The notes under the pieces: generated by a model
Database searches by the model: none
What the model was told of the DNA's origin: nothing
Seen by the model: only the letters and a program-made list of their open reading frames with translations
Assembly: GCA_008632985.1 (NCBI GenBank)
Contig: QPGO01000011.1
Coordinates: 496,001 to 560,000 of the forward strand
Reading direction: 5' to 3'
Origin: Psammoneis japonica
Lineage: Eukaryota
DNA: 64,000 nt
Made by a program: the position numbers and the translations under genes
Shown: positions 1 through 64,000 of the stretch, piece after piece
Numbering within the stretch: the stretch's first letter is position 1
Layout of the letters: the number at the start of each line of letters is the position of its first letter

Positions 1-3000
1 TCAGCACGCATGCACAGGAAAGGGCAAGACCATTCATTCCTGCGGCCAGCTCGAATGGGCAAAACATGATGTCAACGATCGCTCTGTCAAGGTGCCCAAC
101 GGCTTGCAACATGTCGCCACCCCTGATGGCCATGTCACCCCAATTGACATCAAGGGTGGCCTGCCTCATGTTGCCATGTGACCCCACACTGACGCCGAAT
201 GGGACACCCTGCCCCATGTCATCCTTGCCGGTGATGACACATGGGATCCTTCCATCCTCGATCACTCTGTCACTGACGACGACCAGTGGTGCGACGCGAT
301 CTCTGACCTGCAGGACGATCCCACTGCCAACCTGTTTGACGAATGCGGCAACTGCCGTCACCGTGTTGTTGTCAACAAGGCCATCGTGTCCGCCTCCTTG
401 TCTGCCGATCACGCGTCCGCCCTCGATGACCACCTCATTCCGAATGACAACATGTTCTACGAGTGTCATCTGCATGCGATTGACCCCAAGGACGATGACG
501 TTCCGCCCCCGGAGCGCACTGTGCAGCCCAAGGACCCCCCCTGCGAGTCTCTTTGGCCTCACTTTGGTTTCCAACCTGCCGATGCGGTTCGTCGCACTTT
601 CGACTGCACCACGCAGTGCGCCCGCATGCCCGCCGGCACACACCTTAAGAAGGCCTGCAAATCGCCCAACCCTGCCCTCAATGTGCACCGCCGCAACGAG
701 CCTGTCGCCACTGACACCGTTCATGCCGACACCCCGGCCGTTGACTTCATCAGCGACCGTGCTCAAGTTGAGATCAGCAACAAGGTGCTCGGGATCCTGC
801 AAGCCCTCTTTGTCTCCAGCTGGCAAAGTGAGCCTCACCAGCAACACCAAAACTTTGCTGAACGTCGACACCAGACCGTGAAGCGCATGGCGAACACTGT
901 CATGGACCGTTTCGGTTCACCTGCCCACACATGGCTGCTGGCGCTCATGTGTGTGTGCTTCACACTCAACCACACAGCGTCCCCACATCTCCACTGGCGC
1001 ACGCCCCTCGAGACTCTCACTGGCTCCACCCCAGACATCAGCCCATTGCTTTGCTTTCACTGGTGGGAACCCGTGCACTTCCACCTCGATGACTCTGATT
1101 GGCCATCCGAATCCCGTGAGTTGCGTGGATGCTTTGTTGGCATTGCTGAGCACGTCGGCCACCAGATGACCTTCAAGATTCTCTCCGACGAGACTCAGAA
1201 GATCCTCTGCCGGTCCAACATATGATCTGCTGCCACCGATCCTGCCGTTCGAAACCTGCGTCTTGATCCTCCTGATGGGGAGCCACCTGAACCCATCATC
1301 AAATCTCGCCATGATGACAACCCCGTCGATTCACCCGATGGGGAGATCAGGACACCCAAGATGCCAGTTGACGGGCTCCAGTCCCAGGTGGGACTTTTTG
1401 TGACATTTGCCCCATGGAATTCTACGTGCGAGCTCTGTAGTTCGTACTCTGGTCAATGGACACATTTGTCTTCGACATGAAACAAACGGCCAAGTTTGCA
1501 GCACATGTGTCTCCATTCGCACTCGAAGTTTTGGACAATGCGCCTGCCCCACCATTCTTAAGACACTCGAGAATGGCGTGGAAGAAAAAAATGTTAAAAG
1601 TTGTTGAATGGATCGCCTGACAATTGGCACCAAAATGATGCAAAATTTCGCCAAAATCACGTAGAAATGTACGTGCGCGACATACGACGCGATTCAAAAA
1701 ACTGTCGATGTCACAGTTCAGCAGTGCGAGGTCCCACCCAGACCTGGAACGCATCAGTTTTCGATCCGCAAGACATCATCGGACACATCTTCCTCATGCA
1801 GCCACAAGAGGATGGACAACACCACAGAGCTCGCATCGTCAAGGCCGTCGAAGACCACGAATGGAAAGTGAACGGCAACCCCGAGCTCACCAAGTTCGTC
1901 TGCTCTGTCAACAACGACGAATACGAGGAAGTCCTGGCCTGCAATGACATCATGAATCACATTGAGCAAGAAGATGAAGACACTGCTGTTTGGAAATTTT
2001 GATGCATTGTGTCACACGAAGGACCTCTGAAGCCTCATGACCCAACCTGGAAAGGCTCAAGCTGCGACATTGTGCTTGAATGGGAAAGTGGGGAGATCAC
2101 GTCCGAGCCTCTTGCCATCATCGCCAAGGACGACCCTGTCACCTGCGCCATCTGTGCACGAGAGAATGGACTTCTCGACACTGATGGCTGAAAGCGGTTC
2201 CGCACCATCGCGAGGCGCCAGAAGAAGCCACTCCGCATGGCCAACCAAGCCAAGCTTCGCTCCTTCCGCACTGCACCTCGCCACAAGTGCGGATGCGAAG
2301 TTCCCCGGAACTGCAAGCACGCCATGTCACTGGACGAACGCAACAGCAACCACAAATGGGGAGACACAACTAATCTCGAGATGGACCAACTCGAGGAATA
2401 CGAAGTCTTTCATGACTGCGGGCTCTCCGAGTCTTCCACTCCTCCTGCGGGACACAAGAAGATCCGAGTGCACCCAGTGTGCATGACGTGAAACGCGACG
2501 GCCGCCACAAGGCATGACTCGCAGCCAATGGGCACCTCACGGATGCACCCATTGACATTGTCTGCTCCGGAGCAGTCTCCCTCCATGGCCTTCGGCTGAT
2601 GATTTTCCTGGCCGAACTCAACGAGTTGGAGACATGGGCCACCGACATTGGCAATGCCTGCCTTGAAGCCACCACCAAGGAGAAGCTGCACATTGCAGCT
2701 GGACCCGAGTTTGGCAAACTCGAAGGCCACATCCTTGTCATCCACAAGGCCCTGTGTGGGCTGCGCAGCTCCGGCCTCCGCTGGCATGAGCGCTTCGCCG
2801 ACTGCCTGCGAGCTGAAGGTTTCTTCCCCGCCGTGCCGAACCCGACATTTGGATGCGCAGGAACGGTGACCACTGCGAACATGTTGCCGTTTGTGTGGAT
2901 GACCTCGCCATTGCCATGAAGGACCCTCAATCTTTCGTCGACACTCTCACGGCAAAGTGCAAGTTCAAGCTCAAGGGTGCGGGACCGATTGAGTTCCATC

Positions 3001-4011
3001 TGGGCTGCAACTTTTCCCGGGATCCTGACGGCACCTTGTGCCTGTCTCCGCGCAAGCACATCGAGCGCATGGTCGACAGCTGCACATGACTGTTTGGGGA
3101 GAAACCTGCCACCAATGCCCTGTCACCTCTGGAGAAGGGTGACCACCCCGAACTGGACACTTCCGAACTGCTGGGGCCCGATGGCATTCACCAGCTCCAG
3201 TCTCTTGTTGGTTCACTCCAATGGGCAGTGTCCCTTGGTCGAATTGACATCACCACGGCCGTCATGTCACTCTCTGGCTTCCGAGCTGCGCCCCGTCAAG
3301 GCCACTTGGATCATGCCAAACGCGTCTGTGGGTGCCTCTCCAAGATGCGACACGGCGCTCTCCACGTTCGCACGGAAGAGCCCGACTGTTCGGATCTCCC
3401 TGCTCTGGCCTGTGAATGGATGCATTCCGTGTGCGGCAAAGCAGAAGAGATGATCCCGAAGAACGCTCCACCACCCCTTGGCAAGTTTGTCACTGCCACC
3501 CACTGCGTCGATGCAAACTTGCACCATTGCATGCTCACCGGATGCTCTGTCATGGGAATGCTCCACTTCCTCAACAAATTCCCGGCTGATTGGTTCTCTA
3601 AGAACCAAGCCACCGTGGAGACTGTGACCTGTGGGTCTGAATTTGTTGCCGCAAGGACTTGTGTCGAGCAGATTGTTGACCTGTGCATCACCCTGCACCA
3701 CCCAGGCATCCCGATCCGTGACATTGGTCACATGTTCGGTGACAACAAGTCGGTTGCAGACAGCGCCACCATCCCGCACTCCAAGTTACACAAGCGACAC
3801 ACCGCACTGTCGTTCCACCATGTGCATGAGGCAATTGCCTCTGGTTGCCTTGAGCTCCACTTCATCGAAGGCTCCCGCAACCCTGCTGACATTCTCAGCA
3901 AGCATTGGGGTTGCTCCCAAGTCTGGGGCCTTCTCTGCCCCCTCATGTTCTGGAACTTCATTCCATCCGAAGTCGAGTCTGTTTCTGTGACTCCTCAAGC
4001 AAACTGGGGAG
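1..4011 (+). mobile_element. Ty1/Copia (CoDi-like) LTR retrotransposon pol relic: integrase-RT-RNase H; 5' end outside window, inactivated
   Basis: Integrase (VATDTVHADTPA, ISDRAQVE, SEPHQQHQNFAERR), RT (WATDIGNACLEA, KALCGLRSSG, VCVDDLAIA) and RNase H (CVDANL, TCGSEFVAAR, MFGDNKSV, NPADILSKHWG) in Copia order. Stops, frameshifts and Tyr->Cys/His changes throughout. Confidence 0.95.
1370..1755. mobile_element. 386-bp non-autonomous TIR element (MITE) inserted in the Copia
   Basis: 25-bp imperfect TIRs (1370-1394 vs 1731-1755, 18/25 identical) and AGTT duplication (1366-1369, 1756-1759). Removing it restores ATG CCA GTT TTC GAT CCG (MPVFDP). Confidence 0.85.
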
Positions 4012-4603
4012 TGACAGGATTTGAGCAGGATTTGGGTGCGCACGAAATGTCGCGCGCTGTTTTAGTTTGCCACACACAGTTTTGTGTGCTTCAGTTCCGT
4101 GCATTCGCACGCGATGCAGTTTGCTTTCGAGCCACAAGGCTCACAAGAATGATGACAGCAGCCCGATTGTGCCGACTTGCACATCTTTCGGCTCCTGTGA
4201 CGGTCTCTGAGCAGAGACTCATCTGCCATTTAGACAGCAGTGAGGAGTCATTGTTTGAATTCTTGCCATTTGCCTTCAATTTCTGTCACAAATTGTGTGG
4301 CGGCATGCTGGACGACGCCATGGCGACTGCGATCAGGCTGCTGTGGTCCGACGACATTCCAACTTGGGCAAATGCGCTGCAACAACATGGACGGACCCCG
4401 CCCAGACTCTAGCCCCACTCCCAGCGCGAACCATGCAGTGGTTCGCCATGCAAAATCACGGATGCGCGCGACTGTTGCCCCGAACCATCACGTGGTTCGC
4501 TGCACGCCAGAAACGACCCGACACACAATGGCCAAAAAGGTAGAAGGTAAAGAGACATCTACAACAACTTTGCATCAGTCGATGCAGCAAAGTCTATTTG
4601 ACA
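4012..4603 (+). repeat. Putative 3' LTR of the Copia element
   Basis: Starts TGACAG immediately after purine tract GGGGAG (4006-4011) downstream of RNase H. Candidate end ...TTTGACA at 4603, where TpA returns. No 5' LTR in the window to confirm it. Confidence 0.5.
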
Positions 4604-5067
4604 ATGTGTGTGTGCTTTGTTTTAGTGGTTTACTACGTTCTTAAAAGTCTCCGTACTACTGCCGTCTTGTTCATCGTCGAACCACATTTTTCTGGTGAAT
4701 TTTGGCATTTGACCCGCTGGTACAAATTACACGTAGATTTTTACGCACGTCCTCCCGAACCAAATCATGGTTCGACAATTCTACGGGGTTCTTGGTACTT
4801 ATCTACGCAGCGAACCATTGAGTGGTTCGATAATATCTTCTGGTACTGTTCTACGGTGGTTTCTACGGGGTGATAAAATCACCGCCAACGAGCATGACGG
4901 TGATTTGACGGCGACCGTGCTTCATACACGAGTGGTTGCTGACAACATAATGCATTGGTAACGATGGCTTTTTGACTCTATTAAAAGGTTATATATGCGT
5001 AGGTACTACTTTATCGTGTCAGTCGCGAGTTTCACGTTGCGCAAGTTGCGAACCACTGAGTGGTTCG
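4427..5067. repeat. Five copies of palindrome CGAACCA-N5-TGGTTCG
   Basis: Copies at 4427, 4481, 4756, 4811 and 5049, plus a half-site at 4678. Confidence 0.9.
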
Positions 5068-5234
5068 ACGTTTTGCCCGAGTGGGGCTAGTAGATTCCCC
5101 CCGCCCCGCCCGCGGCGCGCGCTGGATGCCGTAGATGGAACCTTGAATGAAAGCTCGTTGCTCGTTGCTCGTTGTGGGTCTGCTATGTCAATTATAATCA
5201 ACAACGATAACAACTCTTACAATATAACGCAACC

Positions 5235-6212
5235 ATGTCAGCCAACGAAGCACCGGAAGAGAGGCAGCTACAGAGCAGACGACTTCACGATCGAGGTGGA
5301 ATTCCACAGTGGCTCTTCACGGAGCTAAGGAGAATCGAAGCAAATGACTCGACTCACACCGACTTGAACGTGCGGTACAGATACATTGGTACGGGAGGTT
5401 CCTACGCGATTCGGCGTGCACTCAAGAAAACACGTACCTTGAAAAGCATAACTGTGGGAGGAGTTGATCCTGAACCCGCGAGGAAAATTTTAGAGGGCAT
5501 TTGCAAGAATTCGTCTCTACGAGAAGTTCACGTGGAGCTCTTTTCAAACGATCCCACGAACGATGATGTACCGTACTTGTTGGGGAAAAAGTTAAAATCT
5601 AGAGAGAGCAATCTCGTCATTTTGAGGTTATTTTGGGGTCGTATTGGGACTCGAGGGCTAAGATCGATTGCGCGAGGTCTCGTGGTAAACACAACTCTAG
5701 CGGTATTGAATTTGGGGCACAACTCTTTGGGAAACGCCGGTACTATCCGGCTGTGTCGAGCTCTAGAACGCAATTCTACTCTGCAAGGCGTGTATTTGCA
5801 ACATAATGGAATTGGGCACGAGGGTGGACTTGCTATAGCTCAAGTTTTGAAGCAAAACACCAGTATCGAGACGATGAGTCTGGACGGGAATGACTTGGGA
5901 ACTGATGCCGTGTCAGAGTTTGGTAACGTATTGCAACGAGAAAACACGACCCTCAAGTTTTTGTACGTTAACGATGAACAGTCCTACAAGCACATTACGA
6001 TACAGATTGGATTCTGGTGTGCTCTCAATCGCGCTCATCGAAAGCATGCATGGGATGAGCAATTGCCTCAAGCAATGTGGTCAGCAATTCTTGCCCAAGT
6101 TCGAGACCGTCCATCCTTGCTTTATGGGTTGTTGCGAGAGAAGCCAGATTTGTTTTTGAACGCGAGTGGAAGTTTAAAGAGACAGTGGAACAATCGTGAT
6201 GAAAGCCAGTAG
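5235..6212 (+). CDS. RNI-like (NLRC3/CARMIL-type) leucine-rich repeat protein
   Basis: 325-aa intronless ORF with repeats NTTLAVLNLGHNSLGNAG, NSTLQGVYLQHNGIGHEG, NTSIETMSLDGNDLGTDA. Confidence 0.85.
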   Translation: MSANEAPEERQLQSRRLHDRGGIPQWLFTELRRIEANDSTHTDLNVRYRYIGTGGSYAIRRALKKTRTLKSITVGGVDPEPARKILEGICKNSSLREVHVELFSNDPTNDDVPYLLGKKLKSRESNLVILRLFWGRIGTRGLRSIARGLVVNTTLAVLNLGHNSLGNAGTIRLCRALERNSTLQGVYLQHNGIGHEGGLAIAQVLKQNTSIETMSLDGNDLGTDAVSEFGNVLQRENTTLKFLYVNDEQSYKHITIQIGFWCALNRAHRKHAWDEQLPQAMWSAILAQVRDRPSLLYGLLREKPDLFLNASGSLKRQWNNRDESQ

Positions 6213-6492
6213 TAAACAACACAATTCTTCAAAAGAGCAGTTTGCTCTATGTAACGGCCCCCGAGATTATAGACTTATGGGCAGCGAGGGTATTGGTTCT
6301 CTCGTGTGCTTTCCGAGTGACGCTAGCTAGTCACTCGGTCACCGACCACCCTTCCTCGCTTTATGGGTTGGTGCAAGGAAAGATGCAAAGGAAAGATCTT
6401 GGCGAGGGCAAGCAGTAAAAAACACATTCTAGCAGTTAACATTGGAAAGACATACACTCGTAATGTAGAAAAAAATCCAGAAAGTTCCCGCG

Positions 6493-9117
6493 TTACAGGA
6501 GCTTGCCGTGATGGCCCCCGAGATCATGAACTTCTGGTGGATAATGCTCTCGGTGTGTTTTTCGAGTGACACTTGTCACTCCGTTACCAGCGCTATTTGA
6601 GCATTCGTCATCCTGGTCGCGACTGCCGTCAATGTAGTAATTAAGCAACCGTGATGTGGCTGGATTCCCGGCGTCTACGCGGTGGTTGGGGTCGTTCTTC
6701 CTTCGTGCTTCCACAAAGTGTTTCTTGACATCAATAGCAAGCTTCTTGCCAAGCTCCACGCCCCACTGATCAAACGAGTTGATATCCCAGATAAAGCCCT
6801 GCACAGCCGTTCGATGCTCGTACATTGCAAGCAGCTGTCCAGTGGCATACGCCGTCAATTTCGGTAGCAAAAACGACATGCTTGGTCGGTTCCCCTTGAA
6901 GGTTCGGTGCTTAATAAGGTCTTCTCTGACACCCTCTGCTCGTACTTCTTCTGCTGATTTGCCGTTCGCAAGGGCATCGGGTTGTGCAAAAAAGTTACTC
7001 ATTAACTCGTCGTGCGCTGGTAGTTCCTCATTATCAAGGCAAAGGTCGTGCTGACTCTGCACAAAACCAATAAAGTCGCAGACGCATCGCTCTTGGCCCA
7101 TGTGCAAGAGTTGGAAAAACGAATGCTGACTATTTGTTCCCGGTTCACCAAAGTCGATCTCACCCACGTCATAATCGACCTCAATGCCATGGCGAGTCAT
7201 GTATTTTCCATTCGACTAAAACACAGGCACAGCAAATGGAAACATAACTGAGGATGCTTCCTCTCAATCAGAAATGCACATACTTCCATTTGTTGAATCA
7301 ACCTACCTCCATGTCTAACTGCTGAATGTGAGCAGGCAGCTTCAGCAAGGCTTCCGCATACGGAAGTGTCGTTCTTGTGTTGTACCCCATAAACGACATG
7401 TTCCAAACGCCGAGCATTCCCATGAGCACCGGTATATTTTTATCAAAGGGAGCACTGACGAAATGCCTGTCAATCGAGTTGGCACCCTGAAGCGGATACG
7501 AAAGAGCAGACAGTGAGAAATAGGGCTGCAATTCATGAGTGTCAATTCTTCAGAAGACATGAGAGCATACGAACCTTCAGAAACTTTTCAAACAGGTCAT
7601 ATCCATACAAGAGACTGATAGGGACGGCACCGGCAGCACTGCAAACACTGTAGCGTCCTCCTACCCAGTCCCAGAAGCGGAAAAAGTAGCGCTCGGTGTC
7701 AATACCAAATTTCTCCACCTCTTCGAGAGACGAGACAGATGCACAAGCCACCACATGCTTCCTTACAACTTCCTTATCATTGCCCATAAAGTCCCACAGC
7801 CACTGCCGCATGGTTCGAGCGTTGAGCATGGTTTCAGCAGTAGTAAAAGTCTTTGAGACAATGACAATCAACGTCTCTTCAGGATCAAGATCTGCGCAGG
7901 TACGCTCAACGTCAACAGGGTCGACATTGCTAAGAAATCTCAAGGAGTATCCCAAAGCCGCATTGATGCCCTCTGGCTCTGTTTTTAGGACTTCGTGAAT
8001 AAACTCGGGTCCCAAATAGCTTCCGCCGATTCCCACAGACACAATGTTACGAAGTCGCTTTCCAGTGTATCCACGGATCTCGCCAGAACGGATTGCTTCC
8101 GTAAAGTACTTTATTTGATCAAGGACTTCGTGAACTTCCCGTATTACATCCATGCCATCAACAAAGACAGTGCCAATCTGGTCACTATCCGCTCGAAGTG
8201 CAGTGTGTAAGACGGCTCGCTCTTCGGTAAAATTAATCTTTTCACCGTTTACCATTGCGTCAATCATGCCTTTGAGATTCTGTCTTTCCGCCAAATCAAA
8301 CAAGAGATCCATCGTCTCTGACGTGACGCGTTGACGGGCGAAATCGAGGTATACACCATCGTGTTCCGCATACATTTCGTCACAACGATCCTCATCCGCC
8401 AGTAGATCTCGCAAATGGGTTGCTTTGATGAATTCGGCATGTTTTTCTAGACGTTTCCATTCCGGAGTTGCTGACACGAGGGGATTTTCTCTGTCCAACA
8501 AGAGAGATTTAATGTCTGAGACAAGCTGCCTATTAGCCCGGTGATGTCTTTGGAATCCCTCGTGGTCTTCGAAAGGCATCGCTCCTTCTTCAACGTGAAT
8601 TCGTGGTCCATTGGGACCAAACGGCGATGGAATACTTATTTGAGGCATTTTCAGATTGCTAAGGGGGTTCTCACTCTGCTCTGCCTTTTCACTACCCTCT
8701 TCCATGTCACTAGCATGAGAGTCATCACTTTGATGTTGTATGAATCCAAATCTGGCCTTATCCGATGGTTCAATATTTTCTGCGTCTTTTTTGCTCTCAC
8801 GAGATGGTTTGGTCGAAGCATATAGCTGTGCCTGTGCGTGTCTGTAACCATTTCTGTTCCTCCGACTTGATTGATAGTCTATGCCAAACTGAAAGAATGA
8901 CCTATGTTGTGAATTATACCGTACTGTAGCGAAACTGGAAAGACATTTCACGTAGAAAAGGTAAGGGTTAGCTTTACCCGAACTCCGACGTCAAAGCTGT
9001 GTCAATTCTGACACTCATTCCGTCGAGACAAACTTACCTGCTTGTGATCCCAAAAAAAGATAAAACACAGATACAACAGAGAGCTGAGGTAACTCTTTGT
9101 ATTGATAAACGTCTCAT
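6493..9117 (-). CDS. GPI: Glucose-6-phosphate isomerase, predicted plastid-targeted; exons 9117-9038, 8934-7575, 7486-7307, 7215-6493
   Basis: Motifs [62 protein letters not shown] introns keep frame. Exon 1 encodes a signal peptide ending ITSS/F. Confidence 0.95.
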
Positions 9118-11443
9118 CTTGTTAACATGTGTTATTGGCTTTGGAAATCAAGAGATGTGTCGCATTGGCGAACAAACAGTGGCAACACAGCAAATGGGCG
9201 GGAAATCCGCGAGTTCAACACAAGCGGTGGTGGAAGCGGCTGAAGCTGGCGCACGGTGAAACAATGAAGCACTGGCATCGTAGACAATTAGTATCATTCT
9301 ACGTGCATACGTCACCGTTGTCACACCGCATTCCATCTGCATCTCCGGGTTGTTCGTTCTTTAGAGGTTGAAGCTGACAGGCACTGCATTTTGGTGCGCG
9401 ACAGTGCGCCTGAACGATTCTCCCTGCCGTAGTTACACTTCTTCTTCTCCGCAAGCTACGACTCCATGTAATTTCTCCTGACCTGTTGTGCTCCAACACA
9501 ACTGTCCATGCGGTCGTGCCCGCCCCGACCCCCATGGGCCATGGGGACCATGCCTTCACCTGCCCTAAAACAATGCACACAAGATCCCTCTTTCAAACCC
9601 CATGTCCCCCCTCGATGCCATCTGCGCCATCATCAAAACACTGCTCCCCCCCAGTGGTCTGCGCCACTCTTGCCAACAAGTTCATCTAGACCCTGCCGGT
9701 CTTCTTGCTGACCACCCCTTGAAATGCCCCACCGACATTGGTGATCAACTTGCCCCGGCTCCACACGACCACCGGAAGCCTACCCACCCACCAATTTTTG
9801 GCCATCGATGTCACTGTGCCACCAGCCCACCCGCCTCCTGCACCTGGTTTGCCGCCCCTGAAAACCTGTTAAAGAATGCTCACCTTAGCAGCACACAGGA
9901 CAAGCTCCTTGGTTCAACTGCATTGTCCACCTGCCACTCCGACATCATCCCCTCGATGCTGTCGACCAAGCAGGACTTTTCCTCCTCCCGCCCTCACCTT
10001 CGATCACCTGGGTGGTGTCTGGCACCACTTTCATGTCTTCTTCTTTGGCATCTTCACCACAACATCCTCTTCTGTCCCTCCTCTCTCTCCCAAACCACAC
10101 TGGACTGATCCATCTTCTCTCTCCAGCAACTCCCCAAGCTTCCTTCTCCACCTTCAAAAACTCACTCCCAGCCCCCTCTGACTTCCTCACACCCACTCCA
10201 ACAATGCCTGGAAACAAGTGTTGCCAGACTGCTTTGGCGCCTCCCATCATGCCACAAGAACCCCCCAGCTTTGGGCCTCACACATCCTCAGCCTTGACTT
10301 TGGTGTCACTCTCTCCACCCACCTCTCTGCACGCTGCCAAGCCCTCCTTCTCTGACACCCAATTGTCAACTCCCCCTCCCGACCATCTGTCCGCACCCTC
10401 TTTTCCTTCCACCACACACTCCTGCCAACCCACCCATTCCATCACCACAGACCCCTGACACATGCACAATTGAGGGTTTTGCTTCCATCAATGTCAGCTC
10501 ACATTGTGTTGACTGCCCACAGATGACAGCAGGTTGAAAATTCTGCATGAGAAAACAAATCTGCATCAACAAGGGAGCAAAGTCAAGCTGAGTTAATGGG
10601 GTGACACTGCTGAAGTGTCAACCAGTCATCTTTTTGCACACTGTGCCCACGTCAAAGGCTGCAACACAGTGCCCCCCACTGTCCTTTGTGCACTTTTTAG
10701 TGTGCATTGTCAAAATTGTCAACAAGTCGAATTTGAAAAATGCCAGCAACAGCACTCAACAAAATGCACTTGTTTTGTGTGCTGGGCTTTCATCTGACAT
10801 CTCATCAGCTTTTTTGCACAAGCTTCAATCAAATGCATGCAATGTTTGGTTCAATTGGGGCTGACATCTTTTTTTTGCGGTGCATGGTTTGGTTTCCTTT
10901 TAATGGTGGTCATCAGTTTGAAGTTGGTTTTAACTTTGTCCTCCATGCTCATGTGCATGCATCCCTTGCACATGTGCAGCTTGCCTCATGCATGCACACA
11001 GCCCATGCTCATTTTAAATTTTTCTTCATGCTTCCCAGATTTGCACAGCCCATTGGTTTGCGGTGTTTTCAGCTTTTTTTTCACGTGTGCAATTTTCTGC
11101 ACACTTCACAACAGCGCACCTTCTCCTCAAATGTCAGAAAGCAACAGCGTGCTGCCATGATTCATGTGGATTCCACGTGTGGTCACAAATCTGCAAATTG
11201 ACAACCTGCCATGATGGTGAAAGACTTTGCCCCATTGGCCAATGACAGCAGCTCAGTGCAGGGTGAGACCTGCTGTCCTTCTGGTGGTTGGTCAAGATGG
11301 GTTTTGATTGGGGTGTTGCTTGAGTTTTGTCATCCAGAACACCAAGCCAGCAGCACGCCATTGTGTGTGTGCACATCACAAACTTTTCTGCAGCAATGGC
11401 ACAATGGCACATGTCAGAGTTTTGCTTCCAGAATCATTGCAAG

Positions 11444-11750
11444 TCACCACAAATGACACTCTTCAAACAAGGCATGTGCAAAAAGAGGTTCATTGGTTTT
11501 TGATGCATTTGCCAGCAAGAGTGCACCTGTCTTCTCCAATTTTCATGTCCAGATCCAGAAAGACTGCAGGCGGTGCTTGTTCCCACAGCTCTCAGAATCA
11601 CATGCATGAAGCGGGGCTCACCACAAATGACACTCTTCAAACAAGGCATGTGCAAAAAGAGGTTTGTTGGTTTTTGATGTGTTCACTGATGTTGCACCCG
11701 TCTTCTTCCAATTTTTGTGCCCAGATGCAGAAAGAGGACTGCAGAGGTGG
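11444..11750 (+). repeat. Two-copy direct repeat, period ~174 bp
   Basis: Identical 47-mer tcaccacaaatgacactcttcaaacaaggcatgtgcaaaaagaggtt at 11444 and 11618, followed by diverged but alignable sequence. Confidence 0.9.
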
Positions 11751-12074
11751 AGAGTGGGGAGGCAACCCATTGGAGGTTGCCTGAGTTGCAAAGCTCATTT
11801 TTAAAGGCCTCCCAAATCTCTCCACTGTTTCTGGTCCATGCTCCAAACACATCATTGATGGACCATCTGCAGCACAGGAGGTGTGGGGTGAACTCAGTCA
11901 TTGCCACATGACTTGTCATTCATGCAGTGCCTTGCCCAGTGTTGCACACATGCAGGTGGTGCTTGTTCCCACAGTTGTTCTGGCAAGTGCATTCTGTGGG
12001 CAGGGGTGGAACGGGGCACTTGACATTGCACACCAGTGTCCACGTTGCTCCAGAACAAGTGGCGCCAGATGCAC

Positions 12075-12507
12075 GGCAAGTCTGTGTTGCTGCTCCCATT
12101 GGTCATGTTGCTTCATCTGTGTCACACTCTCACAATGTGGTCTGCACTTTTTGGCAATGAACAAGGTGGATCAGAGCAACAGCACTTCTGTCACAAACTT
12201 GCCTGCTCCAGAATTAGCAGTGCTGGATGCACTGGTGAGTTCATGTTGCCATTCCTGTGGTTCATGTTGGTTCATCCATGTCACACTCTCACAACGTGTT
12301 TCACACTTTTTGGCAACAAACAAGGTGGAGTGGCAGTGCTTCCTCAATTTATGGAACAGCAGCTCCTGCTGCTGACTTGCCTGCTCCACAATCAATGGTG
12401 CCAGGCACACCGGTGAGTCTGTGTTGCCGTTCCTGTTGGTCATGTTGGTTCATCCACATTGTGCTCTCACAATGTGTTCTGCACTTTTGGCAACAAATGA
12501 GGTGGCT
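12075..12507 (+). repeat. Three-copy imperfect direct repeat (~160-177 bp period)
   Basis: Core tcatgttg.ttcatc....ctctcacaa.gtg..c..acttttggcaa..aa..aggtgg at ~12075, ~12234 and ~12411. Confidence 0.85.
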
Positions 12508-14993
12508 GCTGGCAGTGGCATTTCAAGAAAGAAAACTGCAGCTGCTGCTGCAAACTCAATTGGTGTTCTTTCCATCAGCATCATTTGAATTAAACACAAA
12601 TGACAAAATGAAATGTTTGCAACGCAAATGATTTTAATTTGAAGGTTTTGCAGGACAGAGGGTGGGAACTCTCACAGGGAAAATGGGTGGCTGTTTCACA
12701 GTGAAAATGGGGGTCAGACCCCATGGCATGAAAATGTTCATCTGTCACAGTTGAAATGCCATCGCCACATGCACAACTGGCAAGGTGTCACAGCACAGAT
12801 TTTTCACCCACAAAAGGGGAGAAAATCACTGTGAGAAAGGTGGTCTCAATCACTGCAACATGTGCTCTGATGCGCTTGCCTGGTGTGCTGTCTTGTTTTG
12901 TTTTCCTGATCTTCTGACACAGGAGGCAGTGTCCTTGCTTGACTGCTGAGTCTGTGGCTTGAGTTTTTTGGTGGAGTGGTTGTGTGCAACTCCCAACAAT
13001 GTGAGCAGATTGTCAATCAGAAACCTGGGCTGCATGCCTGAACATTTTTTGTCAATTTGAAAATGTGTGTGTGTGGGTGGGTGGGTGGGGCTGCAGCTGA
13101 GCCTGCTTTGCCATCTTTTGTCAGAGAGCACTCATGTGTGCATCCATGCCCTTGTGCTCAAAAGAGTGCACACCTTGTTTTCATGTGGGACATCTTGGCC
13201 TCCTCCTCTGTGGCACTCATCAACAAGGAAAACAGCAGCATGTGCCCAAAGAGCCTCCCAAACAAATCCAGCCAGGTGAGCTTTCAACATCTTGCCTCAC
13301 ATTGGAGTCTGAAACCACAGCTTCAATGACCAGTCAAGAAAAAATGGCCCGCGCTGTTGAACAATGTCTGAATCAACCAAAACAACCTTGATCACCCAAC
13401 AAGCAGGGCATTTGCTTTTTGAGAGTCAGCCTGACACGAGACAGTGAGAGGAGGACAGAAAACAAAGTGCTCTGTTTTCCAACCAATGTCCACTGTTCTG
13501 GTTTGGTTGAGTGTGCAGCAGGTGGCTCAACCATCACCCTTGTGTTCTCCCAGACCAGCCTTGCTGTGGTGCTGCAGCCCTTCTGTGAGACCCACATTGT
13601 CACGTTCTTTCCCAGTTGAGAGCTTCAAGGAAGCACGCTGTTGCCTTCAAAATCAGGGGAAAATGTTCATGCATTGTTTGCATCTGCCAGGCAACCACCC
13701 AGTGCAATGTTGTTGTGTGACAAATGAGCTTGCTGAGACAGCTCTGCCTGCTTGCCATGGGAGCATTTTCAGCTCAGACTCTCCAGCTCAGAAATCCAGT
13801 CTTTGGGCTCTCTGTTTTGTTCCCTTGCTCATCTGCTTTGAGTTTGAGAGCTCTCCCATGTCAATCTCTTCATCAGACAGCTTTTTCTTCATGTGCTCTG
13901 CCACTTTCTTGTTCATGTGCTGGCCCACCTCCAACTGTTTCTCCTCCAACTCTTCATTTCACCATGAGCTCAAGCTGTCATGACCACATCACACTTGTTG
14001 ATGCTGGCGTGCTTGCAGTGGGAGCATGGAGTTGCATCTGGAGTGACTGCCAACTTCTTTGCACTTGAACCTGCCATCATTCTCAGTGCATTTTGTCATT
14101 TTGTCAAAAGGGCCACCAGAAGTGTCGTGGCTGGAATCACTGCCAGCAGGAGCACTTGTTTTCATGCTTTCCTCTTTGTGCATCTCTCTCTGCAGACAAA
14201 AGCAGCCCAGGAGCGCACCATTCTGGTGAGTCTGTGTGGTGCAATGTGCTGGAAGACACTTTCTGTGTCACTCATCTTGGTGCCTTGCATCATGCGTTGG
14301 CTCTCCCATCTCTTTGCAAAACTCAACTTCGCAGTTTGGAGGGGCAACTCCGGCCCACGCTTTCTTTTCCCAGCCCTGGAGTGTGACATGGCTGTTGCAT
14401 GGCTTCAGATGCCAACACTTGCTCAACCTGTCAAAATGCCATTTGGTGCAGCAGTCACCTGGCTGCATGGGTTGCTCAACATTTCTCATGATGCTTGGGT
14501 TTGAAGAGGATTTGCGGCTCTCTTGCGACAAAATTCTTGGTTGGGCACAGCACCACGCGAGATGAGCATCCCACTCTGCAACAAAAATGGTGCTGTGTGC
14601 TCCACAGGTGCAAGTTTTCCTTCCTTTTGCTTCTTTGGGTCTCATGTGCTGTGGACCAAGAAGACAATGCCTTTTGCCGTCAGGGTGACTGGGAGCCCAT
14701 GACACTGTGCCATCAACGAACCCCAAACATCTGCTGGGTCTGTTGCTGTGTCCGCCTTGTGTGTTTCTGCCCAACCCCCCTGCACTGACAGAAAGAATTG
14801 TCATTGTCAACCCCGCAAGCAGTGGGCTTTCTTGGTTCATCCATTTCAGCACATGAAACTGCTCCAACAGAGACTTTGAGAAGTTTTGCAGGCAAGTGCC
14901 CTCTCAACCCCCGCCCACCCCACTTTCGAGAAATTCCGTCTGCTCTCTTCCGTGCATGCGGTTCACGCACAACGCACAACGCCGCAGAGGCCC

Positions 14994-15028
14994 TTGACCG
15001 TTGACCGTTGACCGTTGACCCCTGACCG
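14994..15028 (+). repeat. Heptamer tandem (TTGACCG)3-TTGACCC-CTGACCG
   Basis: Read directly; lies at the right border of the TE domain. Confidence 0.9.
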
Positions 15029-15116
15029 ACAAAATCCAAAACGACAAAGGTGTTCAGCTACTATGATACATAGAGAGTAGCTGTTCCCATTGCAAGTTTT
15101 GTTGATTGCACCTACA

Positions 15117-16555
15117 ATGTACGACTCCCCGACTGAGAATCTTGGATTCAACTCCGGACGATACACTTCGTTTGGACGTCGCGGTCGACGAGAAAAGGTG
15201 ACGACAACCAAAACTGTTGTCGGCAGCGAAGCATCGCCCTCTCCTGGTAAAAGATTCCCAACTCGTCGAATGCACTCCACGGAGTCAAGGGCAAGGTTGT
15301 TCGGGTGCTGGGCCACAGTGATCATCTTGGGGTCCCTTATACTGTACGTGTCATTGAGACCAAAGGGCCCATCAGAAGACGCTTCTGTTATAAAGTCCAA
15401 CGTAAACTTGAGACAAAATAGTTCACAAATACGCCGAGAAAGCCATCCGCCGGAATTGTTTCGAGACATCATTATTGAAGAGTACCACAGTAAAGGCTCC
15501 ATCAACATTGCCTGCTATGTAAAGCTTCCAGACTGGTGGCATAGGGAGAATTCAGTCCCTCGAGCGCAGAAATTCTTGATGAAATTGACGACTGATCACT
15601 CGTATGCCGCCAAGGAAATTGACGCCTTGCAAAAAATCAGCATTGACATGAAAGAGGCAAGACGTCTCAAGATGCCTTGGTTAGTGGCCGGAAGTTCGAA
15701 CATTAGCAATCCATTTTACTGTCGCAGTGACGACAAAGAAGACTCCGAGCCGTGTCCAGAGGCTCTGTCATTTCCAGAGTCCTTTCCCCACAGAGTACAG
15801 GAACGGCTACGTGCCAGACCGTACGTGGCGGCGCTTGTGGTTCCATTTCTCCAAGGACAGGGCTACGTGTTCGATGAAGTAAAAACAATGGCAGATCTTC
15901 AACGTTTCATGAAGAGTATACTGGGGCAGTTAGCTCTTGCACACAGTGTAGGGATCAATAATTTGGATCTCAGCGGGATCGCAATGTTCTCGTCGACAGT
16001 GACGGCGATGCGGTGTTGTTTGACTGGAATGGCGCTATTGGCTTGGGTGAAAAGCTTTACAACGCCGATAACAATTTCGGCATTATTCCACCCGAGGCCT
16101 GGATCGAACAAGTAGAGGGACATGAAGTCAAAATGATGTCGGTTTCTGCTTTTGATGTTTGGTCGGTTGGCATCATGTTTGCTAGGTTGATTTTCTTTCC
16201 GTGCCGATGGGCCTCCCATCACACATATGAGCGAACAAACGATCGACTGCGGGCCACGATACTCGCTCTTGGTGGAAATACTGTCATTCCAGTAGACAAG
16301 GAAATGAGCGTGGACCTGGCAGAATTTGTTGGGATGAATCAAACAATTGAATCAAACACAGGCATCCTCCCGCACCTTGTGGATAAGCATCAAAAAGACA
16401 GTTGCCCAGAGACGTCATTTGAATTTCTCGATAGCCTTTCAGACAATGACAGACAAAAGGCGTTGGATTTCCTCAAATCAATGATGAAGATTTCTCCTCT
16501 AGACCGTCTCGATTGCAACTCATTATTGAAGCATCCTTTTCTTTCCTCTGTTTAG
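15117..16555 (+). CDS. Membrane-anchored divergent Ser/Thr protein kinase (one frameshift at ~15975)
   Basis: N-terminal TM (WATVIILGSLILYV). Kinase motifs AHSVGINNLDLS..RNVLVD, LFDWNGA, PPEA, DVWSVGIMF, LDFLKSMMKISPLDR..LLKHPF. Confidence 0.8.
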
Positions 16556-17198
16556 TCGATCTGCCCCGTGGTGCCTGCGCTATCACTGTACGATTACTGC
16601 ATGGTCAACAAGGCTCAAAGACGCACCTTGTCTATCAGCGTAAAACGAATGCGATAGTGCATCCTACTGTATTCCAAGAAAAGGGAAACGAAGCCGGTGT
16701 TCTACCGTAGATTATTAATGCTCTTACTAGCCCGCAGTGTACTCCACATTGAACATGAAAACAGGAGCGATTTGTGTCCGCCATCTCGTGCAATTTGGAT
16801 ACTCCGTCGTGCACTTGTGGAATTCTGCCACTCGCATGGTCACAAACACAGAGGTCTTCAATTCTGAGCTATATCGGGGGGCAAAATGGAGCTTCTAAAC
16901 AAGCTCAACAAGCCAGATGGTGGTCGGGTTTGCCAGCACCTCACGTTTTACCCTGCTACTGTAGCGGGTTTTGACAACCGGAACGCGAGTTGAGTTTTAT
17001 TAGACGGATCAACCAGTGAGTAGAGGAAACCAACACCCCCAAAATTCAGTTTTAGACAGATCATCGGTGAGTAAAGCCAACCAATACTTCCGCATCTTGT
17101 TTCTCTGTGTTCTACAGGCGGGCAGTTGCGACTCTTGTCGTGGTGAAGTTACACTCTTAGTAGATGATTACAGATCGGGGACAGATACCATCCTAAAG

Positions 17199-18803
17199 CT
17201 AGGAGCTACGGTCAACAAGAACAATCTCATGCTGCTGGGGCTCAATGTTCCACTTCTTGATCACAGTGCCATCACTGGTATGAGCAGAAAGCTCGTCGCC
17301 AATGTCGGCAGTAAAAATAAACTGCTCTTTGGGTGCGACCTCGGCAACAAGTAAGCCGTTTACCGAGACCGAAACATCTTTGACATTGTTGTTGGTAAAG
17401 GGGAATTCCACGACACCCGTTTTCGGCTCATCCCAAACGATCCCGGCAAAATCCTTTACGTGCAAAACAGCATTCTTTGCCTCTGGAGCATGCTTGACGT
17501 CCGGCTCGTCCACCAGAGCAAAGCGCATACCTGCATCCCAGTCTTCATTTTCAATTTTCTCCAACTTTCCGCCTGCATCAGAATATGTGGCATCAAAGTT
17601 ACTGTCCCTGAACCAGAAACGAGTGTATAGTCCATAGATCAACGCTCTTGACATGGAGCTCTCGTTTGGTCCCCCGCGATGTGTGATCTGGTAGTCAAAC
17701 ACAACGGCATCCCCCATGTCAACAAGAGGCACCCGCCAATGATCTGGAGGACATGCACCCATCGTTGCTCGAAACCTTTGCATTTCTAGAAAGGGACTCC
17801 CTCCCTGAATTAGAGCCTCATTGAGAGCAGGCGCGTGCATCGGAACACCGCTCAAGTGCGACGACCCCATGCAGAACTCCGTCGGACCATGGGCATACGT
17901 AGTATTCTCAACAAGTGGTATAAACACACTGGCGGCGAAGGGTGGCAAGTCATGCCCGCCAATTCCTGATACGTCAAAGCTCTCGCTCGTCCAAATGTAG
18001 CCCATATCATCGTGCCAGTGCATTGTTGGAGCACCACTCTCCGAAATCACCGAACCTACCTGGCTCAAGACGACATCCGGTCCCAGCACTTTCTCGTGAC
18101 TCATAATATTGAGGATATTATCGTTTTGGAACATTTCATAGCCACCCAGCCACTGGGGAAGAATGACATCATGGCGCTTCATGCCTCGATCTTGCACAAT
18201 ATCGCGTGCTCTAGAGTCTGTAGTCTTCGTATCCACCCTACTGATCTGGCCTGTATGTATGGCGTAGAGATAGTTGTCGTACTTGGTGCGATACTCCTCT
18301 ACGGTTTCCTTGGGGATGATGTTTCGCAAAACGAGCAAACGGCACTTGTTGAACACGAGCGCTGCTTCTTCAGGATCAAAGTCTTCAGCAGAGACGTCAA
18401 ACTCTCTTTCCATGCAGTCGTAGTCGTTAACAACACTTTCCAAGCGACGGGCGTGGCGATCCGCGTAGGTAGTAAACACCTCTTCCGCAGCCGGGACGTT
18501 GCATTGCGACATGCTCTCATCCTCTTGTTGTCCCATCGCCCCAAGGGTCAACTTCATGAGCTTAGCCAGGGAGTCGTCAGCTTTATCGTTACCTTTGACC
18601 TCTGATAGTAGAATCATGGCATTCTTGAGCACATCGACCTTGTCAACCTCCGTGCTGGAGAGGGAGGATTTTACCAACTCTAAAACGGCATCGACGCTCG
18701 ATGTTGGTTGCTCAGCTTCTTGTTGGACCCCAGCCTTATCCTCGGAAGCGGAGATTCCGCAGACAAGCGCCACAATAAGCACTAAACTTCGGAAAAGATT
18801 CAT
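17199..18803 (-). CDS. Secreted PhyH-like Fe(II)/2-oxoglutarate dioxygenase
   Basis: Signal peptide MNLFRSLVLIVALVCGISA. Motifs WHDD (HxD), GPTEF..GS, GDAVVFDYQITHRGGPN..R. An upstream ATG at 18848 is an alternative start. Confidence 0.85.
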   Translation of the reverse strand: MNLFRSLVLIVALVCGISASEDKAGVQQEAEQPTSSVDAVLELVKSSLSSTEVDKVDVLKNAMILLSEVKGNDKADDSLAKLMKLTLGAMGQQEDESMSQCNVPAAEEVFTTYADRHARRLESVVNDYDCMEREFDVSAEDFDPEEAALVFNKCRLLVLRNIIPKETVEEYRTKYDNYLYAIHTGQISRVDTKTTDSRARDIVQDRGMKRHDVILPQWLGGYEMFQNDNILNIMSHEKVLGPDVVLSQVGSVISESGAPTMHWHDDMGYIWTSESFDVSGIGGHDLPPFAASVFIPLVENTTYAHGPTEFCMGSSHLSGVPMHAPALNEALIQGGSPFLEMQRFRATMGACPPDHWRVPLVDMGDAVVFDYQITHRGGPNESSMSRALIYGLYTRFWFRDSNFDATYSDAGGKLEKIENEDWDAGMRFALVDEPDVKHAPEAKNAVLHVKDFAGIVWDEPKTGVVEFPFTNNNVKDVSVSVNGLLVAEVAPKEQFIFTADIGDELSAHTSDGTVIKKWNIEPQQHEIVLVDRSS

Positions 18804-20489
18804 CCTCGAGGAAAGCAACGAAACAAATTTTGTGCCATTACAGGCCATGATGAAAAAATGCGTCAATCATCAATGCGCAAGAGTTCGCATTTTGATTTCA
18901 ACTATCACATTTTTGAACATGATTAGAGCCCCGCTCTACCGATCGATGATACACTTGCCATGTACTGTACCGTACCAAGGGGCCAAAAAGTAGTGCCCCC
19001 CCCCAAAATTTGAGTCTTGTACAGTATCATAGCATGGAATTACCGTATGTGACGTTGCCTGCGCGCGTGTATGTGTGAAACAGAAGGATTTGAACAAATG
19101 CGGATATATTGTCACGAATGTGGATACTTGGCTCTATTGGTCGCTGATGGCCGCCCAGCCAGCAGGAGAGTTGGTCAGGGTACGTAGTCTACTGTACTGA
19201 AACCAAGAGATAATTTACTGTAAACCACAGGTAAACCACGCTGGCCGTCATTTACACATTATTTGTACAGCATGTACATGAAGCATGCATGCATTGTGTT
19301 GCATTAGAATCCACACGCCAGCATGCCCCCATCCAAAATTTGAATGTTTCGTATATATTCTTTTACTGTTCATGGAGTGTATATACCCATAATCAAAATT
19401 CCAAATTTTCAGAAGTCGAAACCGTTGAGAACATCCGAAGGAGCACCGCGACCAGAGTTGTCCGTTTCCGTCCCCATTGTAAAACTTGTGCCGAGACGTC
19501 TCACTCTGCTCTTCACATGTTCCTGTCAGCAAATTGTGCAAGGCCACTCACATGAGCATTGTTGTTTCTGTTATTTTGCTGCATGCTTGCGACTGTTCAT
19601 TGAACGTGTCGTTTCCATTTTCTCACTTTGCATGCTGTTGATGTCATCTCCTCATTCAACCTCCAGCAAAGTGCCCTGCAGGAAAAATGCTGTGCTCTAT
19701 GATCAATTGTGTTCCATGATTGCAAGGTGTCTCCTTTTCATTCCCATTTCCATGCAACATCGATGACGACAGTGGCTGGTGGGGCAGCACTGGCAAGAGG
19801 AGTTCGTGCGCAGCTCATTTGGATGACAGGCCCATTCAGCGCTCACGCATGCAGCATGTGGAGTGCTTTGCACTGTGTTCTCATAGCCAGCTCTCTTTTT
19901 TGTTGGTGGCAGCTCTTTTGTTGGTGGCGGCGGTGGCTCTTTTGTTGGCGGTGGTTTGTGTCATCCGGGGGATCAGAAGCGCAACACATCCAGGTGCTGC
20001 ACCTTTCCATGGTGGCCCATTCGCAATGCCCTGGTCCAACAGCCAGTCATGCAATGCAATGCACAGCATGGTGGCTTTTGTTTGTCTGGTGCTGATTGTT
20101 TTTTGGTGTGTCTGTGGGTCCCACTGTGCCAGTGTTTGGTGCTGGGTTGGCCTCCAAAGGTGCTGGCTGCAATTGCGTTGGAGGCACTCTTTTGTGGTGA
20201 TGATGATCCCAGTGGGTCCCAAGTTTGTGCATCTCCAGTGCTGACTCAGATGGTGTTGCTGGTTCTGGCAGATTGAGCAAGAGTTCGAACAAGTTTGCCA
20301 GTGCCTCAATTGATGGACAAGATGATCTTTTGTCTTTTGCAGATGTTCGTGAACAGGGTGGTGGAGTTGCTGTTGGCAACGGTCCTGGTTCAAGCATTGC
20401 ATGCACTGACCCTCCACCTTTTCCAGTGCTGGGTGTGTCTTCACTGTCTGAATGCAAGGTTTTTGTCAGTGCTGAAGCAGGGTTCTCAC

Positions 20490-21700
20490 TGTCACTTGTT
20501 CAAAAGGAATCCATTTTCAACCTTGGCTTTGCATTTGAAGAGCCTGATTCTGGTCATTGGGATCTTTCCAAGTCTGACAAGAAAGCTCTCATTGTGAAGG
20601 GCAAGCTGTTCATTCCACATTGGGGAGATCACATGAAGCAGTGGCCTTGTTGTGCTGTCATTTTTGTGCATCCAGGTGAATGGGTCTCCACATTGCTGAA
20701 GGTCTCGGTGCATCTCTGGCGTCATGCACAACAGAGCCTCTGGCCAGCCAGTCTCATCGTCCCTTTTCAGACAGAAATCAAACCCCAGGTTGCCCTCTTT
20801 CATCAACTCAAGGAATCAAATTGAACTCTTTTTTTTCAGCAATTCTTTGCAAGTTCCCGGGCAAACCCAATGGCGATGTGTTGCTTGCTCTCGTCTGTGT
20901 TGATGAGTCAAGCTTGGACACAATGCTTGAAGTTTTTGATGAAATTTGCATCCATGTCAGTGTGCGCCGGCATGTGCATCTGAAGCAACAAAGGGCGGAG
21001 ATCCTTCGGCTTGACAGATGGGTTTTTCTCTGTCATGGTGATTGCGGACTCAAGACAAGCAAGATTTGGCTGAAGGCTGCCACTTGTTTCTTTTGATTTC
21101 TTGTGGTTCAACACAGTGTTGAGATCATGGCTGTGATCAAGACAAGTTCCAGTGATTTCAATGATGTGAAAAATGTCATGTTTTGGTTTCCCATGAGGAG
21201 ACGGATCCACACACTTGTTCACAAGGGAGCAGCAAATCAAGAATGGGCACTTTGTCTGCTCTTTCATGGTTGGATTGCAGGGGAGATTTTCTTCAACTTG
21301 GGACAGCACATGTTCCTCTTGTGCTGTTTGCACACTTCAAGAAGTGACAGACTGCCCTTCTTTCCATCGTGGATGCAAGTCATGGCCCACATGTCAAGGA
21401 AATGGACAACAGCCTGGCACAGCTGTTTGCAGCTGACAAAATGATGCCCTTTGGGAAACATCTTTTTTGGTGCTTTACCTTGAATGCATCCAAGCAGCAT
21501 TGGTTTTTGGAGCCGTTGGAATCTCTTCCTTGGTTTGGCCCAAGCTGTCAATCTCTTGACAAAGAGCATGACATCAGTGAGCCAGCCTTTTGCAAGAAGT
21601 TCCTTGCTTTGCTCCTTGAGAGGACGCTCCACAGAGTGAGAGCCATGTGCTCCCATGAACAATGGCATCAACACGGAGAACAATGCATCCCAATGGCATG
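20490..21700 (-). pseudogene. Mutator-like (MULE) transposase relic
   Basis: GFDFCLKRDDETGWPEALLCMTPEMHRDLQQCGD followed, after a frameshift, by LDAQK*QHNK. This resembles the MT..M...YGD.LFLD...YN region of MULE transposases, with Tyr replaced by Cys/His. Confidence 0.6.
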
Positions 21701-22063
21701 GAGGTGGAGCGGATGAGTTGGGTGAGTCAGAGGGAGAGCTGGTGGTGACTTCATGGTGAGCGTGAGCCAACCCATCAGCAGCGGTGCCTTCTTCATCATC
21801 AATGATGAGCCAGCCTGGATGCTTCGATGTGTCATCTGGCTTGTCAGAAGCATCGTCATCATTGGATTTGCATGTGTTGTCACAGGCACTGTCATCTTCA
21901 GGGCTTGTGCTGGCATTGTCATTGCTGTTGCTGCTGTCACAGTTGGGGGGAGAGCAGCCCGCATCATCAATGTCAACCACGCTGATGTTGTCAATGAAAA
22001 CTTCATTGCAAGTGTTGCTGGAGTTGTGGTGTGGAAGTGTGGCAGCACTTTAAATGCAGATTT

Positions 22064-23750
22064 CATGTTTTGTTCAACACTCTGTCTTGTCTTTCACCCA
22101 ATTCTCAGTCATCATGGCAGTGTCAGAGCTGGTGCACTGTGATGTTCACATTCCCAGAATGGGCATCAAGAATGGCGTGATGGCACAATCATTGCAATTG
22201 ATCATGGTGCATTGCACCATGTTGGTCCCATGGTTGCTTGTGCAATTGCTGAGTTCTTTGTGTGCATTCACAGATGTTTTTGAAGACCAAATCAATGCAT
22301 GGTGAGACAGGGGGCAGTTGTGTGTCTTTGCCAGTGGCTGGAAGAGGGCGCAACAGGTTCGTCCTTGGAAAAGGAAGCAGGACCATCCTGATGCCATCAT
22401 GTCATTTGTCCACAACACTGGTGTTCCTCAAATCCTTGTTGTGTCAGATGGCACACTGGAAACAGTGGAAGGCCAGAGCAAAGACATCTGCAAGGAACAC
22501 AGACCCAGAGTGGTGTGGTCTCTGTGCCACAAAGCCCCTGGCAGAACAACCCAGCACAGCCATCCACTCATGAGTCACAGAAAAGGTGTTGACACCCTTG
22601 AGCTCAAGACATGGGCCTGGACTGGACAGTTCACCAGAGGGAGCAGAATGCAAAAATGGCAAATCATTGCCAAGGCCTTGTTGGGGTGCTCTGATGTGGG
22701 CAGTTGAGCTTGGATGGATTGAAATCTTTGTTGCCATCTCACTCATGTCCTCCTGCCAGGTGGCACCACAAGTTGGACACCTGGGTGAGGTGCTCCACAT
22801 CTTTGGGTGCTTGAAGGCTCACCCAAAGTCTTCACCAGAGTGTTTCTTGACAACATCGCTGAGCCATTCTTTGATGAGAGCCAGCTCACTGCAAGCATGG
22901 CTGAGAAGAACACGACCACCCTGGTGCAGCTGAACCATTGAGGCCAAACATGGCAGAGACATGCAGGAATGGCTGGCATGACCACTGCTTGCTTTGTTGA
23001 TGCAGATCACTGTGGATGTCATGTGATGTGCAGGTGCAGTCCTGTTGTTCATCCAGCGAGTGCTCATTTTGCACAGCTCTGAGACAAGGCAGAATGCCAC
23101 AGAGTCATCTGCTGCTTTTGGGCTGGAGTTCATGGCAATGAAAGCTGCCATGGAGCAAATCAGAGCCTCTTGCATTGCAAGCTTCAGATGCCAGGAATTC
23201 CCCCTGGGTGGGGCCACTGACATCTTTTGCATCAAGAACTGAACTGGACCAGAGCCCATGTTGCAGAAAAGAAGCACAATGCAGCTGCACACCACAGGAC
23301 TCATGAAGCACAAGCAATGGGAATTGTGAGCATTGCTCTGGAGGACAGATGCTCAAACCCAGTGGATGTGCCAACCAAGTTGTTTGATGCCTGGACAGAA
23401 GCTCCTCTGGGAAATTGCAAGTCACATCTCATGGTGAGTCCCAAAAGGGGACACACCAAGCAGGTGTGCCACACACCTGGAAGTGGTTTTGTCATTTCAT
23501 CCCCAAAAATTTAGAAATCACCCTGGAATGAGGCAGCACCAGGGGGGGGGGGGGGGGTGGGTGAACAAACAATGCTGATGCACTGTCACAAATGTGGGCA
23601 GTTGTTCACCATTGGCAATTTGCCCACCGTCACTGACACAGTGGCCCCAGCAGCAGTGCAACTGACTCACAGCTCCAGAAGAACCTGTTGATGTTGCTCA
23701 ACACTCTGTCTTGTTGTCTTTCACCTCATTCTTGGCCATCATGGAAGCAT
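22064..23750 (+). mobile_element. Internally deleted Copia relic with probable LTR remnants
   Basis: Integrase (KRKQDHPDAIMSFVHNTGVPQILVVSDG), RT C-terminus (WAVELGWIEI..SLMSSCQVAPQVGHL..VLHIFGCLK) and RNase H (FVDADH, QNATESS..FGLEFMAMK, KKHNAAAHHRTHEAQA). Flanking direct repeat tcaacactctgtcttg..tctttcacc at ~22073 and ~23698. Confidence 0.8.
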
Positions 23751-26700
23751 TTGTTCAGATTCATCCTTCACTTGGAAAAACACTGCTTCCATGGTCGTTT
23801 TCTGCTTCTAAATTGAGTCTCATGATGTGAGAGTTGCTCACAGTGGCAGACCTGGTCCTTCCTGCCTCAGCTCTTAATTTTTGAGCAGCCGGCATTGACC
23901 CTGTGACTGCTGTGACTGGGTGGCAACTTCAGGGGGAGGGGTTGGAAGATGAGGAAAGGAGGAAGAAGCACCACACCAAATCTGCTCAGCTGCTGCCTGC
24001 AGTGACAAGAAGGAGGGTGAGGACATCAACACAGAGACAGAAAAAGCAGTGCACAAGGGCTGCACTGAGACAAAGAGACACTGCCACCTCTGCAAGAGCC
24101 AAGTGTGTGCAAACTGAGTCAGTGTGAAAAGAAAATTTCTTCCAAAGCAAAGGAGCTTAGAGAGTGCATGTGTTGCGAAGGGGCATTTCCCCAAAAAGGG
24201 AAAGGAGAGTGAGTTGCAACATTGTTTGGGGCAAACAGTTGGTGGAAACAGCAGCTTTGAAGTGGAGCACAACTGGACAGGGATGGCCACACTTTCTACC
24301 ACCTTTGAGCCTCTGTGTGGTGTGGCAACTGTGTGCTCCATGTGATGCCCTCCTCTGGTGTCTACAGAGGCTCTTGCAATTTCAAAGTGCAGCACATGAT
24401 TTGTTTGCACCAACCAAAAAGTTGAGAGACTCCAACTCTTCTGCCCCATGGCAAAGCCATTGTGCCATTGCTTTTGATGCTAGAATTTGCACTGGTCTGT
24501 TGCACCTGTTCACGAGCCCTCCATCTTTTGCAGCCAATGAAAGCTGGACAGAAGCTCACCCAACAATTTGTCAAAACATTGCAGAAATCTTGACTTTCCA
24601 CTTTGAGATCAAAAGAGATCCCTCAGACAAACCCAGCAACCAATCTCCCTGACAGCTGCAAATCACTTTTGAAGACAAAAGAGCAACACTTGCCATCATC
24701 ATGCTTCAATTGTGGGGCCTGATGACATTCTTTTTGTTTGCAATTGGCTGCAAACAAGCACATTTTTTGTGCTCAAAAGTGCACACCCAGAAAAGGAACC
24801 AATGCTCACATGGCTGGTGTGGTGCACCTTTCAACATGTGTGCAACTGGCTGAGAAGCAGGAAGATGCACAATGCCAAAACATGAGCAAGTGGAAGTGCC
24901 ATGTGAGACAGCTGATTGGTTGGCCCATGGGGTTGGCCAGAGTGGGAAACTGCGACACTTTGTTTGCAAGGTGCGAGCCATTTCAATTGCCAGCCCATCA
25001 ACCACACATGCAGCCCTGGCATCAGACACAATTTTGCTGCAGCTGCAAAACGGCAATCCCCTGGCTTGTCATGTGAGCTCTGCAAGTCCTTGACAAGGAA
25101 AAGCTTTTGGTGAGCTCTGTTGTGCATGGCAAACAATTGTGCGCCATTTTGCTCTTCTTTTCCATGCTCATTGGCGATGATGCATCAGCAGAAATGGCTC
25201 ATCACCACAGCCTGGTGAGCACTGCTGTTGTCAATCTGCACAAGGGTGTGTGCAGTCCAGCAATGGCAGCAAGGTTTTTGACACTTGCTTGAGAATTGCA
25301 GGCAACAGCTCACACTGGCCAAACTGACACATGGCAACATTGTTCATTTTGTGCATCTGACAAGTGGACAAGAACAACAGCACGCAGCAGTTTTTTTTCA
25401 TGAGCACACATTGTCATGTCTTCACAACAGTGCTGCAAAAAACCAGTGCTGCCACAGACCATGGCTGCTTGGGCAGTGTGTGCAACATTGCAAGAGACTT
25501 TTGCAGACACTGTCACATTGCACTTTGGCAAACAAGCATTCCATCAGCTGCTGTCAGCTCTCTGATTGAGAGACACACAGCATGAGTGATGGCAACACAT
25601 GCCAAGAACAGTCTGAACTTGGTTGGAATGCCTGGCACTGGTGTTCCTCTTCCTCTTCCTGTGACTTTTCATTGGACCCAGCCTCGTTGCCATCCAGCTG
25701 ATCATCTGGCACTTGATGCTCAAGATCATTTGCATCTTGTTGGTGTCATGATCCACTCCTGCATGCCAAAGAAGTCAAAGGAACACATCAATCTTTGGTC
25801 TTCAGCTTGGGACCATTCCTCTTGTTGTGCTTGGCTGTTGCATTGACAGCAGATGCTGCAATCACTGTCAGTGGGACAGGAATGGCAGAGACCCTGCTGC
25901 CCATGAGAACTTGTGTGGTGGCAAAGTGAAAAAAACATGTGTCACAACATTGAGAGGCCTGAGGCAAACAGCATCAACCATGCACTGTGCAGGTGTGTCA
26001 GAAGGATTTGGCTCATCACAGGCTTGGATGTGCTGGCCAAATGAAGGAAGAGACAATGACCACACTTCTTTTGAGATCTTGTGTTTGGCTTGCAGTCATG
26101 TCCAAAGCAATGGGCAGCTGGATCTCAAACTGAAGACCAGCTCAGCTTCACTGTTCAAAACTTTTCAGTTCAGTTTGAGCATCCAACACTGGGTGCAACT
26201 TGGGTGTGGCCAAAGCCTTGTGGATTGGCCAAGAATGGAAAGCTCATGACAGCACAAATGCAAAAATCTAAAGAGTGAATGAAAGCAACTGCAGCGTTCT
26301 CTGAAGGAAACAGCACCACACTTTTGCCAGTTCAAACCACACAGACTTGCCATGCACTCATGCTCAGCCCTTGTTTCTTGCAAAGCAGGTTCCCCCAAGA
26401 CCATTTTCCCAGTTCAATTGATCTTTGGCTGTTCACTGGCTTCCTGAGAACTCTTTTCAAGCAGCTTGTGAAATTCTTTCATGAGTTGACATCCCTTCTG
26501 TGTGAAATTGATGAACTGATGATTCACTCTGGGCTTTGAATCAGGAAAGGAATCCTGCCTTTTGTGCTTGGCAACAAGGCCAATGCAAACACCAGCTTCC
26601 AATTCCAAGAGGCCATGCTTCTTTTACAGATCAAGCTCCCAAAACAAAACCAAAATTCCACATTTAAAATGCTCCTGCACTTCCACCCTGCAACTCCGGC

Positions 26701-26979
26701 AACACGCCAACCCACACCCCCAGCACACTGACAGTGCGGCAGGAGCATGTGGTGATTGGCCAGAATCGGCATCATCCAAGGGTGATGCCACACCAAAATG
26801 ACTTGCAATGGTTCTTGCACCTCTGGCAGCAAACTGCACTGCTTCTCCAATGCTTGATTTGAACATTGGCCTGACCATGGCCAGCCAATTGCAGAGAGAC
26901 AATGAGTTGAATGTGTCAAATGTTCTTCAACTGAATCCAATGGATGTGCCCTGTCTCACCAGATTGCAACATGTGGCTT

Positions 26980-29100
26980 TCACCTCTGCTTTGCTCAGTG
27001 CTGCTGGGAGGACTTCCTTGTTTCCACATCGTGACCATGGACCGCATCATTGTGTTCATCCCACAGCTCCCACCACTGCTCCCAAATGCAATTGCCAATT
27101 GCAGCCACCTTGTCCAGTCTCTCATCTTGTTCAGAGAGGTTCTGATGGTGAGCACCACTTGCCAAAAGATGCAAAGTTTGTGTCATGTTCCACACTTTGG
27201 AGAAGTGTTTGTCAAACAACTGACTCCATCCAATTTGCTCCTGGGACTGGAAAACTGTCACCACACTGTGACGCAGGTCCTCAGAACAAAGCAACTCCTC
27301 CCAGAACCATGCCTCTGCGGCTGAAGGAATCAAATCGCACAAGGACGGGCATGCATGGTTGAATGATGTCACACTTCTTACACAGACCTTGTGGAAATTT
27401 TCGATGCCAAGCTTCACTGTGCAGACAATGGAGAATGTGGTCTCTGTCTTTCATTGGATCTTGACAGTGTGCACAACAATCTGGGTGGGTGGGGTTGTGT
27501 TGGTGGATGACTTTGTTTGTTGGGAGAAGTTCCTGCACCAGCTTGACCACACTGACTTTCTGGCAGATGTTCCAAGACATTGGTTTGGCGCGCATCTCCC
27601 AGTCAATCGATTTGCGGGTTTTGTTGGACCAACCACACTTCTCTTTCATGCATCATGTTGGATGACTGGCTTGCACTTGGCCAAGATTGTGGCACCCTGT
27701 GCAATTAGATTGGCACTGCAATGGGGCATGCAAGGTGCAAAAGAGCGTTGCTGGAGAAAAATGACCCTCGCATTGTCCTGCCAATCTGTTGGCTTTGATG
27801 TTCAACTGAGCTGCCAAAGACAAGGAGTCCATGGGCATTGTGATGTCTTGGTGTCCCTTGACCCAGTGGACTGAGACTTTGGCACCATGCTGCTCATTGC
27901 AAGACATTTTGAAGATTTGTCGCATGGAATGAAAATTTGATGAAGACATCCCAATCTGCGGAAAGAGCATTGGCGATGTCATGTTGCTGATGACAGTCCC
28001 TGGCACCTTGAATTGCCTCATCATCTGTCAGAAAAGGGGAAGCCTGGAAATCAGAGACATTGTGCACAAGTGAGGAACTGTCACAGTGCACAATGTCCGC
28101 ACCTTTGGCGAGCATTTTGCAACAATGTTTCATCAGTTGAAACAGGAAACAGAGGAAAGACAACAATCCACATGCTTCAACTCAGCAAGATGATGAATGA
28201 AAACCAAAAACCAGGTGGCACAATCCACCAATGGAGTTCCGTCAACTGCAAGTGTCCAACCAAACGTGCCCCAAAAATTGAGGACCCAATCCATCACTGC
28301 CCACTGAGGCTCGATGATGAACCAGCAGGTCTGTGACCTTGAACACAGACATGTGCAAAGTCAAAACATCAAACAACAAGGACTCTCATTTGGGGAGAGA
28401 TTGCAACATTGCCCTGAAGTCATTGGGAACTCCCAGAAGGGTGGGTGGCGGGGAAACCCGTGTGCCCAGGGAAGTCATTTGCCAACAACCAGCATGGGTG
28501 GCATGTGCCAATCATGCTGGGGATGCTGCAGGGGAAATTTTGGGGATTGTTGCCAAGGCAGCTGCTGATGCAGAGCATCTGTCAATCACTGGAAATGTCT
28601 GAAAACTGGAACTGTGCAAATGTGCAGGCAGTCTTCCAAAGGCTTGTTGGGCATGCTGCATGAGACATGCACATCTGGGGGTTCGGTGCTGCCCACTGCC
28701 CCAACAGATGGCTCATTTCCAACAAATTGACTTTGCACAAAAGGGAACATGCACTGTGCCATTGTCTCCAGGCCCTGGCAGATGGGTGGGATTGTTTGGT
28801 GGGATTCAAAGTCAAATGGCTGCTGAGAAGAGAGTGTTTGTGCCATTGACTTTAAATTGATTGCCAGATGTGCCATCTGGCAAAGCAACATCCAACAATG
28901 TCAGAACATTCAAACACAATCAACAACAATTCACCCACCAGATCTCCCAATCAGCAAATGCGTGTGACTCAAGTGCCATGTCCATGATGCATTGGTTGTC
29001 ATCCTGCTGCAAAGGCAACAACACACCAGTGTTGTTGAAGTCAACATGCACCTCAATCCTGGCCAAAAAGGAACAGAGAGACATGAATCAATGAGATGTG
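26980..29100 (-). mobile_element. Non-LTR retrotransposon (LINE with RNase H) 3' relic
   Basis: PLQQDDNQCIMD, PSARAWRQW..LGQW, RNase H VHWVKGHQD..LSLAAQLNIKANRLA, SIDW, CAHC..DRDHILHC zinc-knuckle-like motif, QEQIGWSQLF, WELWDEHNDAVHG. Confidence 0.75.
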
Positions 29101-31261
29101 GAATGAGGCAATTTGGTGTCAACATCTTGAAAAAAGTTGACTCCTGTGCCTTTTTCAAACTGAATCCATGCCACCACAATCTGGGAAAAAGCTTCTTGTG
29201 GTTGCCCAGAGCCTTGCCAATGTCAAAGAAACTGCAAAATCTGTGCCGCTCCCTGTCCCACACTCAAAGACCTGAAACCTCTGCCTCCCAATGAATGTGG
29301 ACCAAATGAAACAGATCAAGCTCCCAATTGTCACCAGCATCAACAGGGGCCCAAAGTTTCGTGTGCGTCTCATTCGGCATTGGTGCCCAGCACAAGCTTT
29401 CTCTGCATGTTTCTTCTTCTTGGTGTGTGTGTGTGCCCCCTTGTGCCTCCAGAAATCCATTCATCCCACCCTCATGATTGGCACTTTCTGTTTCAGTGCA
29501 TCATGACAAAGAATTGGGTTTGTTGTCCACAGCGGAGGCACAGAAAATTTCTAATTCCCAACTGGGCTTCCATTTGGTGGGCAATCCATGTGGCGTCATT
29601 TGCGGCTGCAAAGGCGCCATTGCTTTTGACTCTCCAGCAGGAGCATTGGTGCCATGTCCATCCGTGGGTTTGGAGAAGACACGTGATGTGACTGCAGATT
29701 GCACTGGGGGCATGGTTGTTGGCATTGATGTTGTTGGAGCTGAGGTTGCATTGCAGGATGCAGTTGGGCATGGCATTGCCATCATCATGGTCAAAATGGT
29801 CTTTGCTTCTTTGCTTCAGTGGCAGCTGCCACCAGCGGATGTGAAACTGGTCGATGCCTGGCACATGCCAAAAAGTGCCTTTTTTGCTGCATCTCTCCAC
29901 CTCTCACATTACGTTGAAAATGCCATTGTGTTGTCACTGTCACATTTGCAGACAAGAATCATCACAATGGGGTGTGCCAATGGAGCAAAGGATTGGAAGA
30001 AATGCAACAGACGACTGTCCACAGTGGCAGAAAAAGAAGCAAGGGCCAGCAAGAGATGAGGGGGGTGGGCTGCAGAGCATGCAGAGAAACATTGGAAGGA
30101 TGATGAGGAGTGAGAAAAGGAAAAAAGGAAGGCAAACTTTTTTGCCACCCAGACAAAGCACAATGAAAATGCAAAAGAAACAGAGCAGGAGCAACAACCC
30201 AAGCCAGACATCTCCATTGCAAAGAAACAAACGTTGCTGGTTGCAACAGCACAGAGATGTGCACTTGCAAACATTGGTGCAAACCTTGATGATGAAAGTG
30301 AAAAGGGCACTGATGACCAATGCAATGAAGCAGCTGAAGGCATGGAGGGAGGATGATCTTTTGTCATGAAGGATTGTTTTTCTGCCACACTCTCACATTT
30401 CACAGAAGAGGACTCGCCAGTGTTTTGGGAGAAAAACCCAAGCGGTCGGCAAGCTGAAGTTGTTGGAGGGGTTGGCCAAAATTGCAGATGAAGCACGGGA
30501 CTTGTTTGGATCCATGCATTGCACCCAGCTCACAGCATGTGCCTTTCAAAAGCAGTCACAAATGAAGCTCCCCCCCACACTTGTGAACATGCGCAAGTGG
30601 AGAATGATCTTGCTGTTGTCCTCTCTGAGCCACTTTCTGGGGGGGTCATTCCATCTCATTGTGTTTGCTGCCTTCCACCACCAATGATCCTCCGGAGGAA
30701 TGTTCTTGGCCAAGCAGGGTTCCATGTCACAAGTGTCCAAGGCAGTGTCCTCAATAAATTGTGTCCAATGTTTGCACTGCTCTTCACTCCAGAAGCCACA
30801 CTGCCCCCCTGAGACTTTAAAAGGATCTTCTTCTTCACCAGAATAAAAAGTGATTTCATTCGCTTGAGAGATCCCCCCACCGGCAGTTGGTGTGTCTGTC
30901 AACACGTGCAACTAGCTAGCTAGAGAGGAGGTAGGTTCCTACCGCAGGAAGATGCACAAAACTAAAACGTTGTCTCACAGGAGTGCTGTGCCGCAGGAGT
31001 CAGCTGATTGGCTCACAGGATTGGCCAGTGCATGCAGCTCTCACGCTCCGCACGGTGTCAGAAGCGGGTTGGGGTGTTCCTCTCCACCAGCGCATTGCCC
31101 ACTACTTGGAGAGTAGAGGGCTAGCTACTAGGAATCTGGAGGACGCAAGATGAAGTCTATTTTTTACAGAACACATTATTTCTAAAATCGGAGGAGGCCG
31201 TTCTATGAAAAGCATCCTTGAAACACCGACGAGTTTCGCTCAGACCTGTTCTTTAAACTTC

Positions 31262-32609
31262 TCAGGCATGCTCAGCTTGATTCCAGTCCCAATTGAGTTT
31301 CTTATGGTCACTGGCCGTGTAACCAAGCGACAAGAATAACTGATAAAACATGTCACGCAGACCGGCATAGTTTGGCTTTTCGTCAAACCCAAGATCCCTT
31401 GCATAAGCAAGAAAATGTCCGAATTCTCTAGGAAGCCCCTTGCAAAGCCCACTAAACACTGGAGTCTTCTGCTTACACATCATGATGCGCCGGTACTTTT
31501 CTCTCCCCTCCCCTCCAAGTCCTTGCCAGGGAAGTCTTCCGAGGAGGAAGTAAAATAAGACATAGGCAATGGACTCCAAGTCATCTCGCCTTGATTGCTG
31601 CGTGTTTAAGTGGGCATTGATGGATGCGTATCGCGGCGTTCCAGTCAGCGAGGCACTGCCTTCGGGAATGTGCTGAAGCGTCCGAGGATGGCGATATACT
31701 TTCGAAAGCCCAAAGTCAATACAATAGATCGTTGCCTCGTTCCCTCGATCGGTAACGAAATTGGCCGGCTTTATGTCACGATGAATCAAATGGCGAGAGT
31801 GCATGCTTTCGACTCGTTTCAGCATTTGATCGGCAATCATGAGCACTGTTTTGAGAGAAAACCTGCGTCCACAGCTATTGAAATGATCTTCCAGTGATGG
31901 ACCGAGAAGATCCATTATCAATAGATCATACGAATCCTGTGTGCCAAAGTAATGAACCTTGGCAAAGCCAGGAGCATCCTGAAGAGACCTGATAACTTTA
32001 TATTCATGCCGGAGTTGTGGGTTTCGGGTTCCATGTCGTTCAAACTTGACGGCAAGCTGCAAGCACGACAACAAGCACGGAAGAGGTGAGACGTGCATTC
32101 ATTATACGGCACAGGCGTTTTGTGTGCAATGGGCGTTCTGCTTACCTTCTCGCCACTCTCACTGACACATATGTAAATGTCCCCGAATGCCCCACCACCA
32201 ACACGTCTGGTGGTTTTCAGTTTTTGGTTCTAAAATAGGGCAGAACATGCAATGAGGGACTGAAACACGTGCATGGCCGTCAGGGAAGAATTGGCACAGT
32301 GAAGCTTACCGATATCATACGTTTGACAGGCTCTGGAGTCACGGCTTTGGAGTCCGAAGATTGACCAACCAGGCTCTCAGGTCCATATTCTTTTCCTGGA
32401 GGCCTGATCCTCTCGTCAGAACTCGGAGACCCTTTCCTTCGAGGAGAATGCTCGACCCGATTGCACGATCCGTCAATGGGTTGAAAACAACGATCCATCC
32501 GTGAATTGTTGTACTCGTGATGGTTGTTGTCACTCCCATAGCGGTTCCTCAGCGTATCGACTTTGGGATAAAAGCGTTCCACGTCTCTTAATGGCTTCGT
32601 GCGTTGCAT
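31262..32609 (-). CDS. Casein kinase I family kinase, copy A (introns 32309-32230, 32145-32057)
   Basis: GGGAFGDIY, AVKFE, PQLRHEY, LLGPSLED, HRDIKPANF, IDFGLSK, SLTGTPRYAS, SRRDDLES, LPWQG. Start approximate. Confidence 0.93.
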
Positions 32610-33039
32610 TGCTGTCTGTTGTTCAAGTGTTTTTTGCGGGGTTCGGGATGATCGCAGAAATGGGAAATGGCATGTTCGTGTTTCAGGTATTTGCTATCCG
32701 CGACTGAACCGATGTTGCTCGTGCGTCATGTCAGGAATCGTTAAATGAAATTGTAACCAAGACTCATGCATTTAAAGATGGCGGGAAGTATGTCAGTGTT
32801 AACTCATTATTCAGGTGTGAATATAATAGATCAATTCTTTCCGCGAATGCAACAGCAGGGAACAGGGCTATTCATGGCCTGTGACCCTGTGACCCCGACC
32901 GACCCCTTCTGTTTACTGTATTCACTGTGCTGTTTCTCTGTTGTCACGAAGACGAAACGACAGAGGCTCTCGAATCTTGTTTTAGATAATAAGAAACAGG
33001 GGAGGGCGAGAATACAGTTGAGAGTTGAGCTTTTCAACC

Positions 33040-34848
33040 ATGTCGGGGATTCTTCCTCAAGACACCGCTGTTCCTCACGATGAGAAGTACTTCACTGACA
33101 TGTTGGCAAAGATTCGCGAAGATCTGATACCCATGATACCTAGTCGTCCCGATGAAACAAAGGATCAACTCCTTCAGAGTGCTATATTGGCAGTCTGTAA
33201 GGCTCAGTCGACCTTTGATGCTTGTAAAGCCGCTCTGGACAAAGCATCAACAGACGAAGAGAAGAAAGCGGCAAGCGATGCTCTTGCTGCTGCCGAAGAG
33301 GCTCTGGCGCAAGCCTCCGAAGTGGCAGATCAAGCATCTCGCGCTATTCTACAAGACTTGAAAGATGTTCTTCTCAACAATGATGTGATAGACCCACTTT
33401 TGATGAAGTGTTCTATTCTATCCAAATCCTCCAAGCAGCTTGCAGCCTTTTGCGCACGAGGAGAAGAAGAGTGCAAATTAATTGATGACTTGCTAGCTAA
33501 TACGGATCTAATGAGAAGCATGCTTTACAGTGGAGGTGCCAAGGGGGGGAACTTTGGACAAGCACTGCAACTCTATAACTCTCTTTTGTCTTCGTTGGAC
33601 GATAAGAATGACAAGGTGTTGAACCGTCTAGCCTTGGGAACAAGCTTAGAGCTGGCAATTTCAATGAACGAGTTTGATACGGACGTCCCCGTTGATGTCG
33701 AGAAGCGGTTTAGTCACTATGAAAAGGCTTACTTCAGTGGAGAACTGGACCCAGCTTTTGCTGATCGTTCGGCTTGGGAGTGTCGCTACATTACAAACTG
33801 CGATGCTCCGAACGAACAGCTAGCTTGGGGAAGACGCATGCTACGGAACTATCGCCCTGATCTTGTACAGATGCAGGATTACAAATGGCGCTACGTTGAA
33901 ATTGTGCGAACCGACGTTCATTATTGTAAGCCAACCTGGACATCGTCACCACGCACCTATCAACAAATGATTAGCGGTGGTGGCGAATGTGGTCCACGTG
34001 CTTGGTTTGGAAGGTTTGCTCTAAAGATGTTTGGCATTCCCACTTGGGGTGTGCGTCAGCCTGGACATGCTGCCTTGGGTCACTGGACGCCAAATGACGG
34101 GTGGGTCATGTGCCTCGGTGCCGCCTGGAAGTACAGCACTTGGGAGGGACGTGAAGGCCTTGACTTTGTGCTGGAAGCTCAAGCGAGAGAGCAACAAGAT
34201 GACTACATGGGAGTCTGTCGCCTCAAGTGGGTCGCTGATGCGGTTGGGGAAGCACCCATCAATGGCAAGCTCAATCCTGAATGTTTTTGGGGATCTCTGG
34301 CTCTTCTCCAAAAGCACCATCTAGCTGCCATGACACAGTCAACATTCAGACCTCAATTGGAACTAGCGTCCTTGAATCTGTCAACCTTTCGTCAGCACCA
34401 GTCCATTGTGCATGTTGGTGATGGTACCATAATTATTCCCGCGGCTGCTTGTAGCACGCCCACGAAAGGCTCTTCTAAAGCAATTTTCATGAAGAGCTTC
34501 CTTGGTGGGATGCAGGTTCATATTCGCGACGACCAGTCACTTGGTTATACATTGACGCTAAAAGAGTCTCAAAGATATCAGCTCTCCATTCGTTTGGTAA
34601 CGGTGCATCTCAAGACGCACCCAATCCTTGTAACTGTCACGAGTTCCTCAAGTTGCAGAGACGATGGGTTTGACGACGAACTCGTCATGGTTTCCTCCAT
34701 CAATATTCCATACACTGTGGGCGAATGGAAAATGACCGACCCTATCGAAATCGAATTACAAAAGGGTAAAAATGTGATCAGTCTCTCCAGAGAAACACCC
34801 AACTTTGGTCTGACGATGAAGGACTTGATTCTGAAGCCTTCAAATTAG
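33040..34848 (+). CDS. Intronless hypothetical protein; putative Cys/His (transglutaminase-like) core and C-terminal beta-sandwich (CBM-like)
   Basis: 602-aa ORF with GGECGPRAWFG..QPGHAA. C-terminus PYTVGEWKMTDPIEIELQKGKNVISLSR. Confidence 0.75.
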   Translation: MSGILPQDTAVPHDEKYFTDMLAKIREDLIPMIPSRPDETKDQLLQSAILAVCKAQSTFDACKAALDKASTDEEKKAASDALAAAEEALAQASEVADQASRAILQDLKDVLLNNDVIDPLLMKCSILSKSSKQLAAFCARGEEECKLIDDLLANTDLMRSMLYSGGAKGGNFGQALQLYNSLLSSLDDKNDKVLNRLALGTSLELAISMNEFDTDVPVDVEKRFSHYEKAYFSGELDPAFADRSAWECRYITNCDAPNEQLAWGRRMLRNYRPDLVQMQDYKWRYVEIVRTDVHYCKPTWTSSPRTYQQMISGGGECGPRAWFGRFALKMFGIPTWGVRQPGHAALGHWTPNDGWVMCLGAAWKYSTWEGREGLDFVLEAQAREQQDDYMGVCRLKWVADAVGEAPINGKLNPECFWGSLALLQKHHLAAMTQSTFRPQLELASLNLSTFRQHQSIVHVGDGTIIIPAAACSTPTKGSSKAIFMKSFLGGMQVHIRDDQSLGYTLTLKESQRYQLSIRLVTVHLKTHPILVTVTSSSSCRDDGFDDELVMVSSINIPYTVGEWKMTDPIEIELQKGKNVISLSRETPNFGLTMKDLILKPSN

Positions 34849-35146
34849 TGATGCGTTTCTTTCATGATTAGCATCTCTCGTCTTATAAAACAACGTGTTC
34901 TCTGCGTAGCGAATGTGGTTTTCTCTAGAGAGGTGCGTGTGCTACCGAGACCATTTAAAGGGTTTAACTTTTGACAACTAGAATGTTTCCATCTACAAGT
35001 TATACATATAGGTTCTCCCGCGGAGCTCTACCCATCAAGAAGAGACATTGCCGAAAGCTGGAAACAATCAACACGTACGAATTGGAAAGGAGGGTGGCTT
35101 GATTTAAAATAACGTTGCGTCGTCCACCCACAAACTATCTGGTGAT

Positions 35147-36549
35147 TTACTTTTTCTCGTCCAAATGGTGCCAATCCCAGTCGGGTGTATCCAAGTCGCT
35201 CTGGGAATATCCCATGGCGAAGAAGAGTTCTTGGAACATGCCACGGCAATACTTGTAATTGGGTTGCGCCTCAAACTTGAGGCTGCGGGTGTAGGACAAA
35301 AACTCGGCAAATTCGCCTGGCAAGCCCTTGCACAGCGTGTCAATAGGCGTGCTACGCTTCTTCTCCATAATCAAATGATACTTGTGGGCCGGCGAATTGC
35401 CACCCAATCCTTGCCAGGGAAGGGAACCCTTCAAAAAGTAAATCAGGACGTACGCAACCGACTCGAGGTCATCACGACGGGAGGGTGACACACCAAGATG
35501 GTTATTGACCGACGCATAACGGGGCGTTCCCATGAGGGATCCACCCTCGGTCTTGGGAATGTGCTGACGGGTCTTGGGATGACGATAAATTTTGGACAAG
35601 CCAAAATCAATGCAGTAGACAACATCCTCGCGACCACTGTCTCCACACGTCACAAAGTTGGCCGGCTTAATGTCACGATGAAGGAGATGGCGGGAGTGCA
35701 TGAGTTCCATGCGTGAGATCATCTGATCCGCGATAAGAAGGATCGTCTTCAAGGAAAAGTGCCTGTCGCACTTGTTGAACATGTCTTCAAGAGAAGGACC
35801 GAGCAAGTCCATCACAAGGAGATCAAAGGTATCCTGAGTCCCAAAGTAATGCACTTTGGCAAACCCGGGCGCCTTTTGGAGCTCACGAAGAACCTTGTAC
35901 TCGTGACGAAGCTGGGGGCAACGACCTCCGTGTCTCTCAAACTTTACAGCTACTTTCCTGCCGTTTTCGCCTACTCCAATGTAAATATCTCCAAACGATC
36001 CACCACCGACTCGCTTGGTGGTTTCGTAGCGCTACAACGTTGAACAACACAAACAAAGCGTGCGGTGAGGTTATTTTTCTTTCAAAAACACAATGGGCCA
36101 CGAGAGTCACAAAGCGAATCTTTTCCGACATGGTTGTTCTTGTAATCTCCTGCTTCACACTTACCGACTTCATCCTCTTCATAGGCTCTTTCGCAATCTG
36201 AGCTTCGCCTCTCAAGTAAGAAAAGAGCGGTTGATCCGAGACCATCGGCTCGTTGGCTTGGTTTGTTGGCCCGCACGAAGACGTCATCCTAAATGCTTTT
36301 TCTTCGGATTTTATGTGAGACGAATGCTTTTTCTCACGACGATCGTCCTGTCGTTTACGATTTCGGTTTCAACTCTTTCGAGTGGGCTCAACAGAAGCTG
36401 ATAGAGAGGTTTGGCTCAGCCTTTGTAAGGAGTGCCGACGAGACGACGTGTTTGTTGCTACACACGGCTGATTTATGGCAGCGTTGCTCTATGCTGTTGT
36501 TGCGGGCAGCGAACGCGAGACCCGCGGAAGAACTCACCTCGTAGGTCAT
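35147..36549 (-). CDS. Casein kinase I family kinase, copy B (intron 36164-36032; 5' exons approximate)
   Basis: RVGGGSFGDIY, LLGPSLED, HRDIKPANF, SLMGTPRYAS, SRRDDLES, LPWQG. Confidence 0.93.
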
Positions 36550-37020
36550 GGTACTATTTCTACGTCGCTGTAGCAACGACATAGCAACAGGTTGAAAACA
36601 AGAAAAAGACTTAGAAAAATGTCTGCTTGCTTTTGTCTTATAAGCCTACTAATGACTCTGATAATTTCGAAATCCAGTTTGGTACTCAGGCACTATGTCT
36701 TGATTTTGAAAATTCAATATACTATGCATGGATTTTAATATTTTAATTTCATTTCTCAAATTCGAAATGACCAAGGCATATATCTTGCAGGAGAGGAGTC
36801 ATCAGGAGGTCATTTCGAGTTCACGACCACTTTTTTACAAAAGGCGGGAACAACACACCACAACATCAACGCATCCTGACAATCCGATAAGCGGGAGGGA
36901 GGTGTTGAGTGTTGTTTGTTCACGTCAAGATGGCGAGAGACGGCGTTGCAACAGACATTACCAAACCCGTGTGATGAGATGGACTGAATTATAAGCTACT
37001 CTCATGAGAATTTTCAGAAA

Positions 37021-38016
37021 ATGAGACAAAGCAAGCAGAAGCAAACGAATCCACCATGTCGTCAGCTGGCGACAAAGAGTTGCGCCGAGCAACCCCCGTC
37101 CACTGTCAATCAACCCAAAAACTACTTTATCAAGGATGCAACAGTTCCGTTTGAGTTTAATTTTTATCGATTTGGATCAAAAGTCTCGGTTAATGTGCAA
37201 CAAACGCCTGCGGAAGAATTATGGCCGGGTGGAGCTTTATGGGATTTGGGTGTACTTCTTTCAAGAATACTCGTCTTGTTGACGAGAGGCGCATCGTTGA
37301 CGAATTCCAGCACTGGAGGTTCGAATGACAACGTCGACAGAATGCAAAAAATTATTCCTGATATTGCATGGAAGAACACGAGTGTGTTGGAACTGGGTTG
37401 TGGAGTTGGTTTGACTGGCTTGGTGGCTGCTGCGTTGGGAGCTCGGACTGTCGTATTGACAGATCTTCAACATGTTGTTGATGGTATCACGTGTCCTAAT
37501 ATGAAGCTTAACTTCACCCCTAGTGGTGGTGCCGGTAGCAACATGGCAAAAACTCGTGCGGGGGGACATGTCGTTTCTGCACCGCTTTGTTGGGGAAACA
37601 AGCATGACGAGCTTGCGGTTTTGGAACTGCTAAATCAACGTCGCACCAAAAGCCAAAGCTGTAATAGAAGAAAGAAAAAACCAGCAACCAATTCGGATGA
37701 AAGTCAACAAGAGCCCACCCTTGTGGATATCATTCTCATTGGAGATGTCGCTTATCAACACAAACCCGGCGCCCCGAGTCACTTTGAAGCCTTGGTGTCT
37801 ACTCTGATGAATTTCGTTTCGAGCGAGACCCTTGTCATTTTTGGAACCAGGATGCGCATGCCAGCATCAGTGGATTTGCTGCATATGTTTCACGAGTACT
37901 TGGATGAAGTACTGGTGCCTCCCTTGGAAGCAAGCGAAATCGATTCTGCTTTGGAGAAGAAGAACCATATGACGATTCATTTCCTAAAGAAACGAAGAAA
38001 TGGCACATCCGGTTAG
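37021..38016 (+). CDS. METTL21-like (Methyltransf_16) SAM-dependent protein methyltransferase
   Basis: GGALWD, VLELGCGVGLTG, VVLTD, LCWG, DIILIGDVAY. Confidence 0.88.
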   Translation: MRQSKQKQTNPPCRQLATKSCAEQPPSTVNQPKNYFIKDATVPFEFNFYRFGSKVSVNVQQTPAEELWPGGALWDLGVLLSRILVLLTRGASLTNSSTGGSNDNVDRMQKIIPDIAWKNTSVLELGCGVGLTGLVAAALGARTVVLTDLQHVVDGITCPNMKLNFTPSGGAGSNMAKTRAGGHVVSAPLCWGNKHDELAVLELLNQRRTKSQSCNRRKKKPATNSDESQQEPTLVDIILIGDVAYQHKPGAPSHFEALVSTLMNFVSSETLVIFGTRMRMPASVDLLHMFHEYLDEVLVPPLEASEIDSALEKKNHMTIHFLKKRRNGTSG

Positions 38017-38553
38017 ATGCGCTTAGAGCCATCCTTCTCAGTCGTTCTTTAGAGAAAAGTAAAGCTACCAGTACATAGAGAATGTAGTGTGGAGGGAAAG
38101 GCGGGTTCAGTCAATTGAATCACAACTCGACCTCGCGCCACATATCCGACGGACGCACAGATACTCGTACCGGTAGACGCTCTCTTAGAATTACTAGCTA
38201 CTACTCTAGAGTAGAGGGCGGCCGGTAGAGCTATCACGCACCGTTCATCGATAATGACCCGTTCTAATCGTGAGAATGAGGTTATGTAGAGGCTCACATA
38301 TCTTTTGAGAGACGAAAGGTTGGAAGTGCGTGAATCGCCCACGCGACCCAACCAGTCACCAGAGTCATTGTCAAAATATACTTAGGTTGGTTTTTTGGCC
38401 TTGAATATGGCTTATCTACAGCATTGCATGTTTCATAATGTCGTCACAATGCCAGTCATATCAGTCATTTTCAACTCCGACCTTTTCGGTTTACTAATGC
38501 CCATTGATTGTTGCCGAAAGGCGCACAAATTCACCGAGAAAAACAAGTTGACG

Positions 38554-39319
38554 ATGAAGGGATTCGCGATTGCGTCCGTCGTCACATTATGTGTGACTGC
38601 TGGATTCGTTGTATATATCCATGATATCGCGACAACTCTGCATGAAATCAGTGGTCTCAACGGCGCTACCGCCGTTGATCGTTACCCGCACATAGGTAAT
38701 GAACGATCACTGCAATTTGGCGGGAATGAAGCGGTGAAGCAGAGTCTCCGGCGATCACACACCAAAGGTGCCAGGATAGAGGCAAAACAAGAAGTTGATG
38801 ACGGATACTGGAATAGAATACGAGAAATGGAGGAACGCAACGCCACTGTTGGTTCCAACACAACCGTCAACAACACTACCGCAGACACGGTCGCACCGTC
38901 CGCTATCACCAGTAGTCCTACGAGTACACAGCCCCTTCGGCAACTCCTACACTGTCTCCCAATGAACCAGACATGAAGCGGTTCGATTTCTCTCAACGTG
39001 ATGACCTAGGCAATGGTATTGAATTCAATATTTACACAATCATGACGAACGGGGGAAGCGAAGCGTCCTGGATTACCTTTCGAAATGAAGGCCACACTGG
39101 GAAAATAGATTCGTGCAAAGTTGCCTTTATAGATTTATGAGCGTGCAAGAACCTGCCACGTCCACGGCCAGCCCAACGATCAGTCCATCCGAATCCCCGT
39201 CTTTGGAGACATCAACGGTAGCTCCAACATTGACAGAGTCTACTCCAAGTCCATCTGTTATCGAAGTGCCGTCAGAAGTAGCTGATCAGGTCAAAAGAAT
39301 CCATTCAGATTGGCGTTGA
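38554..39319 (+). CDS. Hypothetical membrane/secreted Ser/Thr/Pro-rich protein (broken frame)
   Basis: Hydrophobic N-terminus MKGFAIASVVTLCV and S/T/P-rich stretches in adjacent ORFs. Confidence 0.45.
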
Positions 39320-39530
39320 TAGAGACAAAAGTGCTTTATAACGTACTTTGAGACAATGGCGTATTGTTTCCGCTGTAAATTCAAGCACTCTGGAATCAGG
39401 TCGTCGACGCTGCTTGTATTTTTGCTACCTAGCAACTTCTACTTCAAAACCTATCTCATTAGAACCTATCTCATCAGCTTGAAAAACGAAGTAGTAGTAC
39501 CAAAGCCAACCGACGGCAATGGTTTCCGTG

Positions 39531-40397
39531 CTATTTGATCATGGCCAATGGTGTGTGACTCCTAGAGCTCTTGGTTACTACTAAAACTAGAACTACTCTG
39601 TTGGTCTCGCCGGGGGTCTGACAGGTGACCTTCACTTGATTTAGAAAGTTGCAAACTACGCCGCTCGCTTGCTCATCCTTCATAACTTGTATTCTCTCAT
39701 CCATCATCGCATCTGCGGCGTTTACGAGGGCGACATCAAGTCGATTCAATACCTGTATCCGGGACCAAAGCCTTGCTGCTTCATCCTTATTGCCCACCAA
39801 TCCATCAATTGCATCTACACCACGGGCTTTCTCGCCTCTTACTTGTTGTTTCTCCATGTCCCAACAAAAGTAATGACCTAACAGATCCCACGACTCGCGC
39901 AACCGATGAAACAAACTAAAGTGTGCAAAGTCCGTCTTGAGTCGTTCCAATGCCAGTTGAAACACAGGCGATTTCTCTGGTCCCAGCGCATTTTGCTCTT
40001 CCATATAAGCATCCTCTAACCATTCCCTGTCAACCTCAGCATCCATGTCTAGAGTGAAACCGTTCACCAAGCTTGGTTTGGGCATTGATTTACGATCTGG
40101 CTCTGCACCCAACATGCGAGTCAAGACATTTCGACGCCAGCGTACCGACTCGATCCAATCGTTAAGAGAAATGTCGGTAAAGTTCATGTTTCTTGGCGCC
40201 ATTGAGAGACGGACATTGTACCACTTTGCAGCATAGGATCCAACATCTCGCAGGGTCGTAAGCAGCACAGTCTGGTTCAACAACTCCAAGAGATTGTCAG
40301 GTGCGTACTGGTCCGTGGCGATGTGCTCCGACACTCTGGATTTAACAACAGAGCTCATTCTATAGGCAACCACGTCAAACGGAACATGTCCCGACAT
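39531..40397 (-). CDS. Hypothetical protein
   Basis: ~288-aa open frame with protein-like composition and no recognised motif. Confidence 0.5.
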   Translation of the reverse strand: MSGHVPFDVVAYRMSSVVKSRVSEHIATDQYAPDNLLELLNQTVLLTTLRDVGSYAAKWYNVRLSMAPRNMNFTDISLNDWIESVRWRRNVLTRMLGAEPDRKSMPKPSLVNGFTLDMDAEVDREWLEDAYMEEQNALGPEKSPVFQLALERLKTDFAHFSLFHRLRESWDLLGHYFCWDMEKQQVRGEKARGVDAIDGLVGNKDEAARLWSRIQVLNRLDVALVNAADAMMDERIQVMKDEQASGVVCNFLNQVKVTCQTPGETNRVVLVLVVTKSSRSHTPLAMIK

Positions 40398-41261
40398 TGT
40401 GTTGGTAAGTGACAGTGGTCTCAAGGCCAGCTTAGGGTTCTTAGTAGACGAAAAACATATTGAAGAGCAGTCAGACAGGAGGCCTTGATACCTCCGATTG
40501 AGATTGCTATCGCCCTCAAAGTAACGAAAGAATCTCTATGAAAGAGATGCAACGGAGATAAAGAAACGGATCAAAAAGCAAGTAAGAAGATTTGGCGAGT
40601 CACATACTCAACACCTCTTTACAGTAAGCGAATGGTATGGTGCATGGTGTATGGTATGATCTGCTATGCCACGCCTCACCAATCTCTAAAGCGAGCTATC
40701 CACTTACCCGCTCTTCACTTGAGGCCGTCCCAGGAAATCGGACTCGACCCGTCAAGAGCTCAACAGGCTGCAAGCCATCAGTGCAGTTCTGATGCAGCGA
40801 GCATTGCACCTGCTCAGACGAATAGCATTCTTGAGATGAGTACCCTTGTGCTACTTTTGCCAGGACAAACAATAGGAAGGCAGAAATCAAGAATTTATGA
40901 GCGGCACGACGTGTTGACATGGTGCAAAGATTGGTTCAAGAAGGATGCAAAACGATGTCTTTTGAACGCTGTGTGAGGAATGAAATCCCATCAACTCTCT
41001 CTCTAGAGATCACAGTATCAAACAACGGTTGTGAGATGCAATCATTGTCAAAAAATGATAAGTCAAGACGAGTTCAGAGCAAGTCCGACCCCGCGCGCGA
41101 GGATGCGTGTCAAATCACCGCCTGACAGGTCGCGCATCGATCGTGGACTTTTCTCGCGTCTTTTTCCCGCCCAAAAAGCGGCCTTTGTGCCTCATCGCAT
41201 CATCATTCATCGAATGTTCGTTTCAACGAATCTTCTACTTACAGTAATCTGGAGAGAATCA

Positions 41262-42973
41262 ATGCACAACGCGAAAGCTTCAAAATCATTCTCGATTCAC
41301 GATGCCATCGTTTGGAAAATGCGGTCGATGATTGTTCCGGGCAACTCAGACAAGCCCAGACGTCTCGTCGTCATACTTTCAATTTCGGCGTTTGCTGTAT
41401 TGATTGGGTTCACACTAGGATTCATCATATTAGGGAAAGATGGAAACTGCTGTAACAGTTCCATTGAAAATGAATCTGATACGTCGATACCGTCTACCTC
41501 AGAGCCTCCAACCACCTCGGCACATTCCACCCAGAGCCTCCAACCACCGCGGCACCCTCCACCTCAGAGCAAGCCACTTTTGCGCAAACGCTTCATCCCA
41601 GTGACGTCTTTTCTCCTACCACGATGCCTACATCAACTCCCCAACCTACAATTGTACGTTTGTTCACCAGGGCATTTCCTGTTCCTTGGCTTTCTACTCT
41701 AATCCTTTTTCTCCAATGCACGTGCTTTGTGTTCCATAGAATGTTACATATCGTCCAGGAATACTTACAGGGTATGAAGTAGATTTGTATCTGTCGCAGG
41801 GACTCACGGCCAAGATCATTGCAGAGTCAGGAAAAAAGATCGAGTACTATAATGGCAACACATCTGATGTTCGTTTCCATGGAAGACCGGACTTTGGTGC
41901 CACCTTTCCCGACCCAGACCTGAACAATACAGGTGGATGGATCTATGTGAGTAACTCCGAAATGAAAAGCAAAGGCAAAGGTGGTGTTGGAGCGATCAAG
42001 TTCGACAAGGACGGGAATGTTCTGGACTATCGCATGTTGTTGACGGGAACAACAATGAATTGTGGTGGAGGTGAGCAAGAAAAAACGACTTGAACTTTAT
42101 CCACATCAATGAGCACTCTCACACATCTTGCTAGGCCGAACTCCGTGGGGCACTTGGGTGAGCTGCGAGGAGTTGAGTAACTATGGTCAAATTTACCAAG
42201 TAGACCCAACCGGAGCTAGAAAAGCAGAGAAGCTAACCATGGGGTTGCACGGAGATCGATTCGAGTCCTTTGCCTACGATGATCGTAACCTCAGCGAACC
42301 GTACTTTTTTGCAACAGCCGATCGACCTCGTGGTGCTTTGCACCGATGGACACCAACCAATTTCTCTTGGGACGAGCCGTGGTCTGTACTACATGGTCAA
42401 GGAAACCTTTCTTTTCTGTTCTTGAAGCCTAGTACGAACGACAGTAATACATCTGGAGGGACTTTTGAGTGGACCACCAACTACAATGACGGCATGGACA
42501 ATGCAGGTGAACATTTCCCTGAGACAGAAGCCATTGATCGTGTGGGTAGCATTCTATACTTTGTGTCAAAGGCTCGAAAGGTGCTCTACATGCTGGATCT
42601 CGACACGATGAGGTTCACAAGGCAATCGACGGTGCATGGATTGTTTGATGGCGCTGGTGATCAAATTCAACGAATTCTAGCCGATGATGATGGCGACCAG
42701 ATACTCTACTTTACGGAAGAACGGGACGGGGGAGGAATCCATGGCCGAAACAGTCAAGGTCAATACTTCACCATTGTCGAAGGCAAACGGTCTCTCTACA
42801 GATCAGAATCTACGGGCCTCGCATTCAGTCCTGATGGCCATCACATGTACTTTGCCTATCAGAAGAATGGCTTACTATTTGACGTGACGAGAAAAGATGG
42901 ACTTCCCTTCCACGGAAGGTCTCTGGATGTTCATTACCACAATTACATTGTCCGTCGTAGCCTTCGTTTGTAA
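41262..42973 (+). CDS. PhoX-like (DUF839) alkaline phosphatase with N-terminal TM anchor (introns ~41656-41739, 42071-42134)
   Basis: RPDFGATF, GGWIYVSNSE, GGVGAIKFD, NCGGG|RTPWGTWVSCEE, ESTGLAFSPDG. Start approximate. Confidence 0.85.
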
Positions 42974-43500
42974 AACCGACTTGTTGGAACGCCGAGGACT
43001 ATATAGATCTGGAATAAGAAGTGGAAACCTGGTGTAGACTTTTCCTCTCAAAGATCTGTTGGGAGTTGACGTTTCTAGGGGTGAGAGACTTTTCAAGAAT
43101 GCGTCTCAATCCAAGGCTCATGGGATTTTGCCGCTTAAAAGAAAGTGGCGAAAGTGGCCGCTGGTAACGAAGCAATCGCCTCATTACAACTCCTGACTTA
43201 CTGTAGGTCAGAGCTATCGTGGCTTGCCAGACCTCTACTAGTTTGGATATAGAGCTCAATACGTTGGTATCTACTATCTTCAGCTACTTATTGAAAAGAA
43301 ATAGTAGTGGCGTCAACCAGGTTCGTCGGTGACAAATGCGGTTGCTCGGAGTGCGCCACCACCTATGTATCGTGATCTTATCAAATAGAAATATCATGCA
43401 AGAAGAGCATTGTCGAACGCCTCGATGAATGCTCCAGAGTACGTTGAAATGAATCGATTGTGAATTGTGCAAGTCCCTTCGTGACATACAGTATGTAGTT

Positions 43501-44912
43501 CTAAACATCATTCGCAATCCCTTTTCCGGTAGGGCTCTCTTCAGGGTCTTGGTCGTCTGTGGGTGATAGTGAAGATTCCTCGGCAATGCTTCCATTGGAG
43601 CAACACGCGCCGGTATTGCCAGCACCATCGGACTCCTCCTGAGTGGTAGTTGCTTCCGGGTCTTCGTTATCTCTCGGGGGTGCAGCTTCCTCGGGAATGA
43701 TGCCATTGGATGAGTCGCTGCGACCGGAATTGCCAGTTCCGGTTGTGCCACCAGACACCTTGGAAGAAGTCCTGAAGCTCATGCCTCTATGCTTCACGAA
43801 TGATACACCCCTGGTGGACAGTCGCCTTAGGGAGCCTCTAAAAGACGCACTAGCGTCGTTGTCTGTTTTTTTGTAATGACACAAGAAAATGATCATGTTC
43901 AGGAAGCCTTGTAGAGGCCGCATGACGCGATCAACAATAGAAACTGAAGTAAAGAGTGAGAAGAAAGCCAGAAAGGAACTCAAGGTATATTCCACAAGTA
44001 CTTACGCGCGAGAGGATAGGGAGCATCAGTGGACCTGCCGTAAATGCCGGCGATGTACCTCCAAACAATCGTGAAAAACAACGCACTGATGTATTGCACC
44101 GCACGTGCGGCAACTTGGCGAGTACGTTGCAACTTTCGCCTTTGCGCTTCCACGGAAGAGCGGCGATGAGACGCCCGACTCAGACTCGCTCTACTCTGAC
44201 TTGCCAGACGCTGACTTGCCCGTGTCGCAAAGTCGTAACGATCTCTCACACGCTTTTCGGTTCTCCACACATGCCAGCAAATTACAATCATGCAAATCGT
44301 CGTGATGCAGAATGAAACAAGAACCTCAGTGGCCGCAACGAGCCAAAGATACGCGAAGGTCCAATTGACACCGCGCTCGCAGGGTATATCGGGGTTGTCC
44401 GCGCATGCTTTAGGATAAGGGGAAATCCAGCAAAATGAGCTACCAAAGTTATACATTTGAACTGGCAAATTCACAAATGCCTGGAGCGTGGCGACTACAA
44501 TTGGTACAGCATGTAGATAGCGCTCCACGTGAGTCGCAATCCATTCTCGTGACTTGCCAAAGCGAATGATAAGCAAAAAGTATATTGCCAATGAACTCGT
44601 GTAGTAGATTGCTCCATAGCCCCAGACAATGAAGAATGCCTGAGCAATGCATGTTTGCTGGTTGCCTCGGGCAAATATAGCTCCCCTGGAACCTACAGGT
44701 GCTGGCACACTGGTTAAGGCTAGCCCGGCAGACACAATAATGTCAAATATGCTCAAACCCAGCATGATGCGATAGTAAGTTTGTTTTGACGCCTTCTTCC
44801 AATCGCGAACAATAATGCCAACGATTACTGCAGAACCGATGACCGATAGAACTGCAGAAGGAATAATGGCAATCTGCTTAATTCTGGCCTGCTCGAGTTT
44901 GGAAAGAGCCAT
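43501..44912 (-). CDS. 7-TM GPCR-like protein (exons 44912-44006, 43943-43501)
   Basis: LSVIGS, YYRIMLGLSIFD, GNQQTCIAQAFF, CWISPYP, QYISALF, PLQGFLN. The 62-bp GT-AG intron restores frame. Confidence 0.85.
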
Positions 44913-45443
44913 GCCTCACTCTTTCTCAGCAGTCTTCCTACCGGATGCTTCTCGACGAACAAGCTACAAAGGACGCGCGTACTTCTCTCGATTGCTACTT
45001 TACCGTTCTCTTCCTGCTCTTTCTTTGCTTTGACATCAACGACAGAAGATAAAGAAGCATTCTGTGCGTGCAGGTTGTGTCATCTGTATTACCTTGAAGT
45101 TCATACAGGAATTTCAGGTGAGTTCTGATCGTGCTTTAGGTGAAGTTCAAAGTCTGTGACAATCGACATTGACAATGGATCATGCGTGTGTGTCGAATGT
45201 CGTTTGGTTATTGCCTGCTTGACAACCCTGCTGTCATCAATTAACTTTTTCCTTGAAGAGCAGTTGACTAGGCGTTAATGTCAATTGCCTCAGTTGACAC
45301 CATACCAAGCAGGCCACTCCAAGCATCAGGTGGATATGTAGAGCTTCGCAGTGCGTGAGTCCCGCTCCTTGATTCCCACGACGAGTCTCCGCTTTTGATC
45401 CGAACCCACTGTACTTGAGGCGAGACGTTCGACATATCTCATC

Positions 45444-46980
45444 ATGAACGACGACAAGGACAAAGAATTGAAGGAGAGCGGAGGCGAAGGAGAAGGTGCC
45501 AAAAAGGTCAATCAGACGGATAAAGAAGAAAGAGTGGAGCAAGCTGAACAAGACTTGAACTGAGCGAGGATGCTGCAGATGCGAACCCCGTCGGGCGGAG
45601 TAGAAGGCGCGTTGTGGTCTTGCTCGTTGTGATGCTTCTACTCGTGGTGGCGGTTATCGTGTCTCTTGTGCTAACTCTTGGTGACAAGGAAAGTGTCGGG
45701 GAAAAGTGGAAGCGGCTATCCGACGAATGCTTCGACTGCGTAGAGGAGGAGGAAGCATTTTGCCGGGAAATGGGCTGTTACTACGGAGATTGCCGCGCGG
45801 ATTGCTACGTTGGTGGAAGAACGATGAAGGACTGGAGAGAAAATTGTGAAACTGATTCCGTGGACCACAAGAGATGCGTCGATGAAGGAATCTGTGACGC
45901 ATGCGCCGAAGAATCTAATGCCCCCCCAGTACAGAATGCAAAGAGGACTGTCGAGAATTCTGTTTTGAATATGATTATTCCGGGCGGGCTAGCTACATTT
46001 GTTCCACGGGCCGCCCCTTTCGCCAGGACTTGGAGGGCAGTCCCATTCTGGCCGATATTCTCACGTTCCAAGATCATCAAGCGAGTCCTTGGTCGGAACC
46101 TCTACCGCTCAACTTTTTGCCTCCAAGCAGCAGCCAACAAACTGCTACCACCAAGACACTGCAGCAAGAACAAAAGGACAAAATCATCCAGTGGAGCCAA
46201 CGTGCAGTCGGGGAGCATGCCAGTATTGCCTCGTTTCTTCGTTTGTCATTTCGTTGATGGTGCATGGAGCCCCACCCCTTTTGATTTCACAAGCCTTGGC
46301 GGCTGCGGCGGATGAATTGCGCCATGCTAGATTGGCCTTTTCCCAAGCCGCTGTTTTGGCATCATTGGAGGCTCAAGCTGATGACGGCAGTAATGTGGAG
46401 GCAACCAATCCGCATGCAGTCGGTGTGGGTCCCGCGGCGTTGCCACAAACGGAACTGAACTTTTCGTATAACATGACCACCTTGGGGATGAGTGTGGCGC
46501 AAGAGGATGCATTGAAGAGACTTTCTCAGCCCTTGCCCTCGCTGTGGAGGCTACAACAGTGACGAACAGCCAAGAACGAAAGCTTCTCATGTCGATCGCC
46601 TCGGACGAAGCGCGACACGCTGGCTTGGCTTGGCGCACTGTGGAATGGGTCTGTCAATCGAATGCCGCCGCTTGTCGCGCGGTGCAGTCACGTATTCTCA
46701 ACTTAGATCGAATCAAGCGAATACTTGAAACACACGGAAAGGGTTGGGTCGGGACGGGTGGCGGGAAGGAAGGCGTCTACCCCGATGTTCTGCGTTTGTT
46801 TGATTTTTTGATGCAATGGCTGACAAATCCCGAAACGCATCATATTTGCTTGGCTCACGAGGCTGATCTTCGTATGGATTCTCGACCTGTGAGAACAGAG
46901 AGTCCAATTTATTGGATTGCATCAAGCTGGCTATTAAACAAGATGTTTGTCGAGATTATTTGTCTCCGCGCCCCAACCAA
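45444..46980 (+). CDS. TM-anchored Cys-rich plus ferritin-like di-iron domain protein (several frameshifts)
   Basis: GRPF, W..RAVGEHASIASF, GAPP..AAADELRHA and IASDEARHAGLAW spread across shifted frames. Confidence 0.65.
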
Positions 46981-48208
46981 GGATCACCGGTGCGAGTGGA
47001 GTGATGTGGCTACAAGTATCAGGCGTAACCTGCGTACAGAAACTATAAATAACTTAGCGATTGAAACTCATATAACTACCGAGAAAGCATACTCAAACCG
47101 CCGTATTTCCATTGTTTTTTCCTTGCTTCCTTCCGTCTCGAGAAAGGGAAGAGAAAGCCATGAAACCGCGTTCCAACCGTTGTTCCTGCTTCATTCCTCT
47201 TGTCGATACCTCCGTCTATCCATCTACCGTATCTATCTATTTCCGCCGGGCCGAGAGCCGCAGCACCGCCAATAGGCAATAGGAACAGCACACTCATTCA
47301 AACGTGAGGGATAAGTACTGGTGCCAAGCTCAGCGTGTAGGCCGCAGACATGGGCGCGAGTTTTCCTACAACGGAATGGCCTTTCGAACTGAGAATATGG
47401 CACCATGGGCACTATGTGGTGATGTAAATGGTGACTATTATTTCTGTCAAGAACTTGTTGTGGGCGTGGAACACTCGATTACCGCCCAGGCATTCATCGG
47501 AGATGCACCTTTTGCCTGACCCCCATCAGTGTACACAAGGAAAACGACATTCAGTTATTCCTCGTTGATGTCAATAAGGGTTCAAAGATAACAATGATCC
47601 ATGATGGAGACATGATTTCCGTTCCACACAATACCGACTCGAGCGTGCTGGCTGAAGTCCGAGACGTTGACAAGGTGCAGTTCTCATACAACGGAGATGA
47701 CAGTTTCCGGACTGAACGAGTTGAACCATTCCTCTTGTGCGGGGATCAAATGCTTGTCATGGGCTTGGTACTGGTGCAATCCATACCGTTGCAGCTCAGG
47801 CGTTTGATGGGGATCTTGCGGTGTCAAGAGTGTACGGGTCAGTTTTACTCTGGAAGCCACCGACGACAGTCCTTTGAACCCTTCACCGTCGTCTTTGCCA
47901 GCTACTGTATCTCCAACAATCCTTACACGCAACACAAACAGACCTAGTACAGCTGCTCCGACCAAACAAACATTCCTTAATTGCGCTGCGCTACACGAGA
48001 TGAAAGTATTACAAAAGGAGAATCCTCTCTAGTAGTAGAGTACAACGAGTGGTCTTATCTCGTGCAACATAAACATCGGAACACGCTAGTCTTGCGGGCT
48101 ATCGACTCGTCATCGGCACGAAACCCCAAATCAGCCCCGGCAAGTCTTTCCATAGCCCTATCCTACACAACAACACCGCACTTCAAACTGGTCTTGAAGG
48201 ATGTCATT

Positions 48209-51200
48209 CTACGGACTAGCGCCAGTTTCTTCCGCAGGTACATGCTCCTCCTCTTCTTCCTGGGCAGAAGACTCGTCCTCCGCGACGTCTTGAGTAATGG
48301 ACTTGCGCTTCTTTGATGCCGAGCCACTCTTTCTGGACACTCGCGAGGACGCCAGAGTCGTCACATCTCCCACCTTCTCCTCCTCGCTCATCAGGTTGGC
48401 AATGAAGTGCAAGGCGTCCTTCTTGCTCAAGTGGTGAATGTTGCTCACCTTGTTCTGGTGACTAATACCGTAGCAGCGATGGGCCACCGCGACAAGCTCC
48501 GGACGGAAAGTACTTACAATGAATTGGGTCGGATTCTCGGCGCTAGTGGCCTGACGTTCAATCAAGGAAGCGACCGCAGCGCGGTGCGTGGAATCCAAAG
48601 CTTGGTCCAATTCGTCAAACAAGTAGAACGGCGCGGGATCACAGCGTTGAATGGCAAAGATCAACGCCATGGCTACCAAGGCCTTTTGTCCACCCGACAA
48701 TTGCGACATGATGTAGTTCTCACCTACGGCAGAAAAGCGCACCTTGATACCGATTCCTCGATACATGCTTACACTGGGATGCTCCTTGTCACCACTCTCT
48801 TCCGAATCGTCGTCTTCCTTGTCTGAGTCGTCGTCGTCGCTGCCTTCCGCCTTGCTATCGTCAAGGGCCGTCTTCATGACCAGCTCACCCGCACCATGGG
48901 GAACAAGTTCCTGAAAGACATCCTTAAAGTGCGCGCTGACACCACGAAAGGTACGTTGAATGGCTTCATCCTTTTGACGATCCAAGGATTCCACCAACTC
49001 CTTGACAGACTCTGCACCCTTGTCGAGCTCTTCCTTGCGTTTCAAGAGGTTCTCACGCTGTTCAAAAAAGTTCACGTACTGGTCATATGCCTTTTTGTTG
49101 ACGTGCGGGTATTTCTTCAACTCCTTGTTGACGCGCACAAGCTGCCTCGTCAAGGCAGAAATGGAAAGGTCGGTGTAGTTGGCAAGCTCCGACGTAGGAG
49201 GCAACGATCCCAAATCTTGAATCTTGCGCACATAGTCCTCGCGTTTGGCGACACAAATAGATCTCTGCAAAAAAGATAACAACCAAATGCGTAGCACTAA
49301 TGAGTTTCGATTCCACGACAAATACTCTGATACAAGCAACTATACCATCTCACCTTGTTCAAAAGCCGTTCTCCATCTTCTTGCGATTCCTCCAAGGCGC
49401 GCTGGTTCTTGAGATCCTTGGATTTCAATTGTTCAAATTCGTTTTGGCCTGCAGGAGTTCCGAGTGTAGCTCCTCGTTTTCCTTTCGCGACTCGACCAGC
49501 TTGGCCTCGACGTCTTGAGTAATACGACGAGCATCGTCCAACTCCAACTGCCGTTGCTTGAGAGTCTCTTGATCCTGCGGACTGGCATCGTCGCCGCTCC
49601 GAGCGGCAGCCTTGGTTTGCTTGAGTAATTCGTCACGCTTCTTGTACAGATTGTCTTCCAGCAAACTCGTCAATCCCTGACGCTCCACACCGAGCTCATC
49701 AACAACCTCCCCCTGTTGTTGTAGCTTCTTGGAAAGCTCCTGCTGCAAGGCCTTGAGCTCTTGGAGCGTCGCACGCTCCTCATCCGACAAGGTGGCGGTC
49801 AGTTCGGTTTTCATTTCTTCTTGCAACCGCTCCACGTGCTTGTCCAAACTATCCACGTCGCGTTCCAACGCCGGGATATCCGTTTTTCGCACTTGTCCGC
49901 TAGAGTGGTGCGCGAGGCAATGTCATGCTGAAGCGTTTCAGCCTTGCGTTCCAAATCGGCCAAAATGTGCTTGAGATCGGCTTGTTTGGCTTCCAACCGC
50001 TGTAACTCGCTCATGAGATTGGTGGCGGTTTGATCAATCTCTTGCGCCTTGCTCTTGGCGGCCTGACACTCCTTTTCCGTTTGCTGGAGAGACGTCTTGG
50101 CCTGAACATGAGCGAGGTGTGCGCGAAAGCGGCTCTTTTGGACATCGACATAGCCGCCCGTCAAGGCTCCCTTGCGGCTGCACAAGTCACCGTCCAAGGT
50201 AATGGCATCCATTTTGCACCGCGTGCTCCAGGTTGAAGCGACATCGACGCTGCGAGCCAAGAGTTTCTTGGCAAAGACATGCCGCATGGCCGCGTCGACT
50301 TGAGGGTCGTAGCGAATACACGTTTCGAGCAGAGACGTAACATCGGGACTGTCGGGAAGGTTGACGGGATCCGTAACGAGCCGATTCAGTGGCAAAAAGG
50401 TGACGCGGCCGAGCTTTTCCCGTTCGAGCCGCTTCATAAGCGTCGCTGCCGTGGCGTCCGTATCGACAATGACATGAAAGAGCGAATTCTGCGCCGCCAC
50501 TTCAACGGCCGTCTGGTACTTTTCATGGACAAGCTGCATATTTTCCAATATAGTTCCAAAATAGTGCCGTCCGCGTTGAATCGAGGCTTCTTGGGGCAAG
50601 ACCTTGTGTTCGAGCGCATCCAAACCAAGAGACGTGGCGCGTGGCATGGCCTTGCGCAAATCGCCCAGCGTCTTGCGTACCGCTTCGCGTCCCTCCTGAA
50701 CCTGTTCTTGCCATTCTTCCGACTTGCGCCACTCGTCGCGGCGTTCTTCGTGGAGTTCCAACCGGCGCTTTTTCTTCTCGTCACACGACTTGATCAAGGA
50801 TTGCATGAGGGCCGTCTTTTGCGTAATCTCTTGCTGCGTCAACTTTTCGAGCGTCTTGCTATCCGCCTCTGTCTTGCGTTGGAGCGAGCCGAGCTTGTCT
50901 TGAAGCTTGTCCATTTGGGATACCTTTTCCGACTTTGCCGTTTCCAGCTCTTGTACATGGGACTGTAGGTATTCGTCACGTGCCTCGCGTGTTGAAAACT
51001 GTTTGGTTCGTCCCTGCTTGGCGTAGAGACTCTCCACCTTGTTTTTGGCCTCGTCCCGTTCCGTCGTGTGTTGCGTCAATAGCTCCACGGCCGCATCGTA
51101 CTTGGGAGAAATGTCCTTTTCGAGCTTGTCTTGAGCCTTGGCAATTTCGCGTTCCACTTTTTCCAGAGCCTTTTTGGATTGTTTCTGAATTTCCGTATTG

Positions 51201-52264
51201 GTAGTAAGACTCTCTTGCAGTTCCTTACACGTCAATGAGAGCTGTGTTTCCGTCGTGACGGCGTGCGTCTTGTCTTGCTCAAGCTGTTCCATGAGAATAC
51301 GATTCCGCCGCAAGGCATTGGCCTTTGACTTTTGGAGAGCTTCACAATTGCGAATGTCATTGTGAGTCTCCTTGGCTTGTTCGTGCAGCTGCGCCAGCGC
51401 TTCGGACCCTTCTGCTCGCAAATGCTCAATGGTATCCAGCTCTTGTCTCGCCCGACGCAATTCCAAATCGTACAAGGTGTACTCCATGGCGCGTCGATCC
51501 CGATCGAGTTGCTGGTACTGCGTCAGCTCTTCTTTTGTCCAGACAGTTCGTTGAGCTTTTCTTCAATACTCTCCAGCATTTCTGCAATTTTCTCAATCGA
51601 GCGCGTGTTTTCTTGCATTTTCGCCAAGACTCTGTCTTTTTCTCGTCGTAGACAGTCGTTCCCGCCACTTGCTTGAGCAGAGCGAGGCGTTCGCCGTCGC
51701 TCATGGTACAGAGCGCGTGTACTTTGCCCTGTTGTACAATAAAGTATGGATTCGACTTGGAAAACCCAGCGCCCTCCAACAGACTCATGATTTCATTCTT
51801 GTTGGCACGCTTGCGTTGTAGAAAGAATTCATCCTTCTTATGTCCCACGGTACGTCGTAGCACAACTTCATCGGAGTTCTCGAGAGCAAAGCGATGATCA
51901 GAATTGTCGAAGACAATCTCCACAAAGGCATTCACAGCGGCGCTGCCCGAGCCTTCGTGGAGGAGAGCCTGACGTTCTTCCTGTAATTGATAGAAGAGCA
52001 AACAGTGTCATCAGTATATAGCTATAATCATACCGGTACACCCCATCCATACAGCCATAAAATTACATCATAATACGCTTCTCCTTACCTGCCGCAGAGT
52101 ATAAAACCGTGGACTTAGCAGCACAAACTGTACAGCGTCAAAGAGATTCGACTTGCCCGAACCGTTGCGTCCTACGACAGCATTGAGACCTTGATGAAAG
52201 GCTGTACTTCTCCTTGTCGCCGAAACGAACGAAAGTTCGATATCGTGATTTGTTTAATATGCAT
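48209..52264 (-). CDS. SMC3: Cohesin subunit SMC3 (multi-exon; apparent frameshifts)
   Basis: MHIKQITISNFRSF, VVGRNGSGKSN, GFSKSNPYFIVQQG, hinge GRVTFLPLN..GALTGGY, QLSGGQK, CDPAPFYLFDELDQALD. Confidence 0.95.
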
Positions 52265-52795
52265 GGTTGTTGTTTTGTTGTTGACGGCAACAGTAGTTCT
52301 GGGTGTTTGTTGTTGTTGTTGTTGCTGTTCACGACGCTCCCGCGCCAAAAATGCGAAAAGTGCTGGCGGCGGCAGGTCAGTAGGGTAGTACCAAAGGTGT
52401 ACATACACATATCTTGGGTAGAACTCAAATACATAGTCTGTCTGTCATCCAGTAAAAAGTATTCATCGTACAAAACTACTACAACCAACGCATGTACAAT
52501 TCAACGTCGATTCCCTACGAGGAATTTGAACGAGAATCCGGCCAATGAGAACGTGCCGCACGCACGCATGACACGCGCGTTGATTGATTGGATCGCATCA
52601 GGCATCACCAGCACGAGCCAACGAATCAATCACGAAGCCTTTTCTCTCTTCCCATCAACACGACGACAAGTGGAAAAGACCTTGACAATACAACTCACGA
52701 CTCTCTGTGACACGCTATTGATTGGCATATTGACACTCACTGACACTTTTTAATCGATTGAAAGAAAAGAAATTGCGTTTTGATACATTACAAAC

Positions 52796-55700
52796 ATGAC
52801 GACAACCATGTCTCGACTGCTCTTGTCGGCGAGAAGCTACAACCAGAGATTCCGCTCATGATGAGTAAGCGAACCATGGTGTGGTCGTCATGGTCGGACT
52901 TGAGGAGTGGTGGCGGAACCATTCCGGGCCATGCCGAGAAGCGTCCTTGGCAAGCGGAACAGAATTTAGACATTCAGCGTGTCACACAAACCGCAATTGT
53001 ACGTGTATACTGATTGTATTGAGAATCTGAGAATTGTTTCGTAAAGACTCATAATACGTGTGACACTCTGCGTGTCATTGTTTTTTATTTCTTTCTAGAT
53101 TCACGAGCTGACTCGACAGCAGGCTCGTACTATTGAACACATTGTTCCATGGTTCCTTCAAACCATGCCGGTAAGTCGTATGAGATTGTAGTTTCGTGTT
53201 TCGTAATATCTCCTGAATCAAACCTGAAACCGGCATGTTTTTCAATTCTCACATATAACTTTTATCAATTCTTCTAGGCTTCGTATTTTCGACAAGTTCC
53301 AGAAAGCTTTCGGACCGATCATATCAAGGCGATTGCGGCAGTGACAGATGCCAATATGGATAGTAAGTGCTAGCGTACTAAGTAAGCAGAAACAAGCTCC
53401 CGGTACCGTAGCGTCTCACACATCACTCTCCAAATTTGTTACTACACAGTGCACTTGAATCTCAAGACACACTTGGCTGATGGCCGTCAAGTCTGACCTT
53501 TATTCGACCAGGAACCAAGCCGGGTGTCTTGCTGGACATGGTGAAGGAACTGCCCTTCAACCATCACACCACGGAATACCTTCCGCTGTCTCGGGTGGCT
53601 GTCTTTTCGGCTCTGGACGCGTCGCTAAGTCTCAATCTCTTTGTCTATGGCGAAGAACAATCGTCGGAAAACTTTAATCCCGGAGTGGCGGGATCAAGAA
53701 TTCTGGAATACGCCAAGCAACTACAAGCTGGAGAATTTGCCGAAGAAGAGGGACACGCCGAACCCAGTCCTCTCTTTGAACGAGAAGCGCTGCTGGAGTA
53801 TTTTGAAAAGTGCAGCGAAACCTTCTTGCTGCACTCGGATCCGAGACGATTTCTCAAAATGATGCTCTTGTTTCGGACCGTGTCGGGGACCGAGGGAACG
53901 GCTGTTGGATTTGATGTGAGTTTCGTTTTCTGTGTGATTGCGTGTGATTGTACTGATTGATGTAATCACTGTACTCACTCGTTATCCTTTCTGATATCTA
54001 TTGTTACACAACAGCATAGCCACGACGGTCAGGTGTGGGTCGACGTGGCGGTAGCCAACTCGCTTCCTCATGTCGCTCTCATTGAAACCGCACAACTCTT
54101 GTACTTGCAAAAGTTTGACGTTGAACGCGTCCACTTGGATGTCGTGTCAGACGGCGACAATGGACACGTGACCTTGCTGCGCATGCTGGTCAAACCGGTC
54201 CCGTCCCTCGCTGAAGACGACGGGTTGCCCAGTGACAAGGAGAGGCTGCGCATCATTATGCAAGAATTGAAGCGATCCAAATGGTTGGATGCGTCCACGT
54301 CGTCGCTCATTTTTGATCGATACCAGTGGTTGGGAATCAAACGAGGAGAAATCATTACGGCCTTTTGCAGTCTCATGCATCCCATCATGGCCAAACGGAA
54401 TCCGCTCGTCTTTTCCAAGGCCAACATTTTCGACAATGTCACGCAAGAACGTTACATTCCTCTGGCTGCCGCCATTGCCGACTTGTTTTTGGATCGATTC
54501 AATCCAAAGAATCCCTTGTCGGATGAGGAGCTCAACAAGCGTGCGAGTGAATTGTGGGAGAAAATTGAGAGCGACACGGAAGATACCATTGTCGCAGAGT
54601 TGCTGGAGAAAATGATTGAGATTGTCAAGCACACGCTCAAAACCAACATTTACATGAATGACCGCTACGCCTTGGGTTTACGGCTGGAGCCAAAGATTAT
54701 GGAATCCGAGAGTCCCGGAGAGCGCGAGTTGCCGTACGGTATCTTGTTTGCGCATGGGCGTCGCTTGAATGCCTATCATGTACGGTTCCGAGACATTGCT
54801 CGAGGTGGCATGCGACTCGTCACGCCACAAACCCCTGAACAGTACGCCTTGGAATCAGCGCACTTGTACGATGAGTGCTATGGTCTCGCCTTTGCCCAGC
54901 AGCTCAAAAACAAGGATATACCCGAGGGTGGGTCCAAGGCGGTAAATCTCATTGACGCGTGTGATTTGTCCGCCATGGGCAAGAACTTTGTCATGCGCAA
55001 GAGTGTCAAGGTACGGTTGTTGTCTCCATGTGTAGATATATCATGTTGCCTCTTGATGTGCATGAACGCGCACTGATTGTCGCTGATTCTTTATCACTAT
55101 GCCATCCGCAGGCTTTCGCAGATACGATTTTGGACCTTGTTGTGGATACGCCCGAGACCCGGGAGAATATTGTAGATTTTGTTGGGAAGAAGGAGGTGCT
55201 CTACTTGGGACCAGATGAACAGGTAAGCATCACTACGTAGTCTTGTTGCGAGACACGGGACACAACTGACTTTTGAGCAATTCTCTCGCATATCTATTCA
55301 ATATAGGTTATTCCAGAAGATATTGAATGGATCATTGAACGTGCCAAGAAACGAGGATACGATACACCGGCTGCTTTCATGTCTTCCAAGCCTCGTTCTG
55401 GTATCAACCATAAAGAATACGGTGTCACGTCAGAAGGTAAGAGTGAACGTTCTGAGCTTGTGCTGTGGATTTTGTGCTTGCAAATGCTCACTGTCAAACC
55501 TTTCGTTTTGTCGCCAGGCGTCAACGTCTACTTGGATGTTGCTCTCCGAAATGCGCTTGGCATCGATCCAAACAACGAGCCGTTCACCATAAAGATGACT
55601 GGTGGTCCTGACGGCGACGTCGCAGGAAACGAGATTCAGATTTTGATTCGAGAGTACGGAGACAATGTCAAAATTGTCGGAATTGCGGACCACTCTGGGT

Positions 55701-56847
55701 GTGCTGAGGATCCAGAAGGACTAGATCATAGTGAGTTGCTCCGTCTCGTCAAGGACGGTTTGTGTATCTCGAACTTCAACCCCGCCCAGCTTGGAAAAGA
55801 GGGCATTGTTCACCACGCAGATACAGAAGAAGGCTTCAAAGCACGAAACAGCATGCACAACAGAATCGAGGCCGACGCGTTTGTTCCGGCAGGCGGACGC
55901 CCAAACACCATCGACGTTCACAACTACAAGAGCTTTTTGAAAGAGGACGGTAAAACTCCGTCTTCTCCACTCATTGTGGAGGGTGCTAACCTTTTTGTTA
56001 CAGCAGAAGCACGGCAGCTTTTGTATGACGAAGGCGGCGTTTTGATTGTCAAGGACAGTTCAGCTAACAAATGCGGAGTGATTACTTCCTCTTACGAAAT
56101 CTGTGCCGCGATGATGCTATCTGAGGATGAATTCTTTGAGAACAAGGAACAGATCGTTGACGAGGTGTTGACCAAACTAAGGCAAGCCGCGAAAACGGAG
56201 GCGGAACTCCTCTTTCGTGAGTTTGGGAACTATCCAGGTAAGCTCTCCTTTTTGAGGGGGGTGGGCACAAAAATTGTGAGCTTTGTGTAGCAAGCTCATA
56301 ACGTGTACTTGTTCGTCTTGAAGGCTCTCTCCCGCATATCAGTCAGGTGATTAGCAATAGCATCAATGCAGCAACAGATGCCTTGACTTCTGCAATGGAT
56401 TCGTTGTCAGAAGATGATCGGAAGGATTTGCTTCCACTTTTTCGGTAAGTCAAAAGCTGCACTCTTCTGATTCTTTTTGCACCTTCTGTAGTATGCCTAA
56501 TTGATTGATTGCCTCGTGACTCTGTAAACCGCAGTGCTCATTTACCCAAAACAATTGCGGACCTAGCATTCGATCGCATCCACGAGCAAGTTCCAGAGCA
56601 GTACGTCAAGAACGCCATCGCGTCGTGTCTTGCGTCCAAAATGGTGTACAAGGAAGGAACGAAGTTCATCGAGTCACAGCCAAAGGACAAGCTTGCCGAG
56701 AACGCGTTGCTTTATCTGGAGAAGGAGAAGGAAATCGCCAAGCTAACGGAAAGCCTTTCCAGTGTCGATATGGCAGAAGACGAGAAGGAGAAGATCATTA
56801 GGCTTCTCGATGCTGGCGGTGCCAGGACATCGTTGAATATCTTTTGA
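52796..56847 (+). CDS. GDH2: Large NAD-dependent glutamate dehydrogenase (GDH2-type), multi-exon
   Basis: HVRFRDIARGGMR, QQLKNKDIPEGGSK, LYLGPDE, INHKEYGVTSEGV, GGPDGDVAGN, IVEGANLF, KDSSANKCGVITSS. 5' end approximate. Confidence 0.92.
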
Positions 56848-57583
56848 CGACAAAAGTGTAGTGTCGCTGTCTCGTGTTAGACATACATTTCAATAGAATA
56901 CAGTACTTTGTCGACGCCGAAAGTAATCATACTATGCAACAGGTGCATACTTCACATTGTTTAGAGACCTGCATCACACTTTTTTCTATTTTGTGCCGAC
57001 TGCAGCATGCTGATGTAATGAAGGTACAACACCGCCGATAGTACTACTAATTAAATATTATGTATGTTATTACTATATAAATCAAAAGTGTCAATTTTTC
57101 TTCTGTATGTAAAGGTTGTCTTTCGGACGACTATCATTTAACAATCACGACGTGAGCTGTTTTCGAACGAAAAAAGATCCGTTACAATCGTTAATTCGAA
57201 ACAATTTGTAGGACATGAAAGGGCATAGAGTATTTTGTTAAGCCCCATTCAAATGACTTCGGTGCCGGGAGCCACGTAGTACCGTAGTGGGAATGGAAGA
57301 CAATGGTCATCCTTCGTTTTCCTTAATCGAAATATTTTTAATTATGACTGAATTGCTGTACACGGGATAGGGCCAACGGAAGAACACCAAAATGTGCCCG
57401 GTCATTCGTTGTGTCATATAAAAATCTTAGCAATGAGGAATATAAAAAAGAGGGGTGATCGTAATGCCGATTTTCTTTCGAATGCCGGACTTCGAAACAA
57501 CATTCAAACAACTCACAATCTCATCGCTGAAAGTCGGCGGAGAGTTTCATAATTCGCCGTACATACCGAAGATAACCTAAACC

Positions 57584-58159
57584 ATGGCTACAGGACCCTT
57601 GCTTCCTCTCTCTATCCCTTGTCCTGTGGATTATTCTGCTGGAAAGGCATTGATTGAAAAGCAACGCTCAATGACTCAATTCGTAATCACGGATCTTAGC
57701 GACCCCAACGGTATTGTGAGTATCCACGAAGCAACAAAGCACGCGCACCTCGATGACGCTCCATCGGTATGCAGCACAGTTTCTTCCTATTCATCATCAG
57801 GATATGACGAAGAGGCGCCACCACCAGCGAGACCAAGGGTTTCGTTCTCTGATGAACTGATTTCTGATGTGTGGGAACGACCTAGAACTTTGGAAGAAGA
57901 CCGCGAACTCTTATTTTACCAACACGATGATTATCAAGCTTTTCGAAAAGCCTATCGCTCTTTCCTGCTGAAGGCTGCACAAGCAAAACAACAAGAGCTA
58001 GCAGAAAAGCGACGAAACGAACGATTCGAATGCGTCAAGAGTTGGATTGGATGGGCGTCGGACCTGATAATAAACGAAGGGATGAACATGTCCAAGATAT
58101 TATCAGAGCCTGTGCAAACGCCTACAACCGACGTACTGGTTGATTCCATGTTTCTCTAA
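57584..58159 (+). CDS. Hypothetical protein
   Basis: 191-aa ATG ORF with RVSFSD..V.ERP..LFY..DYQAFR. Confidence 0.65.
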   Translation: MATGPLLPLSIPCPVDYSAGKALIEKQRSMTQFVITDLSDPNGIVSIHEATKHAHLDDAPSVCSTVSSYSSSGYDEEAPPPARPRVSFSDELISDVWERPRTLEEDRELLFYQHDDYQAFRKAYRSFLLKAAQAKQQELAEKRRNERFECVKSWIGWASDLIINEGMNMSKILSEPVQTPTTDVLVDSMFL

Positions 58160-58372
58160 AGCGTGAAACGCATGCCGCTTCATGAGGCAAAACGATTTTT
58201 GACTAATGCTGCTGCTCCCGCCGCATTCTTCTAACACAGATTTAATAGACTAAAAGCGTTTGACAAACTCATTTTTACTACTTGTCTCGTCACTTTTTTC
58301 TTTGATCTGCGGTCTGTTGTCCTGTTGTACTGGACAGGTTATAACGCCATGGTACCGTTTGCTCTGAGCTTT

Positions 58373-59320
58373 TCATTCAAGCAGTGAAATGTCATCTCCA
58401 ACTTTGATTGTGCCGGGCTGTGATATCACTGCATACACTCCCAAGTACGGACCTTTGTCGGGAAAGTGTTTTGTCAAAAGCTTTGGAATATCCAAAACTG
58501 AGTTTTGATCCAGCGGGTCCACACTAACGCCATCACATCGCACGGTTCTTGAAATAACATCAAGCTCGAGAGATCCACATTTCACTTTTTTCCCAATCCA
58601 GTCAAACTCTGACCAAGCATCAGGCCCATCTATTACAATGTTTGGACGAGTTCGAGTAGGATTCAATTTTTCCCCGATCGCTTGGGACACATCCGCGACT
58701 GTGTTGGCGTTGATAAGGTGGACCGTGCGGGTGTCGCCTCGGGCCTTGACTCCACTTGATGTGTTGCCGAATTGATGGCTGTGGCTTTCAGCATTCAGCG
58801 AGACGCAGACTAGATCCTTTCCTGATTCTTGGGAAAAGAATGACGCCAGTTCTTCTCGTCCACTGGTTTTGCAGAGATCAATTGGGCCCAACAGCATATC
58901 TTGCGATGTCCGATCTCGAATCGTCAAGAACCGCTTTGTCTCGTCAGAGGCGCCGAATAAATCTTCATCGCATGGTTGCGCAAAAGACAGCTCCGTTGTC
59001 ACGTCAGGCGTGTGACCCAGTAACTGATAGGATGTCTGGTACTTTGCCAATAACTGTGGAGCTGTAAAGGCGCATAAAAAGTTTTCCTTGTGCAGCCACT
59101 CGGGCGAAGCTTGATCAAACGTTTTCTTGTCCTTCATCAATAACGCGAATCTACGGTCGTCTGGAAACGTCTCTCCTTGTCTTGTAATCGATACTTTGTT
59201 CAGAGAATCACCACTTAAACCCTTGACGGCATGACGATAGAGACCTGTAACAGTGCCAACATTGTCTTCTTGGTTGGAAGCTGCCAGGAGCGTCGTGACA
59301 AGTCGTGTCAGTAGCATCAT
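58373..59320 (-). CDS. MOSC domain protein (mARC/YcbX-like)
   Basis: VTGLYRHAVKGL, DRRFAL, RPNIVIDG..WSEFDW, TVRC, GVYA..PGTIKVGD. Confidence 0.88.
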   Translation of the reverse strand: MMLLTRLVTTLLAASNQEDNVGTVTGLYRHAVKGLSGDSLNKVSITRQGETFPDDRRFALLMKDKKTFDQASPEWLHKENFLCAFTAPQLLAKYQTSYQLLGHTPDVTTELSFAQPCDEDLFGASDETKRFLTIRDRTSQDMLLGPIDLCKTSGREELASFFSQESGKDLVCVSLNAESHSHQFGNTSSGVKARGDTRTVHLINANTVADVSQAIGEKLNPTRTRPNIVIDGPDAWSEFDWIGKKVKCGSLELDVISRTVRCDGVSVDPLDQNSVLDIPKLLTKHFPDKGPYLGVYAVISQPGTIKVGDDISLLE

Positions 59321-59775
59321 ATTAGCAGGCCGCCAAGAACATTGCGCAATCAGTCAGACTCAATACAACCGTACCACTGATGCTGGTGAAAAACTGTACA
59401 GCAGATATAGGCGACTGCTTTCGTGTTTTGTTTATGTACAAGGTTAACTTCTTGTTTGGCAAGAAACCCGTTGTGTTGATGTTGTGAGTTGTGATGTGTT
59501 GATGGCAGCTTGCTACCGTCCGTCGTCCGCGGTTTCGTCAATCGGCATTGGTTTCACCGCACACCAGAACGCACGCATTTCAAAGTTTAGAGTTGTAAGC
59601 CAATGCGCTATGCTACTGTATGGTATATGGTAATGATTTGGCATGACACACTCTCTATCTTATTCGAAGCTTGACGCTCAAGCGAATTCAACTCGGGCAA
59701 CCTGGTACTAAACTCAAGGGACGCACATCAACTTTGTCTCTAATGTCAATCTTGCATGGAATCATTTTGCGGGGA

Positions 59776-60840
59776 TCAAGGAATACAAACAACCTTTCCG
59801 ACGCATTGACAGTTTCGGATTCGATCAAGTCCCTTTTGGAAGTCTTTGAGAGGCATTTGAGAATCCACAATCGTCGTGACCTTACCGGCTGCAACGTGGT
59901 CCACCGCCTCTTTCAGATCCTCCAGAGTGGCGCCAACACTTCCAATGACTGACTGTTCATTGACAATCAGTGGCATGGGATGACACACAAAATTGTGGTC
60001 ATCACCAGCAGTGTACCCAATCAGGACCAGCCTACCGCGACGTCCAAGTGCCCCTGTCCAACCAACACTGGCATCCATGGTTTCACGCCGCCCCACGCAT
60101 TCAAACACAACGTCAACTCCCTCTGGAACCACGACATCTAGTACTGTCGAAGCAACCTTGGATGCGTCCGTGGCATCCACGACGGCTTCTGCTCCAAGCT
60201 CGAGCGCCTTGTTGCGCTTCTCCTCGGATCTCGTGACACAGATAACCTTGGCGCCGTATACGTTCTTCAACAATTGCAACAATCCAAATCCTACACCATT
60301 GACTCCATAAATTAAGCACCATTCTCCCTTCTTGACACGCGCCAGCTTGGCAGCATGCACGGCCGTTTTAACACCGCACCCAATTGGAGCCGCGCAAATG
60401 TCCGAAATTGTGTCGGGCAGCGGAACGGCATTATCAGCCGGAATCACCATATATCCGCCCAGTGCTCCGTCCGAGATGAATCCGTATTCGGCGCAAAGAG
60501 CGACACACAAGTTTGTGTCTCCCGACTTGCACCAACGACAGTCGCCACAGCCGTGATAATAGTAGCAAATCACACGTTGTCCGACTCGGGTCTGCGACAC
60601 GTCTGAGCCCACTTTTGCAATAACGCCCACGCCCTCGTGACCCAACGTCATGGGAGACACTCCTAGATTGAGTGTGCCGTCGCAAAAGTGAAGCTCCGTA
60701 TGACAGAGCGCCGCGGCCGTGACTTTGATCAGAACGTGATCCGAGGGAACTTCAGTGGGAGTAGCGATTTCATCAAACGTGAGTGGCTTGTTTGGGCCGT
60801 GGTATCGAACGGCATGCATAGTTTCGGATGGACAAGACAT
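59776..60840 (-). CDS. Zinc-dependent alcohol dehydrogenase (MDR family)
   Basis: LCHTE, LGHEGVG, CGDCRWC..NLC, APIGCG, DVVFECVG. Confidence 0.92.
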   Translation of the reverse strand: MSCPSETMHAVRYHGPNKPLTFDEIATPTEVPSDHVLIKVTAAALCHTELHFCDGTLNLGVSPMTLGHEGVGVIAKVGSDVSQTRVGQRVICYYYHGCGDCRWCKSGDTNLCVALCAEYGFISDGALGGYMVIPADNAVPLPDTISDICAAPIGCGVKTAVHAAKLARVKKGEWCLIYGVNGVGFGLLQLLKNVYGAKVICVTRSEEKRNKALELGAEAVVDATDASKVASTVLDVVVPEGVDVVFECVGRRETMDASVGWTGALGRRGRLVLIGYTAGDDHNFVCHPMPLIVNEQSVIGSVGATLEDLKEAVDHVAAGKVTTIVDSQMPLKDFQKGLDRIRNCQCVGKVVCIP

Positions 60841-61054
60841 GCTGTAGTGTATGCTACTGCGTTTCAACGACTCACTGGCTCTCCATCGGCAACAATGGAT
60901 GCGTTGCTATCATGGTGGGGTGCCGTTTCTCTGTTCGTCTTGACGGTGTGAGTCAGTTGAGTCTATTAATACTGCGATTTGTGGTAGAATCTACGTGTGA
61001 CGTCATTCTCATTTTTTCGAAATTTTGGATCTTTCGTCGTCGCTCGTCATCAAA

Positions 61055-61615
61055 ATGCACCAAAAATGGCCCACCAGACCATCCACCATGTCGTTGTTGC
61101 CAAACAAGAAGCGCTAAACGAAACTAGCGATATTAACGAAGGATCTTTTGGATCGCCACTTTTTGGTGTCGGGTGATTTAACCAGAAGTGTGATTTTGTG
61201 CCGTCGTTGCAAGAAAGGGTCTCTTGAGTTGTTTGTTTGTTTGATCCATTTGTTTGTTTGATCCATTCGATAACAATTATGCATTCTTTCTGGGTTATCT
61301 TTCTCTCTACTGACATATGACGAATCGGCGACATTTACGGATGAAATCGACACGTACGGTAGTGGATGAAAGGCACACAAAAGCCCTATGTCGCGGAAGG
61401 ATCGACGTTTGATCTTTGATCTTGTGGGGGGTGTATGTGTTAACAAGGAACGCGTCGAGTTGCGTTTCGCGGAAAATTTGATGTTTCCAATTCCCTTTCA
61501 TCCGGTCGTTTCATTGACGGGAAGATTGGTGTTGAAGCGGGACGAATCGACTGGACTCATTACATCGTACCGAGAATTCTGGGATCAAGATAAGATGTTG
61601 CTACTGTCCTCATAA
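61055..61615 (+). CDS. Possible small NTF2/SnoaL-like protein (partial or fragmented)
   Basis: C-terminal ORF ending LTGRLVLKRDESTGLITSYREFWD. Gene model unresolved. Confidence 0.3.
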
Positions 61616-61872
61616 GCGCCAAATTCGAGGAAGCCTCTAGACCGCATCATTTGTTGATTGCCCTTTCACTTATTGAGTTTCTACGGATGAGGTGGCTGTT
61701 GAACTCAACAATGAACTTTCTCTACTTTTAAAACCTATGTCTAATTTCTAAACTATAAAATAATATGCAGTAGCGCCCATTGACCCAACGTCTCTAAAAC
61801 AACTATGATACAGGCGCAGAGCAGGTCATATATTCGGTCCAACTCATTGGCTCCCTATTCTGACGAATTGTT

Positions 61873-63288
61873 TCAGGGGAAAGTCGAGTCAACATATCCA
61901 CGATAGAGCGAAGTCGGTTCGACGAAACCGCGTGGTGGTAACTCTGGGTCAACACGAAAGTTTGCAGTCCAGAAATTTGCATCTGCATGAATAGCCTGCA
62001 ACTGCGCAGGAGCGCTTCCGTCTATCATCTCTGGAGACCCGACGCGACCTTCAAACAAAACCAAGTCTTCCATGGAATCGTAGAGGAAAAACTGAAAGCT
62101 GTGATCCGCCATGAACAAAACAGGTACATCTGCGATGGGTCTCACACCAGTTTTTGCGAGCGCTCCCAATGTCACAGCCGCGGCAATTGTACCGATTTCA
62201 TTTACTTCAATCAATGTCTTCTGGATAATCAATTCCAACCATTCGCAACCGTCAGAAAAAATGCCACAGAATCCCCCGCCATTTCGCAATCGAAACGGGG
62301 CAACGAGCCCAATTCGCTTGAGAGCTTTCTTGAGGCTGCCTTTATACTTGGACTCAAATCGGAATCGTGGCAACGCCAACGCCACACGTTGTGAGTCAAG
62401 GAAGGGTATCGATTCCAAGACATCTTCAGATGTCAAGGCATCAAGCCCGTCATCGGTAGGTAGCACCACCACCATGGAGAGTGAACTTGCCGCATACTTC
62501 AATTGAATAATCTGGTATCCAGTAATGGCATCATGAGAGTAGGGGAAGAATTCTACCTGGTGCATAAAGTTGACAGGATCCGGTAGCTCTTCGGTTCTTG
62601 AGGGGTTCATGAAGAACTTGTCTGCGTTTGTCAAGCGTTCCTTAAAAGGAGACTGCCAATTGGCCTTTAAGTAGATGGAATTGAGTGCCAAGAGAACAAA
62701 AGGAGGATAGATGGGACCATCGTCCACAATCGAATCAATCAGTCCTCGTGTTGAAGCATTGACCCATTCATTCACTACCACCCCGGCTTTGGGTGAAGTG
62801 AATTTAGTTTCTTGAAGGAATTCTCCCACTATCGATTCGTACTCTGGAGAAAGATTTAGGCCTAAATCAATGGGCACCCATACACTGCTTGCAATTTCGA
62901 CTGTCGGAGCTCGAACAAAACACTTCTTCTTTCTGCCACTGACACACCACCCGTCATACTCAGCCGTCAGTCGAGAGACGGTATCTTTCCAATGGAGTGT
63001 AGAAGATCCATTCTTTGCCGGTGAGTTACAGAGCGCCAGGACGGTGCACATCTCATCTCTTGTTTTGGCTGTGCCGCCGGGGTGTAATAGATCAAACATC
63101 AACGATACACCCAAAGAGGAGGAACACTCGTTGTCGTTTTCATAGAGCTCGTTGGTGAGAGAATCCGCGAAACGACGTTGCCCCTCCCTCGAAACTTCTT
63201 CCGTTTCACGTGACAGTGTCAATGGGAGTCTCCCAGTTAAGAAAAGTCCAAAGATGATGAAAGCCTTCAGCTTTTTAGTCGATGACAT
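61873..63288 (-). CDS. Serpin (serine protease inhibitor), secreted
   Basis: VNEWVNASTRGLI, LNSIYLKANW..PF, LALPRF, hinge VNEIGTIAAAVT, FMADHSFQFFL..LFEGRV. Hydrophobic N-terminus. Confidence 0.92.
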   Translation of the reverse strand: MSSTKKLKAFIIFGLFLTGRLPLTLSRETEEVSREGQRRFADSLTNELYENDNECSSSLGVSLMFDLLHPGGTAKTRDEMCTVLALCNSPAKNGSSTLHWKDTVSRLTAEYDGWCVSGRKKKCFVRAPTVEIASSVWVPIDLGLNLSPEYESIVGEFLQETKFTSPKAGVVVNEWVNASTRGLIDSIVDDGPIYPPFVLLALNSIYLKANWQSPFKERLTNADKFFMNPSRTEELPDPVNFMHQVEFFPYSHDAITGYQIIQLKYAASSLSMVVVLPTDDGLDALTSEDVLESIPFLDSQRVALALPRFRFESKYKGSLKKALKRIGLVAPFRLRNGGGFCGIFSDGCEWLELIIQKTLIEVNEIGTIAAAVTLGALAKTGVRPIADVPVLFMADHSFQFFLYDSMEDLVLFEGRVGSPEMIDGSAPAQLQAIHADANFWTANFRVDPELPPRGFVEPTSLYRGYVDSTFP

Positions 63289-63559
63289 GGTGTTGATTGC
63301 TTTTGTTGATTGATGTTCTCATTTTGTGAAACCCTCAAAGAAGTCGCGACCGCGAGATAGAGGACCAACGCCTCCGATCAACTGCATTTTCAGTTTCAAA
63401 TTTTATTTCCCGAACCCTCCACGATCCACGACCAAAAACATTTCTTGTCGCCGGGACCCGGAGTCGCGACCTCCAACAACGCGCGCGCACCTGCCTCCAC
63501 TCGTACTCGCTCGCTCACTCCTGGCCAGAGAGGTCCATGCTTCCACTCTGCCGTTTTAG

Positions 63560-64000
63560 AGGACCGCTTGTGCTGAATGTCCCTCATCCGTCCATGTTGA
63601 GAGTCTCCAACGTCACAGGACTCTGTCCAACCCAGATCTAGCCAGCGTGTGTCTTGGCTCCACTGTGCCAAGAAAGAAAACACTTGGCACAGCTCTTTTC
63701 CACAGCAAAAACACTGCCTGCGCAGTGCGCAATGCGCAAGCTCGCAAGCTGCTTTTCTTCATGTGCACAAGGCAATGTTTGCAAAGTTCACAGTGGCCAG
63801 TGCCATGTGATGTTGGCTTTGAGTGCAGATGGTGATGGACAGGGACCAGAGTGATGCAAGTGGCAAGCGGGGCAGGTTTGGAAACCCCAGCCACCCCACC
63901 ACCCCAGTCATGGGCGTGGGGCCAGCTGGGCCAGTCTCAAGTTTTCCTTTGGCACTTGCTGCTGAGCAGGTCAGCATGTCATGTGACCCCTGGCAGCAAG
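63560..64000. mobile_element. Start of another TpA-depleted repeat domain
   Basis: Only one TA (63639) seen after 63560, with TG/CA enrichment. Confidence 0.55.

Follow-up and report, generated by a model that had tools for sequence, protein, structure and literature searches.

Results

We analysed a window of 64,000 nt of diatom DNA from Psammoneis japonica (contig QPGO01000011.1), in which diatom host genes alternate with four blocks, A to D, that are almost free of TpA. Block A (positions 1..4540, plus strand, with its 5' end cut by the window start) contains a Copia-type element with integrase, reverse transcriptase (RT), RNase H and a 3' tail. On its polyprotein order and similarity we assign it to the Ty1/Copia LTR retrotransposons: in tblastn searches, residues 620-1097 of the polyprotein P0001 (1881 aa) aligned with 2-1252 and residues 1117-1880 with 1688-3980, collinearly, and the ORF at 3090-4409 matched P0001 with an E value of 2.4e-123 (phmmer). 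Pfam RVT_2 was matched at 2518-2916 and 2817-3086 with 24.8 and 26.8 bits, under the Pfam cut-off of 31.6, and near-length relatives carry PF07727. The catalytic YVDD box of the RT (2892..2903, plus strand, in the translation of ORF 2817-3086) now reads CVDD; its first codon, TGT at 2892, pairs with a Tyr of P0001, and the homologue P0008 retains YVDD. Other decay in the block comprises frame changes at ~2479 and 2820-2844, three Arg>stop and nine Arg>His/Cys changes.

Within block A, the stretch 1420..1690 has the composition of a gene region, with 8 TA where the gene rate predicts 10, a GC content of 0.454 and a CpG obs/exp of 1.29. It carries perfect 9-nt inverted arms (1420-1428 and 1658-1666, pair I7), and at this point the window element is ~270-375 bp longer than P0001, P0004 and P0006. 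The stretch is possibly a later insertion that escaped the process affecting the rest of the block. Its TA density is compatible with a burst that was over before a later insertion, and does not fit a process acting continuously on the whole chromatin domain.

Block B (9900..15058) is TpA-free and CpG-depleted, with 10 TA against 200 expected and a CpG obs/exp of 0.21; it is preceded by a transition zone of sparse TA (9469-9886). We found no recognisable protein domain in it, with 0 Pfam families across 9 ORFs. It contains internal tandem units, among them repeat units at 11444-11790 and 12046-12555. In a tandem-unit pair, 10 of the 37 mismatch columns belong to TG-versus-CA double mismatches; these would fit mutation in place after integration, but CpG decay can be an alternative source, and one of the sites is CG in a third unit. 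Contig depth in this block ranges from 850-2970 over 10334-13001 to ~58-66 over 13002-15002, the latter as in the flanking single-copy genes. The hypermutation claimed in the preliminary description is borne out by the counts below, but its targeting to repeats is not, as 13002-15002 is TA-free at single-copy depth; this segment may have been repeated in the past.

Block C (19395..30912) is a composite island, again TpA-free and CpG-depleted (24 TA against 446 expected, CpG obs/exp 0.18), in which CpG is kept in the first 490 bp. By contig depth, its high-copy parts are 21673-22339 and 26342-27008. At 22580..23487 (plus strand), tblastn located a second Copia pol fragment, distantly related, to which 16 long Copia polyproteins align with 26-46% identity. 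Tyr is kept at none of its 11 positions that align to Tyr in at least three homologues, and the best supported of these (13 homologues) reads TGC. Block D (63640..64000) is the start of a further TpA-free stretch that continues past the window end, with 0 TA against 14 expected (p 8.5e-07) and a CpG obs/exp of 0.25. Copia, in two different fragments, is the only mobile-element content that we identified in the blocks; the MULE and LINE parts named earlier had no match in Pfam or the Atlas.

Next, we quantified the loss of TpA. Its near-absence from the four intervals of the preliminary description was confirmed, with 23 sites in 1-4600, 15 in 9480-15050, 23 in 19500-30910 and 1 in 63560-64000. 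Base composition predicts 226, 345, 753 and 22 sites, and the flanking-gene rate of 0.0387 per bp predicts 178, 216, 442 and 17 (Poisson p from 7e-07 to 4e-154). The earlier count of about 7 TA for ~3.6 kb of Copia pol is correct only without the island at 1420-1690; with it, positions 1-3600 contain 15. Per 1-kb window, genes contain 17-62 TA (median 38, n=40), and windows wholly within blocks contain 0-10. In the pooled blocks (20,948 bp) the obs/exp was 0.04 for TA (48 sites), 1.78 for TG and 1.74 for CA, compared with 0.57, 1.18 and 1.17 in the gene regions (41,721 bp). By block, the TA ratio lies between 0.03 and 0.09; block A, where the gene rate predicts 176 TA and 19 were counted, stands at 0.086. 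Other steps were not depleted: ApA was at 1.21 in blocks vs 1.14 in genes, TpC was at 0.99 in blocks, and ApT showed no depletion either. The longest runs without TA measure 2,424 bp (12635-15059) and 1,788 bp. The right borders of blocks B and C are sharp to the base (15058/15059 and 30912/30913), and those on the left are more gradual, extending over 9469-9886 and 19390-19884. Congruently with the earlier claim, composition maps of the window showed that the loss is limited to the mobile-element islands and that the genes between them are normal.

To read the direction of the change we used protein relatives, the closest being 66-67% identical, and not a full nucleotide spectrum of copies from the same genome. 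At the 47 Tyr positions of P0001, the closest normal Copia polyprotein, that align with block A, 2 codons still encode Tyr, 23 are TGY (Cys), 12 are CAY (His) and 10 encode other residues, so that 35 of the 47 carry the TA>TG or TA>CA change that had been proposed for both strands. In the same alignment 17 of 20 Trp and 58 of 72 Gly were retained. All five columns with Tyr in at least 70% of 18 homologues are altered (3 Cys, 1 His, 1 Leu). Tyr-free or nearly Tyr-free proteins (0-0.5% Tyr) make up 6 of 150 representative homologues and 1 of 120 near-length homologues. Eight Tyr columns read Cys or His in both P0311 and the window, and four of these disagree, as predicted by independent conversion. 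None of 80 related metagenomic Copia loci was TA-free (TA obs/exp 0.34-1.09); the same gene segment contains 24-82 TA per kb (mean 49) in 69 loci vs 2.3 per kb in the window. The preliminary description had named an equally TpA-free consensus, or equally TpA-free young intact copies, as evidence against its reading, and the related loci came out in its favour. Judged from these relatives, the TpA-free state is a product of mutation and not the native composition of the element family.

Both strands are affected symmetrically. We counted 2304 TG vs 2300 CA in the pooled blocks and 400 vs 424 in block A, and the sense and antisense Tyr conversions (23 and 12) gave a binomial p of 0.09 against 1:1. 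Runs tests revealed no strand patches (z of +2.6 in block A, -0.2 in block B and +1.7 in block C). The context TTAA was spared: residual TA in TTAA reached 15 sites vs 31.1 expected (0.48), followed by CTAA/TTAG with 12 vs 56.7 (0.21), and every other context stood at 0.05 or below. In concordance with this, TTGA/TCAA, the product of TTAA, is the sole TG/CA context without enrichment (0.88).

The blocks also differ in CpG. Blocks B, C and D bear superimposed CpG decay (obs/exp 0.16-0.25), an observation that the preliminary description had overlooked. Block A shows a much weaker loss (0.80, CpG being mostly retained) and a GC content of 0.56 vs ~0.48 in genes. At block edges the TA-poor domain reaches further than the CpG-poor domain. 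CpG decay is also frequent among the metagenomic Copia relatives (obs/exp as low as 0.16), and those with a CpG obs/exp of 0.16-0.25 keep TA at 0.46-0.64. The loss of TpA is thus independent of the loss of CpG, and the TpA process is apparently quicker than the 5-methylcytosine (5mC) decay that overlies the older islands.

Finally, we compared the assembly with Logan contigs of run X1 (depth ~58), which come from one sample that is possibly the assembly's own source. These contigs reach lengths of 3,987 and 3,131 bp. They show 10 differences from the assembly over 13096-17046 and 16 over 23574-26704; at 0.25-0.5%, the differences are allelic-looking and mostly CpG transitions. Among the 31 allelic differences listed in the blocks (of 124 differences in all, 84 of them unlisted), 3 exchange TA with TG or CA, a hint at de novo mutation in resident DNA. 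Disagreement of the reads with the assembled bases had been foreseen as a way in which the reading might fail; the read-derived contigs agree with these bases, and an assembly artefact is unlikely because they reproduce the TA-free sequence.

Discussion

Our results make it likely that a real, targeted, TpA-specific A:T>G:C mutation process has acted on transposon islands of this diatom. Such a process would work locally, at the DNA level, and turn nearly every TpA into TpG or CpA. As the step is palindromic, an A:T to G:C transition would occur on one strand or the other, with conversion near saturation (at least 95% of sites). It would inactivate elements through missense saturation and not through stop codons: Tyr codons would become Cys or His, the YVDD box of the RT included, and TAA and TAG would be lost and never made. 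It would be of the same kind as the TpA hypermutation of integrated viral DNA in Bigelowiella natans, and would presumably be enzymatic, act in place on chromosomal DNA and work in bursts. The likeliest chemistry would be the conversion of adenine to hypoxanthine by a deaminase sent to silenced or foreign chromatin, and we put adenine deamination at slightly under an even chance. The enzyme and its targeting signal we infer entirely. TACG is the natural loop context of TadA, so a TadA-like preference predicts that TACG is lost first; the residual TA of block A includes TACG sites, which count against such a preference.

A second chemistry would start from thymine, with a TET/JBP-type dioxygenase oxidising T at TpA in transposon chromatin to 5-hydroxymethyl- or 5-formyl-uracil, which would be mispaired with G or misrepaired and so yield T>C. 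5-Formyluracil mispairs with G, and a T>C change at TpA leads to identical CpA and TpG products whichever strand it hits. Dinoflagellates are reported to make 5-hydroxymethyluracil (5hmU) with TET/JBP homologues, mainly in repeats, where it silences transposons and favours T in TA and TC (PMC11572971). Against this chemistry, the blocks show no depletion of TpC, and we regard it as improbable.

Far less probable is that the copies were inserted already mutated, through editing of RNA by an ADAR/ADAT-like enzyme with a U-A preference, or of cDNA. The sharp borders match element ends, and block A, which is the clearest case, is a retroelement. Editing of the sense RNA would nevertheless give sense A>G only, and 12 of the 35 converted Tyr codons are CAY, with TG equal to CA overall; on these 12 antisense conversions beside 23 TGY we reject sense-only RNA hyper-editing fixed by retrotransposition. 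Block B, which has no reverse-transcriptase trace, and the composite block C are hit equally. Hyper-editing is not known to be ~95% complete and strictly limited to TpA, as the conversion is here. Moreover, the B. natans preprint describes de novo mutations in chromosomal single-copy DNA (bioRxiv 10.64898/2026.01.13.699255).

Error-prone repair of the polymerase-eta type (WA>WG), recruited to methylated repeats, had been put forward as a candidate, and A>G at TpA does belong to the WA signature of this polymerase. It is a poor fit because ApA, the other half of WA, is untouched, and a link to methylation is not evident since block A lost TpA with little loss of CpG; we give it very little credence. 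We are just as sceptical of an artefact in which a TpA base modification in silenced DNA was miscalled and the true sequence retains TA. Some long-read platforms make systematic miscalls from modified bases, and the platforms of the assembly and of run X1 are without record; however, the run X1 contigs, at ~58x k-mer depth, carry the TA-free sequence too, a palindromic modification would give conflicting calls by read strand and not clean TG or CA, block A also shows independent decay (its frame changes, Arg>stop and Arg>His/Cys), and relatives without Tyr turn up in other public data sets. Elements natively TpA-free through selection or codon usage, for instance under pressure from a TA-specific host nuclease or from transposons that target TA, would explain the depletion itself and nothing more, and this reading is virtually untenable given that conserved Tyr, the catalytic YVDD included, are now Cys or His, that none of the 80 relatives is TA-free and that non-coding and composite parts are as depleted.

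Returning to a targeted process at TpA, we tentatively suggest, as a reading with perhaps one chance in a few, that diatoms and chlorarachniophytes (SAR) share a dedicated defence enzyme, a "reverse RIP". It would recognise newly integrated or silenced mobile DNA and edit duplex TpA in bursts, on either strand, by adenine deamination or a thymine-side equivalent, with TTAA as a poor substrate; it would be independent of cytosine methylation, outpace CpG decay and kill elements via the erasure of Tyr codons.

To date, a single preprint on a single chlorarachniophyte has described A:T>G:C hypermutation aimed at foreign DNA, and a full-text literature search found no report of TpA hypermutation in diatoms. 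With the TpA signature in a second algal lineage, distant and ecologically dominant, such a process becomes a candidate genome defence of wide occurrence among eukaryotes. What is new here is the diatom host, the transposon targets, the near-saturation, the separation from CpG decay, the sparing of TTAA and the lack of strand patches. As the sites are saturated, they show cleanly which sequences are preferred, TTAA being spared, and how the process relates to CpG methylation decay; as diatoms are genetically tractable, the responsible enzyme should be findable. A natural A>G enzyme acting on chromosomal TpA, if real, would interest the base-editing field. The erasure of TpA also hides transposons from domain-based annotation (Pfam found nothing in the ~16 kb of blocks B and C), lifts the GC content locally and makes divergence-based dates of elements invalid.

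Among known systems, RIP in ascomycetes likewise inactivates mobile DNA irreversibly by mutation, in sharply limited segments and with transitions on both strands. Unlike RIP, which changes C:G to T:A mainly at CpA, raises TpA, lowers GC, creates stops and needs duplication, the change here is A:T to G:C at TpA, erases TpA, raises GC and creates no stops. Fungal RIP is rejected on this opposite direction, with TpA erased and the GC of block A above that of the genes. Deamination of 5mC similarly turns a palindromic dinucleotide into TpG and CpA, but leaves TpA untouched; as the whole cause it would explain the CpG loss in blocks B to D and not the loss of TpA, and block A combines a CpG ratio of 0.80 with a TA ratio of 0.086. 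The preliminary description was right to set the change apart from both.

The ADAR and APOBEC systems of animals also involve deaminase-type hypermutation of mobile elements, and the preprint on B. natans notes that ADAR favours a 5' U (bioRxiv 10.64898/2026.01.13.699255). They act on RNA or single-stranded cDNA, in strand-coordinated clusters and on retro-copies only, whereas here both strands are equally affected, without patches, and non-retroelement sequence is included. Dinoflagellate 5hmU marking resembles our case in being repeat-directed and in favouring T in TpA; it is an epigenetic mark, not reported as mutational erasure, and it also favours TpC, which is undepleted here (PMC11572971).

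The closest system is that of B. natans. The preliminary description knew of no described system of this kind, a statement outdated by the 2026 preprint of Mettrop et al., which has exactly the TpA signature (bioRxiv 10.64898/2026.01.13.699255). According to it, A>G or T>C changes made up 230 of the 231 single-nucleotide mutations seen in two viral regions, and all 230 lay on TpA. The rate in mutation-accumulation lines was ~6e-7 per site per generation, the DNA that was hit consisted of integrated NCLDV and virophage sequence, the process is episodic and not constitutive, and an ADAT2-like candidate enzyme was proposed (bioRxiv 10.64898/2026.01.13.699255). There the process was measured in real time, whereas we read its signature from sequence alone. 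Our host is a diatom (stramenopile) and not a chlorarachniophyte, and the targets are transposon islands instead of giant-virus and virophage insertions. Depletion is deeper here (obs/exp 0.03-0.09, compared with a Rho of 0.45 for the NCLDV region and no depletion in the virophage region of B. natans), and here CpG decay overlies the loss of TpA. The sparing of TTAA and the lack of strand patches are described here, and the preprint's main text is without the words "context", "flanking" and "trinucleotide". According to the preprint, B. natans also has clusters poor in TpA and rich in CpA+TpG, in which reverse-transcriptase and DDE domains are enriched, and the two cases agree in a change strictly from TpA to TpG or CpA, on both strands, in foreign or mobile DNA only, with the rest of the genome normal.

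TpA is nearly absent from four blocks

The preliminary description had reported a near-absence of TpA in four intervals of the window, and this was borne out by a per-kilobase dinucleotide table and a list of every TpA. Positions 1–4600 contain 23 TpA, where 226 are expected from base composition and 178 at the gene rate of 0.0387 per bp; 9480–15050 contain 15 (345 and 216 expected), 19500–30910 contain 23 (753 and 442), and 63560–64000 a single one (22 and 17). The Poisson p of the deficit ranges from 7e-07 to 4e-154 over the four intervals. Counted in 1-kb windows, TpA numbers 17–62 in gene regions (n = 40) versus 0–10 wholly inside the TpA-poor islands, which we refer to as blocks A (1–4540), B (9900–15058), C (19395–30912) and D (63640–64000). 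In the pooled blocks (20,948 bp) the observed/expected ratios are 0.04 for TA, 1.78 for TG and 1.74 for CA, compared with 0.57, 1.18 and 1.17 in the gene regions (41,721 bp). The right border of block B is sharp to the base, with 2,424 bp devoid of any TpA followed by five TpA in 20 bp from 15059, and TpA resumes just as abruptly at 30913. The left borders are gradual, with ~400–500 bp of thinly spread TpA.

Content of the blocks and the genes between them

Block A is a Copia-type retrotransposon truncated by the window start. Searched against the representative library, its ORF at 3090–4409 matched 8,823 proteins, among which P0001, the closest normal Copia polyprotein (1,881 aa, 66% identity, E 2.4e-123), scored best; residues 620–1880 of P0001 are collinear with 2–3980, frame changes included. 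The homologue searches returned no paralogue of this element above 67% identity. Matches of block A to Pfam RVT_2, in ORFs and in frames with stops read as X, lay below the Pfam cut-off, and self-BLAST of the window gave no LTR pair, block A being cut at the window start. A second, distant Copia pol fragment is located in block C at 22580–23487. The MULE and LINE identities that had been assigned from sequence alone could not be confirmed, because neither Pfam (applied to ORFs and to X-coded frames) nor Atlas recognised a family elsewhere in blocks B and C; the ORF at 21267–22049 on the minus strand obtained a best Atlas score of 0.84, with no family attached.

The genes lying between the blocks are ordinary and encode, among others, a phosphoglucose isomerase, an SMC protein, a glutamate dehydrogenase, a serpin and an alcohol dehydrogenase. 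The isomerase shares 81–82% identity with named proteins from Seminavis, Phaeodactylum and Cyclotella; therefore, the host is a diatom and not the chlorarachniophyte, Bigelowiella natans, in which TpA hypermutation has been described. Two further observations concern the gene regions. The ORF at 33025–34848 (plus strand, 607 aa) has no Pfam family, and its relatives comprise a cluster rich in diatoms as well as many bacterial proteins, the named matches being from Planctomycetes and the Atlas clusters from Verrucomicrobiota; it is possibly a gene of bacterial origin in diatoms. Also, two stretches of ~550 bp, 31515–32053 (which overlaps a protein-kinase ORF) and 35404–35950, are 67% identical and are probably diverged paralogous segments.

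The blocks were shaped by mutation from TA to TG or CA

Open frames inside the blocks are essentially without tyrosine and have cysteine and histidine in excess, and the six frames of block A contain 177 TGA stop codons versus 19 TAA and TAG together. When block A was aligned by codons with P0001, the 47 Tyr positions of the latter corresponded to 2 Tyr, 23 TGY (Cys), 12 CAY (His) and 10 other codons; other residues were largely kept (Trp 17 of 20, Gly 58 of 72, Pro 43 of 56). Five columns hold Tyr in 70% or more of 18 homologues; there the window carries three Cys, one His and one Leu. The reverse-transcriptase catalytic box, YVDD in one homologue, reads CVDD in block A.

The TA observed/expected ratio was 0.34–1.09 in all 80 related Copia loci from metagenomes, and 69 of these 80 carry 24–82 TpA per kb in the same gene segment, versus 2.3 per kb in the window; the 80 loci rank highest in similarity among 342 confirmed matches, which leaves heavily mutated copies under-represented. 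Despite this sampling the family baseline is clear, and the compared sequences indicate that the Copia family is not natively TpA-poor. The blocks were shaped by mutation, in the direction from TA to TG or CA. The process creates no stop codons and inactivates elements by missense.

The same signature was found in other Copia proteins. Six of 150 representative homologues, all Copia pol fragments (P0024, P0025, P0039, P0122, P0123 and P0124), are free or nearly free of tyrosine (0–0.5%), with 3.0–5.4% Cys and 4.9–7.4% His, and one of 120 near-length homologues, P0311, has one single Tyr. All of these proteins show Tyr-to-Cys/His changes at conserved columns, the same erasure in other genomes or contigs. 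At the eight Tyr columns with Cys or His in both P0311 and the window, the choice between the two differs at four, as independent conversion in P0311 and the window predicts.

Strand, sequence context and relation to CpG decay

The pooled blocks contain 2304 TG and 2300 CA, and the split of former Tyr codons in block A (TGY to CAY) does not depart significantly from 1:1 (p 0.09). When the succession of TG and CA was examined with runs tests, no strand patches emerged in blocks A, B and C (z +2.6, −0.2 and +1.7; controls in gene regions, −4.2 to +0.7). Both strands are affected, site by site. The target is strictly TpA, with no comparable depletion of ApA (observed/expected 1.21 in blocks vs 1.14 in genes), ApT (0.89 vs 0.93) or TpC (0.99 vs 1.14).

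These values bear on how TpA could be lost. A route through the thymine is possible, as the 5hmU of dinoflagellates is directed to transposons and prefers TA and TC (PMC11572971), but the TpC of the blocks shows no depletion of that kind. Error-prone repair of the polymerase-eta type, which changes WA and had been put forward as a candidate, is disfavoured by the intact ApA. Editing of sense-strand RNA is excluded, because both strands are equally changed.

Among the 48 residual TpA of the blocks, 15 fall in TTAA, where gene frequencies predict 31.1 (ratio 0.48), and 12 in CTAA/TTAG (0.21); all other contexts stand at 0.05 or less. TTGA/TCAA is the only TG/CA context without enrichment (0.88), which is consistent with the retention of TTAA and points to a flanking-base preference. 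In block A, 6 of 18 residual TpA stand before CG (at 458, 1423, 1670, 1683, 1922 and 2399); these TACG sites may be protected by the adjacent, possibly methylated CpG, or may be newly made.

CpG is also depleted in blocks B, C and D (observed/expected 0.21, 0.16 and 0.25), a feature missing from the preliminary description, and stands at 0.80 in block A, which has lost ~90% of its TpA but only ~20% of its CpG. Likewise, blocks B and C have edges that are poor in TpA yet still rich in CpG. Of 56 Arg positions in block A, nine have changed to His or Cys and three to stop; therefore, CpG decay has begun there too. The TpA process and CpG decay are thus separable, the former being apparently the faster. 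Positions 63250–63640, which lie upstream of the serpin gene, have a TpA observed/expected ratio of 0.18–0.24 and normal CpG, a pattern also seen at 9500–9900 and 19395–19884.

A gene-like island in block A and the copy number of blocks B and C

A 270-bp island inside block A, at 1420–1690, is gene-like in composition, with 8 TpA versus 10 expected, a GC content of 0.454 and a CpG observed/expected ratio of 1.29. Perfect 9-nt inverted arms (1420–1428 and 1658–1666) delimit it, and it is extra relative to the homologous polyproteins. The island is possibly a small insertion of later date, spared by the hypermutation; if so, hypermutation of the block A element was already over when it arrived, and the process would act in bursts.

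Contig depth reaches 850–2970 over 10334–13001 in block B and ~1430–1730 at 21673–22339 and 26342–27008 in block C. The summed depth at these three places is 15–50 times that of the flanking genes, which assigns these segments to abundant repeat families; 529 of the 905 contigs placed on the window are only 90–95% alike. The TA-free stretch 13002–15002 has a contig depth of ~58–66, equal to that of the flanking genes. Block B also contains tandem units, two of ~174 bp at 11444–11790 and three of ~158–178 bp at 12046–12555, whose copies differ mainly by double mismatches of TG versus CA (in one pair, 10 of the 37 columns with mismatches). Such double mismatches arise where former TA sites, CG sites or both have decayed independently. 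As a test of mutation after integration the comparison was positive, but it is confounded by CpG decay.

Support for the assembled bases

Three public runs of one sample were available as contigs only: X2 covers 7 of 30 bins, nothing of X3 was placed, and X1 carries the comparison. The X1 contigs (word depth ~58) differ from the window by 10 substitutions and 7 gaps over 13096–17046 and by 16 substitutions over 23574–26704; thus, the TA-free sequence, a block border included, is recovered in contigs built from reads. Out of 124 differences 40 were listed, 33 of them inside blocks, and these 33 include 15 changes between CpG and TpG/CpA and 3 transitions between TA and TG/CA. They have the appearance of allelic or strain-level variation. 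This support is not fully independent, because the assembly may derive from this very sample, whose platform is not on record. An artefact of sequencing or assembly is nonetheless argued against by the independent decay that the elements carry and by the presence of Tyr-free Copia relatives in other data sets.

Comparison with known systems

Our results support a mutator that is targeted to mobile DNA and changes TA to TG or CA, as first proposed for this stretch; the dependence on repeats and the targeting through chromatin that accompanied the proposal fall short. The statement that no system of this kind had been described is superseded by a preprint on B. natans (bioRxiv 10.64898/2026.01.13.699255). 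According to its main text, 231 of 302 nuclear single-nucleotide mutations in mutation-accumulation lines lie in regions of integrated giant-virus and virophage DNA; all but one of the 231 are A>G or T>C, and these 230 all lie on TpA, at a rate of ~6e-7 per site per generation and in some lines only. TpA-poor, CpA- and TpG-rich coding sequences of B. natans are enriched in reverse-transcriptase and DDE domains, and an ADAT2-like protein is the candidate put forward. The main text, supplements aside, mentions neither diatoms nor flanking context (Table S2 may hold flanking bases), and our full-text literature searches found no report of TpA erasure in diatoms.

The process in the window is of the same kind as that of B. 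natans. It differs from fungal RIP in that the direction of change is opposite, and decay of 5mC accounts for the CpG part only and not for the loss of TpA. With respect to the B. natans process as described there, the host is here a diatom and the targets are transposons, mutated to saturation. TpA hypermutation that saturates transposons in a diatom host is thus an addition to this recently described kind of system.

Follow-up and report, generated by a model that had tools for sequence, protein, structure and literature searches.

Among described systems, the closest to the pattern reported here is the TpA hypermutation of the chlorarachniophyte Bigelowiella natans (Rhizaria). Mutation-accumulation lines of this alga gained 231 new mutations in two integrated viral regions, of which 230 were A-to-G or T-to-C transitions, every one of them on TpA. 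The accessible text of the preprint gives a mutation rate in these regions about 1000 times the background, and finds reverse-transcriptase and DDE domains enriched among TpA-depleted coding sequences (Mettrop et al., bioRxiv 10.64898/2026.01.13.699255). In ascomycete fungi, repeat-induced point mutation (RIP) kills repeated or mobile chromosomal DNA by dinucleotide-specific transitions that hit both strands, with blocks of skewed dinucleotide content as the trace; the change is C-to-T at CpA, which enriches TpA and lowers GC. In animals, ADAR hyperediting (ADARs are a metazoan family) and APOBEC3 inactivate retroelements by deaminase-driven clustered transitions with a one-strand signature, and the neighbour preference of ADAR is loose. 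That preference is for a 5' U, as cited in the accessible text of bioRxiv 10.64898/2026.01.13.699255. Deamination of 5-methylcytosine, finally, turns CpG into TpG or CpA and cannot remove TpA; cytosine methylation is documented for P. tricornutum in the available part of PMC6604790.

Hardly any case is known of chromosomal DNA undergoing targeted A:T-to-G:C hypermutation. We found no report of TpA hypermutation in diatoms in the literature, the B. natans preprint being the only description found, and term look-ups in the accessible portions of PMC2806351 and of the preprint 10.1101/2025.10.24.684338 returned no text on dinucleotides, RIP or TpA. The available part of a P. tricornutum mutation-accumulation study gives an ordinary GC-to-AT bias and no TpA hotspot, which counts against the reading proposed below, as does the fact that the B. 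natans precedent is a single preprint on a different supergroup-level lineage.

The window analysed here is a 64,000-nt stretch of contig QPGO01000011.1 of the diatom Psammoneis japonica (Stramenopila). We put at roughly two in three the probability that its first 4540 nt are a dead, high-copy Copia-type LTR retrotransposon scarred, in a diatom nucleus, by targeted chromosomal TpA hypermutation of the B. natans kind. The features of this block are as follows.

1..4540, + strand: TpA-depleted block holding the 3' two-thirds of a Copia-type gag-pol and about 560 nt downstream; 5' side truncated by the window start
2..1363, + strand: pol segment in frame 2, upstream of the reverse transcriptase (RT), corresponding to about residues 620-1119 of full-length relatives (tblastn HSPs); TGA at 179 and 1223
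1365..1754, no strand assigned: nested 390-nt insertion, made up of 385 nt and the 5-nt target-site duplication CAGTT; absent from sibling copies, TpA loss partial
1757..2476, + strand: pol segment in frame 2, running into RT; TGA at 2000 and 2189, sole kept conserved Tyr codon TAC at 2399
2479..2817, + strand: N-terminal half of RT; a frameshift near 2477 shifts the reading to frame 1; TGA at 2515; RVT_2 E 2e-05, profile 52-143
2820..3980, + strand: C-terminal half of RT and RNase H-side region; a second frameshift near 2818 shifts the reading to frame 0; TGA at 3087; RVT_2 E 4.6e-06, profile 143-228
2892..2903, + strand: RT catalytic motif CVDD (TGT GTG GAT GAC) in place of YVDD; Tyr in 100% of 74 relatives at that column

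The block is wider than the 700..3950 of the first-pass annotation. It was compared by tblastn with 74 full-length relatives of 1800-1950 aa; the alignments begin at window base 2, at about residue 620-658 of the relatives. One relative carries the label Cylindrotheca fusiformis, which together with the diatom host gives an indirect hint that the element may belong to the CoDi lineages of diatom Copia elements (Maumus et al. 2009). Two fragments match the Pfam family RVT_2 (Copia-type reverse transcriptase), each under the gathering score because the frameshift splits the domain. P0001, the intact relative closest to the window, has an RVT_2 score of 104 bits and is 52-74% identical to the window, with 67% across the RT C-terminal and RNase H piece. 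Segment 2820..3980 is 63-67% identical to the relatives. Segment 2..1363 aligns to their region upstream of RT, where integrase stands in the Copia gene order; it gave no Pfam family, and Pfam returned no integrase family for P0001 either. A search of the 3' region against the window for an LTR gave no repeat, the 5' end lying beyond the window. Near-length siblings were sought in the protein collection as well, where the best identity was 67%, equal to that of long proteins, and no same-genome copies appeared.

The family is very abundant: in the sequencing run that contains the source genome its summed word depth is 59,000-215,000 versus 55 in flanking single-copy DNA, a measure that supports abundance of the family and is not a copy number. 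Contigs of the family from this run join 1364 to 1755 with 5 letters shared, and the protein alignment skips 1393-1760, which places the nested insertion. The insertion holds 8 TA (o/e 0.30) at a CG o/e of 1.04, the remaining 4150 nt only 11 TA (o/e 0.06). Outside it, six in-frame TGA stops and two frameshifts interrupt gag-pol, and the copy is a dead element.

The direction of mutation had been read in the first-pass annotation from ten motifs of Copia pol, with Cys and His taken as replacements of conserved tyrosines. All ten motifs are present and their 12 flagged residues stand at Tyr-majority columns of the 74 relatives. By codon start, codon and Tyr fraction these are 722 CAT 0.93 (the His of DTVHAD in segment 2..1363, Tyr in 93% of relatives), 2659 TGC 1.0, 2689 CAC 0.77, 2755 TGT 1.0, 2874 TGC 0.99, 2880 CAT 1.0, 2892 TGT 1.0 (the Y of YVDD), 3057 CAC 0.91, 3504 TGC 0.91, 3630 TGT 0.99, 3699 CAC 0.99 and 3912 TGC 0.95. 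Within segment 2479..2817 Tyr-to-Cys is found at 2563, 2659 and 2755 and Tyr-to-His at 2689. Across all columns with at least 90% Tyr (n=25) the window has C 17, H 6, Y 1 and L 1; with at least 70% (n=37), C 21, H 11, F 2, W 1, Y 1 and L 1; and with at least 50% (n=46), C 24, H 14, F 3, A 2, W 1, Y 1 and L 1. This pattern is far beyond chance. The relatives carry Tyr and the window's pattern occurs in 0 of 74, and the change thus ran from Tyr to Cys or His, as proposed. The proposal that the process can inactivate elements is likewise borne out: the catalytic Tyr is lost by the change of YVDD to CVDD at 2892-2903, in a copy that also has the six TGA stops and two frameshifts.

Other residue classes at conserved columns are 85-100% kept, except Arg (22/32) and Ile (10/14). 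The lost arginines became H 6, stop 2, Q 1 and C 1, and these losses are CpG decay. The earlier reading had missed this parallel decay, the source of part of the additional His and Cys (at strict columns, six Arg became His and one became Cys). Among 452 columns conserved at 90% or more we counted 60 replacements, comprising 31 single TpA-type, 15 CpG-type, 5 other transitions, 4 transversions and 5 multi-step changes.

The mutation is specific to its context. At codon position 2, A-to-G occurred in 17 of 25 cases after T versus 1 of 117 after C, A or G (Fisher p = 4.5e-15), and at codon position 1, T-to-C occurred in 6 of 25 before A versus 1 of 42 otherwise (p = 0.009), which confirms the TpA target named at first pass. 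For A-to-G at codon position 1, a T preceded 7 of 9 changed codons versus 2 of 111 unchanged ones. Since TAY (Tyr) is the sole sense codon family that starts with TA, the process shows in the protein as replacement of Tyr by Cys (TGY) or His (CAY). The 38 Tyr sites are too few for a flanking-base preference to be read from them. Over 1-4540 the TpA o/e is 0.09 (19 TA in 4540 nt) versus 0.56 in the window's ordinary 43,418 nt, and 0.65 +/- 0.175 among 80 metagenomic relatives over the homologous stretch; the CG, TG and CA ratios and the GC content are 0.80, 1.71, 1.37 and 0.559 in the block and 0.97, 1.20, 1.18 and 0.482 in the ordinary DNA. By codon phase, TA per 100 codons amounts to 0.25 / 0.17 / 0.25 versus 4.26 / 3.36 / 5.22 in 37 relatives, and since TpA is lost in all three phases, mutation and not codon choice is responsible. 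About 95% of TpA is gone from block 1 while the CpG o/e still stands at 0.80, so that the TpA process was faster or earlier than CpG decay.

These figures bear on the view that no targeted process was at work and that the pattern arose through ordinary decay, gene conversion with a GC bias, the codon usage of the family, or an artefact of assembly or of base calling at modified bases. The very abundant family makes inter-copy conversion possible, and GC is raised to 0.559. However, A-to-G outside TpA in just 1 of 117 cases leaves no room for a general AT-to-GC drive, conserved non-Tyr, non-Arg residues are about 93-95% kept and the copy is therefore not old by ordinary decay, and the loss of TpA is equal across codon phases and goes together with stops and frameshifts. 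Contigs from a public run reproduce the TA-free stretches with 0-9 differences (possibly from the same sample), and the same state is found in an unrelated metagenomic contig. We regard such an untargeted origin as very improbable.

TpA hypermutation shares with RIP the dinucleotide-specific transitions that disable repeated or mobile DNA, but its direction is opposite: RIP enriches TpA and lowers GC through C-to-T at CpA, whereas this DNA has lost nearly all TpA and gained in GC. It also differs from simple 5-methylcytosine decay: although CpG-to-TpG/CpA decay is also present (Arg 10/32 lost; CG o/e 0.16-0.21 in two further blocks), it cannot account for the missing TpA. As in the accessible account of B. 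natans, the transitions are A-to-G and T-to-C restricted to TpA, both complementary products (TpG and CpA) are found, mobile or foreign DNA is hit and the neighbouring host gene spared, and long-term loss of TpA is accompanied by gain of CpA and TpG. The diatom signature belongs with this very recently described hypermutation, described only once before and in an unrelated alga. The hosts differ (a chlorarachniophyte, Rhizaria, versus a diatom, Stramenopila), as do the targets (integrated viral DNA versus a Copia-type LTR retrotransposon). The NCLDV region of B. natans has a TpA o/e of 0.45 in the accessible text, whereas the diatom blocks are near saturation at 0.02-0.09; CpG decay accompanies the diatom loss, while the term 'CpG' has 0 occurrences in the B. 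natans preprint; and the B. natans changes were seen arising de novo in culture, whereas the diatom case is known from sequence alone.

Both strands were affected symmetrically. At columns with at least 50% Tyr, Cys and His stand at 24:14 (binomial p 0.14) and alternate in 20 runs versus 18.7 expected, so that TpG and CpA products are interleaved, with no strand tracts, as the first-pass annotation had claimed and as its proposed Cys:His test now supports. Raw TG:CA counts in the three TpA-poor blocks of the window are 409:440, 576:598 and 1273:1223. At the strictest columns Cys exceeds His by 17:6 (two-sided binomial about 0.035), which amounts to a mild coding-strand A-to-G bias in the window copy. 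ADAR-type editing, expected to give sense-strand A-to-G only, and APOBEC-type C-to-U are ruled out, since 14 of 38 Tyr events are sense-strand T-to-C and two independent metagenomic copies (L021 and L015) have the opposite bias, with His over Cys. The near-absolute context (17/25 versus 1/117) and the involvement of both strands set the diatom element further apart from ADAR and APOBEC3.

The substrate had been named as double-stranded genomic DNA. Both strands are indeed affected in interleaved fashion, but interleaving by itself falls short of proof of chromosomal double-stranded DNA, because a deaminase acting on the RNA genome and on minus-strand cDNA would look alike. Editing could thus have occurred during retrotransposition, a 5'-U/T-preferring adenosine deaminase acting on genomic RNA (sense A-to-G) and on minus-strand cDNA or an RNA:DNA hybrid (sense T-to-C), with the copy integrating already dead as do APOBEC3-edited proviruses. 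This would suit a retrotransposon whose family is very abundant and whose mutated copy is non-functional, the sense-strand excess of 17:6 fits, no post-integration change is demonstrated within the window, and a DNA-editing ADAT2 is reported in the available text of PMC10354150. Against this stand the opposite bias of the two other copies (H 9 : C 5 in L021, H 5 : C 1 in L015), the random interleaving of Cys and His in the window, the partial depletion of the nested 390-nt insertion itself (o/e 0.30 versus the background of 0.56), 16 kb more of TA-free DNA in the window with almost no recognisable retroelement coding, and the B. natans signature, which arises de novo in integrated DNA-virus sequence without reverse transcription. 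We consider editing in retrotransposition unlikely, and hypermutation of the integrated copy would be the better account. This chromosomal reading is likely and draws mainly on the Bigelowiella mutation-accumulation precedent, together with weak local hints. Within the 64-kb window we found no LTR pair or aligned sibling that dates the changes to after integration; self-comparison by blastn and after purine/pyrimidine recoding gave short internal repeats only, the E-values of the two-letter alphabet being uncalibrated. The best candidate for an LTR pair, about 23.9-25.0 kb against 30.0-31.1 kb, was rejected at 43% identity with a similar patch of only about 110 nt.

The further TA-free DNA lies in two blocks, the second of which contains a distant Copia remnant.

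9887..15058, no strand assigned: second block of TpA and CpG loss; an old repeat in which no gene can be recognised; 10 TA (o/e 0.03), CG 0.21, TG 1.79, CA 1.88
19885..30754, no strand assigned: third block of TpA and CpG loss; 17 TA (o/e 0.02), CG 0.16, TG 1.81, CA 1.87
22538-23281, + strand: distant Copia RNase H-side remnant within the third block; tblastn of pol relatives, E down to 1.7e-09

Pfam, run on 69 long ORFs of the two blocks, gave no match for the 18 of 9887..15058, part of which is repeated in the public sequencing run, and nothing meaningful for 51 ORFs of 19885..30754, where a TMD0_ABC match (E 0.0043, below the family cut-off) was set aside as chance. The loss of TpA is confined to repeats: the o/e is 0.02-0.09 in the three blocks versus 0.56 elsewhere, the block edges are sharp, and the host PGI gene at 6496-8990, 1 kb away, has kept all 13 conserved Tyr and all 21 conserved Arg.

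The state recurs in an unrelated metagenomic copy. Locus L021 has 3 TA in 2766 nt (o/e 0.02) and at 20 Tyr columns shows H 9, C 5, F 5 and Y 1; it is hypermutated like the window copy, with His over Cys. In locus L015 the change is partial (Y 11, H 5, C 1, F 2), and five further metagenomic loci have kept from 22/22 to 28/29 Tyr.

As a mechanism we propose that silenced mobile DNA in the chromosome would be the target, that adenine in 5'-TA-3' would be deaminated to hypoxanthine, and that about 95% of TpA would thereby become TpG or CpA through A:T-to-G:C transitions on a random strand, with slower CpG-to-TpG/CpA decay alongside. The step that TadA/ADAT enzymes read in tRNA, their natural substrate, is U-A (U33-A34), which predicts the exact TpA context, and a TadA/ADAT-like deaminase would be the most plausible chemistry, although the identity of the enzyme is our guess. 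Alternatively, thymine could be the modified base, a TET/JBP-type enzyme making 5-hydroxymethyluracil (5hmU) at TpA in silenced repeats and mispairing or mis-repair then giving T-to-C, a process that would still be chromosomal and TpA-targeted. TpA is self-complementary and the two chemistries leave an identical outcome, A-to-G on one strand being indistinguishable from T-to-C on the other in sequence data. The 5hmU of dinoflagellate DNA prefers TpA, and 5hmU is generally weakly mutagenic, the latter speaking against this route; nor are we aware of any sign that diatoms contain 5hmU in abundance. In dinoflagellates 5hmU is enzymatically made and tied to transposon silencing, according to the available text of PMC11572971. 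With the U-A step reading of TadA/ADAT already predicting the context, we hold thymine chemistry to be improbable, somewhat more so than editing in retrotransposition.

We infer action on integrated DNA in place of replication intermediates, and likewise a role in defence. More tentatively, and at slightly under even odds in our judgement, the process may be a diatom chromosomal defence that is old and SAR-wide, a chemical mirror of fungal RIP in which a TpA-directed DNA adenine deaminase (or thymine modifier) rewrites essentially every TpA of silenced transposons in the nucleus, faster than 5mC decay removes CpG. If so, it would shape a large share of the repeat DNA of major ocean phytoplankton, a third of this window, and nature would have, in this enzyme, an A-to-G editor that targets double strands. 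TpA hypermutation at saturation in a P. japonica retrotransposon family, and again in an environmental copy unrelated to it, would extend the process to diatoms, the most important group of marine primary producers, would link it to the control of transposons and not just of integrated giant viruses, and would show its effectiveness, with catalytic residues lost and about 95% of TpA gone while other sites are about 95% intact. It would further indicate that an enzyme strictly specific for adenine in 5'-TA-3' exists in nature. Two detectors follow: conserved Tyr turned to Cys or His at the protein level, and TpA near zero with or without CpG loss at the dinucleotide level. Each can be applied to any genome or metagenome, so that the process could be mapped across eukaryotes.

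Comparison with sibling copies showed that differences between copies are mostly transitions, with 143-175 places per transition type versus 13-32 per transversion type. Siblings have TA where the window has CA at 595, 637, 679, 973 and 1454. Among the best 40 of 827 sibling differences, window TG faces sibling TA in 0 cases, which counts against the preferred reading, although window CA faces sibling TA in 5. At position 2191 all sibling depth is G, giving TGG (Trp) in place of the window's TGA at 2189. In one further sequencing run, whose missing cover is not taken as evidence on expression, there is almost no depth over 1-4272, and the adjoining genes are covered by intron-skipping contigs.

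Nearly absolute 5'-TA-3' specificity marks a mutational process that acts on both strands of repeat or mobile DNA, to which it is restricted, and that destroys catalytic tyrosine. Stop-to-stop reading frames are long in all six frames of window positions 1-4500, because TAA and TAG are nearly missing. Of 2283 candidates from a large protein collection queried with the last ORF, 748 matched at E <= 0.001; all 120 of the matches listed carry RVT_2, and 74 of these 120 are gag-pol proteins of 1800-1950 aa with 59-67% identity. Mapped onto the window by tblastn, the 74 relatives outline a single broken Copia-type gene.

Features of the broken gene in block 1 (window 1-4540)
base 2 to ~2476: pol segment, frame 2 (tblastn), starting at the relatives' residue ~620-658
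2479 to ~2817: pol segment, frame 1 (tblastn)
2820 to ~3980: pol segment, frame 0 (tblastn)
1393-1760: gap in the protein alignment (tblastn of the 74 relatives)
2518-2919: RVT_2 piece (Pfam, E 2e-05), in a frame other than that of the second piece
2817-3089: RVT_2 piece (Pfam, E 4.6e-06), in a frame other than that of the first piece
179, 1223, 2000, 2189, 2515, 3087: in-frame stops outside the alignment gap, TGA in 6/6

Because frame 2 begins at base 2 well inside the relatives' protein, the element is truncated by the window start; the copy is dead. Over positions 2-3980, CpG at codon phase 3-1 reaches 10.97 per 100 codons in the element vs 4.98 in the relatives, a doubling that stands despite ongoing CpG decay and may be the element family's own GC3-rich codon usage.

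The 74 relatives served as reference for 1174 aligned codons, and where they have tyrosine the window has mostly cysteine or histidine.

Window residues at tyrosine columns of the relatives
Tyr in at least 90% of relatives, 25 columns: Cys 17, His 6, Tyr 1, Leu 1
Tyr in at least 70% of relatives, 37 columns: Cys 21, His 11, Phe 2, Trp 1, Tyr 1, Leu 1
Tyr in at least 50% of relatives, 46 columns: Cys 24, His 14, Phe 3, Ala 2, Trp 1, Tyr 1, Leu 1

The first-pass annotation, which had read Tyr-to-Cys and Tyr-to-His replacement throughout pol, is borne out by this alignment: the ten motifs it quoted all map to Tyr-majority columns, and the reverse transcriptase active site is struck as it had claimed, the Tyr codon of YVDD being TGT (2892-2894) in a column with Tyr in 100% of relatives. 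The composition of the pol frames has shifted to Y 0.38%, C 4.15% and H 6.57% in the window, vs Y 3.83%, C 0.90% and H 3.54% in the relatives. Residue classes besides Tyr, Arg and Ile are retained at 85-100%; Ile is kept at 10 of 14 columns and Arg at 22 of 32, the Arg losses (H 6, stop 2, Q 1, C 1) being classic CGN-to-CAN/TGN decay. Among 60 replacements at 452 columns conserved in at least 90% of relatives, 31 are single TpA-type steps and 15 CpG-type, the remainder being other transitions (5), transversions (4) and multi-step changes (5), so the copy is otherwise only lightly diverged.

The process targets TpA, not tyrosine, as the annotation had proposed. In a context test restricted to conserved columns, A-to-G change at codon position 2 occurred in 17/25 cases after T and in 1/117 after C, A or G (Fisher p 4.5e-15), and T-to-C change at codon position 1 in 6/25 before A and 1/42 in other contexts (Fisher p 0.009). 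For A-to-G at codon position 1 (I-to-V, T-to-A, N-to-D etc.), the preceding base is T in 7/9 changed codons; before unchanged A-initial codons it is T in 2/111 and C in 75/111. Across ~870 homologous nt, the observed/expected ratio (o/e) of TpA is 0.05 in the window and 0.65 +/- 0.175 in 80 metagenomic relatives. Counted per 100 codons, TpA at positions 1-2, 2-3 and 3-1 amounts to 0.25, 0.17 and 0.25 in the window vs 4.26, 3.36 and 5.22 in 37 of these 80 loci (the first 40, leaving out L015, L021 and L027, which are affected); the loss is equal across codon phases, which excludes amino-acid or codon preference.

From a 1-kb dinucleotide profile and lists of TA positions we drew three sharp-edged TA-free blocks, jointly one third of the window.

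TA-free blocks and neighbouring control gene
1-4540: block 1, 19 TA; o/e TA 0.09, CG 0.80, TG 1.71, CA 1.37
9887-15058: block 2, 10 TA; o/e TA 0.03, CG 0.21, TG 1.79, CA 1.88
19885-30754: block 3, 17 TA; o/e TA 0.02, CG 0.16, TG 1.81, CA 1.87
22538-23281: faint Copia RNase H-side remnant within block 3
6496-8990, minus strand: host phosphoglucose isomerase (PGI); distance to block 1 1-4 kb, to block 2 <1 kb

TpA o/e is 0.06 in the 4150 nt of block 1 outside a nested insertion and 0.56 in the window's 43,418 ordinary bases. The process outruns CpG decay, since in block 1 about 95% of TpA is gone with CG o/e still at 0.80, and in the older blocks both are gone. On both sides of block 2 and on the left of block 3, three of these two blocks' four edges, the TA-poor zone extends ~100-300 nt past the CpG-poor zone. 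No Pfam domain was found in blocks 2 and 3 beyond the Copia remnant. Block 2 holds tandem-like internal repeats (11444-11744 and 12003-12562) that are 83% and 70-76% identical when compared as plain letters and 87-95% identical after recoding to purine/pyrimidine, so their copies differ mostly by transitions. In PGI, conserved Tyr is retained at 13/13 and conserved Arg at 21/21 positions, with the 54 of 120 listed homologues of at least 650 aa as reference; the best named matches among those listed come from diatoms without exception (Cyclotella, Seminavis, Phaeodactylum at 70%, Thalassiosira, Amphiprora), none identical, which makes the host a diatom. Around this gene a contig of the public sequencing run X2 skips 7216-7306, 7486-7573 and 8935-9037, which resemble three short introns, and X2 therefore behaves RNA-like although labelled 'DNA?'. 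Untargeted causes, namely general decay, biased gene conversion, codon usage and artefact, are rejected by the context test, by the PGI control and by the loss being independent of codon phase.

Along the element the tyrosine outcomes run in the order HHHCCCHHCHCHCCHCCHCCHCCHCCHCCCCCCCCHHC, with Cys and His interleaved and without strand tracts (20 runs vs 18.7 expected), in line with the earlier claim that both strand outcomes occur side by side, as opposed to one-strand editing. The overall Cys:His count is 24:14 (binomial p 0.14); the strictest columns give 17:6 (about p 0.035) and hence a mild A-to-G excess on the coding strand of this copy. Raw TG:CA counts in block 1 are 409:440. Two metagenomic loci lean the opposite way (L021, scored at 20 Tyr columns, has H 9, C 5, F 5 and Y 1; L015 has H 5 and C 1), so that a universal sense-strand bias, the expectation of RNA editing, is excluded.

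L021 is an unrelated Copia copy and is TA-free across its full 2766 nt (3 TA, o/e 0.02, CG o/e 0.44); L015 and L027 are affected in part. Five other loci retain Tyr at 22/22, 27/29, 23/24, 25/27 and 28/29 columns. All these loci come from the best 80 of 590 confirmed stretches, a selection that disfavours degraded copies. Tyr-to-Phe (TA to TT) was counted 5 times in L021 vs 0-2 in intact relatives.

Sibling copies were found in run X1, which contains the window stretch and is possibly the source sample. It placed 10,479 contigs on window 1-16000, and the family is clearly abundant, with a summed word depth, which is not a copy number, of 59,000-215,000 over 1-4272 vs ~55 over neighbouring single-copy genes. 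Differences are mostly transitions (A>G 155, T>C 175, C>T 143, G>A 143), with transversions at 13-32 per type. Of 827 difference places 40 were listed, 33 of them transitions: window CA/TG vs sibling CG in 12, window CA vs sibling TA in 5 (595, 637, 679, 973, 1454), window CG vs sibling TG/CA in 4, ambiguous in 2 and other in 10; window TG vs sibling TA occurred in none of these 33. The one history that agrees with the depth shares at 637/638 (T 59%, G 35%) is an ancestral TA turning to CA in some copies and to TG in others. Positions 1365-1754 are a 390-nt insertion inside the pol gene with a 5-nt duplication (CAGTT), which sibling copies lack; it is partly depleted (8 TA, TA o/e 0.30, CG o/e 1.04). 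X1 contigs match the TA-free single-copy stretches with 0-9 differences, which argues against an assembly artefact, although the sample is maybe the same. Two more runs of the same sample, X3 and X4, are very small (contigs totalling 0.3-0.5 million letters); over 1-4272 they are made up mostly of element-family fragments, and they leave the neighbouring genes without cover.

The sole direct match in a full-text literature search was the preprint of Mettrop et al. (bioRxiv 10.64898/2026.01.13.699255). According to its main text, 231/302 new substitutions in Bigelowiella natans mutation-accumulation lines fell inside two integrated viral regions, 230/231 of these being A-to-G or T-to-C, all on TpA, at ~1000 times the background rate and in a subset of lines. 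That genome also contains 124 clusters of windows depleted in TpA and rich in CpA+TpG, and reverse-transcriptase and DDE domains are over-represented among its TpA-depleted CDS. As mechanism the authors suggest that an ADAT2-like enzyme deaminates adenine in DNA; the main text has no mention of diatoms, stramenopiles, CpG, Copia or tyrosine (10.64898/2026.01.13.699255). In a term look-up, neither the CoDi paper (PMC2806351) nor a preprint of 2025 on diatom transposons yielded anything on dinucleotides or RIP, and the P. tricornutum mutation-accumulation paper describes, in the part consulted, a GC-to-AT bias with CG/CC/TG as mutable contexts. Our search for TpA hypermutation in diatoms found no report. 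This kind of process has been described once, in the 2026 preprint, and the diatom case is novel in host lineage, target class, saturation and coupling to CpG loss.

We infer that TpA mutation probably strikes the element once integrated, in the chromosome, because the B. natans DNA viruses were mutated without reverse transcription, different copies lean to opposite strands, 16 kb of TA-free DNA carries next to no retroelement coding sequence and the nested insertion is partly depleted. Genomic double-stranded DNA as target, asserted by the first-pass annotation, is likewise probable and goes beyond what the window itself demonstrates. The same points bear on the alternative that both RNA and cDNA were edited during retrotransposition, which we consider unlikely. 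For the chemistry of chromosomal mutation, our guess would be that a TadA/ADAT-type enzyme deaminates adenine. Enzymes of this type naturally act on the U33-A34 step of tRNA. For ADAT2, editing of DNA has been reported (PMC10354150). Thymine hydroxylation at TpA would yield an identical sequence outcome and appears to us unlikely as well.

Two further features lie outside or at the margin of the blocks. Two protein-kinase ORFs on the minus strand (31265-32098 and 35150-36031), 4 kb apart in normal TA-bearing DNA, have 67% DNA identity over ~550 nt and look like a local gene duplication. The palindrome GAACCA-N5-TGGTTC occurs in five copies within 640 nt (4428-5066) between the element and the next gene, of which the TA-poor part has two and normal DNA three, and is absent from the rest of the 64 kb, with 0.04 expected by shuffling.

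Follow-up and report, generated by a model that had tools for sequence, protein, structure and literature searches.

Before a preprint of 2026, no system other than fungal RIP was known, to our knowledge, to mutate repeats within the chromosome. In ascomycetes, RIP, which depends on duplication and a sexual phase, converts CpA to TpA and enriches TA and AT content. The preprint, on the chlorarachniophyte Bigelowiella natans, describes a TpA hypermutation that strikes giant-virus and virophage DNA integrated in the genome (Mettrop et al., 2026, bioRxiv 10.64898/2026.01.13.699255). As its text reports, 230 of the 231 mutations found in two viral insertions of mutation-accumulation lines are A>G or T>C, and all GC-biased mutations in those insertions are located on TpA; the hypermutation is episodic (11 of 15 lines), with a de novo rate in clonal lines about 1000-fold over background. 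RT and DDE domains are enriched among the TpA-poor coding sequences, and a host-encoded ADAT2-like DNA adenine deaminase is proposed as a candidate (10.64898/2026.01.13.699255).

The locus described here belongs to a diatom-like stramenopile, as opposed to the rhizarian B. natans, and shares the main features of that system as set out in the preprint. The assignment to diatoms is based on the host genes, at a protein identity of 55-68%. In both cases only A:T>G:C changes are involved, they occur only at TpA, and they yield TpG or CpA depending on the strand; the affected DNA forms discrete regions of foreign or mobile origin with raised GC content, which appear, here mainly in the two larger islands, as kilobase clusters poor in TpA and rich in CpA and TpG. 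At our locus both strands are changed, and the rest of the window keeps its TAs. Literature searches returned no report of TpA hypermutation in diatoms; so far, judging from these searches and the preprint text, the process is known only from B. natans, and the diatom-like case would be new.

Results

TA-Free Islands and Their CpG Content

The window, i.e., the whole 64-kb stretch of DNA analysed, contains three sharp-edged islands that are nearly free of TA, at positions 1-4540 (the Copia island), 9887-15058 (D2), and 19699-30754 (D3). They hold 19, 10, and 18 TA dinucleotides, respectively, versus 172-418 expected; for the Copia island, 221 are expected by base composition (o/e 0.09), and the o/e values of D2 and D3 are 0.03 and 0.02. 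Against the background TA frequency, the Poisson tails of these deficits range from 3e-52 to 8e-151. The remaining 43,232 bases of the window contain 1636 TAs (o/e 0.56), which are retained in introns and intergenic DNA as well. The longest TA-free run is 177 bp outside the islands versus up to 2424 bp inside, and the island edges are sharp to within ~130 bp. The TAs that survive in the islands are mostly found in the YTAR context. A previous reading made from the sequence only had described the Copia element as stripped of almost all TA, and two domains at 10-14.8 kb and 20-30.9 kb as poor in both TA and CG; these counts bear out both descriptions and refine the limits of the two domains to those of D2 and D3.

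The CpG o/e is 0.80 in the Copia island, 0.21 in D2 (65 CG), and 0.16 in D3 (108 CG), versus 0.97 in the background. TG and CA are elevated in the islands by an amount that matches the TA loss, and the summed frequency of TA, CG, TG, and CA is constant between the background (0.2425) and the three islands (0.252, 0.2415, and 0.2412), in agreement with the earlier proposal of two distinct processes that both end at TG/CA. The kilobase-window thresholds given in the preprint (10.64898/2026.01.13.699255) are passed by 18 of 64 such windows, namely 5 consecutive ones in D2, 11 in D3, and only 2 (starting at 1 and 3001) of the first 4, which cover the Copia element. CpG contributed little to TG/CA in the Copia windows.

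The Copia Element and Its Damage

The first island contains a Copia-type LTR retrotransposon on the forward strand (positions 1-4288), which is truncated on its 5' side by the window start and includes integrase, RT, and RNase H frames. A tblastn search with P0121 (1881 aa) gave matches at positions 2-1252, 1688-2479, 2479-2844, and 2820-3980; the RVT_2 matches are weak (24.8 and 26.8 bits, under the 31.6-bit cut-off), and the best relative is 67% identical (E 1e-121). This copy is dead, as it carries seven in-frame TGA stops and two frameshifts, and the Tyr of the RT motif YVDD is replaced by Cys. Five of the stops are located at Arg positions (179, 1223, 2000, 2515, and 3087), one at a Trp position (2189), and another at 2787. 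Arg is found in 4 of 5 aligned homologs at position 1223, where 90% of the depth of other copies has CGA, in 4 of 10 homologs at 2000, and in all 10 at 2515.

The direction of the TA loss can be read from the Tyr codons. Among the 32 consensus Tyr codons defined by 10 intact homologs, the element has TGY at 18, CAY at 9, TAC at 1, and other codons at 4, i.e., 27 of the 28 TAY-derived codons are now TGY or CAY, which indicates that the loss is mutational and affects both strands; between homologs, Tyr is kept in 66% of 389 aligned pairs. The excess of TGY over CAY is not significant (p = 0.12), and its direction is the one expected of RNA-level editing. Codons expected to begin with A retain it in 88 of 103 cases when the preceding base is A, C, or G, but in only 1 of 12 when that base is T, and 6 of these 12 have G instead. 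For the RNase H region, the frequencies of TA, CG, and TG+CA are 0.0023, 0.0477, and 0.1942 in the window versus means of 0.0405, 0.0471, and 0.1618 in 29 intact relatives; thus, TA is down 3.8 points and TG+CA is up 3.2 points. The GC content of the element has risen from 0.48 to 0.57. By measures other than TA loss the element is young: its conserved Gly, Pro, and Trp residues are kept as well as between intact homologs, long open stretches persist, and 1739 aligned contigs are at least 99% alike.

One segment of 390 bp (positions 1365-1754, forward strand), with the 5-bp repeat CAGTT on both flanks, accounts for 8 of the 19 TAs of the Copia island (TA o/e 0.30, CpG o/e 1.04), leaving 11 in the rest. 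The segment is missing from homologous proteins and from many other family copies, and a joint that skips it is present in four contigs of X1 (depth 14,902) and one contig of X4. At position 1514 within the segment, the window has CA and other copies have TA. The TAs and full CpG content of this segment run against a domain-wide process, although a recent origin of the segment or an episodic mode of action would account for them.

Island Edges and Flanking Sequence

Homology to the repeat family ends at position 4288: contigs that match up to this point diverge in sequence beyond it in X2, X3, and X4, and the listed depth is 36.8 at 4316 versus 120,268 at 3977. The TA loss runs 252 bp further, through a margin at positions 4289-4540 that contains 1 TA and 23 CG at a GC content of 0.60 (Poisson P 1.3e-6 for the TA deficit). 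The frequencies of TA, CG, and TG+CA are 0.004, 0.092, and 0.195 in this margin (sum 0.291) and 0.069, 0.080, and 0.139 in the TA-rich neighbor at positions 4801-5075 (sum 0.288); in composition, the margin resembles this neighbor with its TAs converted. Five copies of the inverted-repeat motif GAACCA-N5-TGGTTC on the forward strand (positions 4428-5066) lie astride the edge of TA loss at 4540, versus 0.08 matches expected; none of 100 shuffles reached five, and no further copy was found in the rest of the 64-kb window. The margin could instead be a variant end of this Copia copy rather than flanking DNA.

At four of five island edges, TA-free margins of 115-324 bp that are CpG-rich, having retained their CpG, extend beyond the CpG-poor core. 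TA is partly depleted outside the edges, with frequencies of 0.016 at positions 9400-9886, 0.028 at 19300-19698, and 0.026 at 30755-31100, versus 0.038 in the background.

The Older Islands

The D2 island includes internal repeats at positions 11444-11744 and 12046-12551, as detected by self-blast, and its 37 ORFs gave no credible match against Pfam and no recognizable coding potential. Its stretch at 13096-15058 is located on a 3987-nt contig of ordinary depth; word depths add up to 1200-2900 across 10673-12673 and to 58-69 across 13341-15341. The part on the ordinary-depth contig has zero TA over 2424 bp.

The D3 island is a composite of decayed sequence, in which 83 ORFs gave only two weak Pfam matches, both below the cut-off (E 0.004 and 0.0095). 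A tblastn search with 150 Copia homologs identified a decayed remnant of the Copia RNase H and C-terminal region at positions 22301-23487 (forward strand), with the best match by P0238 at 22574-23272 (30% identity, E 2e-20). All 7 conserved Arg codons of this remnant have lost CGN, and all 5 conserved Tyr codons have lost TAY. Mobile origin is visible by homology in the first island, through the Copia element, and in part of D3, through the Copia remnant. Both D2 and D3 are older than the Copia island.

Variation Among Copies and Relatives

The four sequencing runs used to compare copies all derive from a single sample, probably the one that was assembled, and therefore give no independent support. 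Contigs less than 90% alike were left out of the comparison, which hides unmutated copies. The Copia family has 295 variable places, of which 40 are listed and 38 of those listed were used in the TA/CG counts: other copies have TA at 7 of the 38 where the window copy has lost it, and CG at 14 of the 38 where the window has TG/CA, when places are read singly (3 of these 14 are members of unphased adjacent pairs). For instance, the codon at position 3057 is CAC in the window and TAC in 98% of the depth of other copies, and Tyr is found there in 9 of 10 homologs. At 2563/2564, TGC (~81%), CAC (~16%), and TAC (~3%) coexist among the copies, and three states occur side by side at 637/638. One and the same site thus has different outcomes in different copies, which argues for mutation after the copies diverged rather than for one inherited state. 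At some sites, however, most of the depth agrees with the window (TGC at 2563), and an ancestor that was mutated beforehand and went on multiplying may have passed down part of the TA loss.

In 80 related metagenome loci (341 kb), the TA o/e is never below 0.23 and TA-free runs never exceed 336 bp; on this comparison, the TA-free state appears to be derived and unusual. Independent Tyr-less relatives of the Copia type number 5 among 150 representatives and 1 among 120 close matches, and come from other, unrelated public assemblies (ENA and JGI). One of these relatives, P0444, has the same outcome as the window at 6 conserved Tyr columns and a different one at 4.

Relation Between TA Loss and CpG Decay

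In the Copia element, CAN or TGN has replaced CGN at 14 of 42 conserved Arg positions, whereas 27 of 28 conserved Tyr codons have lost TAY. TA loss therefore outpaces CpG loss, as the sequence-only reading had held, and its per-site rate is ~8-fold higher if a simultaneous start is assumed. The same reading had called the element still CpG-rich with only scattered stops: the o/e of 0.80 agrees with this, but a loss at 14 of 42 codons is not slight, and the stops noticed near 1223, 2000, and 2515, although all TGA at Arg positions of homologs, are three of seven. Its further claim that the two losses are uncoupled holds for their rates and for their footprints, which differ by the margins of 115-324 bp at four of five edges, but does not hold for their targets; since these are common to both, the losses are uncoupled in rate and not in place. 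The proposed order, in which TA saturates first and CpG loss accumulates later, is reflected in a TA floor that is equal in all three islands and a CpG loss that is larger where other signs of age are stronger, but it is not strict, because the 7 and 14 of 38 places at which other copies keep TA and CG suggest that neither loss is finished and that each proceeds separately in individual copies. In time, one loss thus overlaps the other. A two-stage age scale is compatible with the three islands, which are its whole basis here; TpA hypermutation itself would be a poor clock because it is episodic in B. natans (11 of 15 lines in the preprint).

The CpG decay is the slower process, and the core that it occupies in these islands is a little narrower than the TA-free area. 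It presumably represents deamination of 5-methylcytosine, since transposons of diatoms are reported to be CG-methylated through DNMT5a (PMC9998398). As in the CpG decay of methylated transposons, CG>TG/CA changes are limited to transposon islands, and CGN codons for Arg have become His, Cys, Gln, Trp, or stop codons; there is no difference in kind, and this appears as an ordinary second process.

Discussion

The changes at this locus run from TA to TG or CA, are restricted to the TpA context, affect both strands, fill sharp domains, differ from the CpG loss in extent and footprint, and differ between copies. We propose, with a probability of about 0.72, that they result from targeted TpA hypermutation of transposon-derived islands in place, accompanied by the slower and separate loss of CpG. 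The islands would be transposon-derived DNA, presumably silenced, in which the A of 5'-TA-3' would be changed to G on either strand, giving TG when it is the same strand and CA when it is the opposite one, until TA is nearly gone. The integrated DNA would be mutated in place, presumably as a defence, over a chromatin domain that may extend a few hundred bases past the element, and in repeated episodes over the history of the repeat family; a second process, presumably the deamination of 5-methylcytosine, would remove CpG more slowly. The leading candidate for the chemistry is an enzyme that deaminates adenine; the resulting hypoxanthine would be read as G. The process would be of the same kind as the TpA hypermutation of B. 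natans. No deaminase gene was found among the window ORFs scanned against Pfam.

Compared with B. natans, as far as the preprint text describes it, several features are distinct. The clearest target here is a family of LTR retrotransposons, of which the run contains very many similar sequences, whereas in B. natans it is viral DNA. Depletion is near total here (o/e 0.02-0.09), whereas the active giant-virus region of B. natans still has a Rho of 0.45. The islands described here are overlapped by CpG decay with a narrower footprint, and CpG is mentioned zero times in the preprint text; similarly, neither the refractory YTAR context nor a spread beyond the ends of elements, both seen here, appears in its main text. 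The rate was measured in mutation-accumulation lines of B. natans, whereas the ~8-fold figure given here is a relative one from codon counts.

The proposed process resembles fungal RIP as a repeat defence that would act in place on both strands through one transition type in a dinucleotide context, producing sharp compositional islands and leaking into adjoining sequence. However, its direction is opposite: RIP, which changes C to T at CpA, was rejected as the cause, since TpA is destroyed here and not made, and the GC content of the Copia element has increased to 0.57.

Since TA is self-complementary, the sequence does not tell whether A or T was altered, and a different chemistry would leave the same products: in silenced DNA, a TET/JBP-type dioxygenase could oxidize the T of TpA to 5-hydroxymethyl- or 5-formyluracil, and the product would mispair with G, giving T>C that is read on the opposite strand as A>G. 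5-Formyluracil mispairs with G, and the 5hmU of dinoflagellates is enriched at TpA. In dinoflagellates, which belong to the same supergroup, the silencing of transposable elements has been attributed to an enzyme producing 5hmU (PMC11572971). We nevertheless consider this chemistry unlikely; the authors of the B. natans preprint prefer an ADAT2-like adenine deaminase, a preference based only on the presence of a homolog.

We regard it as quite unlikely that the Copia copy was inserted already TA-free after its RNA or cDNA had been deaminated at UA/TA. Such editing would fit the fact that the best-characterized island is a retrotransposon, the 18 sense versus 9 antisense outcomes, the TAs retained by the 390-bp segment, and the agreement of most copies in outcome at some sites; moreover, LTR elements of vertebrates are reported to be edited by deaminases (PMC4866542). 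The animal ADAR/APOBEC systems likewise leave deaminase-driven hypermutation recorded in retrotransposon copies, and ADARs favor U or T 5' of the edited A (10.64898/2026.01.13.699255). However, the neighbor preference of ADAR is described there as looser, whereas A outside TpA is unaffected here, and the changes at our locus follow a strict context, involve both strands, pass the element, and reach DNA other than retroelements. ADAR-type hyperediting fixed by reverse transcription was rejected, as 9 of 27 Tyr-codon changes are antisense and the loss passes the element homology by 252 bp. This overrun, which is graded outside the other edges, argues for action in place over a domain, as do the motif array and composition that the margin shares with its TA-rich neighbor, the partial depletion at other edges, and the ordinary-depth part of D2, which has no recognizable element and is wholly TA-free. 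The same signature also arose in integrated DNA viruses of B. natans during clonal growth, according to the preprint.

It is very improbable that no special process was involved and that the islands are old neutral DNA at the equilibrium of a genome-wide bias against TA and CpG. In favor of this view, TA is already under-represented in the background (o/e 0.56), and D2 and D3 consist of old, decayed sequence. Such an equilibrium is contradicted, however, by the loss of nearly all conserved Tyr codons from a Copia element that is young by other measures, by the TA present in background introns and intergenic DNA, by the sharp edges, and by the background CpG o/e of 0.97.

Base modifications cause systematic errors in some long-read base callers, and no library type is recorded for the runs. 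Nevertheless, an artefact, in which modified bases of silenced DNA were miscalled in sequencing or polishing with TA and CG intact in the cell, is scarcely credible. Word-based contigs of the four runs (not independent of the assembly) reproduce the island sequence, and many diverged copies in these runs carry the same kinds of change. Miscalls would differ between the strands and would generate new TAs, of which there are none. Moreover, Copia relatives lacking Tyr are present in ENA and JGI assemblies of unrelated origin, and the B. natans result, as the preprint describes it, comes from Illumina resequencing.

If targeted TpA hypermutation is the correct explanation, TA-free islands would provide a ready-made annotation mark for dead mobile or foreign DNA, and TA loss together with CpG decay would form a coarse two-hand clock. 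Such islands flag decayed transposons that protein searches miss (the 120 ORFs of D2 and D3 gave no credible Pfam match), and they distort composition-based gene finding and screens for horizontal transfer. A natural A-to-G editor of double-stranded DNA with a strict dinucleotide context would also be of interest for base editing. The relation to CpG decay leads to testable predictions on how the mutator is targeted relative to DNA methylation, and diatom genetic models exist for finding the enzyme. More broadly, diatoms may possess a TpA-rewriting defence of transposon chromatin that prefers R-T-A over Y-T-A, spreads past the methylated core, and recurs, to which we would give even odds; because the same process is found in a chlorarachniophyte, it would be either ancient in the SAR supergroup or repeatedly invented. 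The diatom-like case would thus turn the curiosity of one alga into a possibly widespread defence in major marine primary producers.

TA-Depleted Islands of the Window

A 1-kb scan of the window revealed three blocks nearly devoid of TA and enriched in TG and CA, and listing every TA gave sharp limits for each of them. Island 1 (1-4540; 4540 bp; GC 0.56) retains 19 TAs (TA o/e 0.09) at a CpG o/e of 0.80, island 2 (9887-15058; 5172 bp; GC 0.49) retains 10 TAs (0.03) at a CpG o/e of 0.21, and island 3 (19699-30754; 11,056 bp; GC 0.49) retains 18 TAs (0.02) at a CpG o/e of 0.16, against 1636 TAs (0.56) and a CpG o/e of 0.97 in the 43,232 bp of background (GC 0.48). With the background TA frequency as reference, no Poisson tail for an island count exceeds 3e-52; the longest TA-free run is 2424 bp within the blocks and at most 177 bp elsewhere in the window. 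These dinucleotide counts bear out what the sequence-only reading had described, namely that TA is nearly gone from all islands, that the Copia retrotransposon of island 1 is still CpG-rich, and that islands 2 and 3 are poor in both dinucleotides. The summed frequency of TA, CG, TG, and CA is nearly constant (0.2425 in the background; 0.252, 0.2415, and 0.2412 in islands 1, 2, and 3, respectively), as predicted by transition interconversion among these four dinucleotides.

Comparison of 120 ORFs from islands 2 and 3 with Pfam yielded two chance-level matches and nothing more, and the longest ORF of island 3 scored 0.83-0.85 with low recognition in a protein-atlas search, an uninformative result. 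Comparison of the window with itself detected no LTR pairs and no similarity of the islands to one another. Island 2 contains diverged tandem-like repeats (11444-11744 and 12046-12551; 70-83% identity between units), where many contig joints occur and the summed word depth is 1200-2900. The products CA and TG are distributed asymmetrically between the strands in two blocks with opposite bias, 10002-10600 (77 CA vs. 43 TG) and 20023-20600 (85 TG vs. 49 CA), which might reflect how decayed elements, transcription, or replication are oriented.

The host genes of the window, located at 48209-51562 (-), 53961-56290 (+), and 58373-63318 (-), have normal TA and CpG content throughout and encode SMC3 (two ORFs), NAD-glutamate dehydrogenase (two ORFs), a MOSC-domain protein, a zinc alcohol dehydrogenase, and a serpin. 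Nearly all named matches of the SMC3 piece (top match 55%) are diatoms, including Odontella, Cyclostephanos, Thalassiosira, Mayamaea, Seminavis, and Fistulifera; the alcohol dehydrogenase (354 aa; top match 68%) has named matches in Bacillariaceae, Thalassiosira, Polarella, and Triparma. The protein atlas placed the SMC piece no more precisely than Eukaryota, and an exact look-up of eight ORF proteins in the protein collection gave no entry. These matches assign the window to a diatom or a close relative that lacks a near proteome in the database. Two further ORFs, 31262-32098 (-) and 35147-36031 (-), share 67% nucleotide identity over ~550 bp (31515-32053 vs. 35404-35950) and constitute a diverged local gene duplicate.

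Mutational Loss of TA in the Copia Element

The Copia element occupies positions 1-4288 (+), its 5' side being cut off by the window start. Residues 620-1880 of a full-length relative (P0121, 1881 aa) align to positions 2-3980 in three frames. At E <= 0.001, 9635 relatives match the RNase H part, with a top identity of 67%; the named relative P0123 belongs to the diatom Fistulifera solaris, and the Pfam RVT_2 match is weak and under its cut-off. The element is dead: it carries two frameshifts and seven in-frame stops, all TGA, of which five coincide with Arg positions of homologues. The reverse transcriptase active-site stretch reads IYEYVAVYVDD in one relative (P0122) and HCEHVAVCVDD in the aligned window translation. 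Selection against TA is ruled out by this destruction of catalytic and conserved residues, and horizontal acquisition of the element from a TA-free donor is ruled out by its converted Tyr codons.

Among the 32 Copia codons aligned with Tyr in 60% or more of ten intact homologues, 18 are now TGY, nine CAY, one TAC, and four other codons, whereas Tyr is retained in 66% of 389 aligned pairs when homologues are compared with each other. At expected A-initial codons, the A is retained in 88 of 103 cases after A, C, or G but in only 1 of 12 after T, where six codons are now G-initial. In an 861-base region shared with 29 intact relatives, the window has 0.23% TA against 4.05% in the relatives and 19.4% TG+CA against 16.2%, with CG unchanged. 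Taken together, the Tyr-codon outcomes, the A-initial codon counts, and the dinucleotide balance show that TA loss is mutational and specific, A being changed to G within 5'-TA-3' of either strand. At Tyr codons the sense-strand outcome is twice as frequent as the other, a difference that is not significant (p = 0.12).

The TAs that survive in islands 2 and 3 point to a wider sequence context. In the 56 strand views of these 28 sites, the 5' neighbor is T in 35 and A in 2, against ~14 expected for each base (p ~1e-9), whether the reference is the background TAs or the local TG/CA pool, which could regenerate TA. By hand count from the TA list, 20 of the 28 conform to YTAR. This pattern suggests an extended preference of the mutator, with R-T-A as the favored target and Y-T-A as refractory.

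A 390-bp segment of the element (1365-1754) differs from its surroundings. It has no counterpart in homologous proteins, is bounded on both sides by a 5-bp repeat, and is skipped by four contigs of sequencing run X1 (depth 14,902) and one contig of run X4; it keeps eight TAs (o/e 0.30), with CpG undiminished (o/e 1.04). In our reading, this segment was inserted after the lineage had been mutated, in line with an episodic process; the segment is the main observation awkward for a constantly acting, domain-wide mutator.

CpG Decay and Its Relation to TA Loss

The 44 consensus Arg codons of the Copia element comprise 28 CGN, two AGR, and 14 CAY, CAA, TGY, TGA, or TGG codons, and CpG decay is a second process already in progress in this element. 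The sequence-only reading had proposed two processes of different speed that converge on TG/CA, and is right in this, if incomplete. The constant four-dinucleotide sum agrees with this proposal, as do the losses at conserved codons (27 of 28 TAs vs. 14 of 42 CpGs), from which the per-site rate ratio of TA to CpG loss is ~8 on the assumption of a joint start. A decayed Copia remnant of island 3 (22301-23487) has neither CGN at any of seven consensus Arg codons nor TAY at any of five consensus Tyr codons. All three islands are at the same TA floor, and their CpG loss ranges from about one third to >80%. CG methylation of diatom transposons is known (PMC9998398), and the island CpG decay would be ordinary in kind, methylation being presumed.

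For comparison with related elements, we kept 80 of 448 confirmed metagenome Copia loci (341 kb in total). All 80 are intact and TA-bearing, and none of them has a TA o/e <0.23 or a TA-free run >336 bp. Seventeen combine open frames and a CpG o/e <0.45 with TA o/e values between 0.40 and 0.87; CpG loss is therefore possible without TA loss, although these relatives come from other hosts. Individual intact loci include L026 (TA o/e 0.23, CpG 0.84) and L007, L015, and L051 (CpG o/e 0.15-0.21, TA 0.45-0.61), and this wide range of composition probably reflects different hosts.

Further copies of the element, found in the same sample, bear on the timing of the two losses. Runs X1-X4 are four runs of one sample, probably the source of the assembly, whose contigs of at least 90% likeness were compared over 1-20000; 40 of 295 variable places were listed. 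In X1, 8406 contigs lie on the Copia element at a summed word depth of 51,000-132,000 (vs. ~55 on the flanks), which indicates only very many similar sequences in the run and is not a copy number. Transitions predominate among the X1 places that differ from the window (61 A>G, 68 T>C, 62 C>T, and 46 G>A), with 48 transversions. Taken singly, the 38 listed island-1 places comprise 14 at which the window has TG/CA and others CG (three in adjacent pairs of unknown phase), seven at which it has CA/TG and others TA (likewise three), five at which it has CG and others TG/CA, and 12 other changes, the last two classes having no place in an adjacent pair. For example, position 3057 lies in a codon that is CAC in the window, although 98% of the depth reads TAC there and nine of ten homologues have Tyr; the fractions at 2563/2564, where all ten homologues have Tyr, fit ~81% TGC, ~16% CAC, and ~3% TAC, and those at 637/638 fit 46% CA, 35% TG, and 19% TA. 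TA and CpG losses have thus both continued after the copies diverged, some TA losses being common to most compared copies, which argues against a single burst. Of the proposed succession, in which TA is lost first and CpG later, the faster loss of TA stands, whereas the copies argue against a strict order. TA loss and CpG decay overlap in time and have common targets, and the two-stage age scale that had been suggested for transposable elements, still a proposal, so far fits only the three islands.

Positions 1-4002 and 9339-15341 are not covered by run X2, an absence that is uninformative on expression. One 3800-nt contig of this run covers 5097-7215, 7307-7485, and 7574-8934; the 91 and 88 bases that it skips resemble short introns removed by splicing, so that X2 may represent assembled transcripts, although none of the four runs is recorded as RNA.

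Footprints at the Island Edges

In X2, X3, and X4, Copia-matching contigs diverge after position 4288 into other letters, and the listed depth, still 120,268 at 3977, is 36.8 at 4316. The adjoining stretch 4289-4540 contains one TA vs. ~16 expected from its neighbor (P = 1.3e-6), whereas 23 CpGs remain in it; in its dinucleotide sums it matches the TA-rich stretch 4801-5075, with TA shifted into TG/CA. Alternatively, 4289-4540 may belong to this Copia copy as a variant end and not be flanking DNA. The other islands also have TA-free, CpG-bearing margins, at the left (9887-10001) and right (14912-15058; no TA, 14 CG) edges of island 2 and at the left edge of island 3 (19699-20022); the right edge of island 3 has no such margin. 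Partial TA depletion is found immediately beyond three edges. We infer that integrated DNA is the substrate of the TA process and that the affected domain extends slightly beyond the CpG-decay core. Pre-integration editing of the ADAR or APOBEC type fails as an explanation, being at odds with both the strand and the footprint of TA loss. Repeat-induced point mutation (known as RIP) represents a functional analogue of opposite direction, and it resembles the putative TA process in its leakage into flanks.

The inverted repeat GAACCA-N5-TGGTTC occurs in five copies between the Copia element and the next gene (0.08 expected in the window), all within 4428-5066 on both sides of the TA edge and none elsewhere in the window. 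It may represent a regulatory array or belong to a further low-copy element.

Relation to Known Hypermutation Systems

There is one close precedent for the fast TA process. In mutation-accumulation lines of Bigelowiella natans, two integrated viral regions mutate ~1000-fold faster than the remaining genome; A>G and T>C make up 230 of 231 changes in these regions, the GC-biased ones all at TpA, and activity was found in only 11 of 15 lines (Mettrop et al., bioRxiv 10.64898/2026.01.13.699255). The same preprint describes 124 TpA-poor, CpA+TpG-rich clusters in the 95-Mb genome, with RT and DDE domains enriched among TpA-poor genes, and proposes an ADAT2-like deaminase as a candidate; its available text makes no mention of CpG, diatoms, or retrotransposons and gives no extended context. 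By its thresholds, 18 of 64 kilobase windows of our sequence qualify. B. natans itself is not the source of the window, its background TpA frequency being 6.0% vs. 3.8% in the window. We found no report of TpA hypermutation in diatoms in full-text searches of the literature outside subscription journals. The fast TA process is probably this recently described targeted hypermutation, now in a new host group.

Among Copia relatives, 5 of 150 representatives and 1 of 120 close matches are likewise Tyr-less; they come from unrelated assemblies of ENA and JGI, and thus this state is not unique to the present genome. At ten conserved Tyr columns, one relative (P0145) has five His, three Cys, and two Arg, and another (P0444) has the same outcome as the window at six and a different one at four. 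The case adds leads on the footprint, context preference, and recurrence of the TA process, and a diatom-like host would be a new and important host group for a very recently described process.

Follow-up and report, generated by a model that had tools for sequence, protein, structure and literature searches.

RIP of ascomycete fungi acts on repeat DNA through CpA to TpA transitions and has an AT-rich outcome. A TpA-restricted local hypermutation is described in the integrated giant-virus and virophage DNA of Bigelowiella natans, where the changes, confined to foreign or mobile DNA, consist nearly entirely of A to G and T to C, all at TpA and giving TpG or CpA; reverse-transcriptase and DDE domains are over-represented in the TpA-poor, CpA+TpG-rich clusters of that genome, and the type includes a raised de novo mutation rate in living lines, with 231 de novo mutations reported (Mettrop et al., bioRxiv 10.64898/2026.01.13.699255). 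To date, TpA-specific hypermutation is reported in this one preprint and for one alga, without an identified enzyme; an ADAT2-like deaminase is the candidate put forward, and the words context, flanking, TTAA, trinucleotide and diatom do not occur in the main text (10.64898/2026.01.13.699255). In the cited accounts of deaminase preference, fungal Tad2/Tad3 mRNA editing requires U directly before the edited A (PMC9600606, PMC11087585) and prefers C or U two bases before the A and A or G right after it (PMC9600606). ADAR discriminates only weakly by the 5' neighbour, disfavouring G, and therefore edits adenines in AA and CA as well (PMC9600606), and the adenine preference of amphioxus BjADAT2 on DNA is GAA, not TA (PMC10354150).

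The window, the whole stretch of 64,000 nucleotides analysed here, contains three blocks from which TA has been almost completely lost, and the pattern of the residual TAs resembles what a putative DNA mutator with a sequence preference would leave behind. The features are as follows, in window positions:

1..4535, + strand: block A, a dead copia-type retrotransposon truncated by the window start; TA erased, CpG kept
1365..1754, unstranded: variable segment of 390 bp inside block A, with milder TA depletion and 8 of the 19 TAs of block A
9890..15058, unstranded: block B, repeat-derived; TA and CpG erased; 10 residual TAs
19885..30750, unstranded: block C; TA and CpG erased; 17 residual TAs
22538..23281, + strand: decayed copia-type pol remnant in block C, found by tblastn
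24158..24482, unstranded: cluster of four residual TAs, holding all three sites of blocks B and C that lack both a 5' T and a 3' A (CTAC, CTAC and CTAG)
10593..10596, 10900, 10930, 11014, 11801, 12590, 12634, 22050, 23874, 26664 and 28852, unstranded: the 11 TTAA sites of blocks B and C, by start position

Blocks B and C together (16,035 bp) retain 27 TAs, or 1.7 per kb, against 1623 TAs, or 38.7 per kb, in the 41,948 bp of gene-bearing DNA. Observed/expected ratios for TA are 0.00-0.06 in these blocks, edge bins excepted, and 0.5-0.7 in the genes between blocks; CA and TG are raised to ~1.6-2.2 in blocks B and C, CG is 0.06-0.37, and AA, AT and TT (~0.7-1.45) are not reduced. The edge of block B is sharp: 12636-15058 is free of TA, and from 15059 on five occur within 20 bp. 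The interval 10590..30850 given in the earlier note is not uniform, since 15059-19884 is gene DNA of the ordinary kind in which TA is normally abundant. In block A, TA is at 0.04-0.17 and CG at 0.63-0.88; ~90% of its TAs are gone while CpG is retained, which argues for an active process rather than slow decay.

All three blocks are probably derived from transposons, the direct support for mobile origin being the copia element of block A, the copia remnant in block C, and the repeat status of part of block B as judged by contig depth. Block A matches RVT_2 (Pfam), 78 full-length homologues align to it over 2-3980, and its contig depth in run X1 is ~60,000-215,000, compared with ~55 for single-copy DNA. 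No homologue aligned to the variable segment, which four X1 contigs skip by connecting 1364 directly to 1755, and whose TA and CG observed/expected ratios are 0.30 and 1.04. At ~10681-12816 in block B the contig depth is 1761-4236 in X1 (again vs ~55 for single-copy DNA); the block contains internal tandem copies (11444-11744 and 12046-12551) and no Pfam domain. Run X1 contains 0.81 of the sampled words from block C, and the copia remnant there is supported by a tblastn search in which the 78 full-length copia proteins gave ~70 matches, apparently one per protein (25-44% identity, E down to 2e-9). A Pfam scan of 110 stop-to-stop frames from the three blocks returned RVT_2 in block A, three chance-level matches and nothing else, and BLAST of the window against itself gave four weak repeat pairs, none with an unmutated partner. 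X1 contigs mapped on 1-16000 at 80% likeness showed repeat depth and 890 differing places. An exact pattern search of the metagenome contigs for the copia family of block A found no match; of 78 metagenome copia loci a single one, L027, has had its TAs erased (3 remain), and no locus exceeded 69% DNA identity to L027 or to block A.

The copia pol of block A has 43 conserved Tyr codons from which the direction of change can be read: 24 are now TGY, 13 CAY, one still Tyr, and 5 other. The TTAA sites are candidate survivors, survivor status being clear only at Tyr codons such as 2399.

The 27 residual TAs of blocks B and C comprise 11 TTAA, 8 CTAA/TTAG, 4 GTAA/TTAC, 1 ATAA/TTAT, 2 CTAC/GTAG and 1 CTAG, with ATAC, ATAG, ATAT and GTAC at zero. 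All 10 in block B have a 5' T, and 7 of them are TTAA; block C has 4 TTAA, 6 CTAA/TTAG, 4 GTAA/TTAC, 2 CTAC and 1 CTAG. The sample is small, with 27 sites in B and C and 11-19 in block A. TTAA makes up 11/27 inside the blocks against 62/1623 outside (odds ratio 17, p=4e-9), and its share is also in excess of that in 77 intact metagenome copia elements (866/18,009; p=2e-8). A 5' T or 3' A is present at 24/27 sites against 608/1623 outside (p=6e-8), and the form pyrimidine-TA-purine at 20/27 against 243/1623 (p=2e-11). The observed TTAA share of 0.41 compares with 0.065 expected from local base composition, 0.062 if TAs were freshly made from local CA/TG (binomial p=3e-7), 0.038 from the gene DNA of the window, and 0.058 from the AT-richest quarter of that gene DNA. 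Trimming the blocks by 300 bp per side leaves the 27 sites unchanged, and in the TA-poor parts of 10590..30850 TTAA accounts for 12/30. The earlier note's list of 12 TTAA sites proved accurate to within one base, two being shifted by one (26664 and 28852) and the twelfth, at 30817, lying just past block C; its claim that few survivors lack a flanking T or A is borne out by 3/27 in blocks B and C, and the exceptions that it named are present, the TAs of the two tctac lying at 24297 and 24363 and that of gctag at 24481. The cluster at 24158..24482 that contains these exceptions may be a less exposed patch.

When matched by flank, survival is graded, at ~0.62 for TTAA, ~0.19 for CTAA/TTAG, ~0.046 for GTAA/TTAC, ~0.015 for ATAA/TTAT and at most 0.03 for other classes, figures whose ancestral TA counts are estimates from other DNA. 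Purine-TA-pyrimidine classes have none left of ~190-195 expected. Protection has polarity: a 5' pyrimidine (T, less so C) and a 3' purine (A, less so G) spare TA, and purine-TA-pyrimidine is erased. The earlier note had proposed that A/T context disfavours the reaction in an enzyme-like way, and the graded flank signature upholds the enzyme-like character (uniform survival is rejected against the flank model, likelihood-ratio test p=3e-16), but A/T richness itself is not what protects, as ATAA/TTAT has 1 left of ~69-81 expected and ATAT 0 of ~41-44. An additive rule of four parameters, which assigns each strand a rate according to its 5' neighbour (T 0.22 < C 1.56 < G 2.85 < A 4.34), fits all ten classes (goodness-of-fit p=0.95); a multiplicative model, with the duplex as the unit, is nearly as good (negative log-likelihood 11.0 vs 9.8 additive). 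The preference extends outward: of the half-sites with T as the immediate flank, 21/35 inside have T as the second base out too, compared with 221/670 outside (p=0.0016), and TTTAAA constitutes 5/11 of TTAA inside and 6/62 outside.

Block A, which lies outside 10590..30850 and is a different element, shows the same class order among its survivors, with a weaker signal than blocks B and C (the four-parameter model alone gives p=0.13-0.18); without the 390-bp variable segment, 6/11 of its residual TAs are pyrimidine-TA-purine against 243/1623 outside (p=0.003). A CpG adjoining TA was considered as a second protective context and rejected: it occurs at 8/19 sites in block A (p=0.001), but 5 of the 8 lie within the variable segment, and the remainder is 3/11 (p=0.14).

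A 5' T and a 3' A are one feature read on opposite strands, so survivors cannot tell which of the two protects, and the split between TG and CA products bears on this point. In the simplest mechanism the strands would react independently, each under the control of its own 5' neighbour, and ~94% of TTAY Tyr codons would go one way; the observed split is 5 TG to 5 CA (n=10, block A and L027 pooled; p=1e-4 against that prediction). A k-mer balance on blocks B and C conflicts with the Tyr-codon test, giving TTAC to TTGC as ~1.0 (0.72-1.33); taken against window genes the balance is noisy, with block A and B+C in disagreement, and against intact copia DNA it is not strand-symmetric and the gains fail to sum. 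Tyr codons after C are split 15 TG to 4 CA in block A and 3 to 9 in L027, which looks like a per-element bias rather than a flank effect. Runs tests applied to the succession of CA and TG revealed no clustering into strand-coordinated tracts (z from -0.25 to +2.6).

We consider it likely that the transposon-derived blocks were mutated in place, TA becoming TG or CA at a rate set by the flanks. An alternative that we judge improbable holds that erasure was blind to flanks and that new TAs then arose by context-biased C to T change after T (TCA to TTA, TGA to TAA). Such a bias alone would yield the 5' T or 3' A seen at 24/27 sites, TC and GA reach ~0.75-1.1 inside the blocks, somewhat less than the 1.0-1.3 outside, and if blocks B and C lost their CpG through age, numerous TAs would have to have formed afresh. 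However, the TCAN counts predict TTAA, TTAC, TTAG and TTAT at ~29, 22, 19 and 30%, against 11, 4, 8 and 1 observed (chi-square ~10.5, 3 df, p ~0.015); fresh TTAT would have to vanish at a higher rate than fresh TTAA, so that the flank rule would return, and the surplus of T as the second base out is left unexplained, as are the CTAG and CTAC sites.

It is less likely still that the blocks were TTAA-rich originally, that TTAA was selected, or that the sites are target-site duplications of TTAA-inserting transposons, in which case they would say nothing about a mutator. TTAA density is 0.69 per kb inside the blocks vs 1.48 outside, so that TTAA shows a smaller loss and not an excess. Nor do target sites predict the graded series TTAA > CTAA/TTAG > GTAA/TTAC > ATAA/TTAT, and the class order is repeated in block A, another element. 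Chance or local base composition, for which only the small sample speaks, has a negligible probability, the TTAA share being 0.038-0.065 under four nulls and 0.41 in fact (p between 4e-9 and 3e-7); the earlier note's central claim, that TTAA is enriched beyond what local composition predicts, thus stands.

Under mutation in place at flank-dependent rates, the process would act as A:T to G:C change at TpA only, converting TA to TG or CA. It would be slowest with a 5' T, then C (equivalently a 3' A, then G), and fastest with a 5' purine and 3' pyrimidine, such that purine-TA-pyrimidine is wiped out, TTAA mostly escapes and CTAA/TTAG partly does; an extra T or A one base further out, as in TTTAAA, would increase protection. 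Present-day TAs would then be slow-reacting sites, either survivors or the balance of re-creation and erasure. The data show the loss of TA, the gain of CA/TG, the direction of change at Tyr codons and the dependence on flanks; as the likely cause of these we infer an enzyme that reads TA together with its surroundings, approximately four to six base pairs in all, and whose chemistry could be adenine deamination or thymine modification. The flank rule provides a specification for testing candidate enzymes on oligonucleotides, with ATAT, GTAC and ATAC to be erased and TTAA and TTTAAA spared, and a sharper signature for detecting the process in other genomes.

Set against known systems, the locus resembles RIP in having one-dinucleotide transitions in sharply bounded repeat or transposon blocks beside intact genes, but RIP creates TA, whereas here TA is destroyed, CA/TG is gained and GC goes up, which is chemically the opposite; fungal RIP as the cause, predicting a TpA rise and a CpA/TpG fall, is accordingly rejected, the reverse being observed. 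Deamination of methylated CpG explains why blocks B and C are poor in CpG and, in part, why they have gained CA/TG, but it is unable to remove TA, and block A lost its TAs and kept CpG. Editing of double-stranded RNA of the ADAR type followed by reverse transcription is also rejected, as AA is at 1.0-1.45 of expectation in the blocks and not lowered. With ADAT2/3 the locus shares the T directly 5' of the target A, which matches the TA-specific loss and would give TA to TG; but the pyrimidine-U-A-purine favoured by fungal editing is the context spared here, although the reference preference is for RNA and from a fungus. The secondary preference (pyrimidine at -2, purine at +1) is contradicted, pyrimidine-TA-purine being the spared class (20/27), and the flank rule weighs against the preprint's candidate, an ADAT2-like deaminase acting as on RNA loops. 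It is possible, though we put this forward tentatively and with some doubt, that the flank rule truly records the fingerprint of an enzyme, inverse to the ADAT2/3 preference and two-fold symmetric over four to six base pairs, and that the TA eraser of diatoms (perhaps of Bigelowiella too) is another, probably duplex-reading DNA-modifying enzyme and not a re-used tRNA adenosine deaminase. Examples would be an adenine deaminase of a new kind that acts on double strands, or an oxygenase directed at thymine with a G-mispairing product, and this would be a genome-defence chemistry without a characterised example.

The closest likeness is to B. natans. Here too the change is A:T to G:C, as read at conserved Tyr codons (37/43 TGY or CAY), of the A/T dinucleotides TpA alone is depleted, AA, AT and TT not being lowered, and in both systems mobile DNA is affected and neighbouring genes are spared. 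The two differ in degree, TA observed/expected being 0.45 in the viral region as given in the preprint (10.64898/2026.01.13.699255) and ~0.03 here, a near-complete erasure, and in host, which is a chlorarachniophyte there and diatom-like (a stramenopile) here; together with the TA-erased metagenome copia contig L027, the diatom-like host hints that the process extends well beyond chlorarachniophytes.

The residual TAs of the window's TA-poor, transposon-derived blocks, in which TA has been rewritten almost completely to TG or CA (TA erasure), are best read as recording a flank preference of the process that erases them. The blocks and the other loci needed are as follows, with dinucleotide values as observed/expected ratios.

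1-4535, block A: TA 0.04-0.17, CG 0.63-0.88, CA+TG raised
9890-15058, block B: TA 0.00-0.06 except in edge bins, CG 0.06-0.37, CA+TG ~1.6-2.2
17199-18866, phytanoyl-CoA-dioxygenase-family gene: organism-labelled relatives all diatoms (Attheya, Fragilaria, Epithemia, Ditylum)
19885-30750, block C: TA 0.00-0.06 except in edge bins, CG 0.06-0.37, CA+TG ~1.6-2.2
22538-23281, within block C: decayed copia pol remnant
L027, the whole of a 2766-bp metagenome contig: environmental copia-type element, 64% protein identity to block A

Dinucleotide profiles give no reduction of AA, AT or TT in any block, and a TA ratio of 0.5-0.7 in the DNA between them. Block boundaries are abrupt: 12636-15058 holds no TA, and five TAs follow within 20 bp from 15059. 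TA density is intermediate in edge zones at 9480-9890, 19560-19885 and 30750-30912, whose TAs are mostly CTAA, CTAG, CTAC, TTAA, TTAG and AATAAA. TA is also sparse at 63410-64000 (3 in ~590 bp, none beyond 63639), possibly the near edge of a fourth erased block that extends past the window end. The genes of the window are ordinary eukaryotic and intron-poor; the best match of the phytanoyl-CoA-dioxygenase-family gene without an organism label is 73% identical. As all labelled relatives of that gene are diatoms, the host is taken to be diatom-like. Two casein-kinase-I-like copies (31262-32098 and 35147-35854) share 67% DNA identity amid normal TA (0.5-0.6), and gene duplicates that have diverged, as this pair has, are not hit.

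Block A represents a dead retrotransposon of the copia type, with RVT_2 matches and 78 full-length homologues (~1,900 residues) aligning across 2-3980; in contigs of the sequencing run X1 its family reaches a summed depth of ~60,000-215,000, against ~55 for single-copy DNA. Part of block B (~10681-12816) has a contig depth of 1,761-4,236, and, apart from the copia remnant in C, a Pfam scan recognised no content in blocks B and C. Within block A, a 390-bp segment (1365-1754) is bypassed by four X1 contigs and by the homologue alignment; partly TA-depleted (0.30), with full CpG (1.04) and 8 of the block's 19 TAs, it may be a later insertion with shorter exposure.

The direction of change can be read from pol codons that are Tyr in at least 60% of homologues. 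Among the 43 such codons of block A, one is still TAY, 24 are TGY, 13 CAY and five other, so the conversion of TA to TG or CA postdates the element's formation. Some 90% of its TAs have been lost (11-19 remain, ~175 expected) with CpG kept, which sets TA loss apart from general decay as a fast process of its own; since TA is lost in all three blocks and CpG in B and C only, TA erasure either outpaces CpG decay or proceeds independently of it. The same loss is seen in L027 (TA 0.02, CG 0.44; remaining TAs CTAT, TTAG and CTAG), where 33 conserved Tyr codons now comprise 15 CAY/CAA, 8 TGY, 1 Tyr and 9 others, mostly TTY (Phe); TA erasure therefore occurs beyond this genome.

The 12 TTAA sites listed in the earlier note, and the three exceptions that it named (tctac twice, gctag), are all present in the sequence. 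Blocks B and C together (16,035 bp) retain 27 TAs: 11 TTAA, 8 CTAA/TTAG, 4 GTAA/TTAC, 1 ATAA/TTAT, 2 CTAC/GTAG and 1 CTAG, with no ATAC, ATAG, ATAT or GTAC. In the gene-bearing DNA outside (41,948 bp), TTAA makes up 62 of 1623 TAs (Fisher odds ratio 17, p=4e-9), and a 5' T or 3' A accompanies 608, compared with 24 of the 27 inside (p=6e-8). The note's claim that TTAA is over-represented among surviving TAs thus holds against local base composition, which predicts a share of 0.065, and the counts exclude chance, under which the expected share is 0.038-0.065: fresh mutation of local CA/TG would give 0.062 (binomial p=3e-7), and 77 intact metagenome copia loci have 0.048 (866/18,009; p=2e-8). The AT-richest quarter of gene DNA has 0.058, and shifting the block edges leaves the picture unchanged. 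The enrichment is real and far beyond chance.

Survival was measured as the TA share among the four pyrimidine-purine steps for each flank pair, inside divided by outside.

Survival of TA by flanking context (blocks B+C; block A)
TTAA: 0.62; 0.59
CTAA/TTAG: 0.19; 0.31
GTAA/TTAC: 0.046; 0.037
ATAA/TTAT: 0.015; 0.000
Remaining contexts: 0-0.03; 0-0.13

By density, TTAA is reduced 2.2-fold inside the blocks relative to outside, and all other TAs together 37-fold. An additive model, in which a site's loss exponent sums one term per strand, its value depending on which base lies 5' of TA on that strand, fits the ten strand-symmetric classes (T 0.22, C 1.56, G 2.85, A 4.34; goodness-of-fit p=0.95; against uniform survival p=3e-16); a multiplicative version fits nearly equally, so that either form of the rule agrees with the counts. 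The ranking T<C<G<A is firm. Protection reaches one base beyond the immediate flank: among half-sites flanked by T, a second T lies outside the first in 21/35 cases inside the blocks and 221/670 outside them (p=0.0016), and TTTAAA accounts for 5/11 TTAA sites inside and 6/62 outside. The earlier proposal that an A/T-tract context disfavours the reaction stands as to flank-dependent protection and fails as to A/T context as such, given that ATAA/TTAT has one site left of ~69-81 expected and ATAT none of ~41-44. The rule is polar: protection comes from a pyrimidine before and a purine after, and the process acts most strongly on alternating purine-TA-pyrimidine tetramers. Pyrimidine-TA-purine accounts for 20/27 residual TAs in B and C, compared with 243/1623 outside (p=2e-11). 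Block A, a different element lying outside the interval of the earlier note, serves as a replicate; without segment 1365-1754, 6/11 of its residual TAs have this form (p=0.003 against the same baseline), and the four-parameter model alone is non-significant there (p=0.13-0.18).

A second mutation, TC to TT, would by itself place a T or A beside TA, but it predicts ~30% TTAT and ~29% TTAA from TCAN counts where 1 and 11 are observed (hand chi-square ~10.5, 3 degrees of freedom), and we consider it improbable. Neither an ancestry rich in TTAA nor target-site duplication agrees with the data, as TTAA is rarer inside the blocks than outside and the context series is graded. Some residual TAs of block A are clearly old: codon 2399 is Tyr in 78/78 homologues, and TAs at 646, 3599 and 3787 fit conserved residues. 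The TTAA sites of blocks B and C may be survivors or re-made sites. If CpG loss in B and C reflects age, ordinary C to T change at their roughly 3,670 CA and TG sites would be expected to have restored many more TAs than the 27 present, and erasure was probably repeated or late. The flank rule would then be a ratio of TA making to TA erasing; the context order is identical under either reading.

Survivors are uninformative as to whether the 5' T or the 3' A protects, since the two are one and the same feature read from opposite strands. The products bear on this. T-preceded Tyr codons became TG and CA equally in block A (2:2) and L027 (3:3), and a per-strand model predicting ~94% one way is rejected by this 5/10 (p=1e-4), a test of ten codons in which the flanking T sits at a third codon position and may itself have changed, and in which L027 comes from another organism. 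This result leans towards an effect of the flanks on the TA step as a whole. K-mer balance of B and C against gene DNA gives 1.02 (0.72-1.33) for TTAC to TTGC and 0.74 (0.53-0.93) for CTAC to CTGC, with TTAT split evenly and block A disagreeing; against intact copia DNA the result is incoherent. An effect of a C flank on product direction was dropped, since the bias of C-preceded Tyr codons in block A (15 TG:4 CA) reverses in L027 (3:9). Overall TG:CA at former Tyr codons (24:13 in block A, window 1-3990; 8:15 in L027; p=0.03) looks like a strand bias particular to each element, which its orientation relative to replication or transcription may govern. CA and TG are intermingled along the three blocks: runs tests (z +2.6 in A, -0.25 in B, +1.6 in C) reveal no long tracts of one strand's product, and there is no sign of processive single-strand action.

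Within a limited set of literature on diatom transposons and hypermutation or on TpA/TpG/RIP, we found no published description of TA erasure in diatoms; fungal RIP runs in the opposite direction. According to the main text of Mettrop et al. (bioRxiv 10.64898/2026.01.13.699255), two integrated viral regions in Bigelowiella natans mutation-accumulation lines mutate ~1000-fold faster, almost only by A->G and T->C and all at TpA, and an ADAT2-like adenine deaminase is proposed; the terms context, flanking, trinucleotide, TTAA and diatom are absent from that main text, and the supplements may hold contexts. Fungal Tad2/Tad3 mRNA editing needs U before A, with a preference for C/U at the second base upstream of that A and for A/G immediately downstream of it (PMC9600606), the very context spared in the blocks; amphioxus ADAT2 prefers GAA on DNA (PMC10354150). 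The T before A is therefore the only feature that the fingerprint of the blocks shares with an ADAT-type enzyme.

What the first reader, a model, noticed from the sequence alone, without database searches (positions are those of the whole stretch)
11444..11750. Duplicated repeat copies differ by reciprocal CA/TG swaps
Seen: copy 1 gaggttCAttggtttttgatgCAttTGcCA..aattttCAtg versus copy 2 gaggttTGttggtttttgatgTGttCAcTG..aattttTGtg, which is five double differences in ~70 bp. Inference: each was an ancestral palindromic dinucleotide (TA or CG) mutated on opposite strands in the two copies. Mutation therefore happened in situ after duplication. TA versus CG ancestry cannot be separated from these two copies alone.
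Basis: partly seen in the sequence, partly recalled or inferred. Interest (0 to 1): 0.72.

Follow-up and report, generated by a model that had tools for sequence, protein, structure and literature searches.

The report
TpA and CpG erasure, diatom transposon
The CA/TG swaps between two repeat copies in a diatom transposon are scars of two mutation processes confined to repeat DNA: ordinary decay of CG, and an unusual rewriting of TA into TG or CA that has been described before only in one unrelated alga.

Summary
Confirmed: five CA/TG swaps (six with one beside an indel) among 17 substitutions; 200,000 random placements gave at most four. The two 126-bp units lie inside a 2,223-bp non-autonomous PlavakaB-like DNA transposon (10650-12872) with over 40 copies in a diatom genome. 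104 unit copies largely answer the TA-versus-CG question: both. TA loss is polarised independently: in a 94%-identical Plavaka pair 63 of 82 TA became CA (27) or TG (36), with 2 reverse; Copia tyrosines became Cys/His (30 of 34). Two versions of one segment differ at 12 of 30 TA in the repeat block and 0 of 94 in the flanks, so mutation happens in place. Some states were also inherited from mutated masters. TAY is preferred, TTAA spared. Best reading: repeat-targeted DNA adenine deamination plus methyl-CpG decay; enzyme unknown. Closest known: a Bigelowiella natans preprint. The scan noted this process before on other DNA of this genome.

The parts
11444..11569 (+). Internal repeat unit 1 of the transposon
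11618..11744 (+). Internal repeat unit 2 (174-bp spacing)
11491..11492 (.). Site A (CA; partner TG at 11665). Family 85 CA, 6 TG, 12 CG, 0 TA; probably ancestral CA, unresolved
11506..11507 (.). Site B (CA; partner TG at 11680). 48 CA, 50 TG, 3 CG, 0 TA; TA-derived by model only
11510..11511 (.). Site C (TG; partner CA at 11684). CG kept in 31 of 104 copies; CG-derived
11513..11514 (.). Site D (CA; partner TG at 11687). 28 CA, 32 TG, 2 TA, 0 CG (40 TT in the other unit-2 subtype); TA-derived
11544..11545 (.). Site E (CA; partner TG at 11716). TA kept in 15 of 104 copies, two of them close relatives of this copy; TA-derived
11516..11517 (.). Site F, a sixth swap beside an indel (CA; partner TG at 11690). 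Unit-2 column keeps CG in 19 of 49; CG-derived
10650..12872 (.). Non-autonomous PlavakaB-like DNA transposon, 2,223 bp, at least 40 genomic copies; holds 9 TA (all preceded by T, 6 in TTAA), 21 CG, 279 CA, 263 TG
10650..10673 (+). Left terminal inverted repeat (degenerate in this copy; family ends read CATCAGAG)
12849..12872 (-). Right terminal inverted repeat (ends CTCTGATG)
10648..10649 (.). Left copy of the 2-bp target-site duplication, now CA; the right copy (12873-12874) is CG, so one copy changed after insertion
10502..14956 (.). Older low-copy repeat (family C) into which the transposon inserted; relatives lack the insertion
9435..10400 (.). Fragment of a reverse-transcriptase element (at least 40 copies; relative L101 carries RVT_1), also TpA-stripped
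9900..15000 (.). TpA- and CpG-stripped repeat block (TA o/e 0.03, CG o/e 0.20, CA/TG 1.82)
1..4400 (+). Copia-type element, TA o/e 0.08 but CG o/e 0.78; used as the protein-polarised control
19500..30750 (.). Second TpA- and CpG-stripped block (TA 0.03, CG 0.17); contents not identified

Best explanation
Two strand-symmetric transition processes act on silenced repeat DNA in this diatom, and both end in CA or TG. SHOWN: (1) TpA becomes TpG or CpA, on both strands, in DNA transposons and retroelements alike; it prefers a pyrimidine after the A (TAY) and spares TTAA. (2) CpG becomes TpG or CpA. (3) Both are confined to repeat blocks and act on chromosomal copies after insertion. (4) Some mutated states were then spread by further transposition. 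A swap appears when one TA or CG is hit on opposite strands in two copies. INFERRED: (5) the TpA change is adenine deamination in DNA (A to hypoxanthine, read as G) by a TadA/ADAT-type enzyme recruited to repeat chromatin; (6) the CpG change is deamination of 5-methylcytosine on CG-methylated transposons; (7) the effect is genome defence, because it wrecks transposon proteins.
For: Plavaka pair L145/L147 (94% over 2,889 bp): of 82 TA in the less-mutated copy, 27 are CA, 36 TG, 18 kept and 1 other, against 2 changes in the reverse direction; of its CG, 92 kept, 19 CA, 19 TG, 2 other (p 1e-16). Copia against 45 outgroup proteins: of 34 conserved Tyr columns 1 is kept, 19 are Cys and 11 His, while 563 of 638 other conserved columns are kept; 14 of 47 Arg columns changed as CG loss predicts. 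C329/C58 versions of one segment: flanks differ at 0 of 94 TA and 2 of 176 CG, the repeat block at 12 of 30 TA and 17 of 100 CG, with 7 swaps. Strictly polarised singletons: T[A>G] 8 of 635, R[A>G] 1 of 7,710, C>T at CpG 25 of 2,039, C>T before C or T 1 of 5,577. Model on 148 columns and 49 copies: TA loss 11.2, CG loss 2.5, reverse rates 0.17 and 0.10; removing fast TA loss costs 241 log-likelihood units and removing fast CG loss about 350. Context: the TAY strand is the edited one in 27 of 31 asymmetric sites; RTAY kept 1 of 17, YTAR kept 11 of 21, with the same direction in the element family. Genic DNA has TA o/e 0.57 and CG 1.0. De novo TpA>TpG/CpA hypermutation was measured in Bigelowiella natans (10.64898/2026.01.13.699255). 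Diatom transposons are CG-methylated (PMC9998398).
Against: Site A probably began as CA, and site B has no surviving TA. No enzyme is identified: the TadA/ADAT2-like genes found and the two A_deamin loci are the kind expected for tRNA editing anyway. Sequence cannot tell A>G from T>C chemistry. Methylation was not measured. The tree rests on only 383 columns with several weak nodes, and the model assumes one rate per class. Family counts are not independent and are biased toward copies similar to the queries. In the most recent changes TpA and CpG loss run at about the same rate (12.6 and 12.3 per 1,000), and there T[A>G]Y is not above T[A>G]R (3 of 256 against 5 of 379). C329/C58 may be alleles or duplicates.
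Confidence: 0.78

Rival explanations
1. All swaps come from CG alone, by ordinary methyl-cytosine decay; no TpA process is needed.
For: CG decay is real and explains sites C and F and probably A; diatom transposons are CG-methylated.
Against: TA o/e is 0.03 in the block; TA survives at D and E; 63 TA lost against 2 gained; Tyr to Cys/His in 30 of 34 columns; the model without fast TA loss is 241 log units worse.
Confidence: 0.02
2. The TpA change is made by an error-prone polymerase of the Pol eta type during patch repair in repeat chromatin, not by a deaminase.
For: Pol eta is recalled (no call) to favour A>G at TA. A>G outside TpA is higher before pyrimidines: A[A]Y 0.025 against A[A]R 0.006, C[A]Y 0.017 against C[A]R 0.003.
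Against: ApA is not depleted (o/e 1.2). R[A>G] is 1 of 7,710 against T[A>G] 8 of 635. Only 1 of 64 changed TA went to anything but CA or TG. Such a polymerase should also hit AA and leave transversions (recalled).
Confidence: 0.08
3. The lesion is on the thymine: a modified T in RTA mispairs with G and gives T>C.
For: The sequence outcome is identical to A>G on the other strand. Fungal PlavakaB elements can carry TET/JBP dioxygenases (PMC12730594).
Against: There is no positive evidence in this genome, and the precedent paper argues for adenine deamination.
Confidence: 0.08
4. A-to-I editing of transposon RNA, fixed by reverse transcription.
For: ADAR-type enzymes favour U before the edited A; two A_deamin loci exist.
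Against: The changes are on both strands about equally (27 CA, 36 TG, p 0.31) in a DNA transposon that has no RNA intermediate, and they separate versions of one chromosomal segment.
Confidence: 0.02
5. The five differences were all inherited from a mutated master element, and nothing happened at this locus.
For: The duplication is shared by the family, and many columns follow the tree, for example 4 steps against 15.8 shuffled.
Against: Close relatives of this copy still carry CG at C and TA at E and differ among themselves. This copy's target-site duplication reads CA/CG. The model adds 0.10 to every terminal branch.
Confidence: 0.1

Closest known systems
TpA hypermutation of integrated NCLDV and virophage DNA in Bigelowiella natans (Mettrop et al., bioRxiv 10.64898/2026.01.13.699255)
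   Same: TpA to TpG or CpA on both strands, confined to foreign DNA; TpA-poor, CpA+TpG-rich clusters; transposon domains among the TpA-poor coding sequences; ADAT-type deaminase proposed but not shown.
   Different: Here the host is a diatom. The targets are multicopy transposons of several classes, and loss is near saturation (o/e 0.03 against 0.45 in their NCLDV region). It runs together with CpG loss and shows a TAY/TTAA preference. Their main text has no occurrence of diatom, CpG, TTAA, context or trinucleotide. They measured de novo rates; here only scars are read.
Repeat-induced point mutation (RIP) of ascomycete fungi (features recalled; named as a comparison)
   Same: Repeat-confined, both-strand, dinucleotide-specific transitions that kill transposon genes.
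   Different: RIP changes C to T, typically at CpA, and creates TpA; here TpA is destroyed and CpA is the product. Dependence on homology or on sex was not tested.
Methyl-CpG decay on CG-methylated diatom transposons (DNMT5; PMC9998398)
   Same: CG to TG/CA symmetric (19:19) and confined to repeats.
   Different: Explains only the CG-class sites, not the TA loss. The Copia at 1-4400 lost TA but kept most CG, so the two processes are separable.
PlavakaB DNA transposons, CMCT clade (PMC12730594)
   Same: Termini CATCA..TGATG and 2-bp target duplications. 7.4-kb Plavaka-domain elements in this genome start with the same CATCAGAG.
   Different: Described from fungi in that paper. This element is short and shows no similarity to the Plavaka coding loci tested.

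Membership tests
B. natans-type TpA hypermutation | TpA to TpG/CpA transitions on both strands | tested here: met
   27 CA and 36 TG from 82 TA, 2 reverse; Tyr to 19 Cys and 11 His
B. natans-type TpA hypermutation | Confined to foreign or repeat regions, host genes spared | tested here: met
   0 of 94 TA in flanks against 12 of 30 in the repeat block; o/e 0.03 against 0.57
B. natans-type TpA hypermutation | About 1000-fold raised de novo rate per generation, active in some lines only | not testable with these tools
   needs mutation-accumulation lines
B. natans-type TpA hypermutation | Acts on single-copy integrated viral DNA | not tested
   targets examined here are multicopy transposons
B. 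natans-type TpA hypermutation | ADAT2-like candidate with HxE and PCxxC motifs | tested here: inconclusive
   5 PF14437 matches; L118 is TadA-like, L122 ADAT2-like by my reading, L119/L120 look like dCMP deaminase; such genes are housekeeping, the family rang in 12 of 14 control genomes
Fungal RIP | C to T at CpA with TpA enrichment (recalled) | tested here: not met
   TA o/e 0.03, CA 1.82; C>T at CpA 0.003 against 0.013 at CC/CT
Fungal RIP | Triggered by homology pairing in the sexual cycle, RID/DIM-2 dependent (recalled) | not testable with these tools
   needs crosses and transgenes
Methyl-CpG decay | Symmetric CG to TG/CA in repeats | tested here: met
Methyl-CpG decay | CG methylation at these sites by DNMT5 | not testable with these tools
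   27 PF00145 matches in the genome, not sorted into DNMT classes; no methylome
PlavakaB transposon | Termini 5'-CATCA..TGATG-3' | tested here: met
   the left end of this copy is degenerate
PlavakaB transposon | 2- or 3-bp target-site duplication | tested here: met
   19 of 25 end pairs identical at 2 bp, 1 a CA/TG swap, 5 different, 0 identical at 3 bp; shuffled mean 2.4, maximum 9
PlavakaB transposon | Plavaka transposase | tested here: inconclusive
   no tblastx or blastn match of 11 Plavaka loci to the window; elements with the domain and the same 8-bp ends exist elsewhere; mobilisation in trans is inferred

The most novel reading that the evidence does not exclude
Diatoms carry a dedicated, repeat-targeted DNA adenine editor: a natural TpA-specific A-to-G mutator with a TAY preference that acts on chromosomal DNA of both strands and drives transposons of all classes to near-complete TpA loss. 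Shared with a rhizarian alga, it would be an old SAR genome-defence system running opposite to RIP, and a natural counterpart of engineered adenine base editors.
Probability: 0.5. Interest if true: 0.92.

Novelty: new variant of a known kind. Interest (0 to 1): 0.68.

Why it matters
Natural adenine deamination of chromosomal DNA as genome defence is documented, in the literature I could search, by one preprint in one rhizarian alga. This genome shows the same signature at saturation in a stramenopile, on DNA transposons and retroelements. It also supplies a sequence preference (TAY favoured, TTAA spared) that candidate enzymes can be tested against, and site-resolved series of TA, CA and TG states. 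It has a practical side: consensus sequences, ages and protein annotations of transposons in such genomes are distorted, and CA/TG swaps cannot be read as CpG decay alone. The five swaps themselves are a small sample of a genome-wide process.

Tried and rejected
Literature searches for a diatom or transposon TpA process found nothing relevant; the only match was the B. natans preprint. The library lacks most subscription papers, and that preprint's supplements were closed, so its mutation table could not be checked for flanking context. The SPLASH paper was irrelevant. No TA-rich copy of the element itself was found: the best has 12 TA in 679 columns, and pattern scans gave 80 and 39 matches, nearly all mutated. 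My first context rule (only a 3' A protects) was too narrow; TAG is also disfavoured. CpA as a strong second target is not supported: C[A>G] 0.010 against 0.014 at AA and GA, though 5 of 4,868 against 1 of 7,710 in the strict set leaves a weak excess open. A TA target-site duplication (Tc1/mariner) was rejected because the 2-bp duplication varies. The Tet_JBP search rang nowhere, controls included, so it is uninformative. No RNA holder was listed. A six-frame Pfam scan of the two stripped blocks was not obtained, so 19500-30750 and family C remain unclassified. Top Copia hit P0001 is not TpA-mutated by its Tyr content. The a=b constrained fit may not have converged and is not used. The sequence look-up among earlier findings returned nothing.

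Full report
Observation. The two units are at 11444-11569 and 11618-11744. They differ by 17 substitutions, 15 of them transitions. Random placement of 15 transitions gave at most 4 swaps in 200,000 trials, mean 0.39. The interval has no TA and 3 CG. Contigs of a public DNA run reproduce neighbouring TA-free DNA almost letter for letter, but no listed piece covers the five sites and the run may be the source sample.

Setting. The genome is a diatom's: it has 24 matches to the silicon-transporter family, the best at E 2e-208, and named relatives of a window gene include diatoms. Gene-bearing DNA has TA o/e 0.57 and CG 1.0. Three blocks are stripped of TA: 1-4400 (TA 0.08, CG 0.78), 9900-15000 (0.03, 0.20) and 19500-30750 (0.03, 0.17); CA and TG reach 1.5-1.8. 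The middle block is a nest of repeats: a reverse-transcriptase element fragment at 9435-10400, an older low-copy repeat at about 10502-14956, and inside it the element that carries the two units.

The element. It spans 10650-12872 and has at least 40 copies (40 of 91 candidates were scored). Family ends read CATCAGAG and CTCTGATG. Of 25 end pairs, 19 have an identical 2-bp target duplication, 1 a CA/TG swap and 5 differ; shuffling gives 2.4. PlavakaB transposons are defined by CATCA..TGATG ends and 2-3 bp duplications (PMC12730594, passages and section 3.2.2 read). The genome has 11 Plavaka-domain matches, 8 over the cut-off, and 7.4-kb elements among them begin with the same eight bases. I call it a non-autonomous PlavakaB-like element; its mobilisation by those elements is inferred.

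Ancestry of the swaps. I collected 112 unit copies and dropped 8 rows from segmental near-duplicates, leaving 104. A: 85 CA, 6 TG, 12 CG, 0 TA. B: 48 CA, 50 TG, 3 CG, 0 TA. C: 53 CA, 19 TG, 31 CG, 0 TA. D: 28 CA, 32 TG, 2 TA, 0 CG, plus 40 TT in another unit-2 subtype. E: 18 CA, 56 TG, 15 TA, 2 CG. F, unit 2: 19 CG, 17 TG, 10 CA of 49. A four-state model was fitted to 148 such columns on a tree of 49 copies built from the other 383 columns (4 near-duplicate rows dropped). It gave TA loss 11.2, CG loss 2.5 and reverse rates 0.17 and 0.10, alike under two rootings. Dropping fast TA loss costs 241 log-likelihood units and dropping fast CG loss about 350. Root posteriors: C is CG (1.0 and 0.86-0.92), D and E are TA (0.999), B is TA (0.96-0.99, model only). 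A is CA in unit 1 (0.95) and undecided in unit 2 (TA 0.44-0.52, CA 0.47-0.55). One or a few CG in a column is weak evidence, since near-invariant CA columns also show them.

Direction, independent of the model. In a pair of Plavaka-domain copies 94% identical over 2,889 bp, 82 TA of the less-mutated copy are 27 CA, 36 TG, 18 TA and 1 other in the partner; only 2 changes run the other way. In the Copia element at the window's start, scored against 45 full-length relatives of the 120 listed, 34 conserved tyrosine columns give 1 Tyr, 19 Cys, 11 His and 3 other, while 563 of 638 other conserved columns are kept; 14 of 47 arginine columns changed as CG loss predicts.

In place or inherited. Both. 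Two versions of one 9.6-kb segment (C329, C58; alleles or duplicates) differ at 0 of 94 TA and 2 of 176 CG in TA-rich flanks, but at 12 of 30 TA and 17 of 100 CG, with 7 swaps, in the repeat block. Among four near-identical segments polarised by a fifth, T[A>G] is 8 of 635, R[A>G] 1 of 7,710, CpG C>T 25 of 2,039, and C>T before C or T 1 of 5,577. The window copy's own target duplication reads CA left and CG right, and empty-site relatives show CG, CA and TG. Close relatives still hold CG at C and TA at E. On the other side, many columns follow the tree (for example 4 steps against 15.8 shuffled), so mutated masters kept transposing; other columns have no tree signal, as expected from independent hits.

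Context. All 9 TA left in the element follow a T and 6 are TTAA. In the window's stripped blocks TTAA keeps 0.46 of its genic density, TTAG/CTAA 0.22, and the others 0.02-0.05. In the Plavaka pair the TAY strand is the edited one in 27 of 31 asymmetric sites, and RTAY is kept in 1 of 17 sites against YTAR in 11 of 21. The element family gives the same direction with non-independent counts. The strict recent set does not show the bias (3 of 256 against 5 of 379), but its numbers are small and the remaining sites are pre-filtered. A>G outside TpA is also higher before pyrimidines; this is unexplained.

Mechanism. The two scars, their confinement to repeats, strand symmetry and action on chromosomal DNA are shown. 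Adenine deamination by a TadA/ADAT-type enzyme, methyl-cytosine decay for CG, and a defence role are inferred. RNA editing is excluded by strand symmetry in a DNA transposon. An error-prone polymerase fits poorly because AA is untouched and 63 of 64 changed TA went to CA or TG. A thymine lesion cannot be excluded from sequence. Deaminase genes exist, but nothing singles one out.

Comparison. The closest case is Mettrop et al. (bioRxiv 10.64898/2026.01.13.699255; parts 1-3 of 5 read, abstract to conclusion, plus term look-ups; methods, references and supplements not seen): de novo TpA>TpG/CpA in integrated viral DNA of B. natans, with a suggested reach to transposons. This works like that process and meets its sequence criteria; shared enzymes and rates are untested. 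It is not RIP, which creates TpA (recalled). CG methylation of diatom transposons is taken from passages of PMC9998398. PMC4455052 was seen as passages only. Searches for a diatom report found none. Earlier notes of this scan describe the same process elsewhere in this genome and on the Copia in this window. They gave me the preprint lead and the TAY/YTAR wording, which I then tested on other sequence.

Verdict. It is a local sample of a genome-wide TpA-erasing process, a new variant of a kind reported once. Interest 0.68.

Noticed in passing
window 1-4400 against 9900-15000: The Copia element lost TA (o/e 0.08) but kept most CG (0.78), while the older blocks lost both, which suggests TA loss is faster and separable from CG decay.
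   Followed up: partly
G000:C267:66340-69230 (L145 2841-5729) and G000:C37:435700-438580 (L147): A lightly mutated Plavaka-domain copy with a heavily mutated 94%-identical partner: the cleanest before/after pair found.
   Followed up: yes
G000:C74:207893-215319, C108:177028-184453, C303: 7.4-kb Plavaka-domain elements with CATCAGAG ends and 2-bp duplications, nearly tyrosine-free (3 Tyr in a 972-aa frame); Plavaka is described from fungi in the paper read.
   Followed up: partly
element core alignment (window 11180-11836): A>G outside TpA is 2-5 times commoner before a pyrimidine (A[A]Y 0.025 against A[A]R 0.006; C[A]Y 0.017 against C[A]R 0.003; G[A]Y 0.020 against G[A]R 0.010); off-target editing or general mutation bias.
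   Followed up: partly
G000:C1:1180000-1209700: A tandem array with a period of about 6 kb near a contig end, each unit holding part of this element; almost TA-free, units differ mainly at CG.
   Followed up: no
G000:C42, C367, C440, C443, C123: Four or five near-identical segments (94-99.5%) of over 10 kb; the element there carries a nested insertion of about 4 kb.
   Followed up: partly
L121 319-1791 (-), G000:C79:88500: A zinc deaminase domain fused to a 2OG-Fe(II) dioxygenase in one 491-aa open frame; no link to the mutator shown.
   Followed up: no
window 31262-32098 and 35147-35812: Two similar casein-kinase-1-like genes on the minus strand flanking a 602-aa gene with no Pfam match; kinase subfamily is my reading.
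   Followed up: no
window 14991-15028: A 7-bp tandem repeat (TTGACCG, five copies) sits at the sharp right edge of the TA-free block.
   Followed up: no
window 9437-14482: Several 1-3 bp indels against the public run's contigs suggest residual assembly errors or allele differences.
   Followed up: no
G000:C38:226311-230342: Three silicon-transporter domains in tandem within one 1,511-aa open frame.
   Followed up: no
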